Source: a virus (lineage: Duplodnaviria; Caudoviricetes). Taken from it: a stretch of DNA of 64,000 nucleotides. Of this stretch, positions 1-64,000 are shown one piece after another (the first letter of the stretch is position 1; every line of letters starts with the position of its first letter). The notes under the pieces are model-generated. The model saw only the letters and a program-made list of their open reading frames with translations, ran no database searches and was not told the origin of the DNA. The DNA is taken from the IMG/VR virus record IMGVR_UViG_3300028864_000017. The stretch is one strand, 5' to 3'. The position numbers were made by a program, and so were the translations under genes.

Positions 1-1
1 T

Positions 2-307
2 CCAATTCATGATTTATTAAAAAACTTTACGATAAAAACAGATTTAAATACTGCTAGAAAAAGATCAAATTATTTAAATAGAAAGAAAAATTTTATCGAA
101 TTTATTAGAACGAATTGTCCAAATCTAAGTTATGGTTATGATGAATATGAAAGATATGAAACTTGTAAAATAAAAAAAGGATATTGTAATTCTTGTAATA
201 TATCAGAAGATTGTATTTGTCATATTAGTTCTGATGCTGTTAATAAAAATTCAGATGTAATTAAATATATTAGGGATAAAAAATTAAAAAAAATTAAAAA
301 TATTTGA
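2..307 (+). CDS. Partial Cys-rich hypothetical protein with C-terminal RxxKLxxI tag
   Basis: Open frame 2 from the window edge to TGA at 305-307, ending IRDKKLKKIKNI; not in the ORF track. Confidence 0.7.
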   Translation, partial: PIHDLLKNFTIKTDLNTARKRSNYLNRKKNFIEFIRTNCPNLSYGYDEYERYETCKIKKGYCNSCNISEDCICHISSDAVNKNSDVIKYIRDKKLKKIKNI

Positions 308-597
308 TGCCAAAAAATCTTGAATTATATCAAAAAATCTTAGATGCTTCAAATATGATTCACAATAAATCATTGAAAGGAAGCGGAAATTATATCATAT
401 TGAATTCGAAATGTTCAGAAATATTAGAAAAATACGAAGAACAACGAAAGAAAAAGGAAGATAGAAAGAAAAAATTGAAACAGATAGAAAAATTATCAAC
501 TAATACAGATGATGAAATTAATAATATCCTATATTTTAGAAAGAATGAATCAGAAAAATATAGGCAAAAAATAGAATTTAAACATAAAAAACATTAA
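304..597 (+). CDS. Hypothetical protein
   Basis: ORF overlaps the upstream stop; internal RKKKLKQI. Confidence 0.6.
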   Translation: MMPKNLELYQKILDASNMIHNKSLKGSGNYIILNSKCSEILEKYEEQRKKKEDRKKKLKQIEKLSTNTDDEINNILYFRKNESEKYRQKIEFKHKKH

Positions 598-646
598 ATT
601 AATAAAAATATAATGAACTACATATTATTGTAGTTCATTTTTTTAT

Positions 647-654
647 TATCTTTG
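647..654 (+). promoter_or_regulatory. Bacteroidota sigma70 -7 element (TATCTTTG)
   Basis: TAnnTTTG just after a terminator-like hairpin, 30 nt before ORF 684. Confidence 0.65.
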
Positions 655-683
655 TACATTAATTATAAAAAAACAAATAGGGC

Positions 684-1010
684 ATGAAATCAGAATATGG
701 ATATAGCTTAGAAAATTCTTGGATAAACGAGAATAACATTGAAAATTATAAAGCATTTAACAAATTAATGGAAACATTTGAATTTGTAGGTGTTTTTTCA
801 GATAAATTGATAATAAAAGTATTTAATCTAGCTTTTAGAATGACTGAAATTAAAAATTATTTGATAGATAATAAAATTTCTAAAATAGAAGCAGACGTCA
901 AATATAAAGAAGTTACAAATGAATTCGTAGATTTATTGAATGTTTATTGTATTTTCTCAAGTATTTTTAAAAGCAATTGTACAATGTTATTTATAAGTAT
1001 AGGATTATGA
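684..1010 (+). CDS. Hypothetical protein
   Basis: ORF follows the promoter. Confidence 0.6.
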   Translation: MKSEYGYSLENSWINENNIENYKAFNKLMETFEFVGVFSDKLIIKVFNLAFRMTEIKNYLIDNKISKIEADVKYKEVTNEFVDLLNVYCIFSSIFKSNCTMLFISIGL

Positions 1011-1210
1011 AAATATTAATGGCTATAATTTTCTTTATCGCTTTTTGCGGAACAGTATTCTTTTTTGGTAAATTAATGGTTTGGATGACATCTAAAATAA
1101 ATCCAAGTTCATTTGAAAATAAAATGACAAATTCTCAAATATTGAGTTATAATATAATTATGACAGTATCAATTTTTTTGTGGACAATTCTCTATTATTT
1201 AAGCTTATAA
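1007..1210 (+). CDS. Small 2-TM membrane protein
   Basis: Start MKILMAIIFF overlaps the upstream stop (ATGA); two hydrophobic segments. Confidence 0.65.
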   Translation: MKILMAIIFFIAFCGTVFFFGKLMVWMTSKINPSSFENKMTNSQILSYNIIMTVSIFLWTILYYLSL

Positions 1211-1222
1211 AAAATAAAAATT

Positions 1223-1660
1223 ATGAAACCAGTAAGAGTTTTTTTTAAATCAGTGAGTAAATATTTTGAAACCTGTTCATTATGGGTTATTTTTGGTGTG
1301 ACATACATATCAGCATTAGTTATTTTTCTATTGATGTTTCGTCTTTTTATTGGTAATAACGATGTTATTATTCTTAATGTTTTTATAAAACTTTCATTCT
1401 TTTTATCTTTTATATTTTCTTGCTTATCAACATTAACAGTTAGTAGTTCAAGAAAAAGTGATGTTTTTTGGAAATATCATAATGAAGTTGAAACTTTGAT
1501 AAATGATTCTGATACAGTTGATTCTTTACACGATATATTTGATAACGAAATACAAAAATTATGGAAAATGTCAATTGGTGGAATACATAATTTAGAAGCA
1601 AATAGATTGGTTTCATTAATTAATATAAAAATAAAAACAATTGAGAAAATAAAGCCATGA
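1223..1660 (+). CDS. Membrane protein
   Basis: Two hydrophobic segments followed by a helical C-terminus. Confidence 0.65.
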   Translation: MKPVRVFFKSVSKYFETCSLWVIFGVTYISALVIFLLMFRLFIGNNDVIILNVFIKLSFFLSFIFSCLSTLTVSSSRKSDVFWKYHNEVETLINDSDTVDSLHDIFDNEIQKLWKMSIGGIHNLEANRLVSLINIKIKTIEKIKP

Positions 1661-1896
1661 AAAATACAACAGTAGAGAGTTATTTATTATCTATTGAGGC
1701 ATTAGGAGAAAATATTATAAAAAAAATAAAAATTTCTGCATATACAGATGATGTAGCATGTTATAATGTAACTTATTTTGATGTTGAATTAGCAAAAAAT
1801 AGAAAAAAATTAATCACTATTAAATTATCTGAATATCATTTATTTATAAATAAATTGATTCGTAAACAAAAACTTCAAAAACTATCTGAATATTAA
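1657..1896 (+). CDS. Hypothetical protein with RxxKL tag
   Basis: Ends IRKQKLQKLSEY. Confidence 0.65.
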   Translation: MKNTTVESYLLSIEALGENIIKKIKISAYTDDVACYNVTYFDVELAKNRKKLITIKLSEYHLFINKLIRKQKLQKLSEY

Positions 1897-1916
1897 TAAT
1901 ATTTAATAAATAAAAA

Positions 1917-2786
1917 ATGGAAAAAACTTTAGATATTACTGAGAAAAAGAGTGCTGCTTTTTTGTCTGTTATTGCATCAGGAGCATTGACTATATTTAAG
2001 CTAATTGTTGGTTTATTAACAGGTAGTTTAGGAATATTGTCGGAAGCATTACACTCAACTTTGGATATGATAGCTGCTATTATAACATATTTTTCTGTTA
2101 GAATTTCAGATAAGCCTGCAGATAATGAACATAATTATGGACATGGTAAAGTAGAAAATTTGTCAGCATTTGCAGAGGCCATATTATTAGCAATTACAAG
2201 TATTTGGATAATTTATGAATCAATAACAAAGTTAATTTTAAATGATTTTAATGTTGAAGTGACTATATGGAGTTATGTGGTTATTATATCATCTATTGTA
2301 ATTGACATAAATAGATCAAGAATGCTTAAAAAAGTTGCATTAAAATATAATAGTCAAGCATTAGAAGCTGATTCTATTCATTTTAAAACCGATATATGGA
2401 GTTCATGTGTTGTTTTAGTAGGGTTGATTCTTGTTAATTTTAATATACATTGGGCAGATTCAATTGCAGCATTAGGTGTTGCCTTTATCATAATTTTAGT
2501 TTCTTATAGATTAGCTAAAAACGCAATTGATGTTCTGTTAGATAAAGCGCCAGAAGGTGTAAGAGATATTATAATAGAAATATTAAATAATCATGAAGAA
2601 GTTAAAATATACCATGATTTAAAAACCAGAAGTTCAGGAGCAGATACTTTCATTAAATTTGACTTGCATTTGAATCCAGAACTAAGTTTATTAGAAGCTC
2701 ATTCTGTTTGTGACAAAATTGAAATTGAGATTAAAGAAAAAATAAAAAGAAGTGAAATTTATATTCACATAGAACCAAACGAATAA
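1917..2786 (+). CDS. Cation diffusion facilitator (FieF/CzcD-like) transporter
   Basis: EALHSTLD, HNYGHGKVENLS, ADSIHFKTD, C-terminal IYIHIEP dimerisation domain. Confidence 0.92.
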   Translation: MEKTLDITEKKSAAFLSVIASGALTIFKLIVGLLTGSLGILSEALHSTLDMIAAIITYFSVRISDKPADNEHNYGHGKVENLSAFAEAILLAITSIWIIYESITKLILNDFNVEVTIWSYVVIISSIVIDINRSRMLKKVALKYNSQALEADSIHFKTDIWSSCVVLVGLILVNFNIHWADSIAALGVAFIIILVSYRLAKNAIDVLLDKAPEGVRDIIIEILNNHEEVKIYHDLKTRSSGADTFIKFDLHLNPELSLLEAHSVCDKIEIEIKEKIKRSEIYIHIEPNE

Positions 2787-2790
2787 ATAA

Positions 2791-2997
2791 ATGATAAAAT
2801 TTGATTTAACTGAAAAAGAAGAACAATCTGCAAATAAGTGGATTGAAAAACAAGAAAAAAAGAAAAAATCTCCTAAAACAGCAATAGGTGGTAGATTTAG
2901 TTACAAATTTACTCCAACAGGAATAGCAACAGCAGTGACTATAATTGATAATTATTTGAAAAAAGAAGAAAATATAACTGATTATGACTGTTGGTAA
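2791..2997 (+). CDS. Conserved phage hypothetical protein
   Basis: AIGGRFSYKFTPTGIAT-type small phage protein. Confidence 0.6.
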   Translation: MIKFDLTEKEEQSANKWIEKQEKKKKSPKTAIGGRFSYKFTPTGIATAVTIIDNYLKKEENITDYDCW

Positions 2998-3511
2998 AAA
3001 TAAAAAAATGACAAAGGAAGAATTCATTGAACTAAATAATAGCATAAAAAATTCAATAATTGAAAAATATGGCGATATGGCTTACTATGTGATAAATGAT
3101 ATTTTTAATGTTGGATTTATGGAAGATATCTGTATAGAACTCGGATATACAGTAACACGTTGTAATCTTGATTTTACTATTTATTCTAAACTATTTGATG
3201 AGAATGGTAAAGAGATTGGAGTCATTAGTAATCAAGGAACACCTAGTATTGAGATTTATAAAAGACTAAAAAAACATGCTATTAAAATATCAAAAAATGA
3301 AAATGTAATTTCACCTATAGAAGGAATTCATAGAATTTTAGATTGGCATACAGTTGAAGGTAAATTACACAAATTAGCAGGTGGTGAAATAATTTTACAT
3401 TTTAAGCCATTAGAAATTACTGATGAAGAAATTAAAGAATTTGATAATAGAACAAAAATGCTTGATTTATTAAAAACGATGGTGACAAAAAATGATAATG
3501 TTGTGAATTAA
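2984..3511 (+). CDS. Hypothetical protein
   Basis: 175-aa ORF within the operon. Confidence 0.6.
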   Translation: MTVGKNKKMTKEEFIELNNSIKNSIIEKYGDMAYYVINDIFNVGFMEDICIELGYTVTRCNLDFTIYSKLFDENGKEIGVISNQGTPSIEIYKRLKKHAIKISKNENVISPIEGIHRILDWHTVEGKLHKLAGGEIILHFKPLEITDEEIKEFDNRTKMLDLLKTMVTKNDNVVN

Positions 3512-3582
3512 TTTTCACAACATTTTTTTATATGAAAAACGGAAAATGTTTTTTAATATATACATAAAAATAACAAATTAAT

Positions 3583-4323
3583 ATGTTACCAAGAGATACT
3601 ACTATTAGACAATTAAAAAAGTTAAGAAAGGAAACAAAAGGAAAAGACATTGGAGATTTAACAACTAATGATAGATTGAATAAAGGTATTCCAAATTTAC
3701 AATATATAGGAAATCCTGTTGATAACCATATAAGTAGCTGGGAAGAATTTGCTGCAAAGGATAGTAAACTACAAACAATAGCATTCAAATCTAAATTAGT
3801 AAATAAATCAGTGAAAGAAAATAAATATAGTAATATGAAAGATATAAAAAATGTATTAAAATTTAAAGATTTTGATGAAAACGTTGAAAAAACAGCCCAT
3901 CATGTAACAGAAGGACCAGAAAAAGGTAATAATAAAATTGTAAACTCAGAAACACCAAATGCTGAACCAGATACTAAAAAATCAAAGTCTAATATTGATA
4001 CAATAAAGGAAGCTAATGAAATGCCAAAATATACAATGTTAGGTCAAGAAAAAGATAACAAATCAAATCCTCTTTTTGGTATTGGAGCAGTTAAAGCACA
4101 AGAAATAAAGAAAATAACTGATTTTAATGTTATTGATCCACAAACACCAAAAGAAAGACCAATATTAAATGCTGGAGTATTTATTGATAATGATATAGTT
4201 AAAGGATATGTTAATAGAATAGAAGGTAGAGATGTTTATGTTGAATCTGTTGATGAACCAATGGTAATAAAAAAGTTTAATATTAAAGATGCTGTTAAAA
4301 TAAAAAAAGATAAAAAAGAATAA
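3583..4323 (+). CDS. Hypothetical, probably late or virion protein
   Basis: AATATATACA motif upstream; terminator follows. Confidence 0.7.
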   Translation: MLPRDTTIRQLKKLRKETKGKDIGDLTTNDRLNKGIPNLQYIGNPVDNHISSWEEFAAKDSKLQTIAFKSKLVNKSVKENKYSNMKDIKNVLKFKDFDENVEKTAHHVTEGPEKGNNKIVNSETPNAEPDTKKSKSNIDTIKEANEMPKYTMLGQEKDNKSNPLFGIGAVKAQEIKKITDFNVIDPQTPKERPILNAGVFIDNDIVKGYVNRIEGRDVYVESVDEPMVIKKFNIKDAVKIKKDKKE

Positions 4324-4352
4324 AAAAAGCTACTCATTTGAGTAGCTTTTTG
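4322..4352. terminator. Bidirectional intrinsic terminator
   Basis: aaaaaaagctactc-attt-gagtagcttttt between convergent genes. Confidence 0.85.
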
Positions 4353-4353
4353 T

Positions 4354-5694
4354 TTATAATAATTCATTAGCTATATTTGCTAATTCAGATCTTTCACCTT
4401 TCTCTAATGTTACATGAGCATAAATTGCCTGATTTTTTATCTTTGCTATTAAATGTGATAATCCATTACTTTGTGCATCCAAATATGGAGTATCAATTTG
4501 ATTTATATCACCAGTAAAAATAATTTTAGTTCCTTCTCCTGCTCTTGTTATAATTGTTTTAATTTCATGTGGAGTTAAATTTTGAGCTTCATCAACAATG
4601 AAAAATACATTAGATATACTACGACCACGAATATAAGCTAATGGAGTAATAACTAATTTTTCATCTTTAACGCAATCTTGAATAAATTTATATTCTTTAT
4701 CACTATCTTTGAATTGACTTTGTATAAATTTTAGATTATCCCAAAGTGGAAGCATATATGGACTTATTTTCTCATCAACTGAGCCAGGAAGATAGCCTAA
4801 ATCCTTACCACTCAATGGTATAATTGGTCTAGCTAAAAATATTTGTTTAAAATTTCTCTTCTGACTAAGTGCTGCAGCTAATGCCAATAAAGTTTTTCCT
4901 GTTCCAGCAACTCCTTGTAACGATACTAGTTTGACATCAGGGTTTAGTAATGCATGTAATGCGAATACTTGCTCAGAATTTCTTGGTGTTATTTTATAAC
5001 AAGTTTCTTTATCAATTCTTTCAACCATTTTTTTTGATGCATTGTAATATGCTAATGCAGATGCTGCCGAAATAGTTGATTTAATAATAAGATATTTATT
5101 GTTTAGTAAATTTGTAATTCCAAGTTCTTGAGGAGTACAAACATTATCTTGATATAATTTAGTAATAATGTCATCATTATCTAATTCTATTGTTGATCTA
5201 CCTGTGAATAATTTATCAGTATCTTTAATTTTACCTGTTAAATAATCTTCTGAGTTAACATTTAAAGATTTTGCTTTTAATCTTAAATTTATATCTTTTG
5301 ATACAAGTATAATCTTTTTATCAGGATATTCCTCTACCAATGACAATGCGGTATTTAAAATTAAATGATCTGGTTTTGTTGATTTGAAAACTAAACAAGC
5401 ATCAGTTGTTCCAGTTGTTTCATTCATCACTACTTTTACTCTACCTTTTCCTTTGCCAATAGGAATCCACTCACTTAAATTACATTTTGATGCTAATTTG
5501 TCTGTTTTTCTAATAAATTCTCTTGCTTCATAATTAATTGTATCATTACCTTTTTTGAAATCATCTAATTCTTCGAATACTGTAATAGGAATTGCAACAT
5601 CATTTTCTTCAAAATTGTAAATTGCATTGTGATCGTAAAGTATTACACTTGTGTCAAGTACAAATATTTTATCACTTTTTTCTTTTTTAGCCAT
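4354..5694 (-). CDS. phoH: PIN-PhoH family ATPase (PhoH2/YlaK-like)
   Basis: N-terminal PIN FVLDTSVILYD; Walker A GVAGTGKT; YIRGRS; VDEAQNLT; FTGDINQID. Confidence 0.95.
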   Translation of the reverse strand: MAKKEKSDKIFVLDTSVILYDHNAIYNFEENDVAIPITVFEELDDFKKGNDTINYEAREFIRKTDKLASKCNLSEWIPIGKGKGRVKVVMNETTGTTDACLVFKSTKPDHLILNTALSLVEEYPDKKIILVSKDINLRLKAKSLNVNSEDYLTGKIKDTDKLFTGRSTIELDNDDIITKLYQDNVCTPQELGITNLLNNKYLIIKSTISAASALAYYNASKKMVERIDKETCYKITPRNSEQVFALHALLNPDVKLVSLQGVAGTGKTLLALAAALSQKRNFKQIFLARPIIPLSGKDLGYLPGSVDEKISPYMLPLWDNLKFIQSQFKDSDKEYKFIQDCVKDEKLVITPLAYIRGRSISNVFFIVDEAQNLTPHEIKTIITRAGEGTKIIFTGDINQIDTPYLDAQSNGLSHLIAKIKNQAIYAHVTLEKGERSELANIANELL

Positions 5695-5724
5695 TTATTT
5701 TAATTATTTTTTTGTTTGTTATTA

Positions 5725-6213
5725 TTAATTTTTATTATATATTTTATATGTATGGTCATAATCATTCTTTTCGTCTTTTGATTTAAATTCTTCTGATACA
5801 CAATACCATTTATCGTCAAGTTCTGGAAAAGTTGTATCTCCATCTATAATAGTAAGAACTACAGTCAAATATACAGTATCTGAAATATCTAAAAATTGTT
5901 TGTATATACTACCACCTCCTGTTATAAAAACTTCATCTCCATACATGTTAGCTGTTTCTAATGCATCTTCTATTGAATATACTGGAATAGTATCAGGTTC
6001 ATTAAAACTCTTGTCTAATGTCAATACTATATTTGTTCTATTTGGTAATGCTCCTTTTGGTAAAGAATAAAATGTTTTATCACCCATGATAATAGGTTTA
6101 TTAAGAGTCAATTCTTTGAATTTTTTAAGATCACTGCTTAATCTCCACAATAATTTATTATCTTTTCCTATCACCAAATTTTCTGATACTGCTACAATTA
6201 TATTTACTTTCAT
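5725..6213 (-). CDS. folA: Dihydrofolate reductase
   Basis: IVAVSENLVIGKDNKLLWRLSSDL, IIMGDKT, LPNRTNIVL, ITGGGSIY, GDTTFP. Confidence 0.95.
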   Translation of the reverse strand: MKVNIIVAVSENLVIGKDNKLLWRLSSDLKKFKELTLNKPIIMGDKTFYSLPKGALPNRTNIVLTLDKSFNEPDTIPVYSIEDALETANMYGDEVFITGGGSIYKQFLDISDTVYLTVVLTIIDGDTTFPELDDKWYCVSEEFKSKDEKNDYDHTYKIYNKN

Positions 6214-6394
6214 TCTTTATTGATTAATTTAAATTATTTATATTATTTTTCATGTAAAGTTTAATAAATAACTATTATCAAAAAAACAAAAATTCATTTT
6301 TTTTATTTAATATATATAATTGAATAAAAATAGACATATGAATTTTAATATATAATATACAAAATTAATATACAAAAAAAATAATATTGAAAAA

Positions 6395-6907
6395 ATGACA
6401 AAAAATATTTTAAGTTTAAATGATTTCAAAGGTAAGAAATCTACTACACAAGAATCTTCAGTAAATGAAATGGTAGACGCAATTGACGATTTCTATCGTG
6501 TTAGTGTCGATGTAGATCTACCAAAATCATTAGTTGGTTCATTTATTAAGAAAGTTAAAGAAAGTTCAGGAAAAGATTTAAGAGCTGAAATGGGTGAAAA
6601 AAGATTAGCTGAAAGATTAGTACAATGGGCTAATGAAAACTATTTGAATATTGAAAATCTTCCAGTTGAAATAGTAACAGGATCTGATAAAGGACCAGTT
6701 CAAGCACAGCCACAAGCACAAGGTGCTCAAGATGAATTTGGAGATGAATCACAAGTTCAACCAGCACAAGGAGCACAAGCACAAGCTCAAGTTCAGCCCG
6801 GAACAGCACAAGCTCAACCTGCAGGTAGTACTCAAGCTCAAGTTCAAGCAACTATTCAACCAAGTGCTCAATCTGCTGCTGCACAAGTTCCAGCACAAGA
6901 AATTTAA
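6395..6907 (+). CDS. Hypothetical protein with Gln/Ala-rich tail
   Basis: TATATA motif upstream; QAQ-rich C-terminus. Confidence 0.7.
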   Translation: MTKNILSLNDFKGKKSTTQESSVNEMVDAIDDFYRVSVDVDLPKSLVGSFIKKVKESSGKDLRAEMGEKRLAERLVQWANENYLNIENLPVEIVTGSDKGPVQAQPQAQGAQDEFGDESQVQPAQGAQAQAQVQPGTAQAQPAGSTQAQVQATIQPSAQSAAAQVPAQEI

Positions 6908-6919
6908 TTAGAATTTAAC

Positions 6920-6960
6920 AAAAAAAAAGATTATTACAATTAAGTAATAATCTTTTTTTT
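6920..6960. terminator. Bidirectional intrinsic terminator
   Basis: aaaaaaagattattac-aattaa-gtaataatctttttttt. Confidence 0.8.
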
Positions 6961-6977
6961 TATGTAATTTTTTTTAT

Positions 6978-7286
6978 TTAATCTAAATAATCTGGAGTTT
7001 TCAAAATAAGTCTATCAAATATATTTAAAAGTCTTTCATCTGATAAAAAAGATTCAGCTAATTCATTTTTGTCATCATTATGACTCATATATTTATATCC
7101 ATTATCAAGAATATAAATTATGATAGATTCTTGTTCCTCATCTGTTAAACTAAGAATAAAAATCTTAACTTCATCTTTCTGTTCAGATGTCATTTTCATA
7201 ATGTCAAAATTTTTGATTGAATCATAAAATTTTGAATTTTTGATTACATCAAATTCCTCAATTTGTTTAAATTTAATTTCTTCCAT
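6978..7286 (-). CDS. Hypothetical protein
   Basis: ORF. Confidence 0.6.
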   Translation of the reverse strand: MEEIKFKQIEEFDVIKNSKFYDSIKNFDIMKMTSEQKDEVKIFILSLTDEEQESIIIYILDNGYKYMSHNDDKNELAESFLSDERLLNIFDRLILKTPDYLD

Positions 7287-7303
7287 AATTTTTTTATATA
7301 TTT

Positions 7304-7543
7304 TTAAATTTTAAATATTTTAAATGTATAATCTCCATCATCTTGTACTGCAAACTCAGTTTCAACAGACCAATCATTAAATGGAAAATCAAATCCATCA
7401 TCAAAATAAACATAATTATCATCAATAGTATGAACTTTGGTGTTTTCTTTAATACTACCATCTTCATAGTGCTTATATTCAACATAAACTTCATCTCCTA
7501 CTTTAAGGAGTTTTAATTCTGATAATGTATACAATTTTTTCAT
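7304..7543 (-). CDS. Small KOW/SH3-like protein
   Basis: LKVGDEVYV; minus-strand TATCTTTG at 7563-7570. Confidence 0.6.
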   Translation of the reverse strand: MKKLYTLSELKLLKVGDEVYVEYKHYEDGSIKENTKVHTIDDNYVYFDDGFDFPFNDWSVETEFAVQDDGDYTFKIFKI

Positions 7544-7694
7544 ATTTCAATTATTTATAGTACAAAGATACAACATTATTAGTAATATACAATACAATAT
7601 AGACAAATAATATTCATTTAATTATAATTAACAATATTAGTTAAAAATTAAATGATATTTAAAATTTAATATATAATAAAAATTAATAAAAAAT

Positions 7695-8180
7695 ATGTCA
7701 ATAAAACGCTATAGTGATTTTGATACATCAAATGTACAAAATATTCCTACTGAATCTAAAATATCAATAGATAATTATTCTAAAGATGAAACTATTAAAG
7801 AAGAAGTGTTATTAACGCCTAAAGATAGCTCTGATTTGACAATTGAAATATTAGAAGAAAAAATAATTAAATTTAATAGCGGGCATATAACTGATATTCT
7901 TGAAACAATAAAAAATAAGTATTCTGATACTGATTACTTCATTAGAAAAAAAGATAATCAATTGCATATTGTTAAGTATAATGAAACATTAAAAATGAAT
8001 ATTAATGAATTTGTTAATAGCTTATTGAAATTCTACTCCACAAAACCTGAATTGAAAAAAATAACAGAAGGAATAAAAGTAAAAGGAAATGATAAATTTT
8101 CAATTGTTGAAAATATGCATCCAAAATATTCTGAAAAGTTTATCAATGATATAACATCTTTACTCTCAAAGAAAAATTAA
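7695..8180 (+). CDS. Hypothetical protein with capsid-targeting-like N-terminus
   Basis: MSIKRYSDF; TAATATAAT upstream. Confidence 0.65.
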   Translation: MSIKRYSDFDTSNVQNIPTESKISIDNYSKDETIKEEVLLTPKDSSDLTIEILEEKIIKFNSGHITDILETIKNKYSDTDYFIRKKDNQLHIVKYNETLKMNINEFVNSLLKFYSTKPELKKITEGIKVKGNDKFSIVENMHPKYSEKFINDITSLLSKKN

Positions 8181-8191
8181 ACAGTTAAATA

Positions 8192-8222
8192 GTTGTATAT
8201 TAGAAATATTTTTGTATCTTTG
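8192..8222 (+). promoter_or_regulatory. Bacteroidota sigma70 promoter
   Basis: TTG ... TATCTTTG (8215-8222) before the DHH gene. Confidence 0.7.
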
Positions 8223-8248
8223 TAATCTAATTATAAAGATATAAATTT

Positions 8249-10108
8249 ATGGCCGCACCAAAACTTCCAAAAGATATAAATTATTGGTTAAAAAAAGGCA
8301 AATCTGGAAAAGATGTATGCTTAATTACACACGATGACTTAGATGGAATAGTATCAGCAATTATAATGAAAAATTATTTAATTCATCAAGGTTTTACTAT
8401 TAAAAAGTATGGTATTATAAATTATCAAGAAGGAGTTGATGCATTTAAACTTGATAATAGTTTAATTAATATCACATTAGACTTTGCTAATGATGATGAG
8501 ACATTTGATTACTATGTTGATCATCATGGAATTTTTTCAGAGGAGGAAAAAATAAAAGCTCAAAAGAAAGGTAGTATAAAAACTAATACTGGCTCTGCTG
8601 CTGAAGGGTTAGCTATTCAATTAGGCATACCTTTTTCAAATGATACAAAAGATTGGATAGATATGATAGATTCAGCAAAGTATGATGAATATGATGTTGA
8701 TATAAAAGGAATATTAGATTTTGACTTAAATAATATTATCAATAGTCCTAATGCAAAATTAAATTTTGCAGCATCTTTCAATCAAATGCTTAAACGTTCT
8801 GATCACAAAACATTTATTGAAGTTATAAATGCTTCTAATGAGCCATCAATATATAATATATTCAGACTATTCAAAATATTCTATCCTAAAAATAATCCTA
8901 ATTTCAAAAATGGTGATGAGCCTGAATTTGTATCTGATGCATATTCTAGATTATCTCAAATGAAAACAAAAACTAGGGGAATTGGAGATAAATCACAAGG
9001 CTTCACAGAAGATGGTAAAAAAATAATATTTTCATCACAAGATGAATTTTGGAAAAAATTTGCGCAAAACATTCCATATATAAATTATGATGATGATGGT
9101 AATGCTATAAACTCAGATGAATTAAAATGGCAAGTTAAACCTGTGGTGTATCAAATAATTGGAAATTTAATGTATGTACCATCAGGAACTTGGGCTAATG
9201 CATTAAGAGCGAAATCTATTTTTTCACAAGATGTTGAATCAGGAATAATAAAAAATAATCCTAAACTAAACTTCGTTTTACTACAATATGGAAACACTCT
9301 TCAAATTGCAAATTTGACTACTAAAATGTCAGATATGTCAGAAGAAGATTTACCAAAAGACAAAAATGGATTATCAATTGACAATTTAGGATCATATATG
9401 AATGGTTTGTTAAAAAATTTCAATCAATATATGGATTATAATGATGAAAGAACTGTTGCAGGAGGACATCCTGGTATCGGATCAATATCTAATATATTCA
9501 AAAGCTGCAAAAAAGATAATTATAAAAATATAAAATTTTTAGATTTATTAAGAAATAAAATTATTAATGATATTTCAGGAGTTAAATGGGGTATTACAAT
9601 GGCTTGGAATGAATCAGACGAAAAAGGAAAAGTATTTGCTCCTGATGAAGTTAATAAGAAACTAATTGACATTGAAAATATCAGTAGTGAAAATGATATT
9701 AAAACTGAGAATGATGAACTTGAAATATTAAATTATATTGTTATTAACAATATTAAAGATAAAATATTATTTTTTAAAAATGAAACAATTAGAAAAATTT
9801 ACGATATTTGGTTGAGTACAGATTTCTATGAAGTTAAATCTAAAAAAGTAAAGCCAGATGATTTAGAAAAAATATACTTCAAAAAAAATAAAGAAATAGA
9901 AAATAGTATATTATTTAAAGAAATTTACACCAGATTTGAATTAAATGATATTTATAGTGATACTCTAATAGATGCAAGAAAGACACAAAGGAAAGAGCTT
10001 AAAAGGGTATTCAAATACATATTCAATATAATGAATAGTTTTTATATTAAGAATGACATAAAGAAAAAATATGATAATATTATAAAAACAAAAAAGACAC
10101 TTATTTAA
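8249..10108 (+). CDS. DHH-family phosphoesterase
   Basis: THDDLDG, LDF, VDHH and DHHA1-type GGHPGIG motifs. Confidence 0.8.
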   Translation: MAAPKLPKDINYWLKKGKSGKDVCLITHDDLDGIVSAIIMKNYLIHQGFTIKKYGIINYQEGVDAFKLDNSLINITLDFANDDETFDYYVDHHGIFSEEEKIKAQKKGSIKTNTGSAAEGLAIQLGIPFSNDTKDWIDMIDSAKYDEYDVDIKGILDFDLNNIINSPNAKLNFAASFNQMLKRSDHKTFIEVINASNEPSIYNIFRLFKIFYPKNNPNFKNGDEPEFVSDAYSRLSQMKTKTRGIGDKSQGFTEDGKKIIFSSQDEFWKKFAQNIPYINYDDDGNAINSDELKWQVKPVVYQIIGNLMYVPSGTWANALRAKSIFSQDVESGIIKNNPKLNFVLLQYGNTLQIANLTTKMSDMSEEDLPKDKNGLSIDNLGSYMNGLLKNFNQYMDYNDERTVAGGHPGIGSISNIFKSCKKDNYKNIKFLDLLRNKIINDISGVKWGITMAWNESDEKGKVFAPDEVNKKLIDIENISSENDIKTENDELEILNYIVINNIKDKILFFKNETIRKIYDIWLSTDFYEVKSKKVKPDDLEKIYFKKNKEIENSILFKEIYTRFELNDIYSDTLIDARKTQRKELKRVFKYIFNIMNSFYIKNDIKKKYDNIIKTKKTLI

Positions 10109-10120
10109 GTGTCTTTTTTT
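10090..10120 (+). terminator. Intrinsic terminator
   Basis: aaaaagacactt-attt-aagtgtcttttttt. Confidence 0.8.
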
Positions 10121-10160
10121 ATTATTTTTTTTATATATAATAAAAAATAAAAATAATATA

Positions 10161-10742
10161 ATGAGATATATTAAAAATTATGAGGAAAAAATTAACGAAG
10201 AATTTAAAATACCTCAATTTATTAGAAATTATAAAGAAACAGGAGATTTAATAAAAGATAAAGTATATGAAAATCTTCAAATCGCAAAAGATAAAATAAA
10301 TGATCCCGAAAATATTCGTAAATTAAATGATTTTTTAGATAATGTAGAAGAGACAACTACAAAAATTTCTAATACAATGAAAAATAATAGAAATCTAAAA
10401 ATAATAGAAAATATGTTGACTGGTAGTAAATGGATTGCTATTGTAACATCAGTTTACCAATTAATATTTAATACTACAATATCACTCACTAGTTTTAGTT
10501 TAGGTGGAATAGGGGCAATTAAAATTGCATTGTTTTTATACATATTAAAATTAATAGTTAATATATTTAGGAATTATAATAATTTTATATCCTTGACAAA
10601 AGCAGCTAAAGATTTTGTCATTAATATAACCAAAATATTTAAGACTACTAATAATTCAAACAATCCTGTCATAAATAATAATTCGTCTGATAATATTAGT
10701 GAAAGTTATATTCTATATTTGACAGAAAAAGGAATTATATAA
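10161..10742 (+). CDS. Hypothetical protein, capsid-targeting-like N-terminus, 2 TM
   Basis: MRYIKNYEEKINE; TTATATATAATA upstream. Confidence 0.7.
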   Translation: MRYIKNYEEKINEEFKIPQFIRNYKETGDLIKDKVYENLQIAKDKINDPENIRKLNDFLDNVEETTTKISNTMKNNRNLKIIENMLTGSKWIAIVTSVYQLIFNTTISLTSFSLGGIGAIKIALFLYILKLIVNIFRNYNNFISLTKAAKDFVINITKIFKTTNNSNNPVINNNSSDNISESYILYLTEKGII

Positions 10743-10756
10743 AAAAAATTGTTTTA

Positions 10757-11065
10757 ATGAATCACGTAAAATTAATTACAGAGATGTATAATAAAAATCC
10801 AGAGTATGAAACAAACTCATTTGGATGGAAAATTCCAGTAAGAAATTATATTGATGATGTATTTGATCATATATCATACATATATTGTAATGATAAACAT
10901 ATAAGTGAAAAATCATTTAATCAATTAGATGAAGCAGATTCTTATATAAAAAGTATTTTTGATAATAATTCAGAAATATTAGAAGAAATTAATAATCTTA
11001 AAGATAAAAGAATAGAGTATACAGCAGAGTTTATTTATGATAGATATTTTAAAAATGTAAATTGA
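10757..11065 (+). CDS. Hypothetical protein
   Basis: MNHVKLITEMYN. Confidence 0.65.
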   Translation: MNHVKLITEMYNKNPEYETNSFGWKIPVRNYIDDVFDHISYIYCNDKHISEKSFNQLDEADSYIKSIFDNNSEILEEINNLKDKRIEYTAEFIYDRYFKNVN

Positions 11066-11069
11066 TAAT

Positions 11070-11408
11070 ATGAAAGTAAATAAATATAAAGAATATTTAA
11101 AATTTAAAGATAAGTATGAAATTATTAGACAAGAAATTATGAATCTAATAGAAGAATATTATATTTTTAATGATAATTTCAGAATAGAACATCTTGGAGA
11201 TACAAAGCATAGCTATATGTCAATTACTAATTTAAATAAATCTGATGAAAAAGATTATGAAACTGGAGAATATTGGTATTGGGTTGAATACCACTATCCG
11301 TATGCAGATAAAAATTTTGATAAAATAAGTCAAAGTGAATTTGATGATATTATGAAATTTATAGACAATCCTGAAGTATATAAAAAAGCAAAAAAATTTA
11401 ACTTGTGA
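11070..11408 (+). CDS. Hypothetical protein with KFNL C-terminus
   Basis: MKVNKYKEY ... AKKFNL. Confidence 0.7.
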   Translation: MKVNKYKEYLKFKDKYEIIRQEIMNLIEEYYIFNDNFRIEHLGDTKHSYMSITNLNKSDEKDYETGEYWYWVEYHYPYADKNFDKISQSEFDDIMKFIDNPEVYKKAKKFNL

Positions 11409-11409
11409 T

Positions 11410-11694
11410 ATGAAAGTAAATAAATTTGAAGAAATAAACGAAAGTTCAAGAGTAAGAGGATATTATATTAATTCTGAAAATGGTGAATTAAGAACAGGAT
11501 ATACTCACAATTCTAATATTTTTTTAACTGATGAAGAATATAAAAGAATAAAAGGATTAGCAGATAGTATTAAAGCATCTTGTGAAAATTATAATGATAT
11601 GAAAGAAACTAAAATTTCAATGCTAAGAGCAGCAATACATAAAGTTAAAGATGATTCTGAATTTATGAAGACAACAAATAAATTTAATATTTAA
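11410..11694 (+). CDS. Hypothetical protein with KFNI C-terminus
   Basis: MKVNKFEEINES ... TNKFNI. Confidence 0.7.
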   Translation: MKVNKFEEINESSRVRGYYINSENGELRTGYTHNSNIFLTDEEYKRIKGLADSIKASCENYNDMKETKISMLRAAIHKVKDDSEFMKTTNKFNI

Positions 11695-11700
11695 TTACAT

Positions 11701-12462
11701 ATGAAAAATGTAATATTATTATTAACTAAATCATCATCACAGGTTATTATTAATCAATACAACAAATTAAAAACAGAATTAAATCCCGAAAAATATGACA
11801 TTTTTATTTTATATCATGATAAAATTAATAATATTCCTAATATAATAAAAAATGAAAATTATTTTTCTTTTAATAACAACATTCTACAAGAATTAAATTT
11901 TAAACCGATTGGTAAATTTTTATTACCAGGTAGTAATCACTTTCCCCTTTTTAAATTTAAAAAAATTCATTCTGAATACAAATATTATTGGATAATTGAA
12001 GATGATGTTAGATTCAATGGTAATTGGAATACATTTTTTGGTGAATTTGAAAATTTTAATTGTGATTTTTTATCATCTAATATGAGAAATTATATAGATG
12101 ATTCATCATGGTGTTATTTTAATTCATTGTCTCACCCTATTATAAAAATAAAAGATGAAAATAAAATAGCATCATTCAACCCAATATACAGAATATCAAA
12201 TAATTCAATTGATTATCTTAGTGATATGTTTTTAGATGGTTGGTCTGGACATCATGAAGTATCAATTTCAACTTTATTAAATTATGGAGGATTTCATATT
12301 GCAGATTTTGGAGGTAACGGAAAATACACTCCAGATGAATTTAAAAATAAAAATTATAATATAAATGATAGTAAAACTCACATTTATAGACAGATTTTCA
12401 CTGAAGTAGGAAATATTCCTGATGTAATTTATCATCCAGTTAAAAATTTTAAAAATAATTAA
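11701..12462 (+). CDS. Putative glycosyltransferase-like (DUF3405-like) protein
   Basis: YYWIIEDDVRFNGNW, PIYRISN, GHHEV, YHPVK. Confidence 0.5.
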   Translation: MKNVILLLTKSSSQVIINQYNKLKTELNPEKYDIFILYHDKINNIPNIIKNENYFSFNNNILQELNFKPIGKFLLPGSNHFPLFKFKKIHSEYKYYWIIEDDVRFNGNWNTFFGEFENFNCDFLSSNMRNYIDDSSWCYFNSLSHPIIKIKDENKIASFNPIYRISNNSIDYLSDMFLDGWSGHHEVSISTLLNYGGFHIADFGGNGKYTPDEFKNKNYNINDSKTHIYRQIFTEVGNIPDVIYHPVKNFKNN

Positions 12463-12465
12463 TAA

Positions 12466-13092
12466 TTATTTTCTTTTAGATGCTAATATAATATCAATTG
12501 ATTTGTTGATGTCTCTATCAGAAATTCTCATATCTTTATACTTATCATGTATTTCTACTTCAGTATCTCCTATATTAATTTCCTTCAATTCTTCTTTAAG
12601 ATCTTTGAAAAACTCTTTCATACTTTTTTGTAATTTATATAGAGTCTCAATACAATCTTTCATTTCTCTTTGAAACATTGATACTGCTTGAAATAAATCT
12701 GCATCAGAACTACCATTATCTATTTGTTTCATTAGATTAATTAATCCTCTTTTAGAACAGGATATAGAGAATTTTAAATCAGAAATTGCAAGAGCATCAT
12801 TTTTAATTATGTTATTTATATTTTTATTTAACATAATATCTTCTGATAAATATAAATTTGCTATACATTCTAATGTTTCTTTTGATTCCTCTCTGATTAC
12901 TTCCAAATCTTTTTCATAATCATGCATTTCAATTTTAAAATTCAAGTCTATGTTATTATTAACTGGAAAAAACTCAGATGGATCAAAATCCAATTCTTCT
13001 TGAGCATCTTCTATTTCAGTTTTTAACTGTTCTATATTTGATTGAAATGATTCTCTGTAGTCTTGTGCGGTTGGTGTTTCACTTTTAGCCAT
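12466..13092 (-). CDS. Hypothetical helical protein, weakly like T4 gp16 small terminase
   Basis: LINLMKQIDNGSSDADLFQAVSMFQREMKDCIETLYKLQKSMKE. Confidence 0.35.
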   Translation of the reverse strand: MAKSETPTAQDYRESFQSNIEQLKTEIEDAQEELDFDPSEFFPVNNNIDLNFKIEMHDYEKDLEVIREESKETLECIANLYLSEDIMLNKNINNIIKNDALAISDLKFSISCSKRGLINLMKQIDNGSSDADLFQAVSMFQREMKDCIETLYKLQKSMKEFFKDLKEELKEINIGDTEVEIHDKYKDMRISDRDINKSIDIILASKRK

Positions 13093-13148
13093 AAAAATAA
13101 CTTTAATTTTTTAATATATATAAATAAATATAAGTTAGAATATATAAT

Positions 13149-14093
13149 ATGATAAAAAAATATAACATGTTTCTATTAAATGAAAATATATCTATGTCAA
13201 ATGAAGATATAATTGAAATACTAAAATCATTAGAGACAGAAGACAATAAAAACTCTATTTTAATTAAAAGATTAGTTAATTATACTGATAAAAGTGGTAA
13301 GAATGTACTAATGAGCGTAGTATCATCTAATAATATTGATTTAATAGATTATATTTTGAAATTTGATGTAAATTTAAACCAAGTAGTAACAAGTACTGGA
13401 GAAAACGTATTATTTTTTTGTAAAAACATTAATGTATTTAAAAAATTATATGAATTAGGAGCCAATGCGAATCAAATTACTAAAATTGATCGTACAGTAT
13501 TAAATTCACTATCAAGAAAGAAATTATTTAATGTTGAGTTATATCAAAAAATAATTACAGATGATGTTGATATAAATAAAATTGATATGAATAATGAATC
13601 TGTTCTTACTGGATCTATATTAAATAAAAAAATATTGGAATTATTATTAAATAACAATGTGAATTTGAATGGATTGGATCAATCAAATTTTTTATATAGG
13701 TTATCTTATGAACTAAATTATTATCCTAAAAAACAAAATATAATATTAGACATATTTAAAATCCTATTTAAAAATGGAATGATAATTCAAAACGAGACAA
13801 ATTTTATAAATATATTAAGATTAGATTCAAATAATATAGATATTATATATGATTTCATTGTTCCACTAAATAAATATATAACTGATAATATGATAATATT
13901 AATTTATGATAAATTATGTCATGAATCTGGAATGGATAGAATAAAGATGGCTAATAAATTATTGAGATTAGGCTCATATCCTAAATTCTACAATAAGTTA
14001 AAAAATAGTTTTAGAGAACAATTCTATATCGAATTCGCTGATTATATAAAGGAGAATCCATTTTATGAAGATGCCGAAAAATTTAACTTGTAA
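13149..14093 (+). CDS. Ankyrin-repeat protein
   Basis: DKSGKNVLM..V, TGENVLFF, GANANQ, NNESVL repeats; N-terminal MIKKYNMFLLNE; ends AEKFNL. Confidence 0.75.
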   Translation: MIKKYNMFLLNENISMSNEDIIEILKSLETEDNKNSILIKRLVNYTDKSGKNVLMSVVSSNNIDLIDYILKFDVNLNQVVTSTGENVLFFCKNINVFKKLYELGANANQITKIDRTVLNSLSRKKLFNVELYQKIITDDVDINKIDMNNESVLTGSILNKKILELLLNNNVNLNGLDQSNFLYRLSYELNYYPKKQNIILDIFKILFKNGMIIQNETNFINILRLDSNNIDIIYDFIVPLNKYITDNMIILIYDKLCHESGMDRIKMANKLLRLGSYPKFYNKLKNSFREQFYIEFADYIKENPFYEDAEKFNL

Positions 14094-14112
14094 TATTAAT
14101 ATATACACAAAT

Positions 14113-14475
14113 ATGAAACATTTAAAAAAATTTGAGACTAATTATAACTATAGTAGCACTGAGCCATATATTATAGAATTTGAAATAGTAAATAAAATAA
14201 TTGAGTTTATTAAAACAAATAAGTTGAAATATATTGACAATATTAAAATATATGATGGTGAATATTATATAACATTAGGAAAAATTGGAAATTATGACAA
14301 TACTTTATTGAAATATAAATATCCAGGTGATGAGCCAATAGAAATTATGATAGGCATACCTAGAAATGAAGGAGTTGATATTAATAATAGTATATTAGAA
14401 CAAATAAGAAAATTAACAGAAGAAGATATTAACGTTCTACATACTAAACAAGCATCATCAAAATTTAACATATAA
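14113..14475 (+). CDS. Hypothetical protein with MKHLKKFE start and KFNI end
   Basis: ATG at 14113; ends ASSKFNI. Confidence 0.7.
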   Translation: MKHLKKFETNYNYSSTEPYIIEFEIVNKIIEFIKTNKLKYIDNIKIYDGEYYITLGKIGNYDNTLLKYKYPGDEPIEIMIGIPRNEGVDINNSILEQIRKLTEEDINVLHTKQASSKFNI

Positions 14476-14496
14476 CACAAAAATAACATAAAAATT

Positions 14497-14985
14497 ATGG
14501 AATATTACGATCAATCGTATTTAGACTTATTCAAAAAAGTTAATACCCAAAAAATTGAAACATCAAATCAATCATATGAACAATTAAGAGGAAATGATAA
14601 CTCATTTAATTCTCAAATGTTAAAAGAAACTCCTGATTATACTAATTATAACAAAAATTATAGTAATTTTAATAATCAAAATTTAAATGAAGTAAGAAGA
14701 CAAGAATACTCACAAGATTTCAATATTAATGAATTTAATATTGAAACAAGAGTAAATGGTCAGATTATAAATGAAGTTAAACAAGAGGAAAAAGGAAATA
14801 AGTTAAATGAAGTTATGCAAAAACTTCGTGACGAAAGACTAAATGAAATTAAACAATCACAAGAACTTCAAAGTTTAAATGAAAATATTGATTTTTCAAA
14901 TTCTGATTACATATCAGTAGAAATGTTTGAAAAAGCAAGATACAATTCAATGATGCAAGTCGCTAATAGAATTAATCCAAGATGA
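14497..14985 (+). CDS. Hypothetical protein
   Basis: ORF. Confidence 0.6.
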   Translation: MEYYDQSYLDLFKKVNTQKIETSNQSYEQLRGNDNSFNSQMLKETPDYTNYNKNYSNFNNQNLNEVRRQEYSQDFNINEFNIETRVNGQIINEVKQEEKGNKLNEVMQKLRDERLNEIKQSQELQSLNENIDFSNSDYISVEMFEKARYNSMMQVANRINPR

Positions 14986-14997
14986 AATATAATAAAA

Positions 14998-15219
14998 ATG
15001 AAATTGGAAATGTTTAAAGAATATTACATAGGAAGAAAAGGTTTTTATCATAATAAAAATGTAATAATTATATCTAACAGATACGATGAAATCGAGTATC
15101 AAGATTTTGGTTTTATTTTTGACAATTTTGAGATTTCTATTTTTTTTGATGATGGTTCTAAAAAAATAGTTAAATTGAAAGGCAATTTAATAAAAAGACA
15201 AATTAAACTAAAATTTTAA
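14998..15219 (+). CDS. Hypothetical protein
   Basis: MKLEMFKEY. Confidence 0.55.
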   Translation: MKLEMFKEYYIGRKGFYHNKNVIIISNRYDEIEYQDFGFIFDNFEISIFFDDGSKKIVKLKGNLIKRQIKLKF

Positions 15220-15266
15220 AAATGATTTTTATTATTTAATATATACAAAAAAACAGAAACATACAC

Positions 15267-15533
15267 ATGAATAAGATCAAAGATTTTAAACAATATAATG
15301 AAAGTTTATCTTTAACTGAAAAATTGTCAGATTTACAAATAGAATACAGAGAATATTTCAAATTTATACTTGATTGTTATGATGTAAAATCACCAGCCAA
15401 ATTATCAGATGAAAAGAAAAGTGAATTCTTTGATAACGTAAACAAGTATTGGACTAAAGGAAAAGGTGCAACTAAAGATTTAGATAAAATAAAAATAGAT
15501 ATCTGCGGTGAAGAAAAAGTAATTAAAAAATAA
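15267..15533 (+). CDS. Hypothetical protein with capsid-targeting-like N-terminus
   Basis: MNKIKDFKQYNESL; TAATATATACA upstream. Confidence 0.7.
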   Translation: MNKIKDFKQYNESLSLTEKLSDLQIEYREYFKFILDCYDVKSPAKLSDEKKSEFFDNVNKYWTKGKGATKDLDKIKIDICGEEKVIKK

Positions 15534-15567
15534 TATATATACAATATAAAAATAAAATAATAAACAC

Positions 15568-16095
15568 ATGAAAGATAGCAAATTAAATAATCTACTTAGC
15601 ATTGATAATTTCTCTGAAAAAGAAGTTTTCAAAAACGCAAAAGCAACTAAAAGAACTGAAGTAGCAAAAGACATTTTAGAAAGAAAAGAAGAATCTGGTG
15701 AAAACGTATCAGAAAAATCAAAAACCAAAGAAGAACATTCATATGGTAAATTAAACAACCTTTGTGATCTTGAAAATTTTACTGAAAAAGATTTTTTCAA
15801 AAGTTATGGTCCAACTAAACGTACTGATGTAGCAAAAGACATTCTTAAAGAATTCAAAAACATCAAAGCAGATGATGACGAAGATGATGATAAATATGAA
15901 AAGAAAGGTAAAGTCGTAAAAAAACTTAAAGATGACGATAAGAAAGATAAAGACGATAAGAAAAAACCAATGAGCAAATCTAAAAAAGAAGATGAAGATG
16001 AAGATGACAAAGATGGAAAAAAAGAATTGTCAGCAGCTCAAAAGAAATTACCTGAAAGTTTACAAAAGGTTATGCTAAAAAGAATGAACAAATAA
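15568..16095 (+). CDS. Highly charged protein with internal duplication
   Basis: Two copies of NF(S/T)EK..FK....TKRT(E/D)VAKDIL; ends LSAAQKKLPESLQK. Confidence 0.7.
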   Translation: MKDSKLNNLLSIDNFSEKEVFKNAKATKRTEVAKDILERKEESGENVSEKSKTKEEHSYGKLNNLCDLENFTEKDFFKSYGPTKRTDVAKDILKEFKNIKADDDEDDDKYEKKGKVVKKLKDDDKKDKDDKKKPMSKSKKEDEDEDDKDGKKELSAAQKKLPESLQKVMLKRMNK

Positions 16096-16099
16096 AATT

Positions 16100-16450
16100 A
16101 TGAAAAAAACTTATTTTTTTGGATGGACAAATATTAAAAAATTTATTACTGAAATAATAAAAATGTATTCGAATAAAGATTCTTATTTTTCTAAAAAGAG
16201 AGTAGAATCATCTATTGCATTTATAATTGGACAATGGGGTATGATTTATTTTTTACTTCAATCAATAAGCACATTATCAGCGGGAGATTTCGCAATCTGG
16301 GCTGGTGTAGAATTTGCAGTAGCTGGATATATTGTTCATTATATACAGCAAGAAAAAAAGGTTATAAATACTGTTGATACTACTAAAACTGATTCTAATG
16401 ATAATACAACAGCAATCAATACAGTTAAAACTGACTCTACTGAAAAATAA
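16100..16450 (+). CDS. 2-TM membrane protein (holin-like)
   Basis: SYFSKKRVESSIAFIIGQWGMIYFL ... FAVAGYIV. Confidence 0.5.
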   Translation: MKKTYFFGWTNIKKFITEIIKMYSNKDSYFSKKRVESSIAFIIGQWGMIYFLLQSISTLSAGDFAIWAGVEFAVAGYIVHYIQQEKKVINTVDTTKTDSNDNTTAINTVKTDSTEK

Positions 16451-16468
16451 TTCACAAAATTAAAACAA

Positions 16469-16500
16469 AAAAAAGCTTCATTTTTTATGAAGCTTTTTTT
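16469..16500. terminator. Bidirectional terminator
   Basis: aaaaaaagcttcat-ttttt-atgaagctttttt. Confidence 0.8.
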
Positions 16501-17252
16501 TATTTTGACATTTTTAATTCTTCATCTTTAATTCTATTCTTTGAAACATTAAAATATTTTATATCTAATTCAATTCCTATGAAATTTCTATCATATCTTA
16601 AACATGCAATTCCAGTTGTTCCACTACCCATGCAATTATCTAATACAGTATCACCTTTTTCAGTGTATGTCTTTATTAACTCACTCAGTAAATCTATGGA
16701 TTTTTCTGTTGGATGCTTTACTATACTTGGATGAGGTTTAGGAAATTTCCAAATTGATTTAGGGTATTTTAAAGTTGTTCCTGCTCTTGAATCATCAGTA
16801 CTTTTAAATTTACCATAATTTTGATTCTTAGGAATTTTATTCATATATGTTTTACCTTTAGAATGTAAAGGAACTCCAGTGTCTATCATTTGAGGAAAAT
16901 ACTTAGGTAATTTCTTATAAAATACTGCAATCTGCTCATGTGATCTAAGTGGCATACGTTTAGAATTTAAAAATCCTGTTGTCAATTCTTTGTCCCAAAT
17001 AATATCATATCTAAACATCTTTCTATTGCTATTAACCAAGTCCACATAGAACAATCCTTGAGCAAACAATACAATTGCACCATTAGACTTTATTATTCTC
17101 TTATACTGCTCCCATAAAGGTTCAAATGGTATTTTCAAATCTTTTTTATTTTGGGTAACTCCAAAAGGCAAATCGCACAAAATCAAATCAACAGATTTAT
17201 CTGGAATATCTATCATCATCTCTAAGCAATCACCATTTTTTAAATCATACAT
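16500..17252 (-). CDS. DNA methyltransferase, N4C/N6A beta class
   Basis: DLILCDLPFG (motif IV), HPTEKS, VLDNCMGSGTTG (motif I), FIGIELD. Confidence 0.92.
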   Translation of the reverse strand: MYDLKNGDCLEMMIDIPDKSVDLILCDLPFGVTQNKKDLKIPFEPLWEQYKRIIKSNGAIVLFAQGLFYVDLVNSNRKMFRYDIIWDKELTTGFLNSKRMPLRSHEQIAVFYKKLPKYFPQMIDTGVPLHSKGKTYMNKIPKNQNYGKFKSTDDSRAGTTLKYPKSIWKFPKPHPSIVKHPTEKSIDLLSELIKTYTEKGDTVLDNCMGSGTTGIACLRYDRNFIGIELDIKYFNVSKNRIKDEELKMSK

Positions 17253-17301
17253 ATTATTTTGTTATTTTATATTATTTTATTTTATATTATTTTATATGTT
17301 A

Positions 17302-17619
17302 TTATTGGTAAAAAGATTTAATTTTTTTGCAATATCCTTTATATTTTGTTGGAATATCACTATCAAAATCACAAATATTCCATTCCTGTTGATTAATCAT
17401 TGAAGATAATGTTCTTTGGGAATTTTCTCCAAACATTATCTTATGAGAAGGATGAGAATCTACCCAAGCTCCATGTAGCATACTCCAATAAACTAATGAT
17501 TCCCATTTAGTTGAAATTTCCATTGGACAAAATAATTCTACAGTATCACCAGCATATATATTTTTACCAAAATCATCTTTGTATATTAAATATTTCTTCT
17601 TATAATTTTGTATTGTCAT
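17302..17619 (-). CDS. Hypothetical protein (YopX-like)
   Basis: KDDFGKNIYAGDTVEL. Confidence 0.5.
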   Translation of the reverse strand: MTIQNYKKKYLIYKDDFGKNIYAGDTVELFCPMEISTKWESLVYWSMLHGAWVDSHPSHKIMFGENSQRTLSSMINQQEWNICDFDSDIPTKYKGYCKKIKSFYQ

Positions 17620-17818
17620 TTGATTTAGAAATTATTTCATTTAATTTATCAAGTCTTATTTTTATTTTTTCTTTTCTTATTTGTTCAATCTTATATTGTT
17701 GACTTAATATAGTCCACTCCTTTAACATGCTAGTAACTGAATTTGTCTTTATTTGATCAGGTAATTCATCTCGACTGAATTTAACATCAAATTTTGTTTC
17801 GTCTATTGTTATTTTCAT
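17600..17818 (-). CDS. Hypothetical protein with RxxKL tag
   Basis: IRKEKIKIRLDKLNEI. Confidence 0.6.
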   Translation of the reverse strand: MKITIDETKFDVKFSRDELPDQIKTNSVTSMLKEWTILSQQYKIEQIRKEKIKIRLDKLNEIISKSNDNTKL

Positions 17819-18399
17819 TTTAATTTTTTTAATTTTTTATATCTAATATATGATTTTGTTTCTTGATGTTCATAATAACTCCAAATTTCTTTCAATTGAG
17901 ATTCATCTTTAATACGACTTTCATCATCAATCTCTATAACATTAACATAAAATGTTTTTGGTGTGAAAGGAATTTTTATTGTTTGTTTGCTTGTAATACT
18001 TTCATTCTTATTATTAAGTGCTCCGCCAGTATATGATGAATTATTTTCATCAACAAAAACAATTGCATCCAAATAATATGGACTACCATCAGTTGATACT
18101 TTAAAAACAGCACTACAACGATTATTCTGAAATAACATTTCACTATCATCCATAGTCACATCAATCCATTCATCATCAGTACACATGATAGGTGCAATTG
18201 GCTTAAAATTAGCTAATTTTGTAAAATAACTAATAGCATATGACGCTGAAAACCCAGAATGTCCTTGTTTAGAAAAAACTTCTAGTAACTCTAACACATT
18301 TTCTTGTACCCATTTATCTGGATCATTTTCACATTCTTCAACAGGTTTATAACCTATTTTTAGAAATTCTCTTTTAGCGTGTTCTATTAAATTACTCAT
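17815..18399 (-). CDS. Conserved phage hypothetical protein with RxxKL tag
   Basis: FSKQGHSGFSA, FQNNRCSAVFK; ends IRYKKLKKLK. Confidence 0.7.
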   Translation of the reverse strand: MSNLIEHAKREFLKIGYKPVEECENDPDKWVQENVLELLEVFSKQGHSGFSASYAISYFTKLANFKPIAPIMCTDDEWIDVTMDDSEMLFQNNRCSAVFKVSTDGSPYYLDAIVFVDENNSSYTGGALNNKNESITSKQTIKIPFTPKTFYVNVIEIDDESRIKDESQLKEIWSYYEHQETKSYIRYKKLKKLK

Positions 18400-18709
18400 T
18401 TTTATTATCTACTATTTTTCCAAGTTTATTTCTTCTTAATATATTATTAAATACTTTGTATAATTCTGTATCAGATTCTAATTTATTTATGATTTGATTT
18501 GCTTCTAATATCAACAATTTTTCATGCTCATTTTTTTTTTCATCTTCAGTCATATTCAGAAGTCTATCAATTTCACATCTATAAACATCTAATTGATTTT
18601 TTTTTAATTCTTTAAATAATTTATTGATTTGTTCGAACTGTTTATTACTTTCATAAAATGGATTAATTGAATTGATTATAGTTTTTATTATATCTTTAAA
18701 AAGTTTCAT
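18392..18709 (-). CDS. Hypothetical protein with RxxKL tag
   Basis: Probable start MKLFKD; LRRNKLGKI. Confidence 0.6.
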   Translation of the reverse strand: MKLFKDIIKTIINSINPFYESNKQFEQINKLFKELKKNQLDVYRCEIDRLLNMTEDEKKNEHEKLLILEANQIINKLESDTELYKVFNNILRRNKLGKIVDNKNE

Positions 18710-18969
18710 TTTAATTTTTTTAATTTTTTTAATTTTTCTTTTCTTGAATTGTAATTTATATATCTGTGACATCTATTACAAGCCCAACTATCTGGCTCAT
18801 ATTGTTTATCTGGTTGATATGGTTTGTGACCATTTATTTTACAAATCAATGGCATAAATGTATCATCAAAAGTAATTCTATCAAAATTTTTAATTAATTT
18901 CCAAGTTTTATTCCAATTCTTATATTTAATATAATGAAATAAATTTTGTGTTTCTCTACCACATCCCAT
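18706..18969 (-). CDS. Small Cys/His protein with RxxKL tag
   Basis: CKINGHK ... CNRCH; ends SRKEKLKKLKKLK. Confidence 0.65.
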   Translation of the reverse strand: MGCGRETQNLFHYIKYKNWNKTWKLIKNFDRITFDDTFMPLICKINGHKPYQPDKQYEPDSWACNRCHRYINYNSRKEKLKKLKKLK

Positions 18970-19210
18970 AACTATTCAACATTTTTATTTTTAATTTTCT
19001 ATATTCTTTTATTGACATAAAATCACATTCAAGATACCAACTTTGAATAGTGGTTCCAAATTTTACAGAATATAAAATATCAGATAAATTATCTGAATAT
19101 CGATATGAATATCCATATATTTTATATGTTTTATACTCCTTGAGATTCCATCCATAAATATTTTTAGAATTATTTATGAATATAACGTTATCACCAACAT
19201 GAAACTTCAT
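18956..19210 (-). CDS. KOW/SH3-like small protein with RxxKI tag
   Basis: MKFHVGDNVIFIN ... YRKLKIKML. Confidence 0.65.
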   Translation of the reverse strand: MKFHVGDNVIFINNSKNIYGWNLKEYKTYKIYGYSYRYSDNLSDILYSVKFGTTIQSWYLECDFMSIKEYRKLKIKMLNSYGMW

Positions 19211-19220
19211 ATTTTAGATA

Positions 19221-19409
19221 TTAAAAATTAAATGATTTGTTTTGTGTTTTTGGTTTTTCTGATGTGAATAATGCATCGAATTGTCTCTTGTTAAATTCTG
19301 TGTCTCCATATTGTCCATCAACATGATATTTATTGTCTTTGGTGTGTGAATAATTGTAGGTTTTGTTATTTTCAAACTGCCCGTAATCTAGCTTACATAT
19401 AGCTCTCAT
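19221..19409 (-). CDS. Hypothetical protein
   Basis: ORF. Confidence 0.55.
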   Translation of the reverse strand: MRAICKLDYGQFENNKTYNYSHTKDNKYHVDGQYGDTEFNKRQFDALFTSEKPKTQNKSFNF

Positions 19410-19426
19410 TATTATTTATTTATTTT

Positions 19427-19717
19427 TTATAATATATTTATTACTTTACCATATACATTTTTGGTCCAGCCATTTATGTGTCCTTTATTGTTACCGATAA
19501 GAACTCCTTGTTCTAAGTTTTTTGATTTTACTAAGTGAGTATATAATTTTCCGTGATATTTACAATAAACAATATCTCCTACATTTACTGATTCCCAAGT
19601 AGCTGGTTCTAATGTTACAGGTTGTTTTGATTTTATTAATGGAAGCATTGAGTTTCCTGGCTCTTTACTAATAATTGTTTCTCCAGCTAAAAGTCTTTCA
19701 ACTTTATTATTTGTCAT
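19427..19717 (-). CDS. S24/S26 peptidase-like protein
   Basis: GNSMLPLIKS, VNVGDIVY, THLVK (Ser-Lys dyad pattern). Confidence 0.6.
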   Translation of the reverse strand: MTNNKVERLLAGETIISKEPGNSMLPLIKSKQPVTLEPATWESVNVGDIVYCKYHGKLYTHLVKSKNLEQGVLIGNNKGHINGWTKNVYGKVINIL

Positions 19718-19725
19718 ATGATTTT

Positions 19726-20013
19726 TTATTTATAATTATAATTATGATGAACTGATGCAAAAACTCTTCCACTAACTTCTATATTACTATAAATTCCTTC
19801 TGGCGTGTCACATTTTATATCATAATTTACTGTGTAACCATCATTACTCCATTCTGCAGTTATAATTGATCCACAATTATATACTCTATTCCAATCATTA
19901 AATCCTTTACCTCCGTGATCACAAGAAGAACCACAATATGGACATGTTTTATATTCTTTATTGTGATTCCAATCAAAATCACCTTTTTGTCCGTTTAAAA
20001 TGTATTTTGTCAT
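19726..20013 (-). CDS. Zn-ribbon-like hypothetical protein
   Basis: CPYCG ... YNCGS. Confidence 0.5.
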   Translation of the reverse strand: MTKYILNGQKGDFDWNHNKEYKTCPYCGSSCDHGGKGFNDWNRVYNCGSIITAEWSNDGYTVNYDIKCDTPEGIYSNIEVSGRVFASVHHNYNYK

Positions 20014-20042
20014 AAAAAGTTTGTGTTATTAAATAATTTTGT

Positions 20043-20050
20043 TATCTTTG
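20043..20050 (+). promoter_or_regulatory. Bacteroidota sigma70 -7 element
   Basis: TATCTTTGCA in the divergent intergenic region. Confidence 0.55.
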
Positions 20051-20237
20051 CAAAATCTAGTTGAGTCTAGTTCGGTTTAAAATTATATCACTTATATCAC
20101 ATAAATAAAAAAAGTTTTATATTTTTTAAAAACATTCAATTCAAAAAAGTATATATAAAAATTAAAGATAAAATAATACATAAAATGAAGAAAAAATTAG
20201 ATAAATATTAGATTATTAAAAAATAATCTAATAAAAA

Positions 20238-20462
20238 ATGAAAAGAATCAAATGTAAAAAATCAGATGTAGTAACTGACAACAGAACCTACAACATTCTA
20301 AATAATGATAATACAGATCCTTATTGGGACGAAGGATTACACTTTTATCCAGAACAATCAAGAATAACAAGAAAGTTTAAAAAGAAACAATTGCTAATGT
20401 ATCAAATAAGAATGTATAAAACTTGGAAGCACAATAGAAGTAATCAATATAAAGTAAAATAA
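20238..20462 (+). CDS. Hypothetical protein
   Basis: ORF. Confidence 0.6.
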   Translation: MKRIKCKKSDVVTDNRTYNILNNDNTDPYWDEGLHFYPEQSRITRKFKKKQLLMYQIRMYKTWKHNRSNQYKVK

Positions 20463-20464
20463 TT

Positions 20465-21118
20465 ATGTTTTTTTTTAAAAGTAAAATAAATGAATTGACA
20501 TATTTACGTCAATATACACATCATAGTGATTATGATTCATCAGAAAAAATGAAATATGAATCAATTGATAGTATTATGAAATACTTCAGAAAAATGATTG
20601 ATATTGATGAAAAATGTGGATTATCAATAGAATCAAAATTTAAAGATGTTATTTATCCTGTTTTTGATTTAGATTGTAAATCTAAATATGAATTATTTAA
20701 AACTTTACATGAAGATACTCCATATGTAATATTCATAAGTAGTTGTAACGATGACGATGATGATGAAAAAAAATATCACTATTGGGGAATTATTGGAAAT
20801 TCTAACAAAAAATTCAAAGAATTAATATCAAATCAAAATTGGAAAATCTGCAATGATAATAATTATGTAAAATTTTCAACAGAAATAAGTAAAATTCTAA
20901 TTAGAGGAATATTTGAAAATAAAAATAGAAAGCCAAAATTATTTGAAAAAAATGGTATTCTATCTGAAGATTTTGAAATGTTCATATCTAAATTAGAAAG
21001 TCATTATAATACTAATGGCTTTGAATTGTCAGTATTAAGATATAAGAATACTGAACTATTGATACAATTCAATAGAAAATTAAAATTGAAAAAGATAAAT
21101 TATAGTGAAAAAGAATAA
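20465..21118 (+). CDS. Hypothetical protein with RxxKL tag
   Basis: YPVFDLD; ends NRKLKLKKI. Confidence 0.65.
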   Translation: MFFFKSKINELTYLRQYTHHSDYDSSEKMKYESIDSIMKYFRKMIDIDEKCGLSIESKFKDVIYPVFDLDCKSKYELFKTLHEDTPYVIFISSCNDDDDDEKKYHYWGIIGNSNKKFKELISNQNWKICNDNNYVKFSTEISKILIRGIFENKNRKPKLFEKNGILSEDFEMFISKLESHYNTNGFELSVLRYKNTELLIQFNRKLKLKKINYSEKE

Positions 21119-21275
21119 AAAAAATGAAAATATTTTTAATGTAGTTAACTTAGATTTTGCAAGCTTATATCCATCCTCATTTAAAATTGATGAACGATTG
21201 ATTGCTGAGCTAAATAGAAAAAAAACAAATGAAAAAAGACGGCAAAAGCTTGAAAAAATAAATAACTTAAAATGA
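21105..21275 (+). CDS. Mini-ORF carrying PolB motif A (LDFASLYPS) and RxxKL tag
   Basis: Frame reads FNVVNLDFASLYPSSFKIDE ... RRQKLEKINNLK-TGA, overlapping the next ATG; start is either GTG 21105 or ATG 21124 with a 1-nt frameshift. Confidence 0.55.
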   Translation: MKKNKKNENIFNVVNLDFASLYPSSFKIDERLIAELNRKKTNEKRRQKLEKINNLK

Positions 21276-21781
21276 AAAAAATAGTAAATGGATGTTTAAA
21301 TTGTCCTTTTTGTCATACTGAGTATGATTATGATACAATAGGAAAACCAGACACTGATGTATGTGTATTGTCAAATTATTTAAAATTAAATAATCCTTAT
21401 ATTGATTTGAATGAAAATGAATATAAACCAAAATGGTGTCCTCTTATAAATGATGATTATACTTTTAAATTTAAAGAATTTTCTGATAAAACAAAAAATG
21501 AGATACTAACTTTAAATAAAAAAATATCTGAAAATGAATACCAATATGGACAAGATTATGAAAATGATGAATTTGATTATATTGCGAATAACATAGAAAA
21601 CAAAGAATTATATAAAAAATTAGATGAATTGATGAATAATGATGAATTATCTGATTACAATGAAGACATCAAAGAAGAATTTAATAATAGTATAGATCAA
21701 GTTAAAAATCAATTGAAAAATTTAGAAGCACTTGGTACAAAATTAAACGATGAATTGAACAATTTAGGTAATATACATTAA
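21272..21781 (+). CDS. Cys-rich N-terminal domain plus coiled coil
   Basis: CLNCPFC ... C ... WCPL. Confidence 0.65.
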   Translation: MKKIVNGCLNCPFCHTEYDYDTIGKPDTDVCVLSNYLKLNNPYIDLNENEYKPKWCPLINDDYTFKFKEFSDKTKNEILTLNKKISENEYQYGQDYENDEFDYIANNIENKELYKKLDELMNNDELSDYNEDIKEEFNNSIDQVKNQLKNLEALGTKLNDELNNLGNIH

Positions 21782-21791
21782 TCTAAATATT

Positions 21792-22127
21792 ATGAAAATA
21801 ATACCTATAAAATCAAAAAAACAAGATAATGGTTTGTGGGGTATGCCTAAAAATTGTTATTATATCGAACACTATTTTCAATTAGAAGAAAGAAATGAAT
21901 TTATTTTATCTGCATTAATAAATTGTTTGAATACTAAATTTAATGAGAGATTTGAAATGTCTCTTTTGAGTGAAAAAAAGATTTATTTTAAATTTGAAAA
22001 ACATGGAACTGTGATTCTTTCATTTAATGATTATGAAGTATTTAATGATAAGTTGTATGAATTTGATAATGTTAATGAACATAATATTTTTATGAGAAAA
22101 CAGAAATTAATAGAAATTAATGTATAA
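21792..22127 (+). CDS. Hypothetical protein with RxxKL tag
   Basis: MRKQKLIEI. Confidence 0.65.
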   Translation: MKIIPIKSKKQDNGLWGMPKNCYYIEHYFQLEERNEFILSALINCLNTKFNERFEMSLLSEKKIYFKFEKHGTVILSFNDYEVFNDKLYEFDNVNEHNIFMRKQKLIEINV

Positions 22128-22410
22128 ATACAACAGCAATTCACCAGAATATCAAAAATTACTTGAAGAATTAAAATTATATTATATAAATATACTTAAA
22201 GAATCAGAGTTCGGATATAATGTATATAGTGTATTAAGATTTATGAAAAGTGATAATAACAATTATGATTATATTGTTTCTGTTAAATTAGAAAAAAAAT
22301 ATAAATTAACAGGATATCATTATGTTATAGAACATCATTATTTATCTGAACTTCAATTAAATAATATAAGCAGAATAAATAAACTGAATAAATTATGTCA
22401 GACAACATAG
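22120..22410 (+). CDS. Hypothetical protein with RxxKL tag, paralog of 22395
   Basis: LLEELKLYY ... LSELQL ... RINKLNKL. Confidence 0.65.
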   Translation: MYKYNSNSPEYQKLLEELKLYYINILKESEFGYNVYSVLRFMKSDNNNYDYIVSVKLEKKYKLTGYHYVIEHHYLSELQLNNISRINKLNKLCQTT

Positions 22411-22676
22411 TATCTAATTTAGATACTAAATCATATCTACTGTTATTAAGAGAATTGAAAAAATATTATAACAAAAAATTCAATAATAAATATGATTTTA
22501 GTATTCGTGAAATAGTTAAAGAATTCAATTCATCACTTTATACTGTAGTTATTATATTTCATTATAATAGTAAACATGATAGTTATGAAATTAAAATTTT
22601 AACTGAACTTCAAGTGATTTCAATATTGAGAATATCTAAACTAAATAAAATAAATGAAAGACACAGAATTAACTAA
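22395..22676 (+). CDS. Hypothetical protein with RxxKL tag, paralog of 22120
   Basis: LLRELKKYY ... LTELQV ... RISKLNKI. Confidence 0.65.
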   Translation: MSDNIVSNLDTKSYLLLLRELKKYYNKKFNNKYDFSIREIVKEFNSSLYTVVIIFHYNSKHDSYEIKILTELQVISILRISKLNKINERHRIN

Positions 22677-22923
22677 CGATGATTTTAAAGTAGGACAAAT
22701 TGTCACTTGTGTAACATTTGATGATAATGATTACTGGGATCAACATTTGACAGTAGGGAAAAAATATAAAATTGAGGATATTGATTGGCATTTTGAAAAT
22801 AAAATTGTGGTAAGAAGTGATAACAAAAAATTGAGTCAATTTGTACCAATACGATTTTTTTCTGATAAAAAAATAATTAGAAAAATGAAATTAGAAAAAC
22901 TGAATAAAATATGTACAAAGTAG
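22654..22923 (+). CDS. KOW/SH3-like protein with RxxKL tag
   Basis: FKVGQIVTCV, LTVGKKYKI, RKMKLEKL. Confidence 0.7.
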   Translation: MKDTELTNDDFKVGQIVTCVTFDDNDYWDQHLTVGKKYKIEDIDWHFENKIVVRSDNKKLSQFVPIRFFSDKKIIRKMKLEKLNKICTK

Positions 22924-23243
22924 GAGATATTATGGTTTGTATTGATAATACGCCTAAATCTGATAACATTTTTTATGATTTCATTTCATATTGTTTAAAA
23001 TACAAAAAATCAAATCCTTTAGAAATAAATAAAACATATACCATTAAAAAAATTCAATCATATTGGGATGATGATGGAAATTGCTATGAATTACTTGATG
23101 ATACTAGCAGTAGATATCAAAATACTTCATATATGTTAGAAGAAGTTGAGGAAATATATGGATATACAGTTTTTGATATAAATAGATTTATTGGGTTAAA
23201 AGAATATAGAACATCAAAACTAAAAAAATTAAATGAAATATGA
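22911..23243 (+). CDS. KOW/SH3-like protein with RxxKL tag
   Basis: MYKVGDIMVCID, LEINKTYTI, RTSKLKKL. Confidence 0.7.
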   Translation: MYKVGDIMVCIDNTPKSDNIFYDFISYCLKYKKSNPLEINKTYTIKKIQSYWDDDGNCYELLDDTSSRYQNTSYMLEEVEEIYGYTVFDINRFIGLKEYRTSKLKKLNEI

Positions 23244-23484
23244 CAAAATTATAGTTGGAGATTTTTTAATTTGCATTAAAAATGATTATACAAATGATAA
23301 CCTCATAACAGTAAATAAAGAATATAAAGTATTAGAAATAGGTAGAAATTATAGTACAATAACAATAATGACAGATGTTGGTATCATATGCGATATAATA
23401 TTTTATTCATTTTTCATTAGTAAAAGAATTTTAAGAAAAAATAAATTGAATAAATTGAATAAAATATTTTGTGAATTGGATTAA
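23233..23484 (+). CDS. KOW/SH3-like protein with RxxKL tag
   Basis: VGDFLICI, ITVNKEYKV, RKNKLNKL. Confidence 0.7.
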   Translation: MKYDKIIVGDFLICIKNDYTNDNLITVNKEYKVLEIGRNYSTITIMTDVGIICDIIFYSFFISKRILRKNKLNKLNKIFCELD

Positions 23485-23550
23485 TTGTTGTACATTTGCA
23501 AAAAATATTAAAAAATAGAATTAAATTAATTAAAAAAAGTAGGTAAAATT

Positions 23551-24945
23551 ATGATTGAGTTAAAAGGTAAATATACAGACGCTAAAATATTTATAGATGA
23601 AGTTGAAGAAGGAGTCTATACACAAATATACAATGTCATTAACTCAGAAACATCTAATGGGTTGAAAGTCAGACTAATGCCAGACGTGCATGTTGGCTCA
23701 GATATTTGTATTGGGTTTTCCATGGAATTGGGTAAGTATCTCAAACCAAGCACTATAGGTGTGGATATCGGCTGCGGGATGCTAAGTGCTAGATTTTCAG
23801 GTAGAACCACATTAGATTTAGAAAAAATTGATAATCTGATACGTGAAAATGTTCCTATGGGATTTGGTATGCACGAAGATATCAAATTTAAAAATATCCC
23901 TTTTGGTGATGTTCAAGTAATTGCAGATAACTTCATTGTAAAATTTAACGAAAAATTTGGGACATCTTATGATTCTCCATCATACAATGATAAATGGCTA
24001 ACATCTAAATTGAAAGATATTGGAATTGATGAAGGTAAATTTTACAAATCTATTGGTACATTAGGAGGTGGTAACCACTTTATTGAACTTGGTAAGTCAG
24101 ATAAGACTAATGATTATTGGGTAACAGTCCACTCTGGGTCAAGAAACTTTGGACTTAAAATTGCGGAATACTGGACTAAAGTTGCAAGAGGTAAAGTATT
24201 TGTTGCAACCAAAGAATATAACATGGAATTGGATGACATTACAATGAATACTTATCCTAAATCTGATATTGATAAAAAAATAAAAGAATTAAGGACAAGA
24301 TACAGTCTTAATATTGACAAAGAATATTTAGATGGTGAGTATCTTATTGGATATCTATTTGATATGATTTTTGCTCAACAATATGCTCTATGGAGTAGAA
24401 AAACAATGTTATCATTGATAAAAAAAGCATTGAATATCAAAAAGTTTGATGAAGAAATTCATTCAATACATAACTATGTTGATTTCAAAGATTTTATCAT
24501 AAGAAAAGGTGCAATCTCATCTTATGTTGGTGAAAAAATGATTATACCATTCAATATGAGAGATGGAATACTTATATGCGAAGGTAAATCAAATGAAGAT
24601 TGGAACAACTCAGCACCACATGGGTCTGGTCGTTTGATGTCAAGATCAAAAGCAAAAGAGTCAATTGATTTAAAAGATTTTCAGAAAGTAATGAAAGGTA
24701 TATATTCAACATCTGTATGTAAAAGTACAATTGATGAATCACCATTTGCTTACAAAAACTCTGATATGATTGAAAAAGCTATCGAGCCTACTGCATTAAT
24801 TCTTGATAAAATAAAACCAATCTTAAACATAAAAGATAAATCTGAAGGTACATCTTGGAAAGATAAGAAAGAGCAAAAAAAGAAAGATAAGCAACGTAAC
24901 AACGAAAGAAATGAAGTTTCTTATCAAAAGATGAAAAAATTCTAA
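23551..24945 (+). CDS. rtcB: RtcB RNA ligase
   Basis: MPDVHVG, GVDIGCG, GTLGGGNHFIE, VHSGSRN, IHNY, SAPHGSGR, DESPFAYK. Confidence 0.95.
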   Translation: MIELKGKYTDAKIFIDEVEEGVYTQIYNVINSETSNGLKVRLMPDVHVGSDICIGFSMELGKYLKPSTIGVDIGCGMLSARFSGRTTLDLEKIDNLIRENVPMGFGMHEDIKFKNIPFGDVQVIADNFIVKFNEKFGTSYDSPSYNDKWLTSKLKDIGIDEGKFYKSIGTLGGGNHFIELGKSDKTNDYWVTVHSGSRNFGLKIAEYWTKVARGKVFVATKEYNMELDDITMNTYPKSDIDKKIKELRTRYSLNIDKEYLDGEYLIGYLFDMIFAQQYALWSRKTMLSLIKKALNIKKFDEEIHSIHNYVDFKDFIIRKGAISSYVGEKMIIPFNMRDGILICEGKSNEDWNNSAPHGSGRLMSRSKAKESIDLKDFQKVMKGIYSTSVCKSTIDESPFAYKNSDMIEKAIEPTALILDKIKPILNIKDKSEGTSWKDKKEQKKKDKQRNNERNEVSYQKMKKF

Positions 24946-24947
24946 AT

Positions 24948-24985
24948 AAAAAAGGATGAAAAAATTATTTTCATCCTTTTTTTTT
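24948..24985 (+). terminator. Intrinsic terminator
   Basis: aaaaaggatgaaaa-aatta-ttttcatccttttttttt. Confidence 0.8.
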
Positions 24986-24992
24986 GCGAAAA

Positions 24993-25024
24993 TTTGTAAG
25001 ATACAAATAATTTTATTATCTTTG
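24993..25024 (+). promoter_or_regulatory. Bacteroidota sigma70 promoter
   Basis: TTTG (24993) - 20 nt - TATCTTTG (25017). Confidence 0.8.
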
Positions 25025-25038
25025 CACAAAATATAAAA

Positions 25039-25221
25039 ATGACAGAAGAAGATAGAAAAAAATATGAAGTAACTCTTAGAGAAAATCTATTAAAGCATAT
25101 TGATGATTTAAGAGAAAAAATTTCAAGTAATGAGATTTTTCCACATGGAAGTCAAGATTTAGAATCATTAGTTGAAATTGATGATAATATTGAAGCTTGT
25201 TTAAATTGTTGGTATTATTAA
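25039..25221 (+). CDS. Hypothetical protein
   Basis: ORF follows the promoter. Confidence 0.55.
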   Translation: MTEEDRKKYEVTLRENLLKHIDDLREKISSNEIFPHGSQDLESLVEIDDNIEACLNCWYY

Positions 25222-25231
25222 TCTTAAAAAT

Positions 25232-25510
25232 ATGAAACAAGTATTAGATGAAACTAAACAGATTCATTATGTAGATGAATGTGAGATTATAGAATTTATA
25301 ACAATAAATTCTAACATGGAATGGAACGACTGTTGCGATTATATAAGAGAGCATAATATATCATCAGTAGAAGGTATATCTCATTGGATAAAATCTGAAT
25401 TAATTGAAGAAAATAGAGATGATTATGACACAGAAGCATATTATTGGGTATTAGCTTTTTTTGAAGCACATCCTTGGATAAATAAAATGATGATTGTTTT
25501 TGACAGTTAA
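25232..25510 (+). CDS. Hypothetical protein
   Basis: ORF. Confidence 0.6.
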   Translation: MKQVLDETKQIHYVDECEIIEFITINSNMEWNDCCDYIREHNISSVEGISHWIKSELIEENRDDYDTEAYYWVLAFFEAHPWINKMMIVFDS

Positions 25511-25522
25511 AAAAATATATAA

Positions 25523-25582
25523 TGTCAATTTGTCATATACTATGACTCATTGTCATTATATTTGTTTTGGCATAAGATTTGA
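25523..25582 (+). promoter_or_regulatory. Putative sigma54-type promoter with upstream TGTCA repeats
   Basis: TGGCA-N6-TTGA at 25568-25582; TGTCA at 25523, 25531, 25551; GTCAT/ATGAC inverted repeat. Confidence 0.5.
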
Positions 25583-25606
25583 ATAATAAGAAGTAATTAA
25601 ATAATA

Positions 25607-25840
25607 ATGTTTAAATTAGGAGAAATTGTAGTTTGTATTGATGATAGTGATGATACTACTACATATGAACCATATAAAAATTTAAAAAAATACTCAACAT
25701 ATGAGGTAAAGAATGACGGATATTATTTTAATACTATTAGTGTTTCATTAACTGATATAAAAGGAAGATTCAGAGTAACAAGATTCATGTCTGTTAAAGA
25801 ATATAGAAAATTAAAATTAGAAAAATTAAATAAAAAATAA
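25607..25840 (+). CDS. KOW/SH3-like protein with RxxKL tag
   Basis: MFKLGEIVVCIDD ... YRKLKLEKL. Confidence 0.7.
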   Translation: MFKLGEIVVCIDDSDDTTTYEPYKNLKKYSTYEVKNDGYYFNTISVSLTDIKGRFRVTRFMSVKEYRKLKLEKLNKK

Positions 25841-25851
25841 AAAAGTAAATT

Positions 25852-27738
25852 ATGGGAAAAATTATTGGAATTGACTTGGGTTCATATAACTCAGCAGTAT
25901 CTATTGTAGAAGGTGGACAAACAATTGTCATACCTAATTCAGAAGGATCAGTATCAACACCATCTGTTGTTGCATTTGATGTGAAAACAGGAGAAATTAA
26001 AGTTGGTGATGCAGCTAAAAGGCAAGCAGCATTAAATCCAAAAAACACAATTTTTAATATCAAAAGACTTATTGGTAGAACTTATGACGAAGTTAAACAT
26101 CTAAAACGTCCTTATGACATTGTAGATAATAATGGTAAAGCTGCTGTAAAAATTGGAGATAGAATATATTCACCAGAAGAAATATCTGCAATCATTCTTC
26201 AAAAAATGAAAAAAACAGCAGAGGATTATCTTGGAGCAAATGTAGAAAGTGCTGTAATAACAGTACCAGCGTATTTTAATTCAGATGAAAGAAGTAGCAC
26301 AAAAGTAGCAGGAGAAATTGCTGGATTAAAAGTAGAAAGAATTATATCAGAACCAACTGCTGCTTCATTAAACATAAAAAATGAAACTGATAAATTATAT
26401 TTTATAATAGATAGTGGTGGTTGTACATCAGATTTTAGTTCAATTTCAATTGAAGATGGCTTATTTGAAGTAATAGCAACAGATGGTAGTTTAGATCTTG
26501 GAGGTAATTTAATTGATGATGCACTTGTTAATTACATTTCTGATGATTTTTTAAAAGAATCAGGAGTAGATATAAGAAAAGATCCTATGGCTCTTCAACG
26601 TGTCACAGAAGCAGCAGAAAAAGCAAAAATTGAGTTATCTAATGTTACACAAACAGAAATCAATTTACCTTATATTACTGCAGTTGACGGAACGCCAAAA
26701 CATTTAGTTAAAACTATAACTCGTGCCAAATTTGAACAATTAATTCAATTTTATGTTGACGAAACAATGAAATTAATTAAATCATCAATTAAAAAAAGCA
26801 ATAAGAATATAAGTGATATTGATGAAATTGTTCTTGTAGGAGGTAGCACAAGAATACCATATTTAGTAGATAACATTGAAAAATATTTTGGTAAGAAATC
26901 TAACAAGTCTCTTAACGCTGATACTGCCATAGCATCAGGGGCTGCTATACAAGGATCCGTTCTTGCTGGAGATACAACTGACATATTATTACTTGATGTT
27001 ACAGCGTTGAGCTTCTGTATTGAAACCATGGGTGGTGTATCAACTAAAATGATAGAAGCAAATACTACAATACCGACAAGTAAGTCACAGGTATTCAGTA
27101 CGGCTTCGGATAACCAACCAAGTGTCCAGGTTAATGTTTGTACAGGAGAAAGACCTATGTATGTAAACAACAAACACTTAGGTACATTTTCACTTGATGT
27201 TCCACCTGCTCGTAGAGGTACACCACAAGTAGAAATCACATTCAGCATTGATAGCAATTCTATTCTAACAGTCAAAGCTGTTGATAAAGCAACTGGAAAA
27301 TCCAATGATATTAGAATTGAAGGTAAATCATCGTTAACAAAAGAAGAGATTGAAAGAATGAAGAATGAAGCTGAACAAAATGCTGATTCAGATAAAAAAG
27401 AAAAAGAGAAAGTTGATAAACTTAATCAAGCAGATTCTATGATTTTTCAAACAGAAAAACAAATTGAAGATTTTTCTGATAAGTTAACTGAAGAAAACAA
27501 AACTGAATTGAATTCTAAGCTTGGTAATCTTAAAGAAGCTCACAAAACTCAAAATGTTGATACTATTGATAACTGCATTAAAGAATTGAATGATTCTTGG
27601 CAAAATATTAGTTCTAAGCTTTATGAAAAATCTCAAAATGAGTCAACAAATGATTCTAATCCAACAAATGAAACTCAATCACCTAATAAAGATGATTCTG
27701 AAAATGTGACAGACGTAGATTTTGAGGAAGTAAAATAA
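25852..27738 (+). CDS. dnaK: Hsp70/DnaK chaperone, divergent
   Basis: IIGIDLG, AVITVPAYF, LVGGSTRIP, ETMGG, DNQPSV, PPARRGTPQVEITF, C-terminal DVDFEEVK. Confidence 0.95.
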   Translation: MGKIIGIDLGSYNSAVSIVEGGQTIVIPNSEGSVSTPSVVAFDVKTGEIKVGDAAKRQAALNPKNTIFNIKRLIGRTYDEVKHLKRPYDIVDNNGKAAVKIGDRIYSPEEISAIILQKMKKTAEDYLGANVESAVITVPAYFNSDERSSTKVAGEIAGLKVERIISEPTAASLNIKNETDKLYFIIDSGGCTSDFSSISIEDGLFEVIATDGSLDLGGNLIDDALVNYISDDFLKESGVDIRKDPMALQRVTEAAEKAKIELSNVTQTEINLPYITAVDGTPKHLVKTITRAKFEQLIQFYVDETMKLIKSSIKKSNKNISDIDEIVLVGGSTRIPYLVDNIEKYFGKKSNKSLNADTAIASGAAIQGSVLAGDTTDILLLDVTALSFCIETMGGVSTKMIEANTTIPTSKSQVFSTASDNQPSVQVNVCTGERPMYVNNKHLGTFSLDVPPARRGTPQVEITFSIDSNSILTVKAVDKATGKSNDIRIEGKSSLTKEEIERMKNEAEQNADSDKKEKEKVDKLNQADSMIFQTEKQIEDFSDKLTEENKTELNSKLGNLKEAHKTQNVDTIDNCIKELNDSWQNISSKLYEKSQNESTNDSNPTNETQSPNKDDSENVTDVDFEEVK

Positions 27739-27767
27739 TTTTTTTAAAATAATTTAAAATAAAAAAT

Positions 27768-27794
27768 AAAGTCAGATTAGTTCTGGCTTTTTTT
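27768..27794 (+). terminator. Intrinsic terminator
   Basis: aaagtcaga-ttagt-tctggcttttttt; TATCTTTG promoter element follows at 27798-27805. Confidence 0.7.
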
Positions 27795-27833
27795 ATATAT
27801 CTTTGTATCACGAATATTAAAAAATTATAAAAC

Positions 27834-28076
27834 ATGTTCAATATAAATAGGAAACATCTTTGTAAGAAAAACTCAAAGTATTGTATTAAAGGTAATATTT
27901 ATGATATTCATATGATATCTTTTAATTGTATTTCAATATATTTGGATAATTATCCTATTTATGAAAATTTTATATTTGAGGAAGGTTATTATACATATTT
28001 AAATTTTTATGATTATTTTTATACTGAGAAGGAAGAAAGGAAATTAAAATTAGAAAATATTAAAAATGTCAGATAA
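27834..28076 (+). CDS. Hypothetical protein with RxxKL tag, paralog of 28066
   Basis: FYTEKEERKLKLENI. Confidence 0.65.
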   Translation: MFNINRKHLCKKNSKYCIKGNIYDIHMISFNCISIYLDNYPIYENFIFEEGYYTYLNFYDYFYTEKEERKLKLENIKNVR

Positions 28077-28365
28077 TAAAAAAATAAATAAAGAAAGGAA
28101 ATATCGTTGCAAAGAATCAATATATGGTTTTATAATAAATAAATATTATGAAATTAATGAGATATACACATATATGATTGAGATGCGTATTATTGTTAAT
28201 TATCAATATAATTATTATTGTTTCTCATTAGAAGATGATTATGATTCACTTCCTAATTTTAATAGATTTTTTTATTCTGAGAAAGAAGAAAGGAAAGTAA
28301 AATTAAAACAAATAGAAGAATCACAAAAAATCACAAAAAATAATAATATTTTACTTGAAGCATAA
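28066..28365 (+). CDS. Hypothetical protein with RxxKL tag, paralog of 27834
   Basis: FYSEKEERKVKLKQI. Confidence 0.65.
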   Translation: MSDNKKINKERKYRCKESIYGFIINKYYEINEIYTYMIEMRIIVNYQYNYYCFSLEDDYDSLPNFNRFFYSEKEERKVKLKQIEESQKITKNNNILLEA

Positions 28366-28408
28366 AAAATAGTTGTATCTTTGTATCATAATTATAAAAC
28401 TAAATCAA

Positions 28409-28588
28409 ATGGAAAATCCTTATTATCAAATGATGATTAAAAATGCAAGAGCATTTGTTCGATCAAGCAAAAATCAAGAAGATGTAGAAAATAGAATTTC
28501 TATTTTTGAAATTAGTGAGGTTCTTGCTATTTGCACTGGTAAATTAAAAGAAGATATCGTTATTGAACTCGCTGGATTTGATAAATAA
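28409..28588 (+). CDS. Hypothetical protein
   Basis: Start MENPYY follows promoter TATCTTTG at 28376-28383. Confidence 0.6.
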   Translation: MENPYYQMMIKNARAFVRSSKNQEDVENRISIFEISEVLAICTGKLKEDIVIELAGFDK

Positions 28589-28603
28589 TCTAAATATATT
28601 TAT

Positions 28604-28831
28604 ATGACGAAAGATGAAATTTTACAGCAAATTAAAAATGAAGCATTAAATAATATTGCTAAAATTTATAATCCAAAATATAAGTTTGATTATTATGAAT
28701 GTGATAATATAGGAGAGTATGGAGGTGAAGATGTAAGTTGTTCTGAACAAAGAGAGAACAAAATCAGTTCTATTATTGAAAAAATGAATAAAGACATTGA
28801 AGAAACTAAGAAAAAATATAAATTTAAATAA
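28604..28831 (+). CDS. Hypothetical protein
   Basis: ORF. Confidence 0.6.
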   Translation: MTKDEILQQIKNEALNNIAKIYNPKYKFDYYECDNIGEYGGEDVSCSEQRENKISSIIEKMNKDIEETKKKYKFK

Positions 28832-28834
28832 TTT

Positions 28835-29341
28835 ATGAATATATTAGAAAATTGCAAGAAAAAAATAGAAGAATGTTTTGGTATTATTGATTGGGAGTTT
28901 GTTGTAGTTCAGCCTGACAATGATGTCGTTACACACTATAGATTCAAAAACAAAGATGGTTATAAAGCCTTTGTGACAGTAATTAATGGAACTGAAATAT
29001 GGAGTCCTTTAGTCACTGATGCGAATGATGATGAAGTATTATCAATAAAAGACAATAGGATTGAAGAAAAGTATAAGGGTAGGGACAGAAGTGAAATAAA
29101 TACTGATGAAGCTATATTTTTATGTTATGTTGAAGATGATGTCATTTGTTGTGTTATTGATTATAAAGCAGAAGATGAATCATACGATGATATTGAATGT
29201 GTTAATCATCCAGATTTTAATGAATATTGGGATTGTGTTCAAGAGAATATTTTTGAAACTGATCATTTTACTACTATTGAATCTGCTAATGATTGGTTAA
29301 TATCAATTGGTATGGAATATGATTCAAAACTAAATCATTAA
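28835..29341 (+). CDS. Hypothetical protein
   Basis: Acidic 168-aa ORF. Confidence 0.6.
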   Translation: MNILENCKKKIEECFGIIDWEFVVVQPDNDVVTHYRFKNKDGYKAFVTVINGTEIWSPLVTDANDDEVLSIKDNRIEEKYKGRDRSEINTDEAIFLCYVEDDVICCVIDYKAEDESYDDIECVNHPDFNEYWDCVQENIFETDHFTTIESANDWLISIGMEYDSKLNH

Positions 29342-29352
29342 ATACTTCAGAA

Positions 29353-29658
29353 GTGAAAAATATCATATTTATTCTATTTTTATTTATGAGTAGTTATGTT
29401 TCATCTCAGAATAGAGTGACTACATCGGTAGGAGTTACACTTATATCTATTAAAGATACAACTATTAATACAGCCATGATGCTTGAAACCAACAAGACAT
29501 ATACATTATCAAAAGGAATGTCCATTCAATACATGAACAGAACATATGAAAGACCTTTAAATATTGTTAAAATGTCAAATGGTAAAGAAAAATGGACATA
29601 TGATAAAACTGTGGTGTATATGAAAGATGGAAAGATAGATATCATCAGGAATTTATAA
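29353..29658 (+). CDS. Secreted hypothetical protein
   Basis: Signal-peptide-like MKNIIFILFLFMSSYVSSQ. Confidence 0.6.
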   Translation: MKNIIFILFLFMSSYVSSQNRVTTSVGVTLISIKDTTINTAMMLETNKTYTLSKGMSIQYMNRTYERPLNIVKMSNGKEKWTYDKTVVYMKDGKIDIIRNL

Positions 29659-29674
29659 TAAAAATTAAATAATC

Positions 29675-30049
29675 ATGAAAATAGAAGATATTAAACCACT
29701 TGGAAATTTCAAAGAAGTTTTAGAGAAATTTAGAGAAAAAGCTGACTCTATAATAACAAGATGTCACAAAGAAAAAGTTTATAACTCTGCACTTGCAATA
29801 TTAATAAAGTCAATTTGTGGAGAGTTTTGTGTTATTGATGTATTATCAGATGGAATTAGAAATAATAAAGGGTGGAACATAGAAGAAATGAAAATTGACT
29901 TGTTATATACACACTTGATTATAATGTATTTAAATGATGTCGCTCAACTTTATTTAAATGGATTTAAAATGGACTCAAGAGAAAAACAACTACAAGAAAT
30001 GGTAGATATGGATAATGATATTTTTGGTGAGTTAAAAATAGAACAATGA
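29675..30049 (+). CDS. Hypothetical protein
   Basis: ORF. Confidence 0.6.
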   Translation: MKIEDIKPLGNFKEVLEKFREKADSIITRCHKEKVYNSALAILIKSICGEFCVIDVLSDGIRNNKGWNIEEMKIDLLYTHLIIMYLNDVAQLYLNGFKMDSREKQLQEMVDMDNDIFGELKIEQ

Positions 30050-30360
30050 TAAAATCAAGATGCAAAAAATTCATACTGAGAAACTTTGATAAGTTTGAAT
30101 ATGATAGTAAGAATGAACATTTTTTTCTTCATAAGAAAAATGGTTATTATACAGATATAACTATTAATCTATCGACTTGTGGTGATGATGATAGGTTTTA
30201 CACAGTTTGTTATTGGGGTAATAGAGATTCATGGTTATGGATTTTTAGAGAAGATTTTATATTCACAGAAAACATCATCAGAAAAAGTAAGCACACAGAA
30301 ATAGACACTCAGATAATAAATATTCTTAAAGCAAAAAAATATTATTATGAAAACATTTGA
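30046..30360 (+). CDS. Hypothetical protein, paralog of 30347
   Basis: YYTDITI ... YWGNRDSW.W..REDFIF. Confidence 0.65.
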   Translation: MIKSRCKKFILRNFDKFEYDSKNEHFFLHKKNGYYTDITINLSTCGDDDRFYTVCYWGNRDSWLWIFREDFIFTENIIRKSKHTEIDTQIINILKAKKYYYENI

Positions 30361-30772
30361 AAACATTTTATTTATAATTTGGTTCACATTATTATTTACT
30401 GTAATTTCAGGATTAATATATTCTTATTCTGTTAAATTATCAGAAAAATCAGATTTTATCAATTCTAAATATAAAGATTGTATTATTGAAAATGGAGAAC
30501 ACTTAAAATCAGGTGAATATAATAACTTAAAAAACAAAGTATTTCAAATGTATTTCAAAGATAGTTATTATACTGATATGACAATTAAACTTAAATCAGA
30601 TAGCTCATATGTTGTGATATTTTGGGGTAATAGAAAATCAATAATGTGGGATATTAGGAAAGATTACTATTTCACAGTTGAGATACCATATAATAGAAGC
30701 ATAGGTAAAGATGTATCAAAAGACATAACAATACTTGAAATTTGCAAATTAACTCAATTATATGATAATTAA
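30347..30772 (+). CDS. Membrane-anchored paralog of 30046
   Basis: N-terminal TM; YYTDMTI ... FWGNRKSIMWDIRKDYYF. Confidence 0.65.
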   Translation: MKTFENILFIIWFTLLFTVISGLIYSYSVKLSEKSDFINSKYKDCIIENGEHLKSGEYNNLKNKVFQMYFKDSYYTDMTIKLKSDSSYVVIFWGNRKSIMWDIRKDYYFTVEIPYNRSIGKDVSKDITILEICKLTQLYDN

Positions 30773-30775
30773 TAT

Positions 30776-31291
30776 ATGAAATCAATTGTAAATAAAGATA
30801 ATGATTTAATTTCAAGATATTTGAAAATTAGGCAAGAACTTATTGAAGAATACAAAAAAACAACGTGTGAAGATGAAGAATTCAGAAAATATTTTTTATC
30901 TAAATTTGTTGAAAAAGACGGTAGTGTTGATTCATTGTTATTTGAATATGATAGAAGTATAATTAAATCTAAATTGACGGAGAAATCATACAATCTAATT
31001 GATGAGAATTATTTAGAATTAGTTGATAATGACTTCATTGCATATGAACACAGATATGGTCACGTATCTTTTAAAACAAAAGAAGAAAGAACTGAATGGT
31101 TAATAAAAAAATCAGATGATGATTATGATGCTTTTAAATTTTTTGATTGTATTGAATTGAAAGAAATAAAAGGCACAATTGAAAATAATTATAATGATTT
31201 TATAAATAAAATTGAAAATGGATATGTGATTTTCATAAAGTCAGATAGTTTATTTAGTGATAATTTAATATGCAATTTCATTGAAGAATAA
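30776..31291 (+). CDS. Hypothetical protein
   Basis: ORF. Confidence 0.6.
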   Translation: MKSIVNKDNDLISRYLKIRQELIEEYKKTTCEDEEFRKYFLSKFVEKDGSVDSLLFEYDRSIIKSKLTEKSYNLIDENYLELVDNDFIAYEHRYGHVSFKTKEERTEWLIKKSDDDYDAFKFFDCIELKEIKGTIENNYNDFINKIENGYVIFIKSDSLFSDNLICNFIEE

Positions 31292-31306
31292 TAACACAAT
31301 ATATTT

Positions 31307-31642
31307 ATGAAGCAATTAAGATTTACGACAACAAATCCACATGGTATGTTCTCTTCAAGTGACAGAGAATTATTAATATCTACTGATGATATTAATTTAG
31401 GAGTTCTAAGTAATTACTCAGCAAAAGGAAAAGGTGCATACATACATGGTGATGCTGAAGAATTAGCAGAATTTGATATTCCTGTTTTCTTAGATGGTGA
31501 TTATGAACAACTTGATTTACCTATTGAAGAACAAGACATATTGATGATGTTACCTTCTGGTAATTATCAATGTACTTCTGATTTATCATACAAATCAATG
31601 ATAATTGAAGATGAGTATTATCTAATTACTCTTAAAAAATAA
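31307..31642 (+). CDS. Hypothetical protein
   Basis: ORF. Confidence 0.6.
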   Translation: MKQLRFTTTNPHGMFSSSDRELLISTDDINLGVLSNYSAKGKGAYIHGDAEELAEFDIPVFLDGDYEQLDLPIEEQDILMMLPSGNYQCTSDLSYKSMIIEDEYYLITLKK

Positions 31643-31645
31643 ATA

Positions 31646-32158
31646 ATGAACAAAAAAGTATATTATAAAACAGATTGTAAAAAATTGATACAGTATAATG
31701 AAAATACTGATACTTTTTCTATAAGAAATGAAACAAAAAAAGTAGACAAAAGAATATCAATTAATGAATTTCGTCTTCTTAACACTACTATCATAAAATC
31801 TCAAGAGTTCTGTAGATTAATGAATATTCATTTCAATAGTATTAAAGATTCTTGGATGTTTGATGGTACAGAATATCAAAGTTTAGATAACTTTGAATAT
31901 AAGGATTATAATTTATCAGATAATTATAATCTTGGCAAAGAAGTACCATTTCATGAAATTCCAAGTAGGTATAATCCTGATCACAAAAGAAATATGATTC
32001 TTGTGTATCATTGGGGTAAAGTTTACTATCATGACATTTCATATAATGGAGAGAAAACAGGTAGTTTGTATGACACAAAAACATTAAATTCTGTTCAATG
32101 GTGTAAATTAAAAAATTGTGCACCAATATTCAATAAAACATCTAAAAAAATAATGTAA
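31646..32158 (+). CDS. Hypothetical protein
   Basis: ORF. Confidence 0.6.
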   Translation: MNKKVYYKTDCKKLIQYNENTDTFSIRNETKKVDKRISINEFRLLNTTIIKSQEFCRLMNIHFNSIKDSWMFDGTEYQSLDNFEYKDYNLSDNYNLGKEVPFHEIPSRYNPDHKRNMILVYHWGKVYYHDISYNGEKTGSLYDTKTLNSVQWCKLKNCAPIFNKTSKKIM

Positions 32159-32159
32159 C

Positions 32160-32492
32160 ATGAAAGTAAAATTAGAAAAATTCTACAATGAAATGAAAAA
32201 TTTTGTGAATAGTGATGATAATGAAGGATATTCAGTGTTTGACTATTTATCAGAAGTAGGCGATATGATGAATAAATACGATTTAACTACTGATGATTTA
32301 AAAGAAATTGTTAATTTATATCCTAATGATTCAGATGTCATAAGATTTGTGAAAGGTCAATTAGAATTTGAAATTGAAGAAAAAAAGGAAATAGATAATA
32401 TTAATATTTTACTAAAAAATAGTGGAGTTTTAGATATTGACAATTTTCATAAAGGTTTAAAAAAATTAGGATATAAAATAAGTTTAATCTAA
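32160..32492 (+). CDS. Hypothetical protein
   Basis: ORF. Confidence 0.6.
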   Translation: MKVKLEKFYNEMKNFVNSDDNEGYSVFDYLSEVGDMMNKYDLTTDDLKEIVNLYPNDSDVIRFVKGQLEFEIEEKKEIDNINILLKNSGVLDIDNFHKGLKKLGYKISLI

Positions 32493-32500
32493 ATAATTAA

Positions 32501-32794
32501 ATGAAGGAATTAATTGAACAATTAAAAAAAAGTTGTGATGACTTAGAATTAATTTCTGAACTTACTTTAAAATATAAGGATATTAAAGTAGTCGGAGAAA
32601 TGCTTTTCTACAAAAAATTGGAGGAAGGTATTCTTAATAAATTGATGAATGCTAACGTGCATCAATTGGAAATTATGAAGAATTCATATAAATTCAGATA
32701 TTATAAAGATGAATACACTGATAAACTCATTGACATTGCAATAATAAATGTAACAAGAAAGAATAAATTAAATAAATTAAATTTAATAAATTAA
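32501..32794 (+). CDS. Hypothetical protein with RxxKL tag
   Basis: TRKNKLNKL. Confidence 0.65.
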   Translation: MKELIEQLKKSCDDLELISELTLKYKDIKVVGEMLFYKKLEEGILNKLMNANVHQLEIMKNSYKFRYYKDEYTDKLIDIAIINVTRKNKLNKLNLIN

Positions 32795-32796
32795 TC

Positions 32797-32994
32797 ATGG
32801 AAAAACTAAATGTTCTACTTTTTTTAGAAATTATATCACTTATGATATGCATTATATGTCATTTATCATCATTTATTACTAAAATAAAATTTCATTGGAA
32901 ATTATATCCAACAACAGCAATTATTATATTAATGATTTTTCTATTTTCTATGTATATTGTTCAGCCACTCGCTCAATGGTTGAATGTTGGATAA
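32797..32994 (+). CDS. Small 2-TM membrane protein
   Basis: Two hydrophobic helices. Confidence 0.55.
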   Translation: MEKLNVLLFLEIISLMICIICHLSSFITKIKFHWKLYPTTAIIILMIFLFSMYIVQPLAQWLNVG

Positions 32995-33010
32995 AAATAA
33001 AAAAGTCATT

Positions 33011-33042
33011 AAAAAAGTCAGAATATTTATTCTGACTTTTTT
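33011..33042 (+). terminator. Intrinsic terminator
   Basis: aaaaaagtcagaat-attt-attctgactttttt. Confidence 0.8.
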
Positions 33043-33077
33043 ATTAAACTATTTCATCTTATATATATACAAATATT

Positions 33078-33389
33078 ATGTCAAATTGGAATTATAGAAT
33101 ATTAGCAAGAAGAATAGCATCAGATTCATACTCAGATGTACATTTTGGTGTTTATGAGGTGTATTATAATGATGAAACTAATATACCTGAAGCTTGTACA
33201 GAAAATCCAATAACAATATTATCATATGAAGGTGAATGTGAAGATCCAATTGAATCAATACAATGGCAATTAGATGTCATAAAAGAAGCAACTAAAAAAC
33301 CAGTATTAGATTATGATAACTTTCCAAATGAGTATGTTAAGCATCTAAGAAAAAAAAAATTGAAACAAATTGGAAGTAAACTTACGTAA
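33078..33389 (+). CDS. Conserved phage hypothetical protein with RxxKL tag
   Basis: WNYRILA ... YEVYYNDE.NIP; LRKKKLKQI. Confidence 0.65.
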   Translation: MSNWNYRILARRIASDSYSDVHFGVYEVYYNDETNIPEACTENPITILSYEGECEDPIESIQWQLDVIKEATKKPVLDYDNFPNEYVKHLRKKKLKQIGSKLT

Positions 33390-33525
33390 ACTTTTCACTT
33401 ATGATATAGTAGCAAATCCAGCATTTTATAACTGTACATTTAAAATAATATATGATAGAGAAGCTGAAATAAAAAAACTTAAAAATGATAGAATAGAAAA
33501 AATAAATAGATTAAATAATCTATAA
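33370..33525 (+). CDS. Small ORF (TTG start) with RxxKI tag
   Basis: (M)EVNLRKLFTYDIVANPAFYNCTFKII ... DRIEKINRLNNL; not in the ORF track. Confidence 0.45.
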   Translation: MEVNLRKLFTYDIVANPAFYNCTFKIIYDREAEIKKLKNDRIEKINRLNNL

Positions 33526-33526
33526 A

Positions 33527-33991
33527 TTATTTTTCAGTATTTTCATCAAACTTATTCAAATTGTACATTTTGATCATATAAATTATATGTTTGTCCCATG
33601 TTCTGGTTTCTGAATATCCTCCTCTTTTAATATTATGTACCCATATATTATAATCAGTAACATTATTTGTAATTAAAGTATTATAATACTTTCTTTTTGA
33701 AATAAATTCACAAAAATGTCTAAATGATGTTGAATCATTTTCATAACGTTTATAATGATTTCCTTGTTTTACTCCAAAGTAATTATGCTTAGTTTTACTT
33801 AATTTACTTGTTCCAGATCCACTTTCCCATAGAGAAATTGAAAGAATTACACTAACTGGAATTTTAAACTCATTGCTTAGTGACATAGATAATTTATCGA
33901 ATTTATCTATAAATTTTGTTTGGACTGTTTGTGAATTAGTATACATACTAAAAGCCAATAGCATTATTATGCCTATTAAAATTTTTCTCAT
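33527..33991 (-). CDS. GH73 glucosaminidase / peptidoglycan hydrolase with signal peptide
   Basis: Start MRKILIGIIMLLAF; IPVSVILSISLWESGSG, HNYFGVK, GGYSE. Confidence 0.85.
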   Translation of the reverse strand: MRKILIGIIMLLAFSMYTNSQTVQTKFIDKFDKLSMSLSNEFKIPVSVILSISLWESGSGTSKLSKTKHNYFGVKQGNHYKRYENDSTSFRHFCEFISKRKYYNTLITNNVTDYNIWVHNIKRGGYSETRTWDKHIIYMIKMYNLNKFDENTEK

Positions 33992-34391
33992 GTCTTTAAT
34001 TTGTTTTTGATTGATGATTTCAAAAAATAGGATGTTGTATAAATCCAAAGTAATAAAATAGTTAAATCTGCCTATAAGATATGATTCGCAGTAAGGAAAT
34101 CAGCAGATTAAAAATCATCAATTAATTATAAAATTAGGTGATTCTAATTTGATTTATAATTATTGTATATGTTATTATATAGTAATAAATAGTTACCATA
34201 AATTAACTCAGTATGTTATTGTATAGGTACAAATAAATAAATAGTTTATCTTTATTTGTAATTAACTAATAATCAGAATTTTAATATCATAGTTAAAAAT
34301 CATTAAACAATCACAATAGTCATTTATATAATGAATATAATGAATATAAAGAAGTATCTTTGCATTCATAATCATTATAAATGTAAACACA

Positions 34392-34589
34392 ATGAAATTT
34401 AAAGAATTAGACGAAATTTTACAATTAAGACTTAAAAAATCTTGTAGATTAAATGAATCTTTGAATGGCTGGCTACCTTCAAGTGAAGATTATGTTTATA
34501 TGAAAGATGATGAGGTTGTAGAAATATTCTCAAATAATTTAGAAATAGAATTTAAAGATAATAATATCACATCTGTGAATAAGTATTAA
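34392..34589 (+). CDS. Hypothetical protein
   Basis: Follows TATCTTTGCA at 34355-34364. Confidence 0.5.
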   Translation: MKFKELDEILQLRLKKSCRLNESLNGWLPSSEDYVYMKDDEVVEIFSNNLEIEFKDNNITSVNKY

Positions 34590-35190
34590 TCTTATTTTTT
34601 CTATATTTGACTTTGGATAAATATTTATCGTCGTTTGATATTATTTCATAAGGAATATTATTTTTTTTTAGTAATTCAATTTCATTTGATCTATCTCTAT
34701 TACTATAAATAATATATACTTTTTTTATATATTTTATTGAAACTTCATTTGATACTATAATTTCTTCTGATATATTAAAATCATATGCATCTTTATTTGT
34801 TTTAATATCCCAATATTCTTTTCCAAATTCTTTTAATCTAAGTTCTTGTGCAATTGATAATCCTTTAGTTTTATTTTTTGGTAATTTTAGGTAATAATCC
34901 AAATTTTCAACAATAGGAATAATCTTATATTTATCACTTAGTTTCTGAGTATCAAATTCAATAACGCAATTACCATAACCTACTGCAGTTGAAAAATTTC
35001 TAGTCACTGATATTCCAATTCCATCTTTTATTCCTAAATTTCTTCTCATATCAGAACTCCATTGGTTACCCCATTCGCTTTTTAGTAATTTTATTTTGCC
35101 GTCAAGTAAAATATTTTTTAATTCATTAACTCCCTTATAAAGATTATAATTTTTTGACTCTAATATAAATTCTTCAAATAATATTTTCAT
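34567..35190 (-). CDS. Possible ADP-ribosyltransferase-fold protein with capsid-targeting-like N-terminus
   Basis: MKILFEEFILES; NLYKG ... GISVTRN ... ISEEII. Confidence 0.45.
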   Translation of the reverse strand: MKILFEEFILESKNYNLYKGVNELKNILLDGKIKLLKSEWGNQWSSDMRRNLGIKDGIGISVTRNFSTAVGYGNCVIEFDTQKLSDKYKIIPIVENLDYYLKLPKNKTKGLSIAQELRLKEFGKEYWDIKTNKDAYDFNISEEIIVSNEVSIKYIKKVYIIYSNRDRSNEIELLKKNNIPYEIISNDDKYLSKVKYRKNKINTYSQM

Positions 35191-35233
35191 AAAGTTATAT
35201 ATTATTTTTTTATATCAAATTTAATTAGTATCT

Positions 35234-36052
35234 TTGTACATAATTAAAAACATAAACAAAATGCTAAAAGAAATTTTTAAGTTCAGTGAAGACAGTTTTA
35301 AAAATGACATAGTTTATGAAAATAAACTTATTAAGAAGTTAAAATATAGTTTTGATTATTTACTAAAGTATTTACCTATCAACACTGTTGATGATAAATT
35401 CTCTTTTGATGATATAAAAATTAGGGAGGGTAAAAATTATGATTGGTTTTTCTTAGTTAAAGATGATATTCAATTATTGGTAAGACAATATGGTGGTCAT
35501 TTCACATTTATTTGTATTAATAAAGATAAAGAGATTTCATATCATAGTAGAATGTCTGTTTTTACAATCAATGATGATCGTAAAAAAATGGATGACAAAA
35601 CAAGTGACGAGCATTGTGATAATAATTATTTAACAATGGAGGAAATTTTTCCTTCACTATTAGAAATAATTAAAAAAGATAACGTACATACAATTTGGAA
35701 TCCTCTTTCATTGGTTAGACCTGAATATACAGAAGTTAAAATAGCTCAAATAGGAGAAAATACTCACAGCTTAGATTTATTACTTTTTGCATGTGATGAA
35801 GTCTTTCGTATGAATTGCGAATTATTTTCTGAAAACGAAATGGCTAATAAAATAGCTGAATTTAATGTTGGTGATATGTTAGGTGATGCATATAAGATAA
35901 CAGAAGTAAAAAAAGATATTGATGAAGAGTATTTTTATAGTACTGGCTTATCATTCATTAATACAAATTTTCCTGGTAGTAAGGCAGAATGGTCTGATAT
36001 CTATTCATTGACAAGATATTATTTGGAGTATATTTTTCCTGAAAATAAATAA
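35234..36052 (+). CDS. Hypothetical protein
   Basis: 272-aa ORF (start may be downstream of promoter 35229-35236). Confidence 0.65.
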   Translation: MYIIKNINKMLKEIFKFSEDSFKNDIVYENKLIKKLKYSFDYLLKYLPINTVDDKFSFDDIKIREGKNYDWFFLVKDDIQLLVRQYGGHFTFICINKDKEISYHSRMSVFTINDDRKKMDDKTSDEHCDNNYLTMEEIFPSLLEIIKKDNVHTIWNPLSLVRPEYTEVKIAQIGENTHSLDLLLFACDEVFRMNCELFSENEMANKIAEFNVGDMLGDAYKITEVKKDIDEEYFYSTGLSFINTNFPGSKAEWSDIYSLTRYYLEYIFPENK

Positions 36053-36082
36053 ATTTAAAATATATAGAAATAAAATTATTAT

Positions 36083-36868
36083 ATGAAAAAAATAAAAACA
36101 TTTGACGAACATAATTCTACAGTTCAATCAAAAGTACCTTTTACTAAGCAAACAATGAAATTAGACATTGATTGGAGAGCAGCAAAGGATTTTGATTTAC
36201 ACTACTATTATAAATGGGTGTGTGATCATCGTATTAAAAATGATGAAAATGGCTGTAATTTACCAAATGGCGCTGATTCTTGGGTAGCTGACACATCTAA
36301 ATTGGACTATATGAGTAAACAGAAAAAAGATTGGTTGTATGAGTATGCATTATCAAAAGGTGGTAGCCCAAAACCAGCATTTACTATTAAAAAAGACACA
36401 AAAATTAAAGTTGTCGATGAAAAATACAATTTGATAATTGAAATTTTAGATGGTCCATATGCTGGTGAAAAATTTGAAGCAAAGTTATCTGATTTTAGAA
36501 CTTGCTTGGTTGGTGAAGCTAAAGATGAAAATTTAGTTGTTTCTAAGTATAAGATATTCTTAAACGGAGAACCATTGAAATCAAAATATTATACTAACAT
36601 GGGAAGAATCAAGCTTGCTTTACTAAATGCATTTGGGTTTCAAAATAGTAATGATAATGATAATGATAATGAAGATGGTGTGCCATATTACATTTCGGAT
36701 TCTAGTTCAACAACATTAAGTAAAAATGATTGTAAAAATGTTAAAATCATTAGATATGACAATAATTCAAAAGTTGGAATTCCTGTTGATTTTAATGTTC
36801 TGGAATTTTATGTTGAATATTTGGAAAAAAAAGAGTTAAAAAAAGACTCAAAAAAATATAATTTATAA
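36083..36868 (+). CDS. Hypothetical protein with capsid-targeting-like N-terminus and KYNL end
   Basis: MKKIKTFDEHNS ... DSKKYNL. Confidence 0.7.
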   Translation: MKKIKTFDEHNSTVQSKVPFTKQTMKLDIDWRAAKDFDLHYYYKWVCDHRIKNDENGCNLPNGADSWVADTSKLDYMSKQKKDWLYEYALSKGGSPKPAFTIKKDTKIKVVDEKYNLIIEILDGPYAGEKFEAKLSDFRTCLVGEAKDENLVVSKYKIFLNGEPLKSKYYTNMGRIKLALLNAFGFQNSNDNDNDNEDGVPYYISDSSSTTLSKNDCKNVKIIRYDNNSKVGIPVDFNVLEFYVEYLEKKELKKDSKKYNL

Positions 36869-36870
36869 AA

Positions 36871-37452
36871 ATGAAAGTAACCACAGAAGATTGTATTAAC
36901 TCAATAGTTAAATATCTAATTGAGAAAGAAAATAATTTCACAAATTCAAAAGATTGGAAAAGAATTTCAAAATCAGGAAAAGATGATAATATCATACGCA
37001 AATTTCAAAACAAAGTTTCAAATAGAGAAATATATGTAAGATCTAGTGACTCTGAAATTTTTGAAGTTAGTGATAAAGATTTTAGTATGATTACAAATTT
37101 TAAAAATTTCACAGGTGGAAATAGTGGTAAAATTAAAACAATTGATAAAATTAAAAGTCAAAAAGAATTTTCTGAATATCTATTAGATGAATATCAATCA
37201 GGTAAATGGATAACCACCAAAGTAGACAAAGAAGATAGTGATGCATATGCTAATTTGATTTATCAGGGTGTTGATGAATTTAGGTCTGATTTGGAATCTT
37301 GGGGTGGCTGGATGTGTGATGATATTGAAAAATATTTAGACGAACCAAATTTGAAGATTGAAAATCATTATCTAAAAGACTCTGATATTGTAGAAATTGA
37401 TTCAATATCTTTTGGAGATAAACTTCTGTTGTGGAGTCTACACGAAGATTAA
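36871..37452 (+). CDS. Hypothetical protein
   Basis: ORF. Confidence 0.6.
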   Translation: MKVTTEDCINSIVKYLIEKENNFTNSKDWKRISKSGKDDNIIRKFQNKVSNREIYVRSSDSEIFEVSDKDFSMITNFKNFTGGNSGKIKTIDKIKSQKEFSEYLLDEYQSGKWITTKVDKEDSDAYANLIYQGVDEFRSDLESWGGWMCDDIEKYLDEPNLKIENHYLKDSDIVEIDSISFGDKLLLWSLHED

Positions 37453-37544
37453 TTCTGATAATTAAAAAATCATAAATTTATTTATGATTTTTTGTTTATA
37501 TAATTATTATTAGTATCTTTGTATTCAATTAAAACATAAACAAT

Positions 37545-37859
37545 ATGAAACAGTTAAAAGACACAAAAAAAATTACGCTTGCAACATTAAAAGGATTTGC
37601 AAAAAGAAATAGTGAAAATCTATTCGTAAAAAATATTAGTTCATTTGATGGAATGACAGATTGTGTTGAAAGTTGTAATGATAATAGTTGGAAAGAAACT
37701 TCTATTATTGACAAAACTAATTATTACAAAACTGGTATCAACGGAGTTTATACAGTAGGTAGTAGTCGTGATTATTTCACGTTACATGAAGATTCAATTT
37801 ATGTTGGTATTGAAGTATATAACTCTTGTGGTAATGCTATTTTAGCTGTAAAAAAATAA
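37545..37859 (+). CDS. Conserved phage hypothetical protein
   Basis: SSFDGMTDCVE, GVYTVGSSRDYF, GIEVYNSCG; promoter at 37514-37521. Confidence 0.7.
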   Translation: MKQLKDTKKITLATLKGFAKRNSENLFVKNISSFDGMTDCVESCNDNSWKETSIIDKTNYYKTGINGVYTVGSSRDYFTLHEDSIYVGIEVYNSCGNAILAVKK

Positions 37860-37864
37860 ATAGT

Positions 37865-38089
37865 ATGATAATACCTGCAAATGAATTAAAGGCTGGAGAC
37901 TTAGTAAGACCTTTTATAAGTGAAAGAACAATGAAAAGAACAAAAAAAACTATTCTTATTGTTGATGGTCCATTTGAATGTAATGGAGCATTTAAAGATT
38001 ATTACATCACTTTTAAAACAGATGATCCTGATAATGATAATGAACTTTTCATTCATTCAGATGAAACAGTTGAAGTTATTGAGAAATAA
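37865..38089 (+). CDS. Small KOW/SH3-like protein
   Basis: ELKAGDLVRP. Confidence 0.55.
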   Translation: MIIPANELKAGDLVRPFISERTMKRTKKTILIVDGPFECNGAFKDYYITFKTDDPDNDNELFIHSDETVEVIEK

Positions 38090-38151
38090 AGAAAAAATAA
38101 ACTAATGATTATTTTTAAATCAATAATTATAGAAATAAAATATTAAAATAT

Positions 38152-38520
38152 ATGAACATATATAAAATAACAAAGTTTAGAGATTTAGAAACAAAATTAG
38201 AAACATTATCGACTGAATTTATTTGTTCTAATCTAAACGAAGATGAATTATTAAATATGATTCACGAAAAAACAAAGGATGGCTTATTATTAAAATATTC
38301 TAAAGATATGGAATGTTATCTTGATAAAAATGTAGAATGGTATCCTTGTATATCGGACAATAAAAAATTTATGAAACAATATGGAGATAAACAAATCATA
38401 TTTAATCATGAAAAAAAATATGGCTCACATATTATAATTTCTGAATGTTTAATTAAAAGTAATGTAACCACATTTGATTATACAGATTTAATTAAATATG
38501 GAGTTTTGAAAGAGATTTGA
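38152..38520 (+). CDS. Hypothetical protein
   Basis: ORF. Confidence 0.6.
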   Translation: MNIYKITKFRDLETKLETLSTEFICSNLNEDELLNMIHEKTKDGLLLKYSKDMECYLDKNVEWYPCISDNKKFMKQYGDKQIIFNHEKKYGSHIIISECLIKSNVTTFDYTDLIKYGVLKEI

Positions 38521-38545
38521 CAATAAAAATTAAATACTATAAATT

Positions 38546-38809
38546 ATGGAAAGTAAAATTTTAAAATTAGTTGATGAATATGAAGTTGAAATTGAACTCA
38601 AATATAAAAAAAAATCAATAGTAGCAATCATTGATAACGGAGATGAAATAAAAGTTATCAAGTTAGGATTTATCAATAATATAATTGAAGAAATTGATAA
38701 AGTCTGTAAAGTTATGCTAAAAAATAAAATAAAAAAGGATAAAGAGTTAACTGAAAGACTCAATAAAATAGATAAGACTATATTTCCAGATAATTTATTC
38801 GAAAAATAA
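38546..38809 (+). CDS. Hypothetical protein
   Basis: ORF. Confidence 0.6.
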   Translation: MESKILKLVDEYEVEIELKYKKKSIVAIIDNGDEIKVIKLGFINNIIEEIDKVCKVMLKNKIKKDKELTERLNKIDKTIFPDNLFEK

Positions 38810-38813
38810 AAAT

Positions 38814-39131
38814 ATGAAAACTAAAAATGCAATTTTATTCTCAAATGTAGACAGAGAAGATTACTGGGTATCTAATGGGCTTGTTTTTAAAGTTGAAAAC
38901 ACAGATACATATATTAATGCTTATAATGAAATAAAAGATAAATTAGAGTCTAAAGAAGTTATTGATTATATAATAGAAGAAGCTTGTTTATTGGATGATT
39001 TATTTGAAGGTGATGAAACTTATAAATTTTTGAAGACTGAATATATTCATAGTTTATATTTCACTTTTCAAAATAGTATTGGAGAACAAGTTGAGCATAA
39101 AATGTCAGCGGATTTTGTATTTTCACTTTAA
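38814..39131 (+). CDS. Hypothetical protein
   Basis: ORF. Confidence 0.6.
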   Translation: MKTKNAILFSNVDREDYWVSNGLVFKVENTDTYINAYNEIKDKLESKEVIDYIIEEACLLDDLFEGDETYKFLKTEYIHSLYFTFQNSIGEQVEHKMSADFVFSL

Positions 39132-39142
39132 AAAATAAAATT

Positions 39143-39283
39143 ATGTCATCAGAAAACAAAAAAAGGAAATTGAAAAATTCTTATTGTGTTAAAAGTTGGT
39201 TAAAAAACAAAACAATAAAAATTAAAAGATTAGGATTCTATAATGCATCAAAAAGAAAAGTTGATAAAAGAATAGAAGAATAA
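39143..39283 (+). CDS. Small basic protein (46 aa)
   Basis: MSSENKKRKLKNSYCVKSWLKNKTIKIKRLGFYNASKRKVDKRIEE fills an operon gap. Confidence 0.5.
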   Translation: MSSENKKRKLKNSYCVKSWLKNKTIKIKRLGFYNASKRKVDKRIEE

Positions 39284-39303
39284 AATAATTAAAAATTGAA
39301 AAT

Positions 39304-39558
39304 ATGAATAGATTTTTTGGTATGATGCCTTCAAGTGAGGTAAAAAAAAGTAAAAGTTTTAAAGTTGGAGCTGGTCAATTAACAGTAACAATTGATGCAG
39401 GAGAAAATGGCTGGACAATTTTATTTGCTGATAGCTCATCAGAATATAAAGATGTCGTAGATACCACTGAAAACAATTTCAATTCAGCATTAGATGTTTT
39501 GAAAACTCATTTTTGTGATATAAATGAAATAAATGAAATTGAAAAATTTGAATGCTAA
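39304..39558 (+). CDS. Conserved phage hypothetical protein
   Basis: FFGMMPSSEV, TIDAGENGWTILFAD. Confidence 0.65.
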   Translation: MNRFFGMMPSSEVKKSKSFKVGAGQLTVTIDAGENGWTILFADSSSEYKDVVDTTENNFNSALDVLKTHFCDINEINEIEKFEC

Positions 39559-39574
39559 ATAATTAGTATAAAAA

Positions 39575-39841
39575 ATGATAACAAATTTGAATATTGGAGA
39601 TAAAATTATTCTAAAAAAACCTTCAAATATATTTGAGGAATTTGGAATACCATCAGATTTGAGTGTTGATGAAACTTATACTATATCTGAGATACATAAA
39701 GGATTAATTGATAATGTCATTATACGTGTTGGAATAAAAGAAAAACCATATTCATTATATTATATTGGATTATTTGAAACATCATTGAAATTTGAAAGAA
39801 GACAAAAATTAAACAACTTGAAAAAATATGAAAAAAACTAA
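39575..39841 (+). CDS. KOW/SH3-like protein with RxxKL tag
   Basis: LNIGDKIIL, LSVDETYTI, ERRQKLNNL. Confidence 0.65.
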   Translation: MITNLNIGDKIILKKPSNIFEEFGIPSDLSVDETYTISEIHKGLIDNVIIRVGIKEKPYSLYYIGLFETSLKFERRQKLNNLKKYEKN

Positions 39842-40904
39842 TTTAAAACTGGCAAACGGAGAAAAAGCACTAATTGTTGATAACAATGAAGTGAAAATTT
39901 TAAAATCAGAAAACTACAATTTTCTATTTAATAAAAAAACAGGATTCTTTGCCAGATGGGGTAAAACAGAAGAAGATGATGGAGATTTAAATCTTGGATT
40001 ACCTGAAATTGCAGATATCGAAATTGCTGAAATTTGTGAAGGTGTTCCTGGAATAGGGCCATGTAAATTCTGCTATAAGAGTAATGGTAATCATGGACAT
40101 AATATGTCATTAGAAACATTCAAAAAAGTTTTCGATAAATTACCATCAAGTATTGGACAAATCGCATTTGGTTGTGGTACATTGAGAAGACATCCTGAAA
40201 TGTGGGAAATTTTCAAATATGCGAAAGATAATGGTGTCACACCAAATTTGACAATAAATGGTGACGTTGATGATGATGAATTTGATAAAATTTCTGAGAT
40301 GTGCGGAGCATGTGCAGTTTCTATTTATGATAAAAATCTATCATATGACGCTATTAAAAAACTTACTGATCGTGGAATGAAACAAGTGAATATTCACTAT
40401 ATGATTAGTCAAGAAACATATGAAAAGGCATTTGAAATAATGGATGATATAAAAACTGATCCAAGACTTGAAAAATTAGGAGCATTAGTATTTTTGAGTT
40501 TAAAAACAAAAGGTAGAAGCAAAGGCAAATTTCATCAATTGACTCAAGAACAATTTTCTAATCTTACTAATTATGCTCTTACTAATTCTGTTCCTATGGG
40601 ATTTGATTCTTGCTCAGCACAAAAATTCATGAAAGCAATTAAAGGACATGTAAATGAAGAAAAAATGATTCAATGTGCAGAACCTTGTGAAAGCACACTA
40701 TATAGCTTATATGTTGATGTCAATGGCAATTTCTTTCCATGTTCATTTTCACCTGATACAGAAGGTTGGGAAAAAGGATTATCTGTAATTGATTGTAATG
40801 ATTTCATTGAAGATATTTGGCAAAATGAAAAAACAAAAAAATTCCGTGATGGTGTCATAAAATGTAGGAACTGTGCTAAAAGTTGTTCAATTTATGAAAT
40901 TTAA
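39828..40904 (+). CDS. Radical SAM enzyme with SPASM/twitch C-terminal domain
   Basis: CEGVPGIGPCKFCY (CX8CX2C), TPNLTING, CAVSIY; PCESTLYSLYVDVNGNFFPCSF ... CRNCAKSC. Confidence 0.88.
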   Translation: MKKTNLKLANGEKALIVDNNEVKILKSENYNFLFNKKTGFFARWGKTEEDDGDLNLGLPEIADIEIAEICEGVPGIGPCKFCYKSNGNHGHNMSLETFKKVFDKLPSSIGQIAFGCGTLRRHPEMWEIFKYAKDNGVTPNLTINGDVDDDEFDKISEMCGACAVSIYDKNLSYDAIKKLTDRGMKQVNIHYMISQETYEKAFEIMDDIKTDPRLEKLGALVFLSLKTKGRSKGKFHQLTQEQFSNLTNYALTNSVPMGFDSCSAQKFMKAIKGHVNEEKMIQCAEPCESTLYSLYVDVNGNFFPCSFSPDTEGWEKGLSVIDCNDFIEDIWQNEKTKKFRDGVIKCRNCAKSCSIYEI

Positions 40905-40934
40905 TTTATATAATTTTTTATTAATATTCTAAAT

Positions 40935-41417
40935 TTAGAATATTAATAAAAAATATGATATTGAAACAGTTAAAAATGTAAATATTTCTATCCACCAAAC
41001 TATATTTGGCTTCATTTTTGGTATTAAATATGTTATAGCAGTCAATAACAATAAGCCTGCAGTTAAATACCATTGATTCATAATGAATGTAATAAATATT
41101 TGGGAGAAAAATATACCAACTATAGCTCCAATTGAGTGAACTGTATTTTCCATTTTTAAATCTTTAAAAGCAGGAGCAGCACCAACAAAGCATATACCTG
41201 ATCCAGCTAAAAACATCAATCCAGATAACGGAACTCCAATCATAATAGCAGGAATTGCATATCCCCACATCGCAATAGTAAAAAGAAATTGTAAATTTCT
41301 TGGAAGTTTATAATAACTCAATGAAACTGATGACAATACTCCATATGTTAAAAACATTGATAATACATATGAAATGAAAAAAGTATTCATAATTAAATAT
41401 AAAATTAAATTATTCAT
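40935..41417 (-). CDS. Multi-pass membrane protein
   Basis: About five hydrophobic segments; SVSLSYYKL, FVGAAPAFK, VHSIGA. Confidence 0.7.
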   Translation of the reverse strand: MNNLILYLIMNTFFISYVLSMFLTYGVLSSVSLSYYKLPRNLQFLFTIAMWGYAIPAIMIGVPLSGLMFLAGSGICFVGAAPAFKDLKMENTVHSIGAIVGIFFSQIFITFIMNQWYLTAGLLLLTAITYLIPKMKPNIVWWIEIFTFLTVSISYFLLIF

Positions 41418-41466
41418 AGTTTATTTTTATTGTATATATTTATTATCAAATTTAATTTTTTAAAAA

Positions 41467-41676
41467 ATGAAAATAAAAATAGAAGATTTATCTTTTAAAG
41501 AAGAATTGGAATTAATTGATTCTGCACTTTATAATGCTATTTATATTATGAGATGGACAGAAAACAAAGAAGGATTATATGCAGTACTTCAAGTAGAAGA
41601 AGCTGAGAAGATGGTGGAAGATATAGTAAGTGAATTGAATAAAATAGGGTACGAAATAAAAAAAATTGAAAAATAA
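41467..41676 (+). CDS. Hypothetical protein
   Basis: ORF. Confidence 0.55.
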   Translation: MKIKIEDLSFKEELELIDSALYNAIYIMRWTENKEGLYAVLQVEEAEKMVEDIVSELNKIGYEIKKIEK

Positions 41677-41720
41677 TTTGGTAATTACAAAAATAGTTTG
41701 TATCTTTAATAATATTATAA

Positions 41721-41975
41721 ATGACAATATTTACACTAAGTCTTAATAATTTCTTTTTCGATATTGAAGATAATATTTTTTATCATAGATATAATAGTTT
41801 TAGAGTAAAGTTTGTGGAATTTCAGACACATAACGAATTTCATTTATATTACGGAGGTTACGATAATTATCTAGGAAGCTTTACTGATGAAGAAATATTT
41901 ATTAAAAAAATGAAAGATTATAATATTAAGATATTGAGATATAAAAAATTAAAAGAATTAGAACTCACAAAATAA
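41721..41975 (+). CDS. Hypothetical protein with RxxKL tag
   Basis: LRYKKLKEL. Confidence 0.6.
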   Translation: MTIFTLSLNNFFFDIEDNIFYHRYNSFRVKFVEFQTHNEFHLYYGGYDNYLGSFTDEEIFIKKMKDYNIKILRYKKLKELELTK

Positions 41976-41982
41976 TAATCAT

Positions 41983-42285
41983 ATGCAAAAAAATATTTTA
42001 AATTTAGTAAATAGTTTTTGGAAATTTGATTCTGAACAACAACCATCATCAAGCTGGAATGATAAACAAGACTTATTAAAAGAGATTGAAAAAATTCAAT
42101 TTGAAGAACTTGCGTCTGTTCGAAATAAATTAAGTCCTATATATAATTTATTAACAATGTTAGAAAGTTCATCTGACGGAGAAAAAATAGTTATCAAAGA
42201 TTCATTATATTTATTGGTAATATCTGAGATTAAAAAATCAAAAGAAGTTGTTGAATATATCGCTAAAAAAGATTTAGAAAAATGA
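41983..42285 (+). CDS. Hypothetical protein
   Basis: ORF. Confidence 0.6.
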   Translation: MQKNILNLVNSFWKFDSEQQPSSSWNDKQDLLKEIEKIQFEELASVRNKLSPIYNLLTMLESSSDGEKIVIKDSLYLLVISEIKKSKEVVEYIAKKDLEK

Positions 42286-42734
42286 TTGATGAAAATGTTT
42301 TATTTTTAACTTTCGATGCATCAGGATTTAATGGTCCTCGTCTTAAATATTATAAAGGAGAAATTTATAAGTTTGTAAAAATAGAATATCCTGGTCTGAA
42401 ATTTAATAGCACATTTACCTGTGTTGTAAATTATAGTATTGATATTAAATTGATACGTAAATTGAAATTGATGAGTGTAGCAAATCAAATAAAACATAAT
42501 AGCAAAGAAGATTTAATATTAAGTTTTATTGAAAAATCAAAGACTCTTAATGATAAAAAAGAATTTCATTATCCTAATCCTAATTATTGGTATAACTCAG
42601 ATGTTGGAAATGATATACTATTTGAAGAAAGAGAAATGTTAAGAGTTGAAAAATTAGAAAGCAACAAAAACAAATCAAAAATGTATAGTCAAAAAATAAA
42701 ACAATACAACAATAACAGAAACTATCGTAGATAA
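42282..42734 (+). CDS. Hypothetical protein
   Basis: Internal IRKLKLMSV. Confidence 0.6.
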   Translation: MIDENVLFLTFDASGFNGPRLKYYKGEIYKFVKIEYPGLKFNSTFTCVVNYSIDIKLIRKLKLMSVANQIKHNSKEDLILSFIEKSKTLNDKKEFHYPNPNYWYNSDVGNDILFEEREMLRVEKLESNKNKSKMYSQKIKQYNNNRNYRR

Positions 42735-42737
42735 TTT

Positions 42738-43019
42738 ATGAAAGAAGATACATGGAAAGATATTTTTATTAGACAAATTGGTTCTGGTAGATTTTGGAAA
42801 AATTTACTAAATAATGATTTTGATAATAGAAAATTTTTAGATAGAAGTGATGCAGTTTATATCTGCAAAAAAGCTCAATCTGACGCTTATGATAATTTAA
42901 TTATAATCCTAAATAAAGATTATGATATTGATAAAGAGATTATAATTAATATTAAAAAAATACAATTTGAATTGTGGAATACTGATGATTCAGGATTAGG
43001 ATTAATAAAATTAAAATAG
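42738..43019 (+). CDS. Hypothetical protein
   Basis: ORF with TAG stop. Confidence 0.6.
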   Translation: MKEDTWKDIFIRQIGSGRFWKNLLNNDFDNRKFLDRSDAVYICKKAQSDAYDNLIIILNKDYDIDKEIIINIKKIQFELWNTDDSGLGLIKLK

Positions 43020-43907
43020 ATGAATAAATATTTCACATATACAATAAAAGACAAAAAAGATAAAAATTATCTTTTTATTAAATATCTTATTGTAACTAAT
43101 ATAAAATTTTCAAGTTATCATGAATGCGAATATGGTGAGTATATAACTTTCAGTGTTAATAATAACATTCCAAGAAAATTAAAATTAAAAGTTCTAAATA
43201 ACATAAAAATTAGTTATGAAGAACAACAAATTTTAGAAATTATTAGTCAGTCTACACCAGGTGTGAGAATGGATGTTATGTGTGGTTCTGATTTTAATCA
43301 CACTTCTGAAACAGCAAAAAATTTCTCAAATACAAACAACGTAATTTGCAGTTTCAATTTTAATGGTATAATTTGTTTAATTGACAAAAGTACAAATCTC
43401 AATAATTTATATAAGTATTATAATGATGCTCATTTGATGGAATGGGCTAAAATTGGTCCTATATGTGATGATGAATATGATGATAAAACTAAAATTGAGT
43501 ATGAAAAAAAATTAAAAATATCTGAGGAAAAATCTATAAAAAGAAGAATTGAAGAACACAAAAAAGATATTGAAGTTAAAAGAAAGTATAAAGAAAAAAT
43601 AAAAGGAATTGATATTGAACTATTAAATCAAAAAGATTGGGATGATTGGAAGTTAAAAAATAAAGATTCATACGGAAATTGTGTATTTGAATATGCTGAA
43701 GGATGGGCTAAATTAATGCAATCAGAAGCAAAATCAAAAAGTAAAGAAATTGATATTGAATTACTAAAAGAAATTGCAAGTAAAACATCATTTGAAATGG
43801 ATTTTTTAGGAATATCAGGATCAATGTTTTATGCAGCTCAATCAATTCTTGTACAATGTTGGAAATATGGTAGTTTACTTAAAGAATGGAGTGAAATCAA
43901 TAAATGA
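43020..43907 (+). CDS. Hypothetical protein
   Basis: C-terminal DSYGNCVFEYAEGWAKLMQ ... GISGSMFYAAQSILVQCWKYG phage domain. Confidence 0.65.
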   Translation: MNKYFTYTIKDKKDKNYLFIKYLIVTNIKFSSYHECEYGEYITFSVNNNIPRKLKLKVLNNIKISYEEQQILEIISQSTPGVRMDVMCGSDFNHTSETAKNFSNTNNVICSFNFNGIICLIDKSTNLNNLYKYYNDAHLMEWAKIGPICDDEYDDKTKIEYEKKLKISEEKSIKRRIEEHKKDIEVKRKYKEKIKGIDIELLNQKDWDDWKLKNKDSYGNCVFEYAEGWAKLMQSEAKSKSKEIDIELLKEIASKTSFEMDFLGISGSMFYAAQSILVQCWKYGSLLKEWSEINK

Positions 43908-44542
43908 AAATAATAAAAGAAACTTGTTATAAAGGAACTAGAATTTTAGTCGGAGGAGAAAAAAGAGAATTAATAAATTCAATGATTAAAATATTAATTG
44001 ATGAATATCATTTTCAGGAAATTCAAATACCAATCATTCAATTTCAAGAATTGTTTCAAAATAAGGTAGGAGAAGAAAATAACAATATGATGTACAATTT
44101 TAAAGATAGAGGAGATAGAGATTTATGCTTAGCTCCTGAATATACTGCAGTTGTTCAAAAACTATCTAAAACAACATACAAAAATGAAAAAGATGTATTA
44201 TTATTCTATGTTTGTGAATGCTTTCGTGGAGAAAAACCACAGCATGGAAGATTTCGTCAATTCACTCAATTTGGAGTTGAAATATTAAATCCTACTCATG
44301 ATTATCTATCAGAAGGAGCAAACTTACAACATTTAGCAATGAAATTATTAACAAAAAATTTCACTGATAATATTGATGATTATGTTATTAACAATGATGT
44401 AAAAAGAGGACTTGATTATTACAAAAATGGTAAGGGATTTGAAATAACTTGCGAAAAATTAGGATCATCAAAACAGATTTGTGGAGGAGGAGAATATGAT
44501 GGAGGAGTTGGATTTGCAATAGGAATTGACAGATTAATATAA
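43904..44542 (+). CDS. hisS: Histidyl-tRNA synthetase-like protein, catalytic core only (212 aa)
   Basis: YNFKDRGDRDLCLAPEYTA; motif 2 FRGEKPQHGRFRQFTQFGVE; RGLDYY; motif 3 GGGEYDGGVGFAIGIDRL, then stop. Confidence 0.88.
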   Translation: MKIIKETCYKGTRILVGGEKRELINSMIKILIDEYHFQEIQIPIIQFQELFQNKVGEENNNMMYNFKDRGDRDLCLAPEYTAVVQKLSKTTYKNEKDVLLFYVCECFRGEKPQHGRFRQFTQFGVEILNPTHDYLSEGANLQHLAMKLLTKNFTDNIDDYVINNDVKRGLDYYKNGKGFEITCEKLGSSKQICGGGEYDGGVGFAIGIDRLI

Positions 44543-44587
44543 ACTATAAATAAAATATTGAATATAAATAATTAAATTAAAAATAAT

Positions 44588-44941
44588 ATGAAAATAAGAA
44601 GTGGATTTGTGAGTAACTCAAGTAGCTCATCTTTTGTAATTTTATTACCTGAGAATTTTCTTGAAATTGTTGATTATGATAAAATTACTGATGGTGATGA
44701 AGATTTTCCATTAGACACGTTTAAAGAATTATTGAAAAAACTTATTGATGAAAATGGATTATATAATTATGATATTTATGAGTATATAATATCTAATGAC
44801 GTGGAAGATTATGATTTACCTGATAGTTTAAATGATGTTATTCGTCCATACATAATTGCAGAGGTTGAAGGTGGTCCAGATGAAGGACAAATTATTATTG
44901 CTGATACTAAAAAAATCAATGAAATTTTAAAAAAGAAATAA
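44588..44941 (+). CDS. NSSSSS-motif protein 1
   Basis: MKIRSGFVSNSSSSSF. Confidence 0.8.
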   Translation: MKIRSGFVSNSSSSSFVILLPENFLEIVDYDKITDGDEDFPLDTFKELLKKLIDENGLYNYDIYEYIISNDVEDYDLPDSLNDVIRPYIIAEVEGGPDEGQIIIADTKKINEILKKK

Positions 44942-44945
44942 AATT

Positions 44946-45386
44946 ATGAAAGTAAGAAATGGATTTGTAAGTAATAGTAGCAGTAGTTCTTTTATTGTTA
45001 CTATTAAAAATGGAGAAAAAATATCAAAAAATATTCTTATGAAGTTATTTGATTTAGACGAAAATTCTATATTATTCAACTTTGCAAATGGATTATCGGA
45101 TTGGATGATTAACAATCTTAAAGAAATGAGCATTAAAGATATATTTGAAAATTATTGTGATTCAGGTAAGAATTTATCAGATGAAGAAATGATAGATGAA
45201 ATAATTGAACAAGGATATCCTAATATATCTAGAGAAGATTTGTTAAGAATATTAAGAAAAGAATATCGTTATTATGAAGGTTCAGCATCTGATGATTCTG
45301 GAGATGGATTAGAAACTTATTTATGTGAAACAGGAATAAATGTCAACAATGATTTAATTCACATTCAAAGTGGAGGAGATTATTAA
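44946..45386 (+). CDS. NSSSSS-motif protein 2
   Basis: MKVRNGFVSNSSSSSF. Confidence 0.8.
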   Translation: MKVRNGFVSNSSSSSFIVTIKNGEKISKNILMKLFDLDENSILFNFANGLSDWMINNLKEMSIKDIFENYCDSGKNLSDEEMIDEIIEQGYPNISREDLLRILRKEYRYYEGSASDDSGDGLETYLCETGINVNNDLIHIQSGGDY

Positions 45387-45403
45387 AAAAATAAATTAAA
45401 AAT

Positions 45404-45796
45404 ATGAAAATAAGAAATGGATTTGTAAGTAATTCAAGTAGTTCATCATTTGTAGTAAGAGGAATTAAACTTACAATATATGATTTAGCAAAATGCTTGA
45501 ATATAAAAAATGAAGAATTTGAAGAAATTGAAGATGATTATGATAAATTTGAATTTTTTTCAAATAAACTTGATGATGAATTTAGAATTGAAGCAGATGG
45601 TAATTATTTTGGAGAAAAAGATTACAATACTCTTATTGTAGGTGATTCACTAGGTGGATTAGAAGATGGAGAAGTAACAGAATTTAAAGATCGTACAACA
45701 GAAGAAGATGATGCATTACGTCAAAAATTTGAAAAATATGGAATTACAGGAGTAATTAACACATATATTCAAATGGTGAGTAACGACAATTATTAA
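45404..45796 (+). CDS. NSSSSS-motif protein 3
   Basis: MKIRNGFVSNSSSSSF. Confidence 0.8.
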   Translation: MKIRNGFVSNSSSSSFVVRGIKLTIYDLAKCLNIKNEEFEEIEDDYDKFEFFSNKLDDEFRIEADGNYFGEKDYNTLIVGDSLGGLEDGEVTEFKDRTTEEDDALRQKFEKYGITGVINTYIQMVSNDNY

Positions 45797-45824
45797 ACCA
45801 GTTTAAAATAGAATTAATAATATT

Positions 45825-46271
45825 ATGACAAATAATCAAACTCATAACATATTTTACTTTCTTGGAATTATGATAAATGATAATAAAATTATAAATACAT
45901 CACCTGATTATTTAATAGAAAAAGCTAATGCATTTTTTAGTAAATTAGGAAAAGATGAATTTATATCTAATATTAAAAATATATATCGTTCTCAAAAACT
46001 AGATTACACTACTGAATTTTGGTTATCATATTGTCAAATATGGCATATTGATAAAAACAATTTTGAATTGTTAAATATTATTAATTTTATATTAAATTCA
46101 AATATTACTGATACTAAAAATGTGATTCAAAACTTTAAAAAATATATTGGAGATATTAATATCATTCCTGATTTAGATTTGAGTTTTAAATTGCATCCAA
46201 CATTATTAATACATATAAATAAAAGTATTGATTTTGATAGTAGATATTTAAAGTTATTATCACTAAAATAA
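45825..46271 (+). CDS. Hypothetical protein
   Basis: ORF. Confidence 0.6.
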   Translation: MTNNQTHNIFYFLGIMINDNKIINTSPDYLIEKANAFFSKLGKDEFISNIKNIYRSQKLDYTTEFWLSYCQIWHIDKNNFELLNIINFILNSNITDTKNVIQNFKKYIGDINIIPDLDLSFKLHPTLLIHINKSIDFDSRYLKLLSLK

Positions 46272-46291
46272 AAACAAAAGAAAATAAAAGA

Positions 46292-47329
46292 ATGACAAAT
46301 AATATAGCGTTAACGTATGATGATATTCAACTTATACCATTTTATAGTGAAGTAGAACATAGAAATAAAATTTCATTAACAACAAAACTATCTACAAATT
46401 ATGAGTTGATGATACCATTGGTAGCATCACCTATGGATACCGTTTGTGAGCATGAAATGGCGTTTAAAATGTTTCAATTAGGAGGAGTAGGATGTATTCA
46501 TAGATTCATGACTATTGAAGAACAAGTTGATGAAATCAAAAAATTAAAAAAATTAATTGATTATAGTTTATATAATCCTTTTATTAATGTACAGAATATT
46601 CCAATAATGGCATCAGTAGGCTCAAATGGAGATTTTTTAGAAAGGTCTAAATCATTAATAGAATCTGGAGTAAATGTAATTCTTATTGATGTTGCTCATG
46701 GACATCACATAAATGTCAAAAAAGCGATTAAAGAAATAAAAGGATTGAATTTAGGAGTGGATATAATTGCAGGTAATATTGCAACTGCAGAAGCCGCAAT
46801 TGATTTGCAAAATTGGGGAGCTGATGGACTAAGATGTGGTATTGGTGGCGGAAGTCTTTGTACAACTAGAATCAAGACAGGATTTGGTGTTCCAAATGTT
46901 ACAAGTTTAATAGAAATTTTAAATGTTGCAAAAGTACCAGTTATGGCTGATGGTGGAATTAGAACAAGTGGAGATATATCAAAGGCTCTTGCATTAGGTT
47001 CATCTACTATTATGTTAGGCTCACTATTAGCTGGAACAGAAGAATCACCAGGAAAGGTTATAGAGAGTCCTAATGGCTTATATAAACGATATAGAGGCTC
47101 TGCATCATTAGAAACAAAAACTGTTCATGGTCAAGCGGAAAGAAATGTGGAAGGAGAGTCAACAACAATTCCATTTAAAGGAGGAGTCAAATTTGTAATT
47201 GAAGGATTAATAAACGGTGTTCGTTCTGCATTATCTTATGGAGGTGCAAAAAATTTATCTGAATATCACCCTAAATGGTATCAAGTAACAAATGCTGGAA
47301 TTGCTGAAGCAAGACCACATTTATTATAA
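46292..47329 (+). CDS. guaB: IMP dehydrogenase / GMP reductase family protein without CBS domains
   Basis: LTYDDIQLIP, ASPMDTV, IDVAHGH, GIGGGSLCTTR, ADGGIRTSGDISKALA, YRGSAS, VEG. Confidence 0.9.
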   Translation: MTNNIALTYDDIQLIPFYSEVEHRNKISLTTKLSTNYELMIPLVASPMDTVCEHEMAFKMFQLGGVGCIHRFMTIEEQVDEIKKLKKLIDYSLYNPFINVQNIPIMASVGSNGDFLERSKSLIESGVNVILIDVAHGHHINVKKAIKEIKGLNLGVDIIAGNIATAEAAIDLQNWGADGLRCGIGGGSLCTTRIKTGFGVPNVTSLIEILNVAKVPVMADGGIRTSGDISKALALGSSTIMLGSLLAGTEESPGKVIESPNGLYKRYRGSASLETKTVHGQAERNVEGESTTIPFKGGVKFVIEGLINGVRSALSYGGAKNLSEYHPKWYQVTNAGIAEARPHLL

Positions 47330-47347
47330 AAATAAAAACATGATAAC

Positions 47348-47809
47348 ATGAAAATAAGAAATGGATTTGTTAGTAATTCATCATCAAGTAGTTTTATTGT
47401 TGGCATAGCCAAGATTAATGATTACAATGAATTTACACAATACACAAAAGATAATAATATTAAATTAGATTATGATGTTAAAGTATTAACCTTATCTAAT
47501 ATTAAAGAAAGTACTAATTATGATATACATTTTAATAACAATAAAATTTATGTAGATTCATTTCAAACAGATGCAAATTTAGATATTAAAGATTGTAAAG
47601 ATGAAGATTTATTTTTAGTTGTTAATATATGTAATAATGAAGGTGATTCAGATTTTATGACATCTGATTATGATGATATTGATTATGATATTGATATGTC
47701 ATTCTTTAATAAAAATGATAAAAACGTTTATAATGCATTTTATAGTAATAAATCGGGATTGGACTTAAATAAATCAGAAGTTTATTTTGGTGCAGGTCGA
47801 AATGGATAA
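47348..47809 (+). CDS. NSSSSS-motif protein 4
   Basis: MKIRNGFVSNSSSSSF. Confidence 0.8.
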   Translation: MKIRNGFVSNSSSSSFIVGIAKINDYNEFTQYTKDNNIKLDYDVKVLTLSNIKESTNYDIHFNNNKIYVDSFQTDANLDIKDCKDEDLFLVVNICNNEGDSDFMTSDYDDIDYDIDMSFFNKNDKNVYNAFYSNKSGLDLNKSEVYFGAGRNG

Positions 47810-47830
47810 AAAATAAAATAAAAATAAAAT

Positions 47831-48133
47831 ATGAAAATAAGAAATGGATTTGTTAGCAATTCATCATCAAGTAGTTTTGTTATAATTGGAGTCAAAAGAT
47901 TAGATTGTACAGAAGAAGAAGTTGAAAATGGATTTGAAAATGGAATAGAAGCACTTGATGTTGAAATGTCTAATTATGGATATATTGTTGGATATATAAT
48001 TTCAAATGGTGAAGAATTAAATTCTAGTATAACACCAATATCTGTTATAATGGAAAAGTCAAAAATAGTAGCAGAAACATTAAATGTTGATATTAGTGAA
48101 GTAGAATTAATAACTGGAACTAGATATTGTTAA
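47831..48133 (+). CDS. NSSSSS-motif protein 5
   Basis: MKIRNGFVSNSSSSSF. Confidence 0.8.
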   Translation: MKIRNGFVSNSSSSSFVIIGVKRLDCTEEEVENGFENGIEALDVEMSNYGYIVGYIISNGEELNSSITPISVIMEKSKIVAETLNVDISEVELITGTRYC

Positions 48134-48150
48134 TATAAATAATATAAAAT

Positions 48151-48789
48151 ATGAAAATAAGAAATGGATTTGTAAGTAACTCATCATCTAGTAGCTTTAT
48201 AATTTCTAACAACAATTTTGAAAGTTTACGTGATCTTGCTACGCATATGATTAAATCGAAATATGATGATTATATGGGTAATACTGGAAGAGATAAACAA
48301 TATGATAAATATAGAATAAAAGAGCATGATTTATACATTAATGGGCTAAAAAATATAGACAAAAATCAGGCAATAACATTTCAAAGTTGTAACTATGATA
48401 CTTATATAAAAAAAGTAGCAGATTGCTATTTAGTTTCTACTAGTAATAACGAAGATTGGGATTTATGGCAATTTAGCACTAAATTAACTGATGATGCAAA
48501 ATCAGAATTACGAATATTATTACAAAAATATAAGGAAGATGATGATGAATGGTGCAGCATAACCAGTCTACTTGATGGTGATAGTGAATTTTATTCTTTT
48601 GATAATGATTATTATTCTTTAGATTATCAATTATTAGGAAAAGAAAGTTATGAATCTTGTCCAATATGTGATAAAAAAGGAGATTTTAATTATATGTGGG
48701 AAACAAAAAAGCACGGTCTTATATGTCCAGTATGTAATACAGTATATAAAAGAAAAGATAAATTAGATGAAATAACTAAAAATTTATAA
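48151..48789 (+). CDS. NSSSSS-motif protein 6 with Zn ribbon and RxxKL tag
   Basis: MKIRNGFVSNSSSSSF; CPICD ... CPVCN; RKDKLDEI. Confidence 0.8.
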   Translation: MKIRNGFVSNSSSSSFIISNNNFESLRDLATHMIKSKYDDYMGNTGRDKQYDKYRIKEHDLYINGLKNIDKNQAITFQSCNYDTYIKKVADCYLVSTSNNEDWDLWQFSTKLTDDAKSELRILLQKYKEDDDEWCSITSLLDGDSEFYSFDNDYYSLDYQLLGKESYESCPICDKKGDFNYMWETKKHGLICPVCNTVYKRKDKLDEITKNL

Positions 48790-48861
48790 TATTTTTGATT
48801 AAAATATTATAATATCAAATATTTTTTATAATTTTGTAAATAAAAATAAAAATAAAAATAT

Positions 48862-49053
48862 ATGTTAGAATTATTAAAATATGCTACTTCAGATTTTTGG
48901 ACATTTATATTTTGTTTTTTCATAATTTCTGTAATTGGAAGTTTTATAGTGGAAATATTCAACGCAATTTTTAAAAAGTCAGAGATTAGAATAGATTTAA
49001 CAGATAAAAAAGATAAACCAGATAAAACAGATAAAACAGATAATAAAAAATAG
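48862..49053 (+). CDS. Small membrane protein
   Basis: One TM helix; DK(T/P)DK repeat tail. Confidence 0.55.
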   Translation: MLELLKYATSDFWTFIFCFFIISVIGSFIVEIFNAIFKKSEIRIDLTDKKDKPDKTDKTDNKK

Positions 49054-49054
49054 T

Positions 49055-49579
49055 ATGAAAATAAGAACTGGATTTGTAAGCAATTCATCATCAAGTAGTT
49101 TTGTAGTTATCTTCCCATTTGAACCGAAATGTATGGAAGATGTAAAAAAAATTCTTTTTAGGGAAGAACAGTTATATTATGGAGATGAAAATTATTCTGT
49201 AAATAAAGTTTCAGAAACTATCTGGAATGATATATGTGATCAAACTAAGAATGATATTGATAAGGCAAGTGAAATAATATCGAATGGATATTTGGAAATG
49301 GAAAATGATGCTCCTGATTTTGATGATTTTAAATATATTGAAGATAGAAATGAAAGATGGGAAGCATTTGCAGAAGCTAAAGATAAATATTCAAAAAAAT
49401 TACTTAAAGAATTTTTCAATGTAAGAAAATTAAAACTTCAAGTTATTGATGGTAAAGAGGTAAATGATGGAGTGATGTATTGTTTTAGTTTTTCAGATAA
49501 TGATGGAGAATATTATAGTGCACTTGAACATGATGGAATATTCAACAAATTAAAAAATATAACTGTCAATTGTCATTGA
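49055..49579 (+). CDS. NSSSSS-motif protein 7
   Basis: MKIRTGFVSNSSSSSF; ends ITVNCH. Confidence 0.8.
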   Translation: MKIRTGFVSNSSSSSFVVIFPFEPKCMEDVKKILFREEQLYYGDENYSVNKVSETIWNDICDQTKNDIDKASEIISNGYLEMENDAPDFDDFKYIEDRNERWEAFAEAKDKYSKKLLKEFFNVRKLKLQVIDGKEVNDGVMYCFSFSDNDGEYYSALEHDGIFNKLKNITVNCH

Positions 49580-49585
49580 TTAAAT

Positions 49586-49613
49586 AAAAAAGCTTCTAAA
49601 AAGAAGCTTTTTT
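49586..49613. terminator. Bidirectional terminator
   Basis: aaaaagcttct-aaaa-agaagcttttttt. Confidence 0.75.
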
Positions 49614-49855
49614 TATTTCCAATTTCTTTTTGCTCTAATAGCAAAATTAATTTCTTGTTCTTGATCAATAATACTCTTTGGAACATCTTTGCCTTCATCT
49701 TGATATTTCTTACTTCTTTTTTTAAGTGATGATAATTCACTCTCCAACTCATCAATAGTTTTACCTGCATGTTCACCAGTATGTTTAACTTTAACTTTCT
49801 CATCCCATTTTTCATTCATAGATTTATAATCTATAAAATTTTTCATCATTTTCAT
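49613..49855 (-). CDS. Small protein with capsid-targeting-like N-terminus
   Basis: MKNFIDYKSMNEKWD; EINFAIRAKRNWK. Confidence 0.7.
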   Translation of the reverse strand: MKMMKNFIDYKSMNEKWDEKVKVKHTGEHAGKTIDELESELSSLKKRSKKYQDEGKDVPKSIIDQEQEINFAIRAKRNWK

Positions 49856-50033
49856 GTTTATAATATCATTTTCAGTATATATTTATATTGTAATGTTATC
49901 AAACTATAAAATATAAATGAAAATATAAGTAAAATATTAAAAAACAATAAAATATTTGGTAAACAATTCAAACCGAAGTACATTTGTATTGAAATTAAAA
50001 CAACAATCATTTAAATCATCTAAATTAAAAATT

Positions 50034-50198
50034 ATGACTACTAATTCAAGTAAATCAGAAAAAGTTTTCTTTTTGACTAAATCAGAATACAATGGAATTA
50101 AAGAAGTTGTAAATCTAAAAAATTTCACCAGAGTTCCAGGTGCAAATAAAGAAGTTGGTGGCTTCTCATTTTATGCAAAGAAAGAAAATGTTCTATAA
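50034..50198 (+). CDS. 54-aa protein, copy 1
   Basis: MTTNSSKSEKVFFLTKSEYNGIKEVVNLKNFTRVPGANKEVGGFSFYAKKENVL. Confidence 0.7.
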   Translation: MTTNSSKSEKVFFLTKSEYNGIKEVVNLKNFTRVPGANKEVGGFSFYAKKENVL

Positions 50199-50291
50199 AA
50201 AATCATAAAATATTTTGACAATTTAAAAAAATATAGTAATTTTGTATTGAAAATAAAACAATAATCATTTAAATCATTTAAATTAAACATT

Positions 50292-50462
50292 ATGACAACT
50301 AATTCAAGTAAATCAACAAAAGTTTTCTTTTTGACTCAAAATGAGTATAATGTTATTAAAGAGGTAGTAAACCTTAAAAATTTCACCAGAGTTCCAGGAA
50401 TAAATAAAGAAGTTGGTGGCTTCTCATTTTATGCAAAGAAAGAAAAAGAACTTGCAATGTAA
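50292..50462 (+). CDS. 56-aa protein, copy 2
   Basis: MTTNSSKSTKVFFLTQNEYNVIKEVVNLKNFTRVPGINKEVGGFSFYAKKEKELAM; missed by the ORF track. Confidence 0.7.
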   Translation: MTTNSSKSTKVFFLTQNEYNVIKEVVNLKNFTRVPGINKEVGGFSFYAKKEKELAM

Positions 50463-50604
50463 TATAAAAAATAATATAGTATAAAAAATAACCTTTTTTT
50501 CTTAATTGAAAAGAAAGGTTATTTTTATAAAAATAAGATTATAAACATTTTGTAAATTGATAATTTTTTATTACTTTTATACTCCAAATTAAAAATAATT
50601 GAAT

Positions 50605-50835
50605 ATGAAATATAAAGTAGATTATTACACAAGCACTGGTACAATGTCAGACAATGATTTCATAGGTATATTTAATACTCCTAAAGAAGCCAGTGATGCA
50701 AAAACAGAGTACATAAAAGTGTATATGGGAGAATCAAAAGAAGAATATTGTGAACTAAACGAATGTGATGAAGAAGAATATTATGATGAATTAAAAAATT
50801 ATGAAAATTCAATAGTCATTGAACCAATATTATAA
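50605..50835 (+). CDS. Acidic hypothetical protein
   Basis: MKYKVDYY follows a TAnnTTTA promoter variant. Confidence 0.6.
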   Translation: MKYKVDYYTSTGTMSDNDFIGIFNTPKEASDAKTEYIKVYMGESKEEYCELNECDEEEYYDELKNYENSIVIEPIL

Positions 50836-50863
50836 TTTTTATTTATTTAAATAATAAGTTTAG

Positions 50864-51015
50864 AAACATTTGGTAGATTAAAAACTTTTTATTACTTTTG
50901 TACTATCATATTAAAAGTAGAAAAAAATGATAGTTTTTCATTAATATAAAAAAAAGATTGAAAAATGTTTGGTAGAATGAAAACTTTTTATTACTTTTGT
51001 ACTATCATATTAAAA
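50864..51015 (+). promoter_or_regulatory. Tandem duplicated Bacteroidota sigma70 promoters upstream of the tRNA locus
   Basis: Two ~50-bp copies: TTTG (50869)-20-TACTTTTG (50893) and TTTG (50968)-20-TACTTTTG (50992). Confidence 0.8.
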
Positions 51016-51113
51016 GAAAATAAAAAATAGAAAAAAATGACTTTTTTTCTATTATATATAACAAAGAATAAACTTTATAGAAAATAAAAACTAATATAAA
51101 AAAGCAAAACAAG

Positions 51114-51203
51114 ATGTATCGTAATCTATATATAAATGAGGAAATGTGTAACAACGAAATTATCAATAATATTGATGATACATCCCAATTGACTGAGAAA
51201 TAA
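51114..51203 (+). CDS. Putative attenuator leader peptide 1 (29 aa)
   Basis: MYRNLYINEEMCNNEIINNIDDTSQLTEK; last codons contain an antiterminator strand. Confidence 0.7.
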   Translation: MYRNLYINEEMCNNEIINNIDDTSQLTEK

Positions 51204-51262
51204 AATTAAGGCTTATGCCTATAATTATAAATCCAGTCAATTAAAAAATGACTGGATTTTTT
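51187..51262 (+). terminator. Attenuator 1: terminator with competing antiterminator
   Basis: Stem 51229-51239/51249-51259 plus T-run; AATTGACTG (51187-51195) complements CAGTCAATT (51234-51242). Confidence 0.8.
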
Positions 51263-51265
51263 GTT

Positions 51266-51499
51266 ATGAAAAAAGTTAAAGAAAATAAAATTGATGAATC
51301 AGCAGAAGTAGTAAATAAAATTCAAAAAAATTATGATGAACTGAAAAGGAAATCTGATAGAACTGAAAAATTTATAATGTTTGCTGATAAAATCAAAATT
51401 GATTATAGTGAAGTTCCTAAAACAGAAAAAGGAATGAATTCAAAAGCAAAAGAGATTGCTAAGAAACTTTATAAGAAAATAGATAAAGAAAAAGATTAA
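51266..51499 (+). CDS. Hypothetical basic protein downstream of attenuator 1
   Basis: Probable start MKKVKENK. Confidence 0.6.
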   Translation: MKKVKENKIDESAEVVNKIQKNYDELKRKSDRTEKFIMFADKIKIDYSEVPKTEKGMNSKAKEIAKKLYKKIDKEKD

Positions 51500-51506
51500 A
51501 ATATAT

Positions 51507-51578
51507 CGCGCGGTAGGGAAGTGATACCCCGCAAGGCTCATAACCTTGAGAACGCTGGTTTGAGTCCAGCCTGCGCAA
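51507..51578 (+). tRNA. tRNA-Met(CAT), initiator-like
   Basis: C1:A72 mismatch; caagg-CTCATAA-ccttg; T arm gctgg-TTTGAGT-ccagc. Confidence 0.8.
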
Positions 51579-51583
51579 CAATT

Positions 51584-51664
51584 AAAAAACTATATTGAAC
51601 AGCACCTCACTGGTAATGGGGACAATGCGAGTACACTAGCAGCTAAACTCAAAATAGTTTTTTT
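51584..51664 (+). ncRNA. tRNA-like structured element with Thr(GGT)-type anticodon hairpin
   Basis: Outer stem actat.ttga/tcaa.atagt, ACAGCA, cctca-CTGGTAA-tgggg; no canonical D or T arms. Confidence 0.45.
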
Positions 51665-51691
51665 AAAAATAATAAATTAAAAGTAAATATC

Positions 51692-51826
51692 ATGAATAAC
51701 ATTAATAACATATACAGCATTTATCGCAATTGTAATATTAATTACAATATGGAAGAGATATGTATTAATATGATTAATAATGATTATATTAATGATGATG
51801 AAAATAATGTAGGAAGAACTGGATAA
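51692..51826 (+). CDS. Putative attenuator leader peptide 2 (44 aa)
   Basis: MNNINNIYSIYRNCNINYNMEEICINMINNDYINDDENNVGRTG; no K, L or F. Confidence 0.75.
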   Translation: MNNINNIYSIYRNCNINYNMEEICINMINNDYINDDENNVGRTG

Positions 51827-51890
51827 GTTAAAAAATTATTATGTGAATAATAAAAAAACTCAGTTCTTAAAAATAAGAACTGAGTTTTTT
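51814..51890 (+). terminator. Attenuator 2: terminator with competing antiterminator
   Basis: Stem CTCAGTTCTT (51859-68)/AAGAACTGAG (51875-84) plus T6; AAGAACTG (51814-21) complements CAGTTCTT (51861-68). Confidence 0.82.
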
Positions 51891-51933
51891 ATTTTTAAAT
51901 GCTCTTTGAAATACTAGATAATGAATAATAAAT

Positions 51934-52016
51934 GGGAGTAATGCTCAAATTGGTCAGGCGCAAAACTGTAAATTTTGTAACCTTTTAGGTCGTCAGTTCG
52001 AATCTGGCTGCTCCCA
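51934..52016 (+). tRNA. tRNA-Tyr(GTA)
   Basis: caaaa-CTGTAAA-ttttg, long variable arm, TTCGAAT. Confidence 0.9.
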
Positions 52017-52026
52017 CAAAAAACAC

Positions 52027-52098
52027 GATGCGTTCGTATATCGGAAAGTACTCTAGGTTTTCAACCTAGCAAGATGAGTTCAACTCTCATACGCATTA
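52027..52098 (+). tRNA. tRNA-Glu(TTC)
   Basis: gatgcgt/acgcatt; ctagg-TTTTCAA-cctag; atgag-TTCAACT-ctcat. Confidence 0.85.
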
Positions 52099-52106
52099 CA
52101 AAAAAT

Positions 52107-52179
52107 GGGATATAGGTCAAATGGTTAAGATGTCACCCCGTCACGGTGCACGGAGCGAGTTCGAATCTCGTATATCCCG
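52107..52179 (+). tRNA. tRNA-Asp(GTC) with C33
   Basis: gggatat/atatccc; loop CCGTCAC; TTCGAAT. Confidence 0.85.
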
Positions 52180-52202
52180 CTTATTATCAAAAAATTAAAA
52201 AT

Positions 52203-52290
52203 GCATTGGTTGCTTTAGTCGGTCGAAAAGTCTGGTCTGTTAAACCAGTAAGAGTAATCTTCAACGTAGGTTCGAATCCTATCCAGTGCG
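52203..52290 (+). tRNA. tRNA-Asn(GTT) with long variable arm
   Basis: gcattgg/ccagtgc; ctggt-CTGTTAA-accag; aaga-GTAA-tctt extra arm. Confidence 0.85.
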
Positions 52291-52296
52291 CAAAAA

Positions 52297-52368
52297 GGGA
52301 GTGTAGCTCAAAGGTAGAGCGTTTCGCTGTTAACGAAAGTGTTGGGATGTCGCAATTCCCCACTCCCG
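52297..52368 (+). tRNA. tRNA-Asn(GTT) with atypical T loop
   Basis: gggagtg/cactccc; tttcg-CTGTTAA-cgaaa; T loop ATGTCGCAAT lacks TTC. Confidence 0.8.
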
Positions 52369-52448
52369 CGAATAAATGATTAACTTTAAACTTTAATCTT
52401 TTTTAATATTATATATTTTTATATATACAATAAAAATATAAATAAATT

Positions 52449-53273
52449 ATGGAAAGCATTAAAACTAAAATATTATCATTAAGAAAAGAAGGAAAAACAT
52501 ACAATGAAATATCAGAATTATTAAATTGTTCAAAAGGTACAATATCTTATCATTGTAAAAAATTATATAATAATATTGAATTAAATAAAAAAAACACAAA
52601 ATTATCAAATTTAAAAAAATTAAAAAATATACCAAATATAGATTTTGGTGATGAGATATCTGATGAGATTTTTAAAAAAGTTATTGAATATCGAATAAAT
52701 GGTAATACATATGAAGAAATAATAGAAAAAACTAAATTATCTTTAGATAAAATTAAAAAAATATGCAGATTAAATAATATCAATGATGGTAATTATAAAA
52801 AAAATAATTATTGTAAAATATATGAAAACGTTAATAATGATGACGTTATTGAAATGCAAAAATACTATGATGAATGTAAAAGTACAAGAAAAGTATCTAA
52901 AAAATTCAATATTGGTAGATATCAAATATCTAAAATTTTAATTATAAATAAAAAAGAAAAATTATCTAAAGAAGAGTATAAAATAAAAAGAAAAAATGAT
53001 ATTGTAAATAATGTTATTAGTTGGAGAAAAGATAAAAAAAGGAAACTTGTTGAATATAAAGGAGGAAAATGCGAAAGGTGTGGATATGATAAATGTATAG
53101 ATGTATTTGATTTTCATCATAAAGATCCTACTCAAAAAGATTTTGGAATAAGTGCAAAATCTTATTCATATGAAAGATTAAAAAAAGAAGTTGATAAATG
53201 TATGTTAGTGTGTAAAAATTGTCACACAGAAATACATTATGAAATAAAAAATAAAAATGGTTCTGGCGCATAA
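52449..53273 (+). CDS. HTH plus HNH endonuclease (homing-endonuclease-like) inside the tRNA array
   Basis: N-terminal HTH repeats; CERCGY ... FDFHHKDP ... KCMLVCKNCHTEIH. Confidence 0.88.
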   Translation: MESIKTKILSLRKEGKTYNEISELLNCSKGTISYHCKKLYNNIELNKKNTKLSNLKKLKNIPNIDFGDEISDEIFKKVIEYRINGNTYEEIIEKTKLSLDKIKKICRLNNINDGNYKKNNYCKIYENVNNDDVIEMQKYYDECKSTRKVSKKFNIGRYQISKILIINKKEKLSKEEYKIKRKNDIVNNVISWRKDKKRKLVEYKGGKCERCGYDKCIDVFDFHHKDPTQKDFGISAKSYSYERLKKEVDKCMLVCKNCHTEIHYEIKNKNGSGA

Positions 53274-53344
53274 CGGCTGGTGTACCTGACTGTCACTCAG
53301 GCTTCTCGTAAGGGATATAGGGAATTCGACTTTCCTCAGAACCG
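53259..53344 (+). tRNA. tRNA-Asp(GTC) with long variable arm
   Basis: ggttctg/cagaacc; cctga-CTGTCAC-tcagg; tctc-GTAA-ggga extra arm. Confidence 0.85.
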
Positions 53345-53354
53345 CAAAGATAAT

Positions 53355-53436
53355 GGAAATATCGCATAGTGGCAATTGCAACTGACTGTAAATCAGTTCT
53401 TTCACAAGTTCGTGGGTTCGAGTCCCTCTATTTCCA
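53355..53436 (+). tRNA. tRNA-Tyr(GTA)
   Basis: ggaaata/tatttcc; actga-CTGTAAA-tcagt; TTCGAGT. Confidence 0.9.
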
Positions 53437-53443
53437 CAAAAAT

Positions 53444-53517
53444 GACCGAGTGCCCGAATGGAATAAAGGGATAGTCTGCAAAACTATATTGTGTGGGTTC
53501 GAGTCCCACCTTGGCCT
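53444..53517 (+). tRNA. tRNA-Cys(GCA)
   Basis: atagt-CTGCAAA-actat; gtggg-TTCGAGT-cccac; U73. Confidence 0.88.
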
Positions 53518-53529
53518 CAATGAACATTA

Positions 53530-53601
53530 TGCCGAAGCTTAGTGGAAAAGAGATTTCTCTCATAAGGAAATCCAAATGAGTTCGAACCTCATATTCGGTA
53601 C
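53530..53601 (+). tRNA. tRNA-CAT (Met or Ile2)
   Basis: tttct-CTCATAA-ggaaa; atgag-TTCGAAC-ctcat; acceptor register slightly irregular. Confidence 0.75.
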
Positions 53602-53667
53602 AGAGTTTATTATTATGACTAGTATCATACTAATAGTATGTTATGATTAATAAAAATAAACTAAAAT

Positions 53668-53741
53668 AGTCTTGTATATCAGTCGGTTAGATTGTCATCC
53701 TGATAAGATGGAGGTCGTGAGTTCAAGTCTCACCAGGACTA
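53668..53741 (+). tRNA. tRNA-Ile(GAT)
   Basis: agtcttg/caggact; tcatc-CTGATAA-gatgg; TTCAAGT. Confidence 0.9.
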
Positions 53742-53752
53742 CTAAATAACAT

Positions 53753-53829
53753 TGGTGAATATACCCTCTGCCTGATAAGTAGTAGAAAGGTTAATTGGTC
53801 ACATGTGGGTTCAATTCCCACTTCACCAA
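53753..53829 (+). tRNA. Non-canonical D-arm-less tRNA-Ile(GAT)-like RNA
   Basis: tggtgaa/ttcacca; only 7 nt before the anticodon arm ctgc-CTGATAA-gtag; 21-nt insert with AAGGTTAATTGGT; gtggg-TTCAATT-cccac. Confidence 0.75.
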
Positions 53830-53842
53830 CAATAAAAAACAC

Positions 53843-53921
53843 ACTGTCGTATCCCCACTGGCTTATATCCAGTCATTAACAAGGTAATTGGTGTATGAGG
53901 GTTCAAGTCCCTTCGGCAGTA
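53843..53921 (+). tRNA. Non-canonical D-arm-less tRNA-Ile(TAT)-like RNA
   Basis: actgtcg/cggcagt; 7 nt then actgg-CTTATAT-ccagt; 23-nt insert with AAGGTAATTGGT; gaggg-TTCAAGT-ccctt. Confidence 0.75.
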
Positions 53922-53934
53922 CAATAAACAACAA

Positions 53935-54059
53935 GGTAGTGTAACTCAAAAGCACAAAGGGGATAATTATGAAACTAGAATAAATAATTTGAAACGAGCG
54001 AAGGATAGAGTGCTGGGCCGATGTCTCAGAAGTTGATGGTTCGAGTCCATCTGCTACCA
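53935..54059 (+). tRNA. tRNA-like gene (GAT) with ~55-nt D-loop insertion
   Basis: ggtagtg/tgctacc; D stem actc/gagt; ctggg-CCGATGT-ctcag; gatgg-TTCGAGT-ccatc. Confidence 0.65.
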
Positions 54060-54067
54060 CAAAAATA

Positions 54068-54151
54068 TGTGATTAATATGACACAGGTAGTCATGTCAGT
54101 ATGTAAAACTGATCTCTTCGGAGGTTGTGGGTTCGAGCCCAACTAGTACCA
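54068..54151 (+). tRNA. Degenerate tRNA-Tyr(GTA)
   Basis: atgac/gtcat D stem, tcagt-ATGTAAA-actga, ctc-TTCG-gag, TTCGAG; acceptor stem poorly paired. Confidence 0.55.
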
Positions 54152-54219
54152 CAAAAAATATTTAATACAATTTATATTATTTATATAATTATCACTATTT
54201 ATATATAAATAAAAAAAAT

Positions 54220-54759
54220 ATGAATAAATTAGTCGAGAAATTTAAATCATCACAAGAAAAATTTGCAATATTTTTATCAGATTCATTATCTAGTATGACA
54301 ATGTTTTGGATAATTACAATATTAGTTATATTTCCATTATTTTTTAGTCAGCCATCAGGTTTAGTTGCATGGATGCAATATTTAGTATCAGTTTTCTTTC
54401 AAGGAGTAGCATTACCAGTTTTAGGATATATTGCTAAGATAAGTGGAAGTAGAACTGATGCAATAATATCAAAGATTGAAGAATTATCCGAAAAAATAGA
54501 AGCTATGACAGAGCATATAAATGTTGATGTTGATGACATAAAAACTCATGTAGTTGATATTGATATTGAATTAAAAGATGTAGATACTGATGTTAGTGAC
54601 ATAAAAAGTCATGTTGATGATATAGATATTGAGTTAAAGTATGCTGACACAGACGTTAATGAAATACAAAATCATGTTGATAATATACAAGAAGATTTAA
54701 AAAATGTAGACTTTGACATAAATAACATTCAAGATAATATAGAAAAAGAAAAAAAATAA
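54220..54759 (+). CDS. DUF1003-like membrane protein with 21-aa coiled-coil repeats
   Basis: 2 TM; repeats DVDTDVSDIKSHVDDIDIELK; TATATAAATA upstream. Confidence 0.65.
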   Translation: MNKLVEKFKSSQEKFAIFLSDSLSSMTMFWIITILVIFPLFFSQPSGLVAWMQYLVSVFFQGVALPVLGYIAKISGSRTDAIISKIEELSEKIEAMTEHINVDVDDIKTHVVDIDIELKDVDTDVSDIKSHVDDIDIELKYADTDVNEIQNHVDNIQEDLKNVDFDINNIQDNIEKEKK

Positions 54760-54830
54760 TTTACATTAAAATTATCATTGTATAAAAATTTTAATATAAT
54801 TTGTACTATTTATACATAAAGACAAATGAT

Positions 54831-55211
54831 ATGGATAATTTAGTAGAAAATATTAAGTCGGAGCAAGAAAATATATCATTAAGAACTGATGATATTATTA
54901 CAAAGATAGAAGAGTTATCTAAAAAAATAGACACAATAACTGCACAAATAACAAATGAAGTTAGTGAAATAAAAAATATTATTTATGACATACAACAAAA
55001 TATAAAAAATGTTGATACTGATGTTGATAATATAGTAGGTAATGTAGGTGAAATAAAAGGAGAATTAAAGGATGTTGATTCTGATATTAGTAAAATCAAA
55101 GATGATATTAAAAATGATAATTTGGAAGATATTAAAGACAGTGAAGAATTAAAAAACGCAATAAAAAAGAAATCTGGTGGAATTACATATAATGTAGTTA
55201 TTCAACAATAA
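54831..55211 (+). CDS. Soluble paralog of the 54220 repeat domain
   Basis: RTDDIITKIEELSKKI; NVDTDVDNIVGNVGEIKGELK. Confidence 0.65.
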   Translation: MDNLVENIKSEQENISLRTDDIITKIEELSKKIDTITAQITNEVSEIKNIIYDIQQNIKNVDTDVDNIVGNVGEIKGELKDVDSDISKIKDDIKNDNLEDIKDSEELKNAIKKKSGGITYNVVIQQ

Positions 55212-55274
55212 AAAATTTTTAATATTGAATATACAAAAAAATTGTGTATCTTTGTTTTTATTTAAAAAATCAAC

Positions 55275-55760
55275 ATGAAATACGGAATTTACACATTAGT
55301 AATTGAGAATTATATCACTAAAAATTTACCTCTACTAAGTACATTTTCATTAAAAATGGAATTCGGATGGGGTAATGGTTATATATTAATACCTAATAAT
55401 CATCCATCATATGGAGTTTCATATGATGATATGAATACAATAAGTGTACATGGAGGATTAACATATGGTCAATTTTTTGATTCTAAATCATTTTTAGAAT
55501 GGATTGATAATTTAGAAATTGATGGTGATGTAACAATAGATAATTATAAAAAATTAGATAATTATTGGATGATAGGATTTGATACTAATCATTATGGAGA
55601 TAGTATTGAAAAATGTTCTAAAGAATATGTAATACATCAATCTGAATATTTAATGGAACAATGTTTAAATAATAAAATAGAAGGAGTTATGAAATACAAA
55701 TTAGCATACTCAAGAAAAGAAAAATTAAAAAACATTAATCAAGTCATTAAAAATAAATGA
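55275..55760 (+). CDS. Conserved phage hypothetical protein with RxxKL tag
   Basis: WGNGYILIPNNHP, VHGGLTY, IGFDTNHYGD; RKEKLKNI; promoter at 55247-55254. Confidence 0.7.
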   Translation: MKYGIYTLVIENYITKNLPLLSTFSLKMEFGWGNGYILIPNNHPSYGVSYDDMNTISVHGGLTYGQFFDSKSFLEWIDNLEIDGDVTIDNYKKLDNYWMIGFDTNHYGDSIEKCSKEYVIHQSEYLMEQCLNNKIEGVMKYKLAYSRKEKLKNINQVIKNK

Positions 55761-55774
55761 GTAAATACTTACAT

Positions 55775-55846
55775 GTGCTTATAGTGTAATGGATAACACG
55801 TATCACTACGGATGATGAGTTGAAGGTTCGAGTCCTTCTAGGCATA
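55775..55846 (+). tRNA. tRNA-Arg(ACG)
   Basis: gtgctta/taggcat; tatca-CTACGGA-tgatg; gaagg-TTCGAGT-ccttc. Confidence 0.9.
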
Positions 55847-55921
55847 CAAAAAAATCAATTTGGACTAATTTAATTTTATATATAAGTTAATTAATAAACT
55901 TAAAATTAAAAAATTAAATAA

Positions 55922-56218
55922 ATGAATAAAATTGAAGAAATTTTCAAATCTTGGAGAATATCATTCAACCCAAATGATGAGCAATCAGATCTTGCAAGTA
56001 AAAGAATTGAAATATGTGATGGGTGTGAGCATAAAGAGATGTTAAATATAGGAGAGATTGATATATTTGCAAGATGTAATTTATGTGGCTGTGCGTTAAA
56101 AGCAAAAATATTCACACCTAAAACATATCAAGATATCGGAGGAACATGTCCTATTCAAAAATGGACTGAAGTTGAAAAAGAGCATTTAGATTCAATTGAA
56201 AATGGAAAGAAAATTTAA
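55922..56218 (+). CDS. Cys-rich (Zn-binding) phage protein
   Basis: RIEICDGCEH ... CNLCGCALKAK ... CPIQKW. Confidence 0.7.
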   Translation: MNKIEEIFKSWRISFNPNDEQSDLASKRIEICDGCEHKEMLNIGEIDIFARCNLCGCALKAKIFTPKTYQDIGGTCPIQKWTEVEKEHLDSIENGKKI

Positions 56219-56477
56219 AATAGGTGACATTGTTATTTGTTCTGAAATTTGCAATGACATTAAAGAATATCCTTGGTATCATAAAATTCCTATGTCAATT
56301 ATTGGATTTTCAGAATATGGTAATTGTTACTATACTGATTATTGGGACTCTGATAACATAGGAATGATGACAAATAAGACAATAAATGGAGTAACTTATG
56401 AAAGTATTTCAGAAGAATGTTTAGAGTTTTCTATTAAGCACACAAGAAAAGAGAAATTAAAAAAGCTTCATATTTAA
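56196..56477 (+). CDS. KOW/SH3-like protein with RxxKL tag
   Basis: KFKIGDIVIC ... TRKEKLKKL. Confidence 0.65.
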   Translation: MKMERKFKIGDIVICSEICNDIKEYPWYHKIPMSIIGFSEYGNCYYTDYWDSDNIGMMTNKTINGVTYESISEECLEFSIKHTRKEKLKKLHI

Positions 56478-56492
56478 ATATGAAGCTTTTTT
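56458..56492. terminator. Bidirectional terminator
   Basis: aaaaagcttcatat-ttaa-atatgaagctttttt. Confidence 0.8.
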
Positions 56493-56498
56493 AATTTT

Positions 56499-57539
56499 TT
56501 AATTTTTACCATGAATAGGACAGTTATCATCAATTAAACATTTTTTTGAAGGATAAATTTCAATATTATTAATTTTTGGACATGTACATCTTGGAGTTTG
56601 CCAAAATTTATGAAATAATATATCTTCATCTTCTCCGTAAAGAGTTTGCATATTAAATTCAATATTAGTTAGTTTTTTATAATATTTTTTTATACTACCT
56701 TCACAGTTATAAATATCATCATAAATCTTCAATTTATTTAACAAACAATCTTTCAATTTTGATAAATTTTCATTAATTTGAATTCTATTCTCATCAACTC
56801 TACTTCTAAACTCTTTATATTTAACCAAATATTTATCCTCTTTTTCATATTTGTCAATCAAATCATTTAGTGTAGAACTTTTCAATTCTTTATATTCTTC
56901 AGGATTAATATCTTCGTCTTCAATACATTTTTCTAGCTCTTCAAATCTTTCTTTTTTATCAAGAGGACCACCATGAAATGTTATTTCACTAAATATTGCG
57001 TTATACAAATCAAATAATGTAAATGTTTTTTCTCCTAACTCAAATTTTGAATCTTCTTCATTTTTACCCTCTATCAATTTATTATAATCATATACAGTGA
57101 AATTTTTATTGAGTGAAATGTTTAATTTTTTTAAATTATTAAGAGATACAAAGTCTATTGAATAAAAATCAGAATTGTTATTTGATACGCCGTGAATTGT
57201 AGATGTTACATTTAATTCATTATCATACTTATTACAGCTCCAATTAACTTCTAGATAATCCATATCAAGTTTGTCAGTTGGATTATTTTCAATTTCTTGT
57301 AAAAATGGATCAATATAATATCCATCTAATGATGAATAAAAAATATCATTAAAATCATTAACATTATGTGATATAATATCAAACAATCTTTTAAATATTA
57401 AATTCTCACCTAATTCAACAGTATCTGACAAAAAAAGTAATATATCGTTTGGGTCAATAACATCAGCATTATCTATTGAATCTAGGTATAAAATTGATTC
57501 TTCGCTATAATAGATTTTATTGTTTGTTATGGTTATCAT
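56499..57539 (-). CDS. Hypothetical protein
   Basis: 346 aa; C-terminal PRCTCPKINN ... CPIHG. Confidence 0.7.
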   Translation of the reverse strand: MITITNNKIYYSEESILYLDSIDNADVIDPNDILLFLSDTVELGENLIFKRLFDIISHNVNDFNDIFYSSLDGYYIDPFLQEIENNPTDKLDMDYLEVNWSCNKYDNELNVTSTIHGVSNNNSDFYSIDFVSLNNLKKLNISLNKNFTVYDYNKLIEGKNEEDSKFELGEKTFTLFDLYNAIFSEITFHGGPLDKKERFEELEKCIEDEDINPEEYKELKSSTLNDLIDKYEKEDKYLVKYKEFRSRVDENRIQINENLSKLKDCLLNKLKIYDDIYNCEGSIKKYYKKLTNIEFNMQTLYGEDEDILFHKFWQTPRCTCPKINNIEIYPSKKCLIDDNCPIHGKN

Positions 57540-57548
57540 ATAATTAAA

Positions 57549-57875
57549 TTATTTATTAGTATCGACTAATTCAGCATCAACAATTTCTACCGATTCAGGA
57601 GAAATTATACTTTCTTCAACTACTTCTGGTATAACACTTAGATTATCAATATCAATTAATGATATATCATCTATAGTATTCAATTCATCAATATTTATAT
57701 CTGAATCAATAGCATCTTCTGTTGATGTATGTGCTTGTCCAGCCATAATCTCCTGTTGAAGTTTAATATAATTTTCCATCATTTTCTTCTTCAATATTTC
57801 TTGCTGTACTTTCTTATTTTCGTTATATTTTCTAACTTTAGAATCGTGTCCTTTTCTATTTTTTGATTTTGGCAT
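57549..57875 (-). CDS. Hypothetical protein
   Basis: Basic N-terminus MPKSKNRKGH, acidic C-terminus. Confidence 0.65.
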   Translation of the reverse strand: MPKSKNRKGHDSKVRKYNENKKVQQEILKKKMMENYIKLQQEIMAGQAHTSTEDAIDSDINIDELNTIDDISLIDIDNLSVIPEVVEESIISPESVEIVDAELVDTNK

Positions 57876-57909
57876 ATTTTTATGTTTTTATTTTATATTA
57901 ATTGATTAA

Positions 57910-58272
57910 TCAATTAAAATTCTCTATTTTATTTATTTTATCTTTTCTGAGATATAAGCTAAAATCAGTTATTTTAATTAAACTAAGTTTATCTAAATAC
58001 GATGCAAGTTCTGTATCACAGAAATAATAAGAATTATTATATTTAAATATCAAGTAGTGATCATAATTTACATAAGACATAAAATCATCAAGGTTATCTA
58101 ATTCGATAACCTTGAGATTTTTTATCTCATCAATAATATAAAGATTTTTCAATGAAGATATCTTAACATCACTTATATCAATAGCATTTTCGCTATTATT
58201 ATATATTATGTCTCTTATTTCATCAAAAATCTCCTTATTATTGCTGTGTTTCTGATACTGTTCCTGGTTCAT
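57910..58272 (-). CDS. Hypothetical protein with RxxKI tag
   Basis: LRKDKINKI. Confidence 0.65.
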   Translation of the reverse strand: MNQEQYQKHSNNKEIFDEIRDIIYNNSENAIDISDVKISSLKNLYIIDEIKNLKVIELDNLDDFMSYVNYDHYLIFKYNNSYYFCDTELASYLDKLSLIKITDFSLYLRKDKINKIENFN

Positions 58273-59023
58273 CTATTCTATCTATGTTATTATATCCGTC
58301 CATAGTATTTAATGCATCTACCCAATTGTTAAACATATTGGTGTATCTTTCTAATACTACTCCATAAGCATTAAAAAGTCTTGTCATCAAACCAACTTCA
58401 GTTAATACATTTTTAAAATAAAAGAAATGATCAGTTGATCCTTTTTCTTCATGTTTCATCAACAAGTGACTAACTAAAACTAAACTTTGTATTGAGCAAG
58501 CTGGAACGAATGATTCGATTCCTTTTGGTAAACTTTTGATATAATTTCTTGTTGGATCAATAAATTTGGTGAAAAGTTCCCAAAAATTGAAAAGTTCATT
58601 TCCATTATATGACAATTTTTTTGTTAATATATTATCCATATAATTCCACTCTTTAATAGAGAGTTCAAAATTAAAATTCAATGAACTATATTGAGTTTGA
58701 TATGTTGAGAATAGTTCTCTACCATATCCAAACAATTTATCTCTATCTTCTTTAGTCATAGATTTTACTTCTACTGAATCAGTTTGAAATCTATTTAAAA
58801 ATAAATCTAAATTGGTAAATAGGTATTCATATTTTTGAAGGGATTTACTTTCAATATATTTCTGTCCTGTTTCTGAAATAATCTTTTCAGCATCTTTAAT
58901 TTTATTATCGTTTGTACTAATTTTTTGGTTATCTCCATCTACAAATAAATTTGTATATTCTGTATTTAAATCGAATGCTTCATCACCGTTAAAATTAAAA
59001 AATTTTTTTTCTTCCATTATCAT
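58238..59023 (-). CDS. Hypothetical protein
   Basis: 261-aa ORF. Confidence 0.65.
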   Translation of the reverse strand: MIMEEKKFFNFNGDEAFDLNTEYTNLFVDGDNQKISTNDNKIKDAEKIISETGQKYIESKSLQKYEYLFTNLDLFLNRFQTDSVEVKSMTKEDRDKLFGYGRELFSTYQTQYSSLNFNFELSIKEWNYMDNILTKKLSYNGNELFNFWELFTKFIDPTRNYIKSLPKGIESFVPACSIQSLVLVSHLLMKHEEKGSTDHFFYFKNVLTEVGLMTRLFNAYGVVLERYTNMFNNWVDALNTMDGYNNIDRIDEPGTVSETQQ

Positions 59024-59047
59024 TTATTTTTGTTTTTTGTTTTTATT

Positions 59048-59485
59048 TTATCTATTTGCTTTTGTTTCTTTTTCTTTTTCAGCTTGTTGACTATTATATA
59101 AATCTCTACATTTATTTGCTCTTTCAACTGCTTCAACTCCATATCTATTAATAATACCGTATGATGTTACTAAATCTGCTTTACCTAATTTTATAGTTCC
59201 TTTATCAAGATCTGTTTCAATTAATGCCAACTCTTGATCAATTAAAATGTTTTTTATTTCATCATCAAATGCGTCATAAAAATTTTCATTAAAACTGACT
59301 AAAAGTTCAGCATTTAATAAACTTACATATCTATCATTAATTTTAACTATTTTTATTAATGTTTTTTGTTTATCATCCGCTTGAAATACAAATTTTAAAT
59401 TTATTGGGATGCACAATTTTTCTTCTAAGACTTTAAAATAGTCTATAATATAATCTGCTAATTCGTGATATTGTTCTTTTGCCAT
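59048..59485 (-). CDS. Phage putative metallopeptidase-like protein lacking HExxH
   Basis: ELLVSFNENFYDAFDDEIKNILIDQELALI ... DLVTSYGIINRYG. Confidence 0.5.
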   Translation of the reverse strand: MAKEQYHELADYIIDYFKVLEEKLCIPINLKFVFQADDKQKTLIKIVKINDRYVSLLNAELLVSFNENFYDAFDDEIKNILIDQELALIETDLDKGTIKLGKADLVTSYGIINRYGVEAVERANKCRDLYNSQQAEKEKETKANR

Positions 59486-59526
59486 GTTTTTTGTTTTTTA
59501 AATATATTGTAATTATTTAATAAAGT

Positions 59527-59952
59527 TTATAATAAAAATAATAAAGAAAACATTCCAAATAAAATTAATGAGATTATTGATACTATAATGAATCTTGCAA
59601 TAAATTTAGTATTTAGATATTTAAACTTCAATACTATTCTTATATTTAAATCATCAATTTGTTGAATATTATCTGTATCTAATTCAACATATTCTAGCAT
59701 TCCTAATTCAAATAAAAAATTATTAATTTCAATCACATGATTTCTAACCATATTATCAACATAATAGTAGCCATACTTATCAATATTTTCTTTATCATCT
59801 AAAGGTAAGTTTAATACTGTATATAATCTACCTATCCAATCATACTGAATACCGTAAGGATTAATATTTTTATTAATTCTTGATTCTTCCAAAACTTTTT
59901 TATTCTTCTTAAGAAGCTTAAAATATCTTATCAAATATAAAAATCTTTTCAT
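59527..59952 (-). CDS. Membrane-anchored hypothetical protein
   Basis: DWIGRLYTVLNLP; C-terminal TM. Confidence 0.65.
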   Translation of the reverse strand: MKRFLYLIRYFKLLKKNKKVLEESRINKNINPYGIQYDWIGRLYTVLNLPLDDKENIDKYGYYYVDNMVRNHVIEINNFLFELGMLEYVELDTDNIQQIDDLNIRIVLKFKYLNTKFIARFIIVSIISLILFGMFSLLFLL

Positions 59953-60107
59953 GTCTTATTTTTTATTTATATATTTATTGATATAGGTTCAAATGTGCCT
60001 ATATCAATAAATAATTTGATATTTATTAATATCAAATTATTTACTTCAATTACATATAGATTAAAAATAATTTAAAGTTTACTTGAAAGACGTATTATTG
60101 TAGTTAA

Positions 60108-63098
60108 TTATCTATGAAAGCTAGATGCTGGTGCTGGCTTATCTAAAGAATTTTTAATTGATTTTAATAATTTTCTAACCTCAGATATTTCAGAATAAAA
60201 TTGAGGTTCAATTTTAGTGACAACTACCATAGGTTCTTTTGCTTTTTTCTCATCTTCTATTTTATCGGATCCTGTTAAGTTATTAAATGCATTACCAATT
60301 GTTTTCATTAAATTAGGAGTAGAATCAGAGTTACCATAAATAGTTTTTATTGTATCTTGATTATCTTTTAATTTATCAAGAACTATTTGCAATTTTGCAT
60401 CATCAACAGCACTCAATAAAACAACACTAGCTGAAACTTTTGATAAATTATCAAATGTTGTAATATCTTTCAAAGAATTAGATAAATCAACAAACGAGTC
60501 TGCCAATTTATGTATTTGAACACTTTTATCTGGCATATTATCTAATAATTTAACTAATTTATCAAATCCTTGAATATAAAGTTCTGATAAAGGATTTTGT
60601 GTTGCATTTGACAATAATATTAAAGATGGAAATAGCATACCTAAATTATTTGTAAAATTCATCACATCATTTATATTTACTGCAAAATCATTTATATTTT
60701 TAGCCATTGAAACTATAAAATTATTAAAATTTGTTAAATAAGTTGCATCTGGAATATTAGTAAAATTACCGTCTGATAATATATTTGATGCTAAAACTAT
60801 TGAATTTGATGATTCTCTCACAAAATCTGTTATTGTCATTTTATTACCACCAACATTAAATAATCTAGCTATAATATCCATTATTCCTATATCATTAACT
60901 TTAGAATATGCTGTAGCCATAGATATAAGAAAGCTACCAATTCCTTCTGAATATTCTTTAGTTGGATGTCCAGCATTATTCCAATTTGTAGAATCTAATA
61001 TTGTTTTTGCTGTAACCATAGAAGAAGCAGCGTTTTTAACAAATACATTGAAACTTTCAGGATTCACACTAAATATATTAGCGCCTGCGATAGATACTAT
61101 TGCATATGTTTCAGCGAATGATTTTAATAATTCACCAACTCCATCAGCATAATCTTTAGATGGATAACTACCTGCTGTACTCCAATTAACACCAGATAAT
61201 TCTGAATTTGCAGTTTTCATTGCTCCTGCTGCTGATATTACAAAATCATTAAAACTTTGGGCTTTGGTACCAGTCAAAAATGAAAATACTTTATTAATTC
61301 CTTGCAATCCTGTAATAGCAACATAAGCAGCAGCGAATAATGTGAGTGCTGTACCAACTCCCAATGACCATTCCAATTTTGGATAACCACTATCCCATTT
61401 ACCACTTTGTAATAATAAAGATACTTCAACCATTGTATTTGCTATTTTAATTAAAGGGTTTTCTTCACCAGTAAATATTTTTGATATCGCTCCTGCAATA
61501 CTACCAGCGGATGCTATCACCATAGCAGAACTAAACGCAATTAATGATCCACCTACTCCTAATGCCCAATCCAAAGGTGGATATTTAGTATAATCACCAG
61601 TTGGTATTATATGTGAAACAAGAACCATAATTCCAGCAACAGCAAGAATAGCAGCAAGACCAATCCAGAAAAATGGATTAGTTCCAGCAAATAATCCAAC
61701 TCCAGCAGCAATAAGAGCAAATCCTCCAATTGCTAATCCAGCAGATAATGTCCACATAAAATCAGGTGCTATCATATTAGTAGGCAATGATGAAAATATA
61801 TTAGCAACGACTACAATAGCAATAGATGTTAATATACTTCCTGCTATACCAACAAGCAAATCAGAAAGAGATAATTTACCTAACAACATAACTGTAGGTG
61901 TAAAAATTAATATTGATATACCCATTGCTAATGTACTTAATACAACATTTAATGGATCAGAAAGAGATATAAATTCACTAAAAATTATACTAGATTGTGT
62001 AATAGCAATAGACATTGGCAAAATCATTAATGTTCCAGTAATAACATCTTCCAATTTCATTTTACCTAAAAAATAAATTGCGGGAGTAAAAAACAGCAAC
62101 GATAATCCAATAACAGCACTACCAATTAATAAATCTAATGGATTACTAATTGGAACAAATCCTTTAAATATTTCACTTGCTAAAACTATACCTCCTGCTA
62201 TTAATGGTATCATAAAAGGCAATGCCAACATTTCTTTATATGTCACATTTTTTAATCCTTTTAATGCTAAAGAAATTCCAATAGTTGCTACACCCAAAGC
62301 CAATCCTATCATACCTACAGATAATACTTGCATAAAAGATATATTTTCAACCCCTTTTAAAATATGAGAAGATTTTACAATGCCCCATGCTATCATTGGT
62401 AATATTAAAGGTAGCAATGGTACCATTTTTAATGATGAACTACTAATTTTAGACACTGATTTCATTATAAGATACGCAGCTAATCCCATTGCGGTACTAA
62501 TTAGAAGAATTGACATTGATTGCATTACTGAAAAGTCTGGCATTCCTTTTAATATGTAGCCAGACAATGCTAAGCCAATTGCCATCAATGGCATAATAGA
62601 TGAAATTAACAGTATATTAGTATATTTTAAATTTTTTATGTCCGCTATTTTACTATATGCCAATGACATAGCTATCATAGATACTGATAACGCGACAACT
62701 GATAGAAAATCTACTTTTCCTATTATTTTAAATGCCAATCCTAACGCTAAAACTCCTGCAGCAATTAAAACAACAACTTTTATACCATCAACAATCTTAT
62801 TTTTGTTCTTAGGATCTTCTATGCTACCAAACATTCCAGATTCTTTTTGCTTCTTTATTCCATCAATTTTCTGTAATATTTTTTCATTATCAGTTTTGAC
62901 ATTTTTAAATCCGTCTTCTGTAATTTTCTGTAAATCCTTTACTACATGACTCAAATCATTCATAGGAGTCTTTAAAAAATCATTAACGACGTCTGATTTG
63001 CCAGTTTTTTGCTGTTCTTTTAATATTTCCACAATTTTCTCTAATGCGGTAGTGAATGTATCTAATGATTCTATGTATTTTTCATCTATTTTAGACAT
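60108..63098 (-). CDS. Tape-measure-like repetitive amphipathic/membrane protein (996 aa)
   Basis: Repeated hydrophobic helical units and YP....GVG units; size and composition. Confidence 0.55.
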   Translation of the reverse strand: MSKIDEKYIESLDTFTTALEKIVEILKEQQKTGKSDVVNDFLKTPMNDLSHVVKDLQKITEDGFKNVKTDNEKILQKIDGIKKQKESGMFGSIEDPKNKNKIVDGIKVVVLIAAGVLALGLAFKIIGKVDFLSVVALSVSMIAMSLAYSKIADIKNLKYTNILLISSIMPLMAIGLALSGYILKGMPDFSVMQSMSILLISTAMGLAAYLIMKSVSKISSSSLKMVPLLPLILPMIAWGIVKSSHILKGVENISFMQVLSVGMIGLALGVATIGISLALKGLKNVTYKEMLALPFMIPLIAGGIVLASEIFKGFVPISNPLDLLIGSAVIGLSLLFFTPAIYFLGKMKLEDVITGTLMILPMSIAITQSSIIFSEFISLSDPLNVVLSTLAMGISILIFTPTVMLLGKLSLSDLLVGIAGSILTSIAIVVVANIFSSLPTNMIAPDFMWTLSAGLAIGGFALIAAGVGLFAGTNPFFWIGLAAILAVAGIMVLVSHIIPTGDYTKYPPLDWALGVGGSLIAFSSAMVIASAGSIAGAISKIFTGEENPLIKIANTMVEVSLLLQSGKWDSGYPKLEWSLGVGTALTLFAAAYVAITGLQGINKVFSFLTGTKAQSFNDFVISAAGAMKTANSELSGVNWSTAGSYPSKDYADGVGELLKSFAETYAIVSIAGANIFSVNPESFNVFVKNAASSMVTAKTILDSTNWNNAGHPTKEYSEGIGSFLISMATAYSKVNDIGIMDIIARLFNVGGNKMTITDFVRESSNSIVLASNILSDGNFTNIPDATYLTNFNNFIVSMAKNINDFAVNINDVMNFTNNLGMLFPSLILLSNATQNPLSELYIQGFDKLVKLLDNMPDKSVQIHKLADSFVDLSNSLKDITTFDNLSKVSASVVLLSAVDDAKLQIVLDKLKDNQDTIKTIYGNSDSTPNLMKTIGNAFNNLTGSDKIEDEKKAKEPMVVVTKIEPQFYSEISEVRKLLKSIKNSLDKPAPASSFHR

Positions 63099-63104
63099 TT
63101 ATAA

Positions 63105-63539
63105 TTAAAGATTATTTTGGGTTCTTACTTTTTTCATATTAGGGTTTGGAACTGAGTTAATATTAGATTTTTTAAGTGTTTGATTTAATTTATCTATTTG
63201 CTGTACTGTTTTATCAAATTCTTGTACTTGATTTTTATAATCTTGAACTTGTGTTTTTACTTCTTTTTGATTTTCTGGCTCTAGATCTTGAATATTTTGT
63301 AACAATCCTTTTTCAATAACATCTTTCTTTGCTAAAATGGTTTGTTTTTGTTGTTCAGTATCTATTAAAATATTATCCACACCATCTGTTGGTTTATTGT
63401 TATTTGTCTGATGATTATTGTTATTTTGAACTGGTTTTAATTTTGTTTTATTTGATAATGAATTTATATAACCTTGTGTAGTGTTAGGATTATTCATTCC
63501 GTTTTCTAAAAAAATTTCGTAATTATTTATATGTATCAT
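63105..63539 (-). CDS. Coiled-coil protein with capsid-targeting-like N-terminus
   Basis: Probable start MIHINNYEIFLENG. Confidence 0.65.
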   Translation of the reverse strand: MIHINNYEIFLENGMNNPNTTQGYINSLSNKTKLKPVQNNNNHQTNNNKPTDGVDNILIDTEQQKQTILAKKDVIEKGLLQNIQDLEPENQKEVKTQVQDYKNQVQEFDKTVQQIDKLNQTLKKSNINSVPNPNMKKVRTQNNL

Positions 63540-63540
63540 T

Positions 63541-63942
63541 TTAATTTTGATGTTTATTTTTAGCTCTACGTAGAGTTTCACTATTTTTAAATTCTTTACT
63601 AGACATAACATGGGGGTTATCAGAATTTGTTACTGTACTTGTTCCTGATGTACCTTTACTCACTCCTGATGTTCCTGCTTCAACTGTACTTGTACCTGAT
63701 GTACCTTTACTCACTCCTGATGTTCCTGGTGCAACTGTACTTGTCCCTGATGTTCCTGGCTCAACTGTACTTGTTCCTGATGTTCCTGGCTCAACTGTAC
63801 TTGTTCCTGATGTTCCTGTTGCAACTGTACTTGCTCCTGATGTTCCTGTACCTGGGTTTTTAACTAATGTCAGTTTTTGACTATCTGTTGTAGTTGTTGT
63901 AGTGGTATTATTTGATTTATTAGATTCATTATATATTTTCAA
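63541..63942 (-). CDS. Ser/Thr/Gly-repeat protein
   Basis: MKIYNES; eight GTSG units. Confidence 0.65.
   Translation of the reverse strand: MKIYNESNKSNNTTTTTTTDSQKLTLVKNPGTGTSGASTVATGTSGTSTVEPGTSGTSTVEPGTSGTSTVAPGTSGVSKGTSGTSTVEAGTSGVSKGTSGTSTVTNSDNPHVMSSKEFKNSETLRRAKNKHQN
63630..63853 (-). repeat. In-frame 30-bp and 21-bp tandem repeats encoding GTSGTSTVEP / GTSGVSK
   Basis: actgtacttgttcctgatgttcctggctca-type units. Confidence 0.9.
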
Positions 63943-64000
63943 TTTAGTAATATCAAATATAGGGTCATTGTTTTTATCTACTAAACTAATTGATTGATTT

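Follow-up and report, generated by a model that had tools for sequence, protein, structure and literature searches.

A shared C-terminal helical motif on otherwise unrelated proteins of a huge Bacteroidota phage, a possible address label

Several systems are described in which a short peptide directs unrelated proteins to a common partner. The encapsulation peptides of bacterial microcompartments and the cargo-loading peptides of encapsulins are short terminal helices or peptides, joined by a poorly conserved linker to unrelated proteins and acting as an address for one receptor, whereas homologues outside the system lack them. The C-terminal degrons of AAA+ proteases, such as the ssrA LAA type and the MuA RRKKAI type, together with adaptor-binding tails, mark proteins for turnover. 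The MIM1 helices at the C-terminus of ESCRT-III proteins, (D/E)xxLxxRLxxL(K/R), are amphipathic helices read by the helical-bundle MIT domains of Vps4-type AAA+ ATPases. In phage T4, the capsid targeting sequence of the internal proteins is an N-terminal peptide cleaved by the prohead protease and found on late virion proteins. In bacteria, hub-docking linear motifs (the beta-clamp-binding motif QL[SD]LF, the SSB C-terminal tip) allow many unrelated proteins to bind one hub. Here, the motif R-x-x-K-[LI]-x-x-[LI], located just before the end of about one in six proteins of an uncultivated huge phage of Bacteroidota, is compared with these systems. No description of this motif as a tag was found in the literature, while analogous tags of other sequence were noted in other huge phages.

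The analysed window is a stretch of 64,000 nucleotides, corresponding to positions 41000-104999 (minus strand) of a 143-kb record (G000:C1, hereafter the own record). A preliminary description, made from the sequence alone, had reported the motif at the C-termini of unrelated small proteins with varying codons, and this observation is confirmed. All 27 open reading frames (ORFs) named there (21 on the plus strand, 6 on the minus strand) carry the motif, followed by a tail of 1-16 residues, and of 1-8 residues in 25 of them. The tagged ORFs and the promoter-type boxes located in the window are as follows:

2-307 (+): tagged ORF, open at its 5' end; tag RDKKLKKI at 272-295, 3 residues before the stop
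1657-1896 (+): tagged ORF, 79 aa; tag RKQKLQKL at 1861-1884; the orthologue in the 330-kb relative G002 keeps the tag
17600-17818 (-): tagged ORF, 72 aa; tag RLDKLNEI at 17633-17656, tail of 10 residues
17815-18399 (-): tagged Tad3 homologue (Thoeris inhibitor family), 194 aa; tag RYKKLKKL at 17821-17844
18392-18772 (-): tagged ORF, 126 aa; tag RRNKLGKI at 18413-18436
18706-18969 (-): tagged ORF, 87 aa, overlapping its neighbours; tag RKEKLKKL at 18721-18744
18956-19210 (-): tagged ORF, 84 aa; tag RKLKIKML at 18977-19000
20043-20050 (+): TATCTTTG box (Bacteroidota sigma-A -7 type) in the divergent intergenic region ahead of the 20238-23484 array, which holds 9 tagged genes
20465-21118 (+): tagged ORF, 217 aa; tag RKLKLKKI at 21074-21097
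21105-21275 (+): tagged ORF, 56 aa; tag RRQKLEKI at 21237-21260
21792-22127 (+): tagged ORF, 111 aa; tag RKQKLIEI at 22095-22118
22120-22410 (+): tagged ORF, 96 aa; tag RINKLNKL at 22372-22395
22395-22676 (+): tagged ORF, 93 aa; tag RISKLNKI at 22629-22652
22654-22923 (+): tagged ORF, 89 aa; tag RKMKLEKL at 22879-22902
22911-23243 (+): tagged ORF, 110 aa; tag RTSKLKKL at 23208-23231
23233-23484 (+): tagged ORF, 83 aa, last gene of its array; tag RKNKLNKL at 23434-23457
25607-25840 (+): tagged ORF, 77 aa, directly upstream of DnaK; tag RKLKLEKL at 25805-25828
27798-27805 (+): TATCTTTG box 36 nt ahead of the operon that starts with tagged genes 27834 and 28066
27834-28076 (+): tagged ORF, 80 aa; tag RKLKLENI at 28038-28061
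28066-28365 (+): tagged ORF, 99 aa; tag RKVKLKQI at 28291-28314, tail of 16 residues
32501-32794 (+): tagged ORF, 97 aa; tag RKNKLNKL at 32756-32779
33078-33389 (+): tagged ORF, 103 aa (phrog_21321); tag RKKKLKQI at 33348-33371
33370-33525 (+): tagged ORF, 51 aa; tag RIEKINRL at 33490-33513; no co-directional gene downstream
39575-39841 (+): tagged ORF, 88 aa; tag RRQKLNNL at 39797-39820
41721-41975 (+): tagged ORF, 84 aa; tag RYKKLKEL at 41937-41960
48151-48789 (+): tagged ORF, 212 aa; tag RKDKLDEI at 48751-48774; no co-directional gene downstream; the orthologue in L075/G002 keeps the tag with a TTA-to-TTG change and a tail 12 residues longer
55247-55254 (+): TATCTTTG box 28 nt ahead of tagged gene 55275-55760
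55275-55760 (+): tagged ORF, 161 aa (phrog_2164-like core); tag RKEKLKNI at 55713-55736
56196-56477 (+): tagged ORF, 93 aa; tag RKEKLKKL at 56445-56468; the next gene is convergent
57910-58272 (-): tagged ORF, 120 aa; tag RKDKINKI at 57925-57948

The enrichment of the motif was tested against shuffled sequences, as the preliminary description had proposed. With a simple set of non-overlapping, naively called ORFs, the own record contains 37 motifs starting 8-26 residues from the C-terminus in 228 ORFs, and only 7 elsewhere. Shuffling of each protein gives 0.46 +/- 0.68 at the C-terminus (maximum 4 in 1000 shuffles), and shuffling of the last 30 residues alone gives 0.79 +/- 0.88. The reversed motif occurs 3 times at C-termini, and the forward motif 3 times at N-termini. 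An unbiased search for gapped triplets enriched in the last 25 residues returned R..KL as the top hit, with 31 observed against 2.3 expected. Of the 28 hits obtained in the window, two are probably due to chance: 28604-28831 (RENKISSI) and 45825-46271 (RYLKLLSL), neither of which had been listed previously. The earlier remark that recognisable enzymes lack the tag holds for RtcB and DnaK of the window, however, it is not a rule, because a riboflavin-kinase-domain protein of the Mahaphage LR756502.1 carries it.

The tag is not restricted to the own record. It is found in 110 of 982 genes of the 642-kb LR756502.1 (2.3 expected), in 94 of 582 genes of the 330-kb G002 and in 31 of 464 genes of a 385-kb relative (G008), whereas the related 735-kb LR756501.1 shows only the background level. 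Internal occurrences stay at background level in the own record and LR756502.1. In seven IMG/VR relatives 10-18 tagged genes per 20 kb were counted next to DnaK, and the tag occurs in at least 3 clades of the DnaK tree. The tag has a lineage-specific flavour, RK.KL.K[LI]N in the lineage of the window and R[DN].K[LI]..[IL](L/GI)-stop in LR756502.1, which fits co-evolution with a reader.

Selection acts on the protein. Codon usage at the fixed positions R1, K4, L5 and L8 matches genome usage in the own record (all p > 0.1), and the codons vary as first described. In 30 orthologue pairs between the own record and G002, the fixed positions show 19 synonymous and 10 non-synonymous changes, all of the latter L<->I, while the variable positions show 12 synonymous and 42 non-synonymous changes. 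In addition, 26-30% of tagged genes have no coupled downstream gene.

The tag is portable, as 147 tagged proteins fall into 144 BLAST clusters. A MAFFT alignment of 30 tagged proteins has M1 and the R and K of the tag as its only invariant columns, and 27 of the 30 have no Pfam hit. In two families close relatives carry the tag while distant ones end at the core domain. The first is the phrog_2164-like family of 55275-55760, in which about 40 close homologues are tagged and two remote members carry the tag on different linkers. The second is the Tad3 family, represented in the window by 17815-18399 (Pfam Tad3, 127 bits), in which 79 of 120 homologues are tagged; the solved Tad3 structure 9b7d also ends at the core. 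AlphaFold2 predicts a loop followed by a terminal helix in both unrelated folds: a loop at residues 131-137 and a helix at 138-160 in the phrog_2164-like protein, and a tag helix at residues 182-193 after a loop in the Tad3 homologue. The predicted tag helix has a pLDDT above 90 in both models, which could mean that it packs on its own domain rather than being free.

Tagged genes are located preferentially behind Bacteroidota sigma-A-type promoters, with the consensus TAnnTTTG (PMC9723704); the TATCTTTG box occurs at 16 sites in the window against 6.8 expected. In LR756502.1, 40 of 249 genes in TAnnTTTG-headed operons are tagged, against 9 of 350 in operons headed by the phage motif AATATATA (OR 7.3, p 3e-9). 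G002 gives OR 3.5 (p 0.004) and G008 gives OR 3.3 (p 0.01), whereas in the small own record the bias is not significant. The AATATATA class includes tail sheath and head decoration, and the TAnnTTTG class includes DnaK, NAMPT and PRPP synthetase. These promoter classes are based on motifs rather than on expression data, and a large share of tagged genes lies in operons with no recognised motif, namely 60 of 110 in LR756502.1 and 60 of 94 in G002. A second tag, K-[FY]-N-[LIV]-COOH, shows the opposite pattern and is enriched in the AATATATA class (63 of 151 against 10 of 174).

The best explanation, to which a probability of roughly 0.55 is given, is that the motif is a portable, protein-level C-terminal tag of about 12 residues, a short helix with the pattern [ILY]-R-[K]-x-K-[LI]-x-[K]-[LI]-N in this lineage, joined by a short loop to otherwise unrelated domains. 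In this view it labels one class of the proteome in a clade of huge, Mahaphage-related phages of Bacteroidota: the small accessory and anti-defence proteins encoded in tight arrays that would mostly be transcribed from host sigma-A-type promoters and are therefore presumably early. The attached domain works without it, as the characterised Tad3 has no tag. The four fixed residues R1, K4, [LI]5 and [LI]8 lie on one face of a helix, so the tag most likely acts as a docking peptide presenting this face to one common reader protein, of the phage or of the host, which would handle the whole early class together by tethering, sequestration or timed removal. The enrichment, the selection at the protein level, the modularity, the clade-wide distribution, the promoter-class bias and the helix (as a prediction) are demonstrated by the analysis, while the existence of a single reader and its action are inferred. 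As no reader was identified, docking rests on exclusion and analogy, and LR756501.1 does without the tag.

The preliminary interpretation, that of a phage-wide sorting or docking signal formed by a basic amphipathic helix, is thereby supported in part. The evidence agrees with a protein-level module appended to unrelated proteins, predicted to be helical, and phage-wide as well as clade-wide. The term basic amphipathic helix describes only the lineage of the window, since in LR756502.1 position 2 is D or N and the mean net charge is about +1. The proposed membrane binding is disfavoured, as the 12-mer is too polar for it (mean hydrophobicity -0.3 to -0.5, hydrophobic moment about 0.2). Of the proposed hub, compartment or protease none was identified, and the candidates examined (phage ClpP, M28-like peptidases and MIT domains) failed the co-occurrence test. 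The recruitment of new ORFs by the tag is likewise no more than a suggestion of the preliminary description.

Among the alternatives, a class-wide degron survives best, although it remains unlikely. Here the tag would be recognised by an AAA+ protease or its adaptor, of the host or the phage, so that early proteins are cleared together at the switch to late development. The tag lies near the C-terminus, in LR756502.1 within 1-4 residues of it in 85 of 110 cases and ending in non-polar L/GI, it marks the presumed early class and is rare in late operons, and LR756502.1 encodes three ClpP homologues whereas the tag-free LR756501.1 has none. However, G008, which is 95% complete and carries 31 tags, has no ClpP, and the ClpP-bearing G009 and G014 show no tags next to DnaK. 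In the lineage of the window the tails are polar and 1-16 residues long, which does not fit degrons that need a fixed free C-terminus, and the motif matches neither the ssrA-type LAA nor the MuA-type RRKKAI signals reported by Flynn et al. (2003). A host protease as reader is not excluded.

An intramolecular or self-association element, that is, a generic terminal helix that caps or solubilises small domains or zips tagged proteins to each other without a separate reader, is more doubtful. It is favoured by the pLDDT values mentioned above and by the hydrophobic positions -1, 5 and 8, which could pack on a core. On the other hand, an invariant R and K at fixed spacing on more than 140 unrelated bodies is not expected of a mere cap, untagged homologues, including the crystallised Tad3, fold and work without it, the sister phage LR756501.1, of similar composition, does without it, and about 12 residues is short for a stable coiled coil.

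A virion-loading peptide, analogous to encapsulin cargo-loading peptides or the T4 capsid targeting sequence, by which tagged proteins would be packed into the huge capsid and injected with the DNA, is very unlikely. It would agree with a short terminal tag on unrelated cargo that includes an anti-defence protein, the Tad3 homologue, and phages do inject such proteins (T4 IPI*, P1 Dar). Nevertheless, tagged genes are 3-7 times depleted from operons sharing the promoter motif of tail-sheath and head-decoration genes, it is the other tag that is enriched there, and there is no similarity to encapsulin or T4 targeting sequences.

The weakest reading is a nucleic-acid-level element with the peptide as a by-product, for example an A-rich translation-initiation region for the next gene in SD-less Bacteroidota or a recombination site for shuffling gene cassettes: the tag DNA is A-rich and lies 10-50 nt before the next start, 70-74% of tagged genes have a tightly coupled downstream gene against 47-59% of untagged ones, and LR756502.1 shows a mild skew towards A-ending codons at tag positions, but Leu is encoded by TTA, TTG, CTT, CTA and CTG and Arg by AGA, AGG and CGT at genome frequencies in the own record, synonymous changes accumulate at the fixed codons as fast as in the flanks while the amino acids are kept, 75 tagged genes in four genomes have no coupled downstream gene, the commonest DNA version occurs only twice in the record, and the motif always sits in the coding frame.

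Compared to the encapsulation and cargo-loading peptides, the tag shares the short terminal helix, the variable linker and its absence from distant homologues, however, its sequence pattern is different and far more polar, no shell genes are associated, tagged genes avoid the late or structural promoter class, and the tag covers 10-16% of a viral proteome rather than a few cargo enzymes. With the AAA+ degrons it shares the C-terminal position, a basic-plus-aliphatic make-up in this lineage and a possible role in class-wide turnover, but the tail after the motif is variable and polar, a helical i, i+3/4, i+7 pattern replaces an extended terminal tripeptide, and there is no co-occurrence with phage ClpP. 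The MIM1 helices resemble it in a C-terminal helix with a basic-Leu-x-x-Leu core, although Arg occupies the position where MIM1 has Leu, no MIT domain is encoded in any of the five phage records searched, and a bacterial-virus system is compared with archaeal and eukaryotic ones. Like the T4 capsid targeting sequence, the tag is a phage-encoded short peptide on several unrelated phage proteins, yet it is C-terminal and sits on genes of the host-promoter class. Finally, with the hub-docking motifs of bacteria it has in common one short motif shared by many unrelated proteins, whereas the sequence is unrelated and the bearers are orphan accessory proteins, not replication or repair enzymes.

The window has a G+C content of 22-29% and corresponds to the minus strand of bases 41000-104999 of the 143-kb IMG/VR record (G000), which CheckV rates as 20% complete. 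Its DnaK (25852-27738) is most similar, at 54-58% identity, to the DnaK of uncultured phage genomes of 642, 635, 735 and 636 kb; these appear to be the four largest genomes of Al-Shayeb et al. 2020, which belong to the Mahaphage clade and are predicted to infect Bacteroidetes (PMC7162821). The record encodes replication proteins (a helicase, a split DNA polymerase, primase and SbcC), RtcB, a SPASM protein, a cation-efflux protein, a Tad4-domain protein and eight tRNAs, whereas long arrays of small orphan ORFs make up much of the rest. The DNA polymerase appears to be split into two genes about 86 kb apart, both outside the window:

G000:C1:105214-106695, 493-aa ORF matching the N-terminal and middle part of phrog_262
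G000:C1:18453-19814, 453-aa ORF matching the C-terminal part of phrog_262

The preliminary description reported a shared R-x-x-K-[LI]-x-x-[LI] motif near the C-terminus of 27 listed ORFs, and this observation is correct: all 27 carry the motif, followed by 1-16 further residues. In a simple, naively called set of non-overlapping ORFs from the whole record, 37 of 228 ORFs possess the motif starting 8-26 residues from the end, and only 7 motifs lie anywhere else. The enrichment was compared with composition, as had been proposed beforehand. Shuffling of each protein gave 0.46 C-terminal hits (maximum 4 in 1000 shuffles), and shuffling of the last 30 residues alone, which keeps the K/L/N-rich local composition, gave 0.79. 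The reversed motif and the N-terminal position are at background level. A blind search for gapped residue triplets enriched in the last 25 residues returned R..KL as the first hit (31 observed against 2.3 expected). The consensus in this lineage is [IL]-x-[KS]-[EIY]-[ILY]-R-K-x-K-L-x-K-[IL]-N, ending 3-6 residues later. Chance and composition are thereby rejected, also because LR756501.1, with similar composition, has 3 hits in 1023 genes. Tag-like motifs with longer extensions, or at an internal position, were also found in the window:

304-597 (+), RKKKLKQI followed by 36 residues
49055-49579 (+), RKLKLQVI followed by 43 residues, conserved in the orthologue of G002 (a 330-kb relative of the window's lineage)
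43020-43907 (+), 295-aa protein with a C-terminal Tad4 domain (Thoeris inhibitor family, 72 bits) and an internal copy, RKLKLKVL, near residue 52, as if a tagged small gene had fused to the gene downstream

The evidence indicates that the motif is maintained in the protein rather than in the nucleic acid. The Leu positions use TTA, TTG, CTT, CTA and CTG, and Arg is encoded by AGA, AGG and CGT; at all four fixed positions the codon mix cannot be distinguished from genome-wide usage in the own record (p 0.12-0.77). A comparison of 33 tagged genes with their orthologues in G002 (protein identity 46-92%) showed that 30 orthologues keep the strict motif, two more keep near-matches (K4Q, L5F), and the remaining one is a probable chance hit. 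In those 30 pairs the fixed codons show 19 synonymous and 10 non-synonymous changes, every one of the latter L<->I, the four variable codons show 12 synonymous and 42 non-synonymous changes, and the eight codons upstream show 38 and 69, respectively. Bases therefore drift at the usual rate while the four residues are held. Moreover, the tag does not depend on a following gene, since 26-30% of tagged genes in four genomes (75 genes) have no co-directional gene within 30 nt, in the window including 33370-33525, 48151-48789 and 56196-56477. The commonest DNA spelling occurs only twice in the record.

The tag is a module and not the trace of one diverged paralogue family. After removal of the tag, 147 tagged proteins of the record and of the 642-kb phage LR756502.1 fall into 144 BLAST clusters, with only a few weak links at E < 0.01. 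A forced alignment of the 30 longest tagged proteins of G002 has a mean identity of 11%, and its only invariant columns are the initiator Met and the R and K of the tag; 27 of the 30 have no Pfam match. In LR756502.1 a riboflavin-kinase domain carries the tag after an 85-residue extension. Two families of the window allow presence and absence of the tag to be compared:

55275-55760 (+), 161-aa protein with a phrog_2164-like core
17815-18399 (-), 194-aa Tad3 homologue (Pfam Tad3, 127 bits)

In the first family, about 40 homologues at 48-69% identity all keep R-[KR]-x-K-L-x-x-[IL], five distant homologues end directly after the core helix, and two intermediate ones carry the tag on different linkers. 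In the second, 79 of the 120 best homologues carry the tag after a short '...YYEHQET.SY' linker, whereas the more distant ones stop at '...EYY'. The crystallised Tad3 (9b7d) aligns over residues 1-191 of its 194 and has no tag. Tad3 inhibits type I Thoeris by binding ThsB as a homodimer (PMC13728456), and the tag is therefore not part of that activity.

AlphaFold2 with family alignments predicts the same arrangement in both unrelated folds, namely a core domain, a loop and a terminal helix containing the tag. The loop and helix span residues 131-137 and 138-160 in the 161-aa protein, and 176-181 and 182-193 in the Tad3 homologue. The pLDDT is above 90 in both, a confidence that does not discriminate between a helix face that is free and one packed on the core. 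R1, K4/[LI]5 and [LI]8 have i, i+3/4, i+7 spacing, that is, they lie on one helical face. The 12-mer is too polar for a membrane-binding helix (mean Eisenberg hydrophobicity -0.27 to -0.46, moment 0.19-0.26), and tagged proteins are not enriched in transmembrane-like segments. A Foldseek search of the 161-aa model against the PDB and an ESM Atlas search with the tag region returned no usable result.

The tag is unevenly distributed among related phages. LR756502.1 has 110 C-terminal motifs in 982 ORFs against 2.3 expected, and 23 internal ones against 17 expected; they are concentrated in its first and last 40 kb. Its version reads R-[DN]-x-K-[LI]-x-x-[IL]-(L or G-I)-stop and sits 1-4 residues from the end in 85 of 110 cases. 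In this genome 39 proteins end in G-I, of which 23 end in L-G-I, mostly as the end of the R-tag. G002 has 94 tags in 582 ORFs, and G008 (385 kb, 95% complete) has 31 in 464. Of 80 IMG/VR loci around DnaK homologues, those of the window's own clade have 10-18 tagged genes per 12-22 kb (up to 18 of 27 ORFs), a distant AT-rich lineage (locus L104) has 10 of 33, many loci of the LR756502.1 clade have 2-7, and several clades have none. LR756501.1 (735 kb) is closer to the window than LR756502.1 in most shared proteins, yet its 3 hits in 1023 ORFs are background, so that it serves as a natural negative control. Instead, LR756501.1 (loci L038-L074, e.g. 499642-503452 and 552409-555773) carries about 100 copies of a different motif, DPYGEExW: 41-44 at C-termini, often preceded by [KR][RK][IV][FY][ST], and 59 internal copies in 47 proteins, many just after an MIKKF.IFE-type N-terminal leader and others between domains. 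This motif showed no clear promoter-class bias.

The tagged proteins are small, with a median of 93 aa against 152 aa in the record; no protein above 350 aa is tagged there, and only 1 of 122 is in LR756502.1. Their genes are also clustered (14 adjacent pairs against 5.9 expected). Two upstream motifs, both promoter-like, dominate the intergenic regions of these phages, and both are 10-17-fold enriched in upstream regions of three related phages. The first, TA..TTTG, here mostly TATCTTTG, has 16 sites in the window against 6.8 expected; it is the -7 box of Bacteroidota sigma-A (PMC9723704) and agrees with the predicted host phylum. The second, (T)TAATATATA, is phage-specific. In LR756502.1 it heads the tail sheath, a head-decoration protein and other very large proteins, whereas TA..TTTG heads DnaK, NAMPT, PRPP synthetase, a GluRS-like enzyme, peptidases, a nucleotidyltransferase and an endonuclease. 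In the window, TATCTTTG boxes precede 55275, the operon starting at 27834 and the large 20238-23484 array. Promoter-like sites noted in the window are:

647, 8215, 20043, 25017, 27798, 34355, 35229, 37514 and 55247 (+)
7570 (-)
AATATATAYA at 3555, 13113 and 15238 (+)
AATATATAYA at 41440 (-)

When each gene was assigned to the nearest upstream motif on its strand, tagged genes made up 40 of 249 in TA..TTTG operons and 9 of 350 in AATATATA operons of LR756502.1 (OR 7.3, p 3e-9), 25 of 174 against 7 of 151 in G002 (OR 3.5, p 0.004), and 11 of 73 against 10 of 198 in G008 (OR 3.3, p 0.01). The own record alone shows the same direction, but without significance. These classes are inferred from motifs and not from expression data, and more than half of the tagged genes in the two largest genomes lie in operons in which neither motif was recognised. 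A second tag, K-[FY]-N-[LIV]-COOH (also written K-[FY]-N-[LIVF]-stop), lies exactly at the C-terminus of 27 proteins of the record and of 101 of 582 in G002 (across loci L187-L203). It never shares a protein with the R-tag, forms separate gene runs and shows the opposite bias, with 63 of 151 in AATATATA operons against 10 of 174 in TA..TTTG operons (p 2e-15), about a 12-fold enrichment behind the phage motif that also heads structural genes. In the window it is found in:

11070-11408 (+), ORF with the second tag
11410-11694 (+), ORF with the second tag
13149-14093 (+), ankyrin-repeat protein with the second tag
14065-14475 (+), ORF with the second tag
36083-36868 (+), ORF with the second tag
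19221-19409 (-), ORF with the second tag

The search for a protein that reads the R-tag yielded no convincing candidate. Three ClpP homologues in LR756502.1 (58622-59143, 112104-112634 and 364599-365000) and none in LR756501.1 looked promising; however, the tag-positive G008 has none, and ClpP, scattered among the related IMG/VR records, occurs in records with no tags near DnaK. Paralogues of M28-like peptidases behind host-type promoters are also present, in five copies, in the tag-free LR756501.1 and are absent from G002. DnaK is present in tagged and untagged lineages alike. A phyletic screen for families present in LR756502.1 and G008 but not in LR756501.1 gave 163 families, too many to be useful, of which only MgtC, an ankyrin protein, an IMPDH-like protein and two weak matches extend to G002; one of these, an unannotated 246-aa protein of G002, was not recovered in LR756502.1 or G008 by a search of the genomes. 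In the window the IMPDH-like gene (46292-47329) is a single 345-aa ORF, whereas in a relative (L075:1134-1724, JGI 3300029983, syntenic with the window at about 46-47 kb) it is called in pieces, one with an intein-splicing domain hit. Ankyrin-repeat proteins occur in all four tag-positive records (in G002 at least 10 ORFs, e.g. C1:255344-292657; in LR756502.1 at 282386-284248) and not in LR756501.1. In the window's lineage they form a multi-copy family, and the one inspected, 13149-14093, itself carries the second tag, so that they are a weak lead rather than a reader.

Taken together, a conserved one-sided helix, its attachment by a variable linker to more than 140 unrelated domains that, as in the case of Tad3, function without it, the bias towards one regulatory class and the lineage-specific flavour fit a docking or address peptide read by one common partner, with a probability of about 0.55. 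The preliminary interpretation of a phage-wide sorting or docking signal, a basic amphipathic helix acting as a module, is thus partly supported: the modular character is borne out and a terminal helix is predicted, but the suggested membrane binding is not supported and no hub or protease was identified. The enrichment, the selection on the protein, the modularity, the distribution, the promoter-class bias and the helix prediction result from the analysis itself, whereas the existence of a common reader, its binding to the tag and its effect on the tagged proteins are inferred.

A broader and more tentative view is that huge phages of this clade run a proteome-addressing code, in which distinct terminal peptides would label regulatory classes of proteins and be read by dedicated receptors. 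The R-x-x-K-L-x-x-L helix would mark the host-transcribed early accessory and anti-defence class and K-[FY]-N-[LIV]-COOH the late-promoter class, with other motifs such as DPYGEExW in sister lineages. A bacterial virus would then sort, tether or retire a third of its proteins by class, and no such system has been described for any phage. If one reader exists, the tag gives a handle on several hundred orphan proteins of the largest known phages and would predict which of them belong to the early host-takeover and anti-defence set, one of them being a Tad3-type Thoeris inhibitor. It would also offer a transplantable tag for delivering proteins to that reader and would make the temporal organisation of uncultivated huge phages testable from sequence alone. 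Different lineages use different tags, which suggests a general and evolvable principle rather than a curiosity of one genome.

Among the alternatives, a class-wide degron is the most attractive specific version but remains doubtful, as its only phage-encoded correlate, ClpP, fails by co-occurrence (G008 has tags but no ClpP) and the polar, variable tails in this lineage do not look like known C-terminal degrons. A purely intramolecular cap or self-zipper is less likely, since it does not explain the invariant R and K on unrelated folds or the absence of the tag from functional homologues. Capsid loading is improbable in view of the promoter bias. A DNA- or RNA-level origin is disfavoured by the codon data and is the weakest of all.

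Short address peptides are known from encapsulins, microcompartments, degrons and the T4 capsid. None is known to label 10-16% of the proteins of a phage, or a third when the second tag is counted, and none is known to follow the regulatory class of the gene. Literature searches on the motif, on shared or proteome-wide terminal tags in phages, on jumbo-phage targeting sequences and on DPYGEE found no description in the searchable literature. Functionally, the tag resembles encapsulin and microcompartment targeting peptides, AAA+ degrons, hub-docking motifs and, by pattern, the MIM1 helices read by MIT domains. The ssrA- and MuA-type degrons of ClpXP sit at the extreme C-terminus with a fixed terminal sequence (LAA-COOH or RRKKAI-COOH), whereas the present motif differs from both and is followed in this lineage by polar tails of 1-16 residues. 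Encapsulin cargo-loading peptides are of the G-S-L or L-x-x-G-S-L type, on cargo encoded next to, or co-expressed with, an HK97-fold shell; the motif described here is unrelated, and tagged genes are depleted from operons with the promoter motif of the structural genes. The BMC encapsulation peptide is an amphipathic helix of about 18 residues on a linker attached to unrelated cargo; here a linker and a terminal helix are predicted, the helix being only about 12 residues long, with a mean hydrophobicity of -0.3 to -0.5 and a moment of about 0.2. The MIM1 helix reads (D/E)xxLxxRLxxL(K/R) at the C-terminus, while the logos of 37 and 110 tags have R, not L, three residues before the K/R-L pair; the MIT domain (PF04212) is absent from G000, G002, G008, LR756502.1 and LR756501.1, although a host reader is not excluded. 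Membrane-targeting helices of the MinD/FtsA type require a high hydrophobic moment with a non-polar face sufficient for lipid binding, which the polar 12-mer does not possess, the LR756502.1 version carrying D or N and E. Finally, the T4 capsid targeting sequence is an N-terminal leader on virion proteins removed by the prohead protease, whereas the tag described here is C-terminal, with only 3 N-terminal occurrences in 228 ORFs.

What the first reader, a model, noticed from the sequence alone, without database searches (positions are those of the whole stretch)
39828..49579. Seven unrelated proteins share an invariant N-terminal MK(I/V)RxGFVSNSSSSSF tag near a radical SAM/SPASM enzyme
SEEN: ORFs 44588, 44946, 45404, 47348, 47831, 48151 and 49055 share this 16-residue start but diverge afterwards (100-212 aa, mostly acidic). 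The Ser codons mix TCN and AGY between copies (e.g. agt aac tca agt agc tca tct vs agt aat agt agc agt agt tct), so selection acts on the peptide, not on a DNA repeat. A radical SAM/SPASM gene lies 3.7 kb upstream on the same strand. KNOWN: SPASM enzymes modify peptides and proteins; for example, anSME converts Ser/Cys to formylglycine. INFERENCE: this may be a phage-encoded post-translational modification system with one maturase and a family of tagged substrates. Alternatively the tag is a self-processing or shared docking element.
Basis: partly seen in the sequence, partly recalled or inferred. Interest (0 to 1): 0.8.

Follow-up and report, generated by a model that had tools for sequence, protein, structure and literature searches.

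The report
Radical-SAM enzyme with N-terminally tagged proteins
A huge phage encodes seven small acidic proteins that differ in sequence but start with the same 16 residues; this start travels with one radical-SAM enzyme across large phages and bacterial defence operons, so it is probably the handle by which that enzyme grips, and probably modifies, many proteins.

Summary
Exactly seven + strand ORFs start MK(I/V)RxGFVSNSSSSSF. Serine codons switch between TCN and AGY. All seven proteins are acidic, and without the tag they fall into seven separate sequence families.

The tag is not confined to this phage. It marks a large family with no functional annotation (phrog_7397) in huge phages, cultured T4-like phages such as RB43, and bacterial genomes.

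The tag co-occurs with one radical SAM/SPASM family (phrog_7293):
- All 20 tag-bearing viral records that are at least 45% complete carry the enzyme.
- Only 0.34% of cultured phage records carry it.
- 7 of 7 contigs chosen by the enzyme alone carry tagged genes within 10 kb.
- In 104 of 104 loci that hold both, they lie on the same strand, with a median gap of 404 bp.

In bacteria, a single tagged gene lies directly upstream of the enzyme gene, inside Avs-like STAND operons.

Two AlphaFold models show residues 1-11 as a free tail and residues 13-20 as the first strand of a small shared core. A complex model places residues 1-9 in the enzyme barrel (ipSAE 0.71, best control 0.01).

Best reading: one maturase acts on many tagged protein substrates. 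The chemistry is unknown and no modification has been shown. No paper, Pfam, NCBIfam or PADLOC model describes the system. Earlier notes of this scan reached the same reading on other genomes.

The parts
39828..40904 (+). Radical SAM enzyme with a SPASM/twitch auxiliary-cluster domain (358 aa), family phrog_7293. It is the proposed maturase that docks the tag.
   Evidence: Pfam SPASM 2.7e-6 and phrog_7293 9.8e-96. Radical_SAM Pfam hits in 15 of 21 relatives. Cluster cysteines C70, C79 and C82 (Cx8Cx2C here, Cx3Cx2C in many relatives) and C-terminal C262, C287, C305 and C353 are invariant or nearly so. The family profile hits the BtrN twitch domain at 2e-5, SkfB at 5e-4 and SuiB at 1e-3.
44588..44941 (+). 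Tagged protein 1 (117 aa, net charge -14)
   Evidence: Starts MKIRSGFVSNSSSSSF. phrog_7397 matches residues 1-29.
44946..45386 (+). Tagged protein 2 (146 aa, net charge -12). Its body is homologous to the 137-aa tagged protein of the bacterial cassettes.
   Evidence: hhalign of tag-less subfamilies gives 98% probability, E 9e-14. AlphaFold model: pLDDT 84.4, residues 1-11 below 50, first strand 13-21.
45404..45796 (+). Tagged protein 3 (130 aa, net charge -14)
47348..47809 (+). Tagged protein 4 (153 aa, net charge -11)
   Evidence: phrog_7397 matches residues 1-138.
47831..48133 (+). Tagged protein 5 (100 aa, net charge -9)
48151..48789 (+). Tagged protein 6 (212 aa, net charge -7) with a C-terminal four-cysteine zinc-ribbon-like piece
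   Evidence: Weak zinc-ribbon family hits at residues 162-205, all below Pfam and NCBIfam cut-offs.
49055..49579 (+). Tagged protein 7 (174 aa, net charge -11). It is a full-length member of phrog_7397 and also has conserved C-terminal D148, E158-H159 and H174.
   Evidence: phrog_7397 7.4e-11 over residues 1-170. 51 homologues; invariant columns. AlphaFold model: pLDDT 87.5, residues 1-10 mean 49, strands 13-20, 140-147 and 167-173. Used as the partner in the complex model.

Best explanation
This is a two-component protein-tagging system. The radical SAM/SPASM enzyme (39828-40904) recognises the free N-terminal peptide MK(I/V)RxGFVS of each tagged protein.

In the model, residues 1-5 pair as an extra strand with the enzyme's conserved N-terminal strand (GFFARWG, residues 38-45). 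Residues 6-9 reach the SAM-binding face of the barrel. Residue N10 and the serine run lead into the first strand (residues 13-20) of each protein's own small core, so the body stays outside the enzyme.

The enzyme then most likely makes a radical-based covalent change within about G6-S15. Candidates are a cross-link, an epimerisation or an oxidation. The same change would be made on all seven (and in other phages up to eight or more) different acidic proteins, so one maturase serves many substrates.

Shown here: the tag, its selection at the protein level, the genomic coupling, and the modelled docking. Inferred: that docking leads to catalysis, which residue is hit, and what the modified proteins do. 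Their acidity, their diversity and the Avs-like context of the bacterial form point to phage-host conflict.
For: Tag and selection: seven copies, 100% identical serines with 49% DNA identity.

Cultured T4-like phages RB43, RB16 and KP15-like carry it. 77 stretches in prokaryote genome contigs. 389 distinct tagged proteins were collected, median 131 aa, 95% net-negative.

Coupling:
- The enzyme is in 37 of 49 tag-bearing viral records and in 20 of 20 that are at least 45% complete. Only 172 of 50,697 cultured phage records carry it.
- The enzyme and the tagged family are the only families shared across 21 loci.
- 17 of 20 enzyme-centred stretches have tagged genes.
- 7 of 7 enzyme-first contigs have tagged genes.
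- Of 104 loci with both, 104 have them on the same strand, with a median gap of 404 bp and a gap of 2 kb or less in 90.
- In G028 the gap is 2 bp and in G024 it is 17 bp.
- In bacteria the single 137-aa tagged gene lies directly upstream of the enzyme gene, overlapping or abutting it.
- The enzyme clade co-varies with the tag variant: TST/SST with the bacterial-type clade, SSS with the phage-type clade.

Structure: in two subfamilies the AlphaFold models leave residues 1-10/11 at pLDDT 39-49 and start the first strand at residue 13.

Complex model: ipSAE 0.71 (runs 0.65, 0.71, 0.71) against a best control of 0.01.
- This mark was reached by 58 of 80 solved complexes and 2 of 110 mismatched pairs.
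- Runs agree in at least 62% of contacts. Partner pLDDT is at least 42.
- Confident contacts involve only tag residues 1-9. On the enzyme they involve residues 38-45, 111, 113, 140-142, 159-163, 186, 188, 190 and 282-285, many of which are invariant columns of the family alignment.

Enzyme class: the nearest curated families are peptide-modifying radical SAM/SPASM maturases (MftC 1e-26, WgkB 4e-21 and PqqE 2e-18 for the bacterial form), all far below their cut-offs.
Against: No modification has been observed; everything is genomic or modelled.

The complex counts hold only roughly. My own alignments were used, and small molecules rode along. The partner's own fold was uncertain in the complex (pLDDT under 50 in at least one run). 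Solved radical SAM-peptide complexes exist, so the pass may partly reflect likeness to them.

In this window the enzyme gene is 3.7 kb from the array, and in RB43-like phages it is about 20 kb away. Seen from the tag, only 43 of 116 viral and 39 of 77 genome stretches hold the enzyme. An earlier check of this scan found few phage tags with the enzyme within 8 genes. I explain this by scattered multi-copy tags, but that explanation is an inference.

Co-occurrence counts are not phylogenetically independent.

Substrates of 100-212 folded residues are unusual for this enzyme class.

G6 is replaced by K, N or S in 8 of 389 tags.
Confidence: 0.58

Rival explanations
1. Adaptor model. The tag is a docking strand only. 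Each variable body recruits a different target (a host or phage molecule) to the radical SAM enzyme, or regulates it. The tagged proteins are exchangeable subunits rather than substrates and are not themselves modified.
For: This would explain the same co-occurrence and adjacency data. In the complex model the best-defined contacts are strand-like pairing of residues 1-5 with enzyme residues 38-45. The bodies are folded domains of many kinds.
Against: In the model, G6 and F7 touch barrel residues 111, 140, 160, 161 and 186. A pure adaptor would block that site. N10, S11, S12 and S15 are invariant beyond the docking stretch, which suggests more than anchoring. The nearest enzyme families modify the peptide they bind.
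Confidence: 0.17
2. Structural-motif model. The 16-mer is simply the conserved first strand and loop of one ancient small fold, perhaps a ligand- or metal-binding site together with the acidic loop after the second strand. The radical SAM gene is a neighbour for reasons of co-regulation or shared ancestry of a gene block.
For: Residues 13-20 are the first core strand in both models, and both models share the layout strand, helical insert, strand, acidic loop, helix, strand. The subfamily of the 49055 protein also has conserved D148, E158-H159 and H174, which look like a site of its own.
Against: Residues 1-11 are modelled as a free tail, yet they are the most conserved part. Coupling with the enzyme holds across enzyme sequences only 28-57% identical, across phage and bacterial contexts, and in both search directions, always on the same strand. 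The complex model passes its controls.
Confidence: 0.12
3. Glycyl-radical or self-processing model. The enzyme installs a stable radical on G6 (RxGF resembles the RVxG[FY] glycyl-radical motif), or the tag cleaves itself at N10-S11.
For: G6 followed by an aromatic residue is nearly invariant, and G6 lies in the barrel in the complex model. Asn-Ser and Ser-Ser bonds are classic self-cleavage sites (established knowledge).
Against: The enzyme has a SPASM/twitch domain and is nearest to peptide maturases, not to glycyl-radical activases. The spacing is R-x-G rather than R-V-x-G, and the motif lies at the N-terminus of a small non-GRE fold. G6 is K, N or S in 8 of 389 tags. Self-cleavage would not need the enzyme.
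Confidence: 0.05

Closest known systems
RiPP systems with one radical SAM/SPASM maturase and several precursors that share a recognition sequence (MftC-MftA, PqqE-PqqA, SuiB/StrB-streptide, SkfB, WgkB). Prochlorosins are a parallel for 'one enzyme, many substrates', although their enzyme is not a radical SAM enzyme.
   Same: Radical SAM core plus a C-terminal auxiliary-cluster domain. Best but sub-threshold NCBIfam matches are MftC, WgkB and PqqE. The substrate gene is next to the enzyme gene on the same strand. A conserved recognition piece is joined to variable remainders. The peptide is modelled as an added strand leading into the barrel.
   Different: The partners are folded 100-300-aa acidic proteins, not short peptides. 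The conserved piece is the extreme N-terminus and seems to hold both the handle and the target. No RRE domain was detected; instead the enzyme has its own N-terminal strand motif. There are up to eight or more partners per genome. No protease or exporter gene is conserved nearby.
FxsB / FxSxx-COOH peptide system in conflict operons (as described in Kaur, Burroughs, Iyer, Aravind 2020, PMC7159879)
   Same: A radical SAM-SPASM gene lies beside proteins that share only a short conserved terminal peptide. That system is embedded in NTPase-based conflict operons, and the bacterial form of the present system sits in Avs-like STAND operons.
   Different: That system has a C-terminal FxSxx motif, whereas this one has an N-terminal MKIRxGFVSNSSSSSF tag. 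The paper does not mention this tag. The phage form has no NTPase partner.
Anaerobic sulfatase-maturating enzymes (anSME/AtsB) with their sulfatases
   Same: A radical SAM/SPASM enzyme acts on a whole protein, with serine as a possible target.
   Different: The tag has no (C/S)xPxR motif. The partners are not sulfatases, with no Pfam hit. No anSME model is among the NCBIfam matches at E 0.01 or better. Only four C-terminal cysteines are invariant in the family.
T4 internal proteins with a shared N-terminal capsid-targeting sequence
   Same: Unrelated small phage proteins in a variable array share a short N-terminal peptide (established knowledge, not tested here).
   Different: That peptide is a packaging signal cut by the prohead protease and has no link to a radical SAM enzyme. 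Here the tag also occurs in bacterial operons without phage structural genes.

Membership tests
Radical SAM superfamily | Three-cysteine motif (CxxxCxxC or a variant) for the SAM-binding 4Fe-4S cluster | tested here: met
   C70, C79 and C82 are present (Cx8Cx2C). C70 and C82 are invariant and C79 is at least 90% conserved in 21 relatives, many of them with Cx3Cx2C. Pfam Radical_SAM hits 15 of 21 relatives. The window's own copy misses the Pfam Radical_SAM model.
SPASM/twitch subfamily of radical SAM enzymes | C-terminal cysteine-rich domain that holds one or two auxiliary Fe-S clusters | tested here: met
   PF13186 SPASM at 2.7e-6, 28 bits against a cut-off of 21.5. It hits 13 of 21 relatives. 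The window protein has eight C-terminal cysteines, of which four are invariant in the family. The family profile hits the BtrN twitch domain at 2e-5. Whether there is one cluster or two cannot be told.
RiPP radical SAM/SPASM peptide maturases (MftC, PqqE, SuiB and similar) | Scores above the curated cut-off of a named maturase family | tested here: not met
   The best hits for the window enzyme are 25 bits or less against cut-offs of 265-515. For the bacterial form, MftC scores 94 bits against a cut-off of 265.
RiPP radical SAM/SPASM peptide maturases (MftC, PqqE, SuiB and similar) | Short precursor peptide (leader plus core) encoded beside the enzyme | tested here: not met
   The partners are 100-212 aa here (median 131 aa over 389 proteins) and have confidently modelled folds. 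Adjacency holds in most relatives, but here the gap is 3.7 kb.
RiPP radical SAM/SPASM peptide maturases (MftC, PqqE, SuiB and similar) | RiPP recognition element (RRE) domain in the enzyme | tested here: inconclusive
   No Pfam or NCBIfam domain was found on residues 1-60. The family has its own conserved N-terminal motif YNYxF....GFFARWG, which the complex model uses to bind the tag. The enzyme's structure was not predicted on its own.
anSME/AtsB sulfatase maturases | Substrate motif (C/S)xPxR in a sulfatase | tested here: not met
   The tag is MKIRxGFVSNSSSSSF, with no xPxR after any serine. No partner has a sulfatase Pfam hit.
Glycyl-radical enzyme plus activase | RVxG[FYW] motif near the C-terminus of a glycyl-radical fold; activase without a SPASM domain | tested here: not met
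   The motif here is R-x-G-F at residues 4-7 of small proteins with no match to a known fold. The enzyme has a SPASM domain.
FxsB / FxSxx-COOH system | Conserved C-terminal FxSxx peptide on the partner proteins | tested here: not met
   The conserved piece is N-terminal, and the C-termini of the seven proteins differ. The paper text was checked.
phrog_7397 (phage protein family of unknown function) | Match to the family profile | tested here: met
   All seven match. The 49055 protein matches over 166 of 170 profile positions at 7.4e-11, the 47348 protein over positions 1-135, and the other five over the first 19-29 positions only.

The most novel reading that the evidence does not exclude
A general, so far undescribed protein-marking system of phage-host conflict. 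One radical SAM/SPASM enzyme puts the same radical-made modification on the free N-terminal peptide of many unrelated folded proteins. Large phages have expanded the set of marked proteins to arrays of acidic effectors. Bacteria use a single marked protein inside Avs-like STAND defence operons. The tag would then be a portable 'modify me' signal, comparable to a leader peptide but for whole proteins.
Probability: 0.45. Interest if true: 0.85.

Novelty: new variant of a known kind. Interest (0 to 1): 0.72.

Why it matters
If the enzyme modifies the tag, this would be a radical SAM maturase with whole folded proteins as a multi-member substrate family. It would be recognised through a 16-residue N-terminal signal that is conserved across very different large phages (this huge phage, T4-like phages) and bacteria of several phyla.

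The system is common. Searches here found 2,837 enzyme clusters at E 1e-10 or better and hundreds of tagged proteins. It occurs in cultured, tractable phages (RB43, RB16 and KP15-like phages of E. coli and Klebsiella) and in culturable bacteria such as Veillonella parvula. Even so, Pfam, NCBIfam, PADLOC and my literature searches do not describe it.

Its place in Avs-like operons and its expansion in phages suggest a role in defence or counter-defence. The chemistry could be new. A short portable tag that directs a radical modification could also be useful as a tool.

Tried and rejected
Searches that found nothing
- DNA search and tblastn of the region and of the 49055 protein against cultured phages gave no match. 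The tblastn miss is probably due to divergence and the low-complexity filter, because family members do exist in that collection.
- Pfam, NCBIfam and PADLOC gave nothing for any tagged protein.
- ESM Atlas feature search of the two extra bacterial cassette genes gave no usable hit.
- Full-text searches for the motif strings and for radical SAM/SPASM with phage or defence terms found no paper describing the system. Kaur et al. 2020 describes a different, C-terminal motif.

Fold searches of the two models
- Foldseek against PDB gave no match at E 0.001 or better.
- AlphaFold DB clusters and the ESM Atlas returned only unnamed relatives, plus weak ferredoxin-like rows at TM about 0.3.
- VIA-align over 48,161 chains gave a best Z of 3.8 (rmsd 4.3, 119 aligned) for one model and 3.0 (rmsd 4.8, 117 aligned) for the other. 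These are at the level of common arrangements. This does not show that the fold is new.

Failed or uninformative steps
- Back-translating the enzyme alignment for a collection scan failed because it had no conserved stretch. The single-protein scan found only the sister genome. I therefore did the enzyme-first test through the protein database.
- Promoter and terminator scans were uninformative: 101 promoter-like sites against 93 in shuffles.

Ideas considered and rejected
- HisRS-like gene plus radical SAM enzyme as an EF-P-style (EpmA/EpmB) pair. The HisRS-like gene is not conserved next to the system in other loci.
- vWA/MIDAS-like or Toprim-like reading of the serine run and the SDNDG loop. 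No search supported it.

Full report
**1. The observation**

The + strand between 44588 and 49579 holds seven ORFs of 100-212 aa that start MK[IV]R[SNT]GFVSNSSSSSF. A six-frame scan for the serine motif finds these seven and no others in the 64-kb window. A profile search of the whole 143,429-bp viral record also finds only these seven. In every case the tag begins at the first start codon of the ORF.

Fourteen of the sixteen positions are identical in all seven copies, whereas mean column identity over the whole proteins is 29%. The codons for S11-S15 are only 49% identical between copies (minimum 20%) and mix TCA, TCT, AGT and AGC. The 48-nt flanks are 44% and 36% identical. So the conservation is maintained at the protein level and is not a DNA repeat.

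All seven proteins are acidic, with net charge -7 to -14 and pI 4.2-5.1. The radical SAM/SPASM gene at 39828-40904 lies on the same strand and ends 3,684 bp upstream of the first tagged gene.

**2. The genome**

The record is an IMG/VR contig that CheckV rates 20% complete. Relatives of its genes lie on contigs of up to 711 kb. The window has 20-31% G+C. It carries Hsp70, RtcB, a PIN-PhoH protein, a cation-efflux protein, an ankyrin protein and a cluster of eight tRNA genes. It is therefore a fragment of a huge phage.

**3. The tagged family**

No Pfam, NCBIfam or PADLOC model matches the seven proteins. All seven match phrog_7397, a family of unknown function. Five match only over the first 19-29 positions, the 47348 protein matches over positions 1-135, and the 49055 protein matches over the full length.

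A DNA pattern for the tag finds the following:
- 77 stretches in prokaryote genome contigs.

Members occur in cultured T4-like phages (RB43 ORF116c and ORF121c, RB16, KP15-like Klebsiella phages, and Cronobacter, Enterobacter and Citrobacter phages). All are annotated as hypothetical.

From all fetched loci I collected 389 distinct tagged proteins. Their median length is 131 aa, and 95% are net-negative after the tag, with a median charge of -11. After the first 20 residues are removed they split into 116 BLAST components, of which 86 are singletons. The seven window proteins fall into seven different components. Profile-profile comparison links only 5 of 171 subfamily pairs at 50% probability or more. 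One clear link joins the window's 44946 protein to the 137-aa tagged protein of the bacterial cassettes (98% probability, E 9e-14).

**4. Fold**

AlphaFold models were made for two subfamilies that are unrelated by sequence.

| Model | Mean pLDDT | Low-confidence N-terminus | Strands |
|---|---|---|---|
| 49055 protein (41-sequence alignment) | 87.5 | residues 1-10, mean 49 | 13-20, 140-147, 167-173 |
| 44946 protein (42-sequence alignment) | 84.4 | residues 1-11, below 50 | 13-21, 107-115, 138-142 |

Both models have the same layout:
- an unmodelled N-terminal tail;
- a first strand that begins at S13 and runs through F16 and the following hydrophobic residues;
- a variable helical insert;
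- a second strand ending in an acidic loop (SDNDG or SDDSGDG);
- a helix and a last strand.

So the tag has two halves. Residues 1-11 are a free tail, and residues 13-20 are the first core strand of what may be one very divergent small fold.

No solved or named fold matches. Foldseek against PDB gave nothing at E 0.001 or better. VIA-align gave a best Z of 3.8 and 3.0. The predicted-structure libraries returned only unnamed relatives.

**5. The enzyme**

The 358-aa protein has a SPASM domain and belongs to phrog_7293 at 9.8e-96.

An alignment of 21 relatives, 28-57% identical to the window's enzyme, shows these conserved features:
- the radical SAM cluster cysteines, with the first spacing varying from 3 to 12 residues and being Cx8Cx2C here;
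- four invariant C-terminal cysteines;
- a family-specific N-terminal motif, YNYxF....GFFARWG.

The family profile hits the BtrN twitch domain (2e-5), SkfB (5e-4) and SuiB (1e-3) in the PDB. The bacterial form is nearest to MftC, WgkB and PqqE, but far below their cut-offs. No anSME model appears among the matches. It is therefore a new subfamily within the peptide- and protein-modifying SPASM/twitch enzymes.

**6. Coupling of tag and enzyme**

This is the main new result.

(a) Whole records. Of 49 tag-bearing viral records, 37 carry the enzyme. All 20 records that are at least 45% complete carry it, including 10 of 10 that are at least 90% complete. The 12 records without it are 6-40% complete.

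(b) Base rate. Only 172 of 50,697 cultured phage records (0.34%) carry the enzyme, and they belong to the same genera that carry the RB43-type tagged locus.

(c) Neighbourhood. Across 21 enzyme-centred stretches, the enzyme and the tagged family are the only families shared by more than seven loci. 17 of 20 stretches have tagged genes, usually directly downstream. In G028 the gap is 2 bp and in G024 it is 17 bp.

(d) Enzyme-first sample. Seven contigs were chosen only because they encode an enzyme homologue (48-65% identity), and all seven have one to six tagged genes within 10 kb.

(e) Arrangement. In all 104 fetched loci that hold both, the nearest tagged gene is on the enzyme's strand. The median gap is 404 bp, and the gap is 2 kb or less in 90 loci.

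(f) Co-variation. The bacterial-type enzyme clade goes with the T-containing tag variants (FVTNSSSTSF), and the phage-type clade goes with the all-serine variant.

Caveats:
- The loci are related by descent, so these counts are not independent events.
- Seen from the tag, only 43 of 116 viral stretches and 39 of 77 genome stretches hold the enzyme.
- In RB43-like phages the two lie about 20 kb apart, and in this window 3.7 kb apart.
- An earlier check of this scan reported that few phage tags have the enzyme within eight genes.

Tagged genes are multi-copy and scattered in several clusters, of which one lies by the enzyme. This fits both sets of numbers, but that reconciliation is my inference.

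**7. The bacterial sister form**

In Veillonella parvula, Acetatifactor muris, Lachnobacterium bovis, Sulfuricurvum, Verrucomicrobia, Acidobacteriota and others, a single 137-aa tagged protein is encoded directly upstream of the enzyme gene. The two genes overlap or abut. A gene of about 136 aa precedes them, and in the Firmicutes loci a gene of about 300 aa follows.

Upstream lies a trypsin-STAND NTPase that hits the PADLOC Avs2 model (9e-16), and an MBL-fold protein that hits Avs1a and LmuA models. Homologues of this NTPase are in 12 loci from three phyla. One Sulfuricurvum locus also adjoins a SIR2-HerA system, and one locus adjoins an integrase. The module therefore belongs to conflict loci in bacteria. 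The phage form lacks the NTPase and has multiplied the tagged genes.

**8. Complex model**

I modelled the enzyme (alignment of 21), the 49055 protein (alignment of 41), two 4Fe-4S clusters and SAM together.

- The score (ipSAE) was 0.71 (three runs: 0.65, 0.71, 0.71) against 0.01 for the best of three controls.
- The mark was reached by 58 of 80 solved complexes and by 2 of 110 mismatched pairs in the tool's calibration.
- The runs agree in at least 62% of contacts. The partner's pLDDT is at least 42, so its own fold was uncertain in the complex.
- The counts hold only roughly, because my own alignments were used and ligands rode along.
- Solved radical SAM-peptide complexes exist, so part of the pass may reflect likeness to them.

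The confident interface involves only residues 1-9 of the tagged protein. K2 to T5 (the variable fifth position of the tag) pair with enzyme residues 38-45, the conserved GFFARWG strand, and touch residues 282-285 next to an auxiliary-cluster cysteine. G6 and F7 touch residues 111, 140, 160, 161 and 186. These lie among the invariant barrel residues Q111, A113, N140, T142, G160, N188 and H190. This is the geometry expected of a substrate peptide. The model supports binding; it does not show it.

**9. Mechanism proposed**

The enzyme captures the free N-terminal nonapeptide by strand addition and threads residues 6-9 over the SAM site. The invariant N10 and the serine run connect to the first strand of the partner's core and may also be contacted or modified. 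A 5'-deoxyadenosyl radical then abstracts a hydrogen within about G6-S15. The outcome could be a cross-link, an epimerisation or a serine oxidation, and I cannot tell which. An aromatic-to-i+2 link between F7 and S9, of the cyclophane type, is one possibility recalled from the literature and not tested here.

The same mark would be placed on every tagged protein. What the marked proteins do is unknown. Their acidity, diversity and expansion in large phages, together with the Avs-like context in bacteria, suggest roles in defence and counter-defence.

I give the steps these odds:
- functional coupling: about 0.9;
- the tag as the enzyme's docking element: about 0.7;
- covalent modification of the tag: about 0.55-0.6.

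**10. Comparison with known systems, and novelty**

The system works like a RiPP maturase with several precursors that share a recognition sequence. It fails the membership tests for any named family: the scores are sub-threshold, the partners are folded proteins, and no RRE domain was found.

It also differs from three other systems:
- anSME/sulfatase: the tag has no (C/S)xPxR motif;
- the FxSxx-COOH/FxsB system of conflict operons: that motif is C-terminal;
- glycyl-radical systems: the spacing, the position in the protein and the enzyme type are all wrong.

Literature searches found no description.

Earlier notes of this scan, made on other genomes, reached the same reading. I reproduced the linkage, the Avs-like context and the docking independently here. 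I rate the system as a new variant of a known kind.

Noticed in passing
window 43904-44542 (+): A 212-aa histidyl-tRNA synthetase-like protein that has only the class II catalytic core (HisS model 1.3e-41, HisZ model 2.6e-24, both far below cut-off) and no anticodon-binding part. It ends 46 bp before the first tagged gene. It is not conserved next to the system in other loci.
   Followed up: partly
window 46292-47329 (+): An IMPDH/GMP reductase family gene (7.6e-100) sits inside the array of tagged genes. A homologue lies near the radical SAM gene in 5 of 21 loci, and in one (L223) it carries an intein.
   Followed up: partly
window 49956-50198 and 50292-50462 (+): Two tandem small ORFs encode near-identical peptides (MTTNSSKS.KVFFLT..EYN.IKEVVNLKNFTRVPG.NKEVGGFSFYAKKE). 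This is a local duplication of unknown function just downstream of the array.
   Followed up: no
window 51507-55847 (+): A cluster of eight tRNA genes (Met, Tyr x2, Glu, Asn, Cys, Ile, Arg) is interrupted by an HTH-HNH homing-endonuclease-like gene at 52449-53273.
   Followed up: no
window 1917-27738: Host-like genes in a huge-phage fragment: cation-efflux protein (1917-2786), PIN-PhoH (4354-5694, - strand), ankyrin-repeat protein (13149-14093), RtcB RNA ligase (23551-24945) and full-length Hsp70 (25852-27738). CheckV completeness of 20% for 143 kb implies a genome of roughly 700 kb.
   Followed up: partly
L118 (RB43, record 92715-93864) and hits H76, H77, H24: In RB43 and some relatives the radical SAM gene is annotated as two ORFs, or read through stops (3 TAA in RB43). 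In phage VAC66 a GIY-YIG gene lies at the site. The enzyme gene may be split or disrupted in some cultured phages, which matters when choosing an experimental model.
   Followed up: no
L140, L183, L153, L163, L190, L146, L162, L176, L182, L213 (bacterial genome contigs): A conserved bacterial operon: MBL-fold protein, trypsin-STAND NTPase (Avs2-like), a 136-aa gene, the tagged 137-aa gene, the radical SAM gene and, in the Firmicutes loci, a gene of about 300 aa. None of the three small or unknown genes has a Pfam, NCBIfam or PADLOC family. It is a candidate undescribed Avs-type defence system.
   Followed up: partly
L127, L130, L136, L137, L223 and others: A recurrent tagged subfamily continues straight after the tag with F[IV]CD[VI][CS]GE (36 members). 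The cysteine pair directly follows the tag. This subfamily is absent from the window.
   Followed up: no

What the first reader, a model, noticed from the sequence alone, without database searches (positions are those of the whole stretch)
43904..44542. Minimal 212-aa HisRS lacking the anticodon-binding domain
SEEN: class II motifs 2 and 3 and the His-binding RGLDYY are intact, but the stop comes right after motif 3 and the helical insertion domain is largely absent. No tRNA-His is in the window. The gene sits directly before the NSSSSS gene run. KNOWN: HisRS identity relies heavily on G-1/C73, and aaRS paralogs (HisZ, EpmA) are repurposed. INFERENCE: either a minimal synthetase that can charge anticodon-damaged or variant tRNA-His, or a histidyl-adenylate ligase acting on protein or other substrates.
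Basis: partly seen in the sequence, partly recalled or inferred. Interest (0 to 1): 0.62.

Follow-up and report, generated by a model that had tools for sequence, protein, structure and literature searches.

The report
Half-size histidyl-tRNA synthetase of huge phages
A roughly 700-kb peat phage encodes a 212-residue histidyl-tRNA synthetase reduced to its catalytic core, one member of a large, conserved and unstudied family that probably still loads histidine onto tRNA-His by reading only the acceptor end.

Summary
ORF 43904-44542 (+) encodes 212 aa with the HisRS motifs 1, 2 and 3 and the HisA and HisB loops. It lacks the ~90-aa insertion domain and the anticodon-binding domain (ABD). It ends at TAA, with a second in-frame TAA 33 nt later, and independent peat assemblies reproduce it.

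The truncation is not recent. About 2,000 homologues, mostly 203-220 aa, form dozens of 50%-identity clusters, largely on 400-700-kb phage contigs. One fully supported branch separates them from full-length HisRS, and dN/dS is 0.11-0.22.

Residues that contact His, ATP and the tRNA acceptor end are conserved. A homodimer is predicted. The genes often lie in tRNA arrays beside other slimmed synthetases, CCA-adding enzyme and RNA ligases. In those loci G-1:C73 marks 21 of 26 tRNA-His genes and none of ~395 other tRNAs.

Best reading (about 0.6): an anticodon-blind tRNA-His synthetase. A HisZ role is not supported, and histidylation of the neighbouring NSSSSS proteins has no synteny support (1-2 of 69 loci).

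Caveats:
- No tRNA-His is found in this phage lineage so far.
- An engineered ABD-less E. coli fragment is ~2000-fold less active.
- Bacterial chromosomal paralogues also exist.
- Activity is untested.

This scan noted the same family before on other DNA.

The parts
43904..44542 (+). mini-HisRS gene (212 aa plus TAA); its ATG overlaps the TGA stop of the upstream Tad4-like ORF (ATGA)
43931..43942 (+). N-terminal K-G-T-R (residues 10-13), equivalent to the T. thermophilus R7-G-T-K segment that contacts the acceptor-stem backbone; also part of the predicted dimer interface
44015..44044 (+). motif 1 region (residues 38-47, invariant P43), the core of the predicted homodimer interface
44105..44119 (+). 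D-R-G-D-R loop (residues 68-72), counterpart of the T. thermophilus DRGGR loop that forms the G-1 pocket from the other subunit; only semi-conserved
44132..44146 (+). A-P-E-Y-T (residues 77-81), histidine-binding Glu and Thr (E. coli E83, T85); a relative carries an intein exactly between Y80 and T81
44219..44281 (+). motif 2 and its loop (residues 106-126): R108, E110, K111, Q113, R116, R118, Q122, E126, which contact ATP, His and the acceptor end
44288..44401 (+). 38-residue linker (residues 129-166, one short helix) in place of the ~90-residue insertion domain
44405..44422 (+). HisA loop R-G-L-D-Y-Y (residues 168-173; E. coli R259-Y264)
44480..44506 (+). HisB loop C-G-G-G-E-Y-D-G-G (residues 193-201); the ~10-residue loop that follows it in cellular HisRS is deleted
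44510..44539 (+). motif 3 G-F-A-I-G-I-D-R-L-I (residues 203-212, R210); the protein ends inside the motif-3 helix
44573..44575 (+). second in-frame TAA, which argues against read-through or recoding
23551..24945 (+). context: RtcB tRNA-splicing/repair ligase
51507..55847 (+). context: array of 8 phage tRNA genes (Met, Tyr x2, Glu, Asn, Cys, Ile, Arg); none is His

Best explanation
The gene encodes a real, functional histidyl-tRNA synthetase reduced to its class II catalytic core. As a homodimer it most likely binds histidine and ATP, forms histidyl-adenylate, and transfers histidine to the 3' end of tRNA-His. It would recognise that tRNA only through the acceptor end (G-1:C73, the 5' phosphate and CCA), using the motif-2 loop, the N-terminal basic residue and a loop from the partner subunit. 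With no anticodon-binding domain it cannot read the anticodon. It belongs to the translation and tRNA-maintenance toolkit of huge phages, which lets the phage keep host or phage tRNA-His charged during infection. SHOWN: the architecture, family-wide conservation, purifying selection, conservation of active-site and acceptor-contact residues, the genomic setting, and the exclusivity of G-1:C73 to tRNA-His. INFERRED: adenylation, tRNA charging, dimerisation and the biological purpose.
For: (1) The fold matches E. coli HisRS with bound His-AMP (TM-score 0.83 normalised to the query; model pLDDT 88.9).
(2) Across 39 diverse members the His/ATP residues are near-invariant: E79, T81, R108, E110, Q122, E126, R168, Y172/173, GGG-Y, R210. 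Residues that in the 4RDX complex touch only tRNA are also kept: Tt R115 is R/K in 33 of 39, Q117 is Q in 34, R122 is R in 34, and R7 is R/K in 28. Thirty-six columns are invariant across mini, intermediate and full-length HisRS.
(3) In 4RDX the insertion-domain contacts were largely dispensable: R197A kept more than half of wild-type activity and K209A was about wild type.
(4) Natural intermediates of 313-349 aa lack the insertion domain but keep the anticodon-binding domain.
(5) dN/dS is 0.11-0.22. One relative carries an intein with a homing endonuclease exactly inside the His-binding APEY|T motif.
(6) 39 of 69 loci lie in tRNA arrays. tRNA-His is the tRNA type present in the most loci (22) and the one most often nearest. 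Neighbours include CCA-adding enzyme, Rnl1, other RNA ligases and other slimmed synthetases.
(7) G-1 plus C73 occurs in 21 of 26 tRNA-His genes and in 0 of ~395 other tRNAs in these loci.
(8) Phosso infects a Rhizobiales host, a clade whose tRNA-His lacks G-1 and whose type of HisRS did not charge E. coli tRNA. Yet Phosso carries a canonical G-1:C73 tRNA-His 276 nt from its only HisRS-like gene, the mini form. A Pararhizobium tRNA array shows the same pairing.
(9) The homodimer prediction scored ipSAE 0.85 against a best control of 0.47. Calibration: 20 of 30 solved pairs and 1 of 23 single chains reached the mark. The runs agree in at least 98% of contacts and the partner's pLDDT is at least 85. 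This pass may reflect likeness to solved HisRS dimers.
Against: No activity has been measured. The engineered E. coli catalytic domain without the anticodon-binding domain is ~2000-fold less active, and this protein lacks the insertion domain as well. The equivalent of Tt E64, reported as essential for aminoacylation, is Q, M or R here. The DRGGR G-1 pocket is only semi-conserved. No tRNA-His was found in this phage's 143-kb record or in a 330-kb close relative, and 30 of 69 loci have no tRNA within 6 kb. The proximity of tRNA-His is only marginally significant (p about 0.04, uncorrected). Bacterial chromosomal paralogues coexist with a normal HisS and have no tRNA genes nearby, which hints that the family may also have, or may instead have, a non-housekeeping role.
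Confidence: 0.6

Rival explanations
1. It is a histidine-adenylating enzyme whose acceptor is not tRNA. It would make His-AMP and pass histidine to another molecule (a small metabolite, a carrier or other protein, or a modified nucleotide), or use His-AMP plus ATP to make dinucleoside polyphosphates such as Ap4A.
For: The His and ATP sites are intact. Both tRNA-binding appendages are gone. Tt E64 is not conserved. NUDIX and HIT hydrolase genes lie nearby in some relatives. Bacterial paralogues coexist with a normal HisS. Other synthetase paralogues such as amino-acid:carrier-protein ligases and YadB set a precedent.
Against: Residues that contact only tRNA in the HisRS-tRNA complex are conserved across the family. 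No carrier protein or any other protein-coding neighbour is conserved; the best recurs in 9 of 70 loci. The NSSSSS genes co-occur in 1-2 of 69 loci. The recurrent genomic company is tRNA genes and translation or tRNA-repair genes.
Confidence: 0.17
2. It has a non-catalytic or regulatory role. It could be a HisZ-like histidine sensor or regulator of ATP-phosphoribosyltransferase, or a subunit that pairs with host HisRS monomers through the conserved motif-1 interface to modulate or hijack the host enzyme.
For: Automatic annotation names the bacterial members 'ATP phosphoribosyltransferase regulatory subunit'. HisZ also lacks the anticodon-binding domain. The motif-1 dimer interface is retained and a dimer is predicted.
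Against: No HisG was found in five genomes, two of them 98-100% complete. The family profile scores 134-139 bits on HisRS over both halves, but 63-69 bits on HisZ over the N-terminal half only. hisS scores 143 bits against 86 for hisZ. Bacteria with the short form already have a separate HisZ-like gene of about 400 aa. Near-invariance of the catalytic Arg and Glu residues would not be expected for a mere binder.
Confidence: 0.1
3. It is a decaying remnant of a captured host hisS gene, with no function.
For: The protein is half the normal length and scores below the curated HisS cut-off. One 93%-identical copy elsewhere (L068) is broken.
Against: About 2,000 homologues end at the same point using all three stop codons. 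dN/dS is 0.11-0.22. A single deep branch separates them from full-length HisRS. The predicted fold is confident. The ORF is reproduced in independent samples.
Confidence: 0.02

Closest known systems
Bacterial histidyl-tRNA synthetase (HisS, class IIa; E. coli 1KMM/2EL9, T. thermophilus 4RDX)
   Same: The catalytic fold, motifs 1-3, the HisA and HisB loops, the motif-2 loop that reads the acceptor end, and the predicted dimer interface.
   Different: It lacks the ~90-residue insertion domain, a ~10-residue loop before motif 3, and the whole anticodon-binding domain. It has 212 aa rather than ~420. The Tt E64 equivalent is not conserved. It scores 143 bits against a cut-off of 287.
Engineered E. 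coli HisRS fragments: Ncat (residues 1-320) and the HisRS urzymes (10-134 plus 301-320) (PMC3060492)
   Same: Catalytic-core-only HisRS without an anticodon-binding domain. The urzymes also lack the insertion domain, and they still activate histidine.
   Different: Those are laboratory constructs with 2x10^3-fold to 9x10^6-fold lower activity. This is a natural, selected family that keeps HisA, HisB and motif 3 (which the urzymes partly lack) but not the insertion domain (which Ncat keeps).
HisZ, regulatory subunit of short-form ATP-phosphoribosyltransferase
   Same: A HisRS paralogue without an anticodon-binding domain; this is the name automatic annotation gives to the bacterial members.
   Different: Only the N-terminal half matches, at half the score. 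No HisG is present in the phages. The catalytic and tRNA-contact residues are retained. Bacteria with the short form have a separate HisZ-like gene as well.
Delta-N pyrrolysyl-tRNA synthetase (e.g. Methanomethylophilus alvus, ~275 aa)
   Same: A natural class II synthetase consisting of the catalytic domain only; it appears among the fold matches (TM-score 0.67-0.68). That it works without reading the anticodon is my own knowledge.
   Different: It has a different amino-acid specificity and lineage, and is still ~60 residues longer.
tRNA synthetases of huge phages (Al-Shayeb et al. 2020, PMC7162821)
   Same: The same kind of genomes. That paper reports up to 15 synthetases per genome and proposes that they charge phage tRNA variants.
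   Different: The main text mentions neither a core-only HisRS nor histidine.

Membership tests
Histidine-tRNA ligase (HisS; TIGR00442 / PF13393) | Class II motifs 1, 2 and 3 with the invariant motif-2 and motif-3 arginines | tested here: met
   R108 in 37 of 39 and R210 in 37 of 39; P43 is invariant in alignments A2-A4 and near-invariant in A1
Histidine-tRNA ligase (HisS; TIGR00442 / PF13393) | Histidine-specific HisA (RGLDYY) and HisB (GGxYD) loops plus the PE-x-T histidine contacts | tested here: met
   R168 33/39, Y172 33/39, Y173 35/39, G195 39/39, Y198 37/39, E79 38/39, T81 35/39
Histidine-tRNA ligase (HisS; TIGR00442 / PF13393) | Motif-2 loop residues that contact G-1, its 5' phosphate and positions 70-76 of tRNA-His | tested here: met
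   E110 (E31, D7), position 111 R/K in 33 of 39, Q113 34/39, R116 34/39, R118 34/39, mapped from 4RDX
Histidine-tRNA ligase (HisS; TIGR00442 / PF13393) | Insertion domain between motif 2 and HisA | tested here: not met
   E. coli residues ~134-226 have no counterpart; a 38-residue linker takes their place
Histidine-tRNA ligase (HisS; TIGR00442 / PF13393) | C-terminal HGTP_anticodon (anticodon-binding) domain | tested here: not met
   The protein ends in motif 3. PF03129 is absent from the 143-kb record and from two complete relatives
Histidine-tRNA ligase (HisS; TIGR00442 / PF13393) | Score above the curated equivalog cut-off | tested here: not met
   143 bits against 286.75; the Pfam domain cut-off is passed, 59.9 against 25
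Histidine-tRNA ligase (HisS; TIGR00442 / PF13393) | Alpha2 homodimer | tested here: inconclusive
   Predicted: ipSAE 0.85 against a best control of 0.47; this may reflect likeness to solved HisRS dimers
Histidine-tRNA ligase (HisS; TIGR00442 / PF13393) | Histidylation of tRNA-His | not testable with these tools
   Needs a biochemical assay
HisZ (ATP-PRT regulatory subunit; TIGR00443) | Closer in sequence to HisZ than to HisS | tested here: not met
   hisZ 86 bits against hisS 143; family profile 63-69 bits on HisZ structures (N-terminal half only) against 134-139 on HisRS
HisZ (ATP-PRT regulatory subunit; TIGR00443) | A partner short-form HisG in the same genome | tested here: not met
   PF01634 is absent from 5 of 5 records, two of them 98-100% complete; a host HisG cannot be excluded
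Amino-acid:carrier-protein ligase type of synthetase paralogue | A conserved adjacent carrier protein or other acceptor gene | tested here: not met
   No protein-coding neighbour recurs in more than 9 of 70 loci

The most novel reading that the evidence does not exclude
This is a naturally evolved, half-size, anticodon-blind HisRS, a living counterpart of the engineered urzymes. Together with canonical G-1:C73 tRNA-His genes it would form a portable, self-sufficient charging pair carried by huge phages and bacterial tRNA arrays. That pair would let these elements decode His codons independently of the host enzyme, even in hosts whose own HisRS no longer recognises G-1, and possibly on unusual long-variable-arm or repaired tRNA-His.
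Probability: 0.4. Interest if true: 0.8.

Novelty: new variant of a known kind. Interest (0 to 1): 0.66.

Why it matters
If active, this would be, to my knowledge, the smallest natural class II synthetase. It would show that about 210 residues are enough for specific aminoacylation in vivo. Until now that question has been approached only with engineered fragments whose activity is 10^3-fold to 10^7-fold lower. It would give a natural test case for how synthetases gained their tRNA-binding modules. It could also provide a compact anticodon-independent enzyme for genetic-code engineering, and it would help explain how huge phages keep translation going. In addition, it would correct the automatic 'HisZ' label on hundreds of bacterial proteins.

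Tried and rejected
- Read-through or recoding of the stop: rejected. The stop is TAA with a second in-frame TAA, and homologues end at the same place using TAA, TGA or TAG.
- Split gene with a separate anticodon-binding domain: none in the own record and none in two complete relatives. Where PF03129 does occur, it belongs to ThrRS or ProRS genes.
- A second, full-length HisS in the phage genomes: none in 5 of 5.
- HisZ/HisG pairing: no HisG.
- Conserved protein partner or NSSSSS/Tad4 linkage: none.
- Histidine directed to other anticodons: no non-His tRNA carries G-1:C73.
- tRNA-His proximity statistics: only marginal.
- PHROGs: no family for this protein.
- Expression: no RNA holder listed.
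- BLAST with a heterologous tRNA-His on the 330-kb relative found nothing; replaced by a full ARAGORN scan, which also found no tRNA-His.
- The search for related loci with the wide alignment failed on genome contigs; repeated with a narrower alignment.
- TrmK neighbour in Pseudomonas: local synteny only, 7 related loci.
- Family pI is only slightly more basic than full-length HisRS, so there is no clear compensating basic surface.
- The paper that established the S. meliloti tRNA-His type could not be found in the library. The host argument therefore rests on the order-level statement in PMC3064791.

Full report
WHAT IS THERE. The window is part of a 143-kb IMG/VR virus record with about 24% G+C, which CheckV rates about 20% complete. 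A protein from the same 90% cluster sits on a 711-kb contig, so the virus is probably a huge phage of roughly 700 kb. The DNA occurs in many peat metagenomes. The window also encodes an Hsp70, RtcB, PIN-PhoH and eight tRNAs. ORF 43904-44542 (+) gives 212 aa. Its ATG overlaps the TGA stop of the upstream gene (ATGA). It ends at TAA, with another in-frame TAA 33 nt later. Contigs from four other peat samples reproduce the ORF and its stop exactly.

ANATOMY. The protein matches Pfam tRNA-synt_His and TIGR00442 hisS, at 143 bits against a cut-off of 287. Against E. coli HisRS, residues 23-128 align with 24-133 and residues 133-202 with 227-292, and motif 3 closes the protein. The roughly 90-residue insertion domain, a 10-residue loop before motif 3 and the whole anticodon-binding domain are therefore missing. 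The AlphaFold model is confident (pLDDT 88.9). Its best structural match is E. coli HisRS with bound histidyl-adenylate, with a TM-score of 0.83 normalised to the query.

THE TRUNCATION IS A FAMILY TRAIT. A word-indexed search found 1,977 relatives. The listed ones are 203-279 aa, mostly 203-220 aa, and 66-92% identical. An exhaustive search of 50%-identity representatives shows dozens of clusters of 195-230 aa that match end to end, down to 34% identity. Full-length HisRS proteins appear only below about 120 bits and always as two stretches. In IMG/VR the gene lies on many contigs of 415-676 kb. ORFs end 0-10 residues after motif 3, using TAA, TGA or TAG. On a tree of 39 short and 44 full-length proteins, one branch with 100% SH-aLRT support separates the two forms. 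dN/dS against nine relatives is 0.11-0.22.

DOES IT LOOK CATALYTIC, AND DOES IT LOOK tRNA-BINDING? Across 39 diverse members the residues for histidine and ATP are near-invariant. The solved T. thermophilus HisRS-tRNA complex gives a checklist of acceptor-end contacts:
- E114, R115, Q117, R120 and R122 in the motif-2 loop;
- R7;
- E64;
- a Gly-Gly pocket contributed by the other subunit.
The motif-2 contacts and the R7 equivalent are conserved (33-38 of 39 for the motif-2 positions, 28 of 39 for R7). The pocket loop (DRGDR here) is only partly conserved. The E64 equivalent is Q, M or R. In the same paper the insertion-domain contacts were largely dispensable. Natural intermediates of 313-349 aa exist that have lost the insertion domain but keep the anticodon-binding domain. 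One relative carries an intein with a LAGLIDADG endonuclease, with canonical Cys1 and His-Asn/Thr+1 junctions, exactly between Y80 and T81 of the histidine-binding motif. A homodimer is predicted through the HisRS-type interface: ipSAE 0.85 against a best control of 0.47. In calibration 20 of 30 solved pairs and 1 of 23 single chains reached the mark. The runs agree in at least 98% of contacts and pLDDT is at least 85. This pass may simply reflect resemblance to solved HisRS dimers.

GENOMIC COMPANY. The window's own neighbours recur beside the gene in only 1-2 of 69 dereplicated loci. These are the Tad4-like ORF upstream and the NSSSSS-tag genes downstream. No protein-coding neighbour recurs in more than 9 of 70 loci. 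What does recur is tRNA genes: 39 of 69 loci have tRNAs within 6 kb. tRNA-His is the type found in the most loci (22) and the one most often nearest (6). A within-locus permutation gives only p of about 0.04, uncorrected. Specific cases:
- Two tRNA-His genes start 6 nt after the stop on a 376-kb contig.
- A tRNA-His lies 276 nt upstream in the cultured Sinorhizobium phage Phosso.
- Two RNA-ligase genes flank the gene in a 642-kb phage.
- CCA-adding enzyme, an AAA_33 kinase, NUDIX, NADAR, Rnl1 and an HD_4-domain protein lie within 10 kb on two contigs.
- A 240-289-aa class I Trp/Tyr-type synthetase core neighbours the gene in 7 loci.
Five complete or near-complete relatives have no full-length HisS. 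Two of them have no anticodon-binding domain of this type anywhere. The same genomes carry ThrRS without its editing half, ProRS without its INS domain, and GlyRS-like cores of 226-266 aa. Slimmed synthetases are thus a theme in these phages.

IDENTITY ELEMENTS. In the 69 loci, an encoded G at -1 together with C73 occurs in 21 of 26 tRNA-His genes and in none of about 395 other tRNAs. An anticodon-blind HisRS core would therefore still be specific. Phosso is a telling case. Its host belongs to the Rhizobiales, a clade listed as having tRNA-His without G-1 and a divergent HisRS. The Caulobacter enzyme of that type did not charge E. coli tRNA. Yet the phage tRNA-His is canonical (G-1, G1-C72, C73, CCA), and the only HisRS-like gene in the phage is the mini form beside it. 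A Pararhizobium tRNA array that holds a mini-HisRS also contains a canonical G-1:C73 tRNA-His. That S. meliloti itself lacks G-1 rests on the order-level statement and on my memory of the original paper, which I could not retrieve.

WHAT ARGUES FOR CAUTION.
- Activity is untested.
- Removing only the anticodon-binding domain from E. coli HisRS costs about 2000-fold in activity.
- This phage's 143-kb record and a 330-kb close relative (protein 91% identical, 13 tRNAs) have no tRNA-His. In this lineage the substrate would have to be host tRNA-His or a gene in the unsampled part of the genome.
- The family is not confined to phages. Short forms occur in Pseudomonas chromosomes (150-206 aa, host G+C, no tRNAs nearby), in Massilia, Undibacterium and ~1-Mb Pseudomonas plasmids, and in alphaproteobacterial tRNA arrays.
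- Those bacteria also have a normal HisS and a separate HisZ-like gene, so the short form is a third paralogue whose cellular role is unknown.

ALTERNATIVES.
- HisZ. Automatic annotation uses this name for the bacterial members, but the evidence does not support it. The family profile scores 134-139 bits on HisRS structures over both halves and 63-69 bits on HisZ over the N-terminal half only. No HisG is found in five genomes.
- A histidine-adenylating ligase for a non-tRNA acceptor, or an Ap4A-type synthase. This remains possible, but it does not explain the conserved tRNA-only contacts and has no conserved partner gene.
- A decaying remnant. This is excluded by the conservation data.

KNOWN OR NEW. 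Huge-phage synthetases are known as a class. Engineered core-only HisRS fragments are known. A recent paper presented a minimal GlyRS found in a database as noteworthy. I found no description of a natural core-only HisRS. This scan has noted the family before on other DNA, including a follow-up with a similar reading.

VERDICT. The best reading, at about 0.6, is an anticodon-independent tRNA-His synthetase. It is a new variant of a known kind, with interest 0.66.

Noticed in passing
window 44588-49579 and 39828-40904: Seven or more ORFs share the N-terminal tag MKIR(N/S)GFVSNSSSSSF and then diverge. A radical SAM/SPASM gene lies 3 kb upstream. One tag ORF hits phrog_7397 (unknown function) through the tag alone. 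These ORFs travel with the mini-HisRS only in the closest relatives.
   Followed up: partly
window 43020-43907: A 295-aa ORF whose C-terminal 90 residues match Pfam Tad4 (type I Thoeris inhibitor, 5.7e-20) and phrog_9822. Its stop overlaps the mini-HisRS start (ATGA).
   Followed up: partly
window 52203-52291; L005 10720-10808; L027 5820-5909; L016, L018, L022, L037, L072: tRNAs with a true long variable arm (class II shape, 86-90 nt) but Asn (GTT) or His (GTG) anticodons. The His ones keep G-1 and C73. This architecture is unusual for these amino acids.
   Followed up: partly
L092, L093, L094, L103, L104, L105 (relatives G002, G003 and Phosso); L032 7146-8015: Huge-phage relatives carry other slimmed synthetases: ThrRS of 375 aa without the editing half, ProRS of 368-373 aa without INS, GlyRS-like cores of 226-266 aa without an anticodon-binding domain, and a class I Trp/Tyr-type core of 240-289 aa. 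None was found in the window's own 143-kb record.
   Followed up: partly
P0122 (loci L108, L109): A mini-HisRS interrupted by a ~360-residue intein with a LAGLIDADG endonuclease, inserted between Y80 and T81 of the APEY|T motif.
   Followed up: yes
L124-L155 (Pseudomonas, Chromobacterium, Trinickia); L112-L122; L123; L158/L190: Short HisRS-like paralogues in bacterial genomes, auto-named 'ATP phosphoribosyltransferase regulatory subunit'. They coexist with a full HisS and a HisZ-like gene. The Pseudomonas forms seem to lack the N-terminal ~35 residues. The alphaproteobacterial copies sit in tRNA arrays made only of His, Pro, Leu and Tyr tRNAs, including a tRNA with anticodon ATG.
   Followed up: partly
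L068 6001-6508: A 93%-identical copy of the gene on a 141-kb viral contig is broken: the frame ends after 66 aa, then resumes. An earlier scan note describes a similar break on other DNA as a microhomology deletion.
   Followed up: no
tRNA-His genes in L016-L089: Nearly all phage tRNA-His genes are preceded by the same three bases, A-T-G, so positions -3 and -2 are conserved as well as G-1. This may be a processing signal.
   Followed up: no
window 46292-47329, 25852-27738, 23551-24945, 4354-5694, 1917-2786, 13149-14093: Other window genes: a GMP reductase/IMPDH-family protein lying inside the NSSSSS run, Hsp70/DnaK, RtcB, PIN-PhoH, a cation-efflux transporter and an ankyrin-repeat protein.
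   Followed up: no
L106 (G001:C1:148280-148636): A Thg1-like gene (86 bits) in the 676-kb relative, 48 kb from its mini-HisRS. It is absent from the four other genomes checked.
   Followed up: partly
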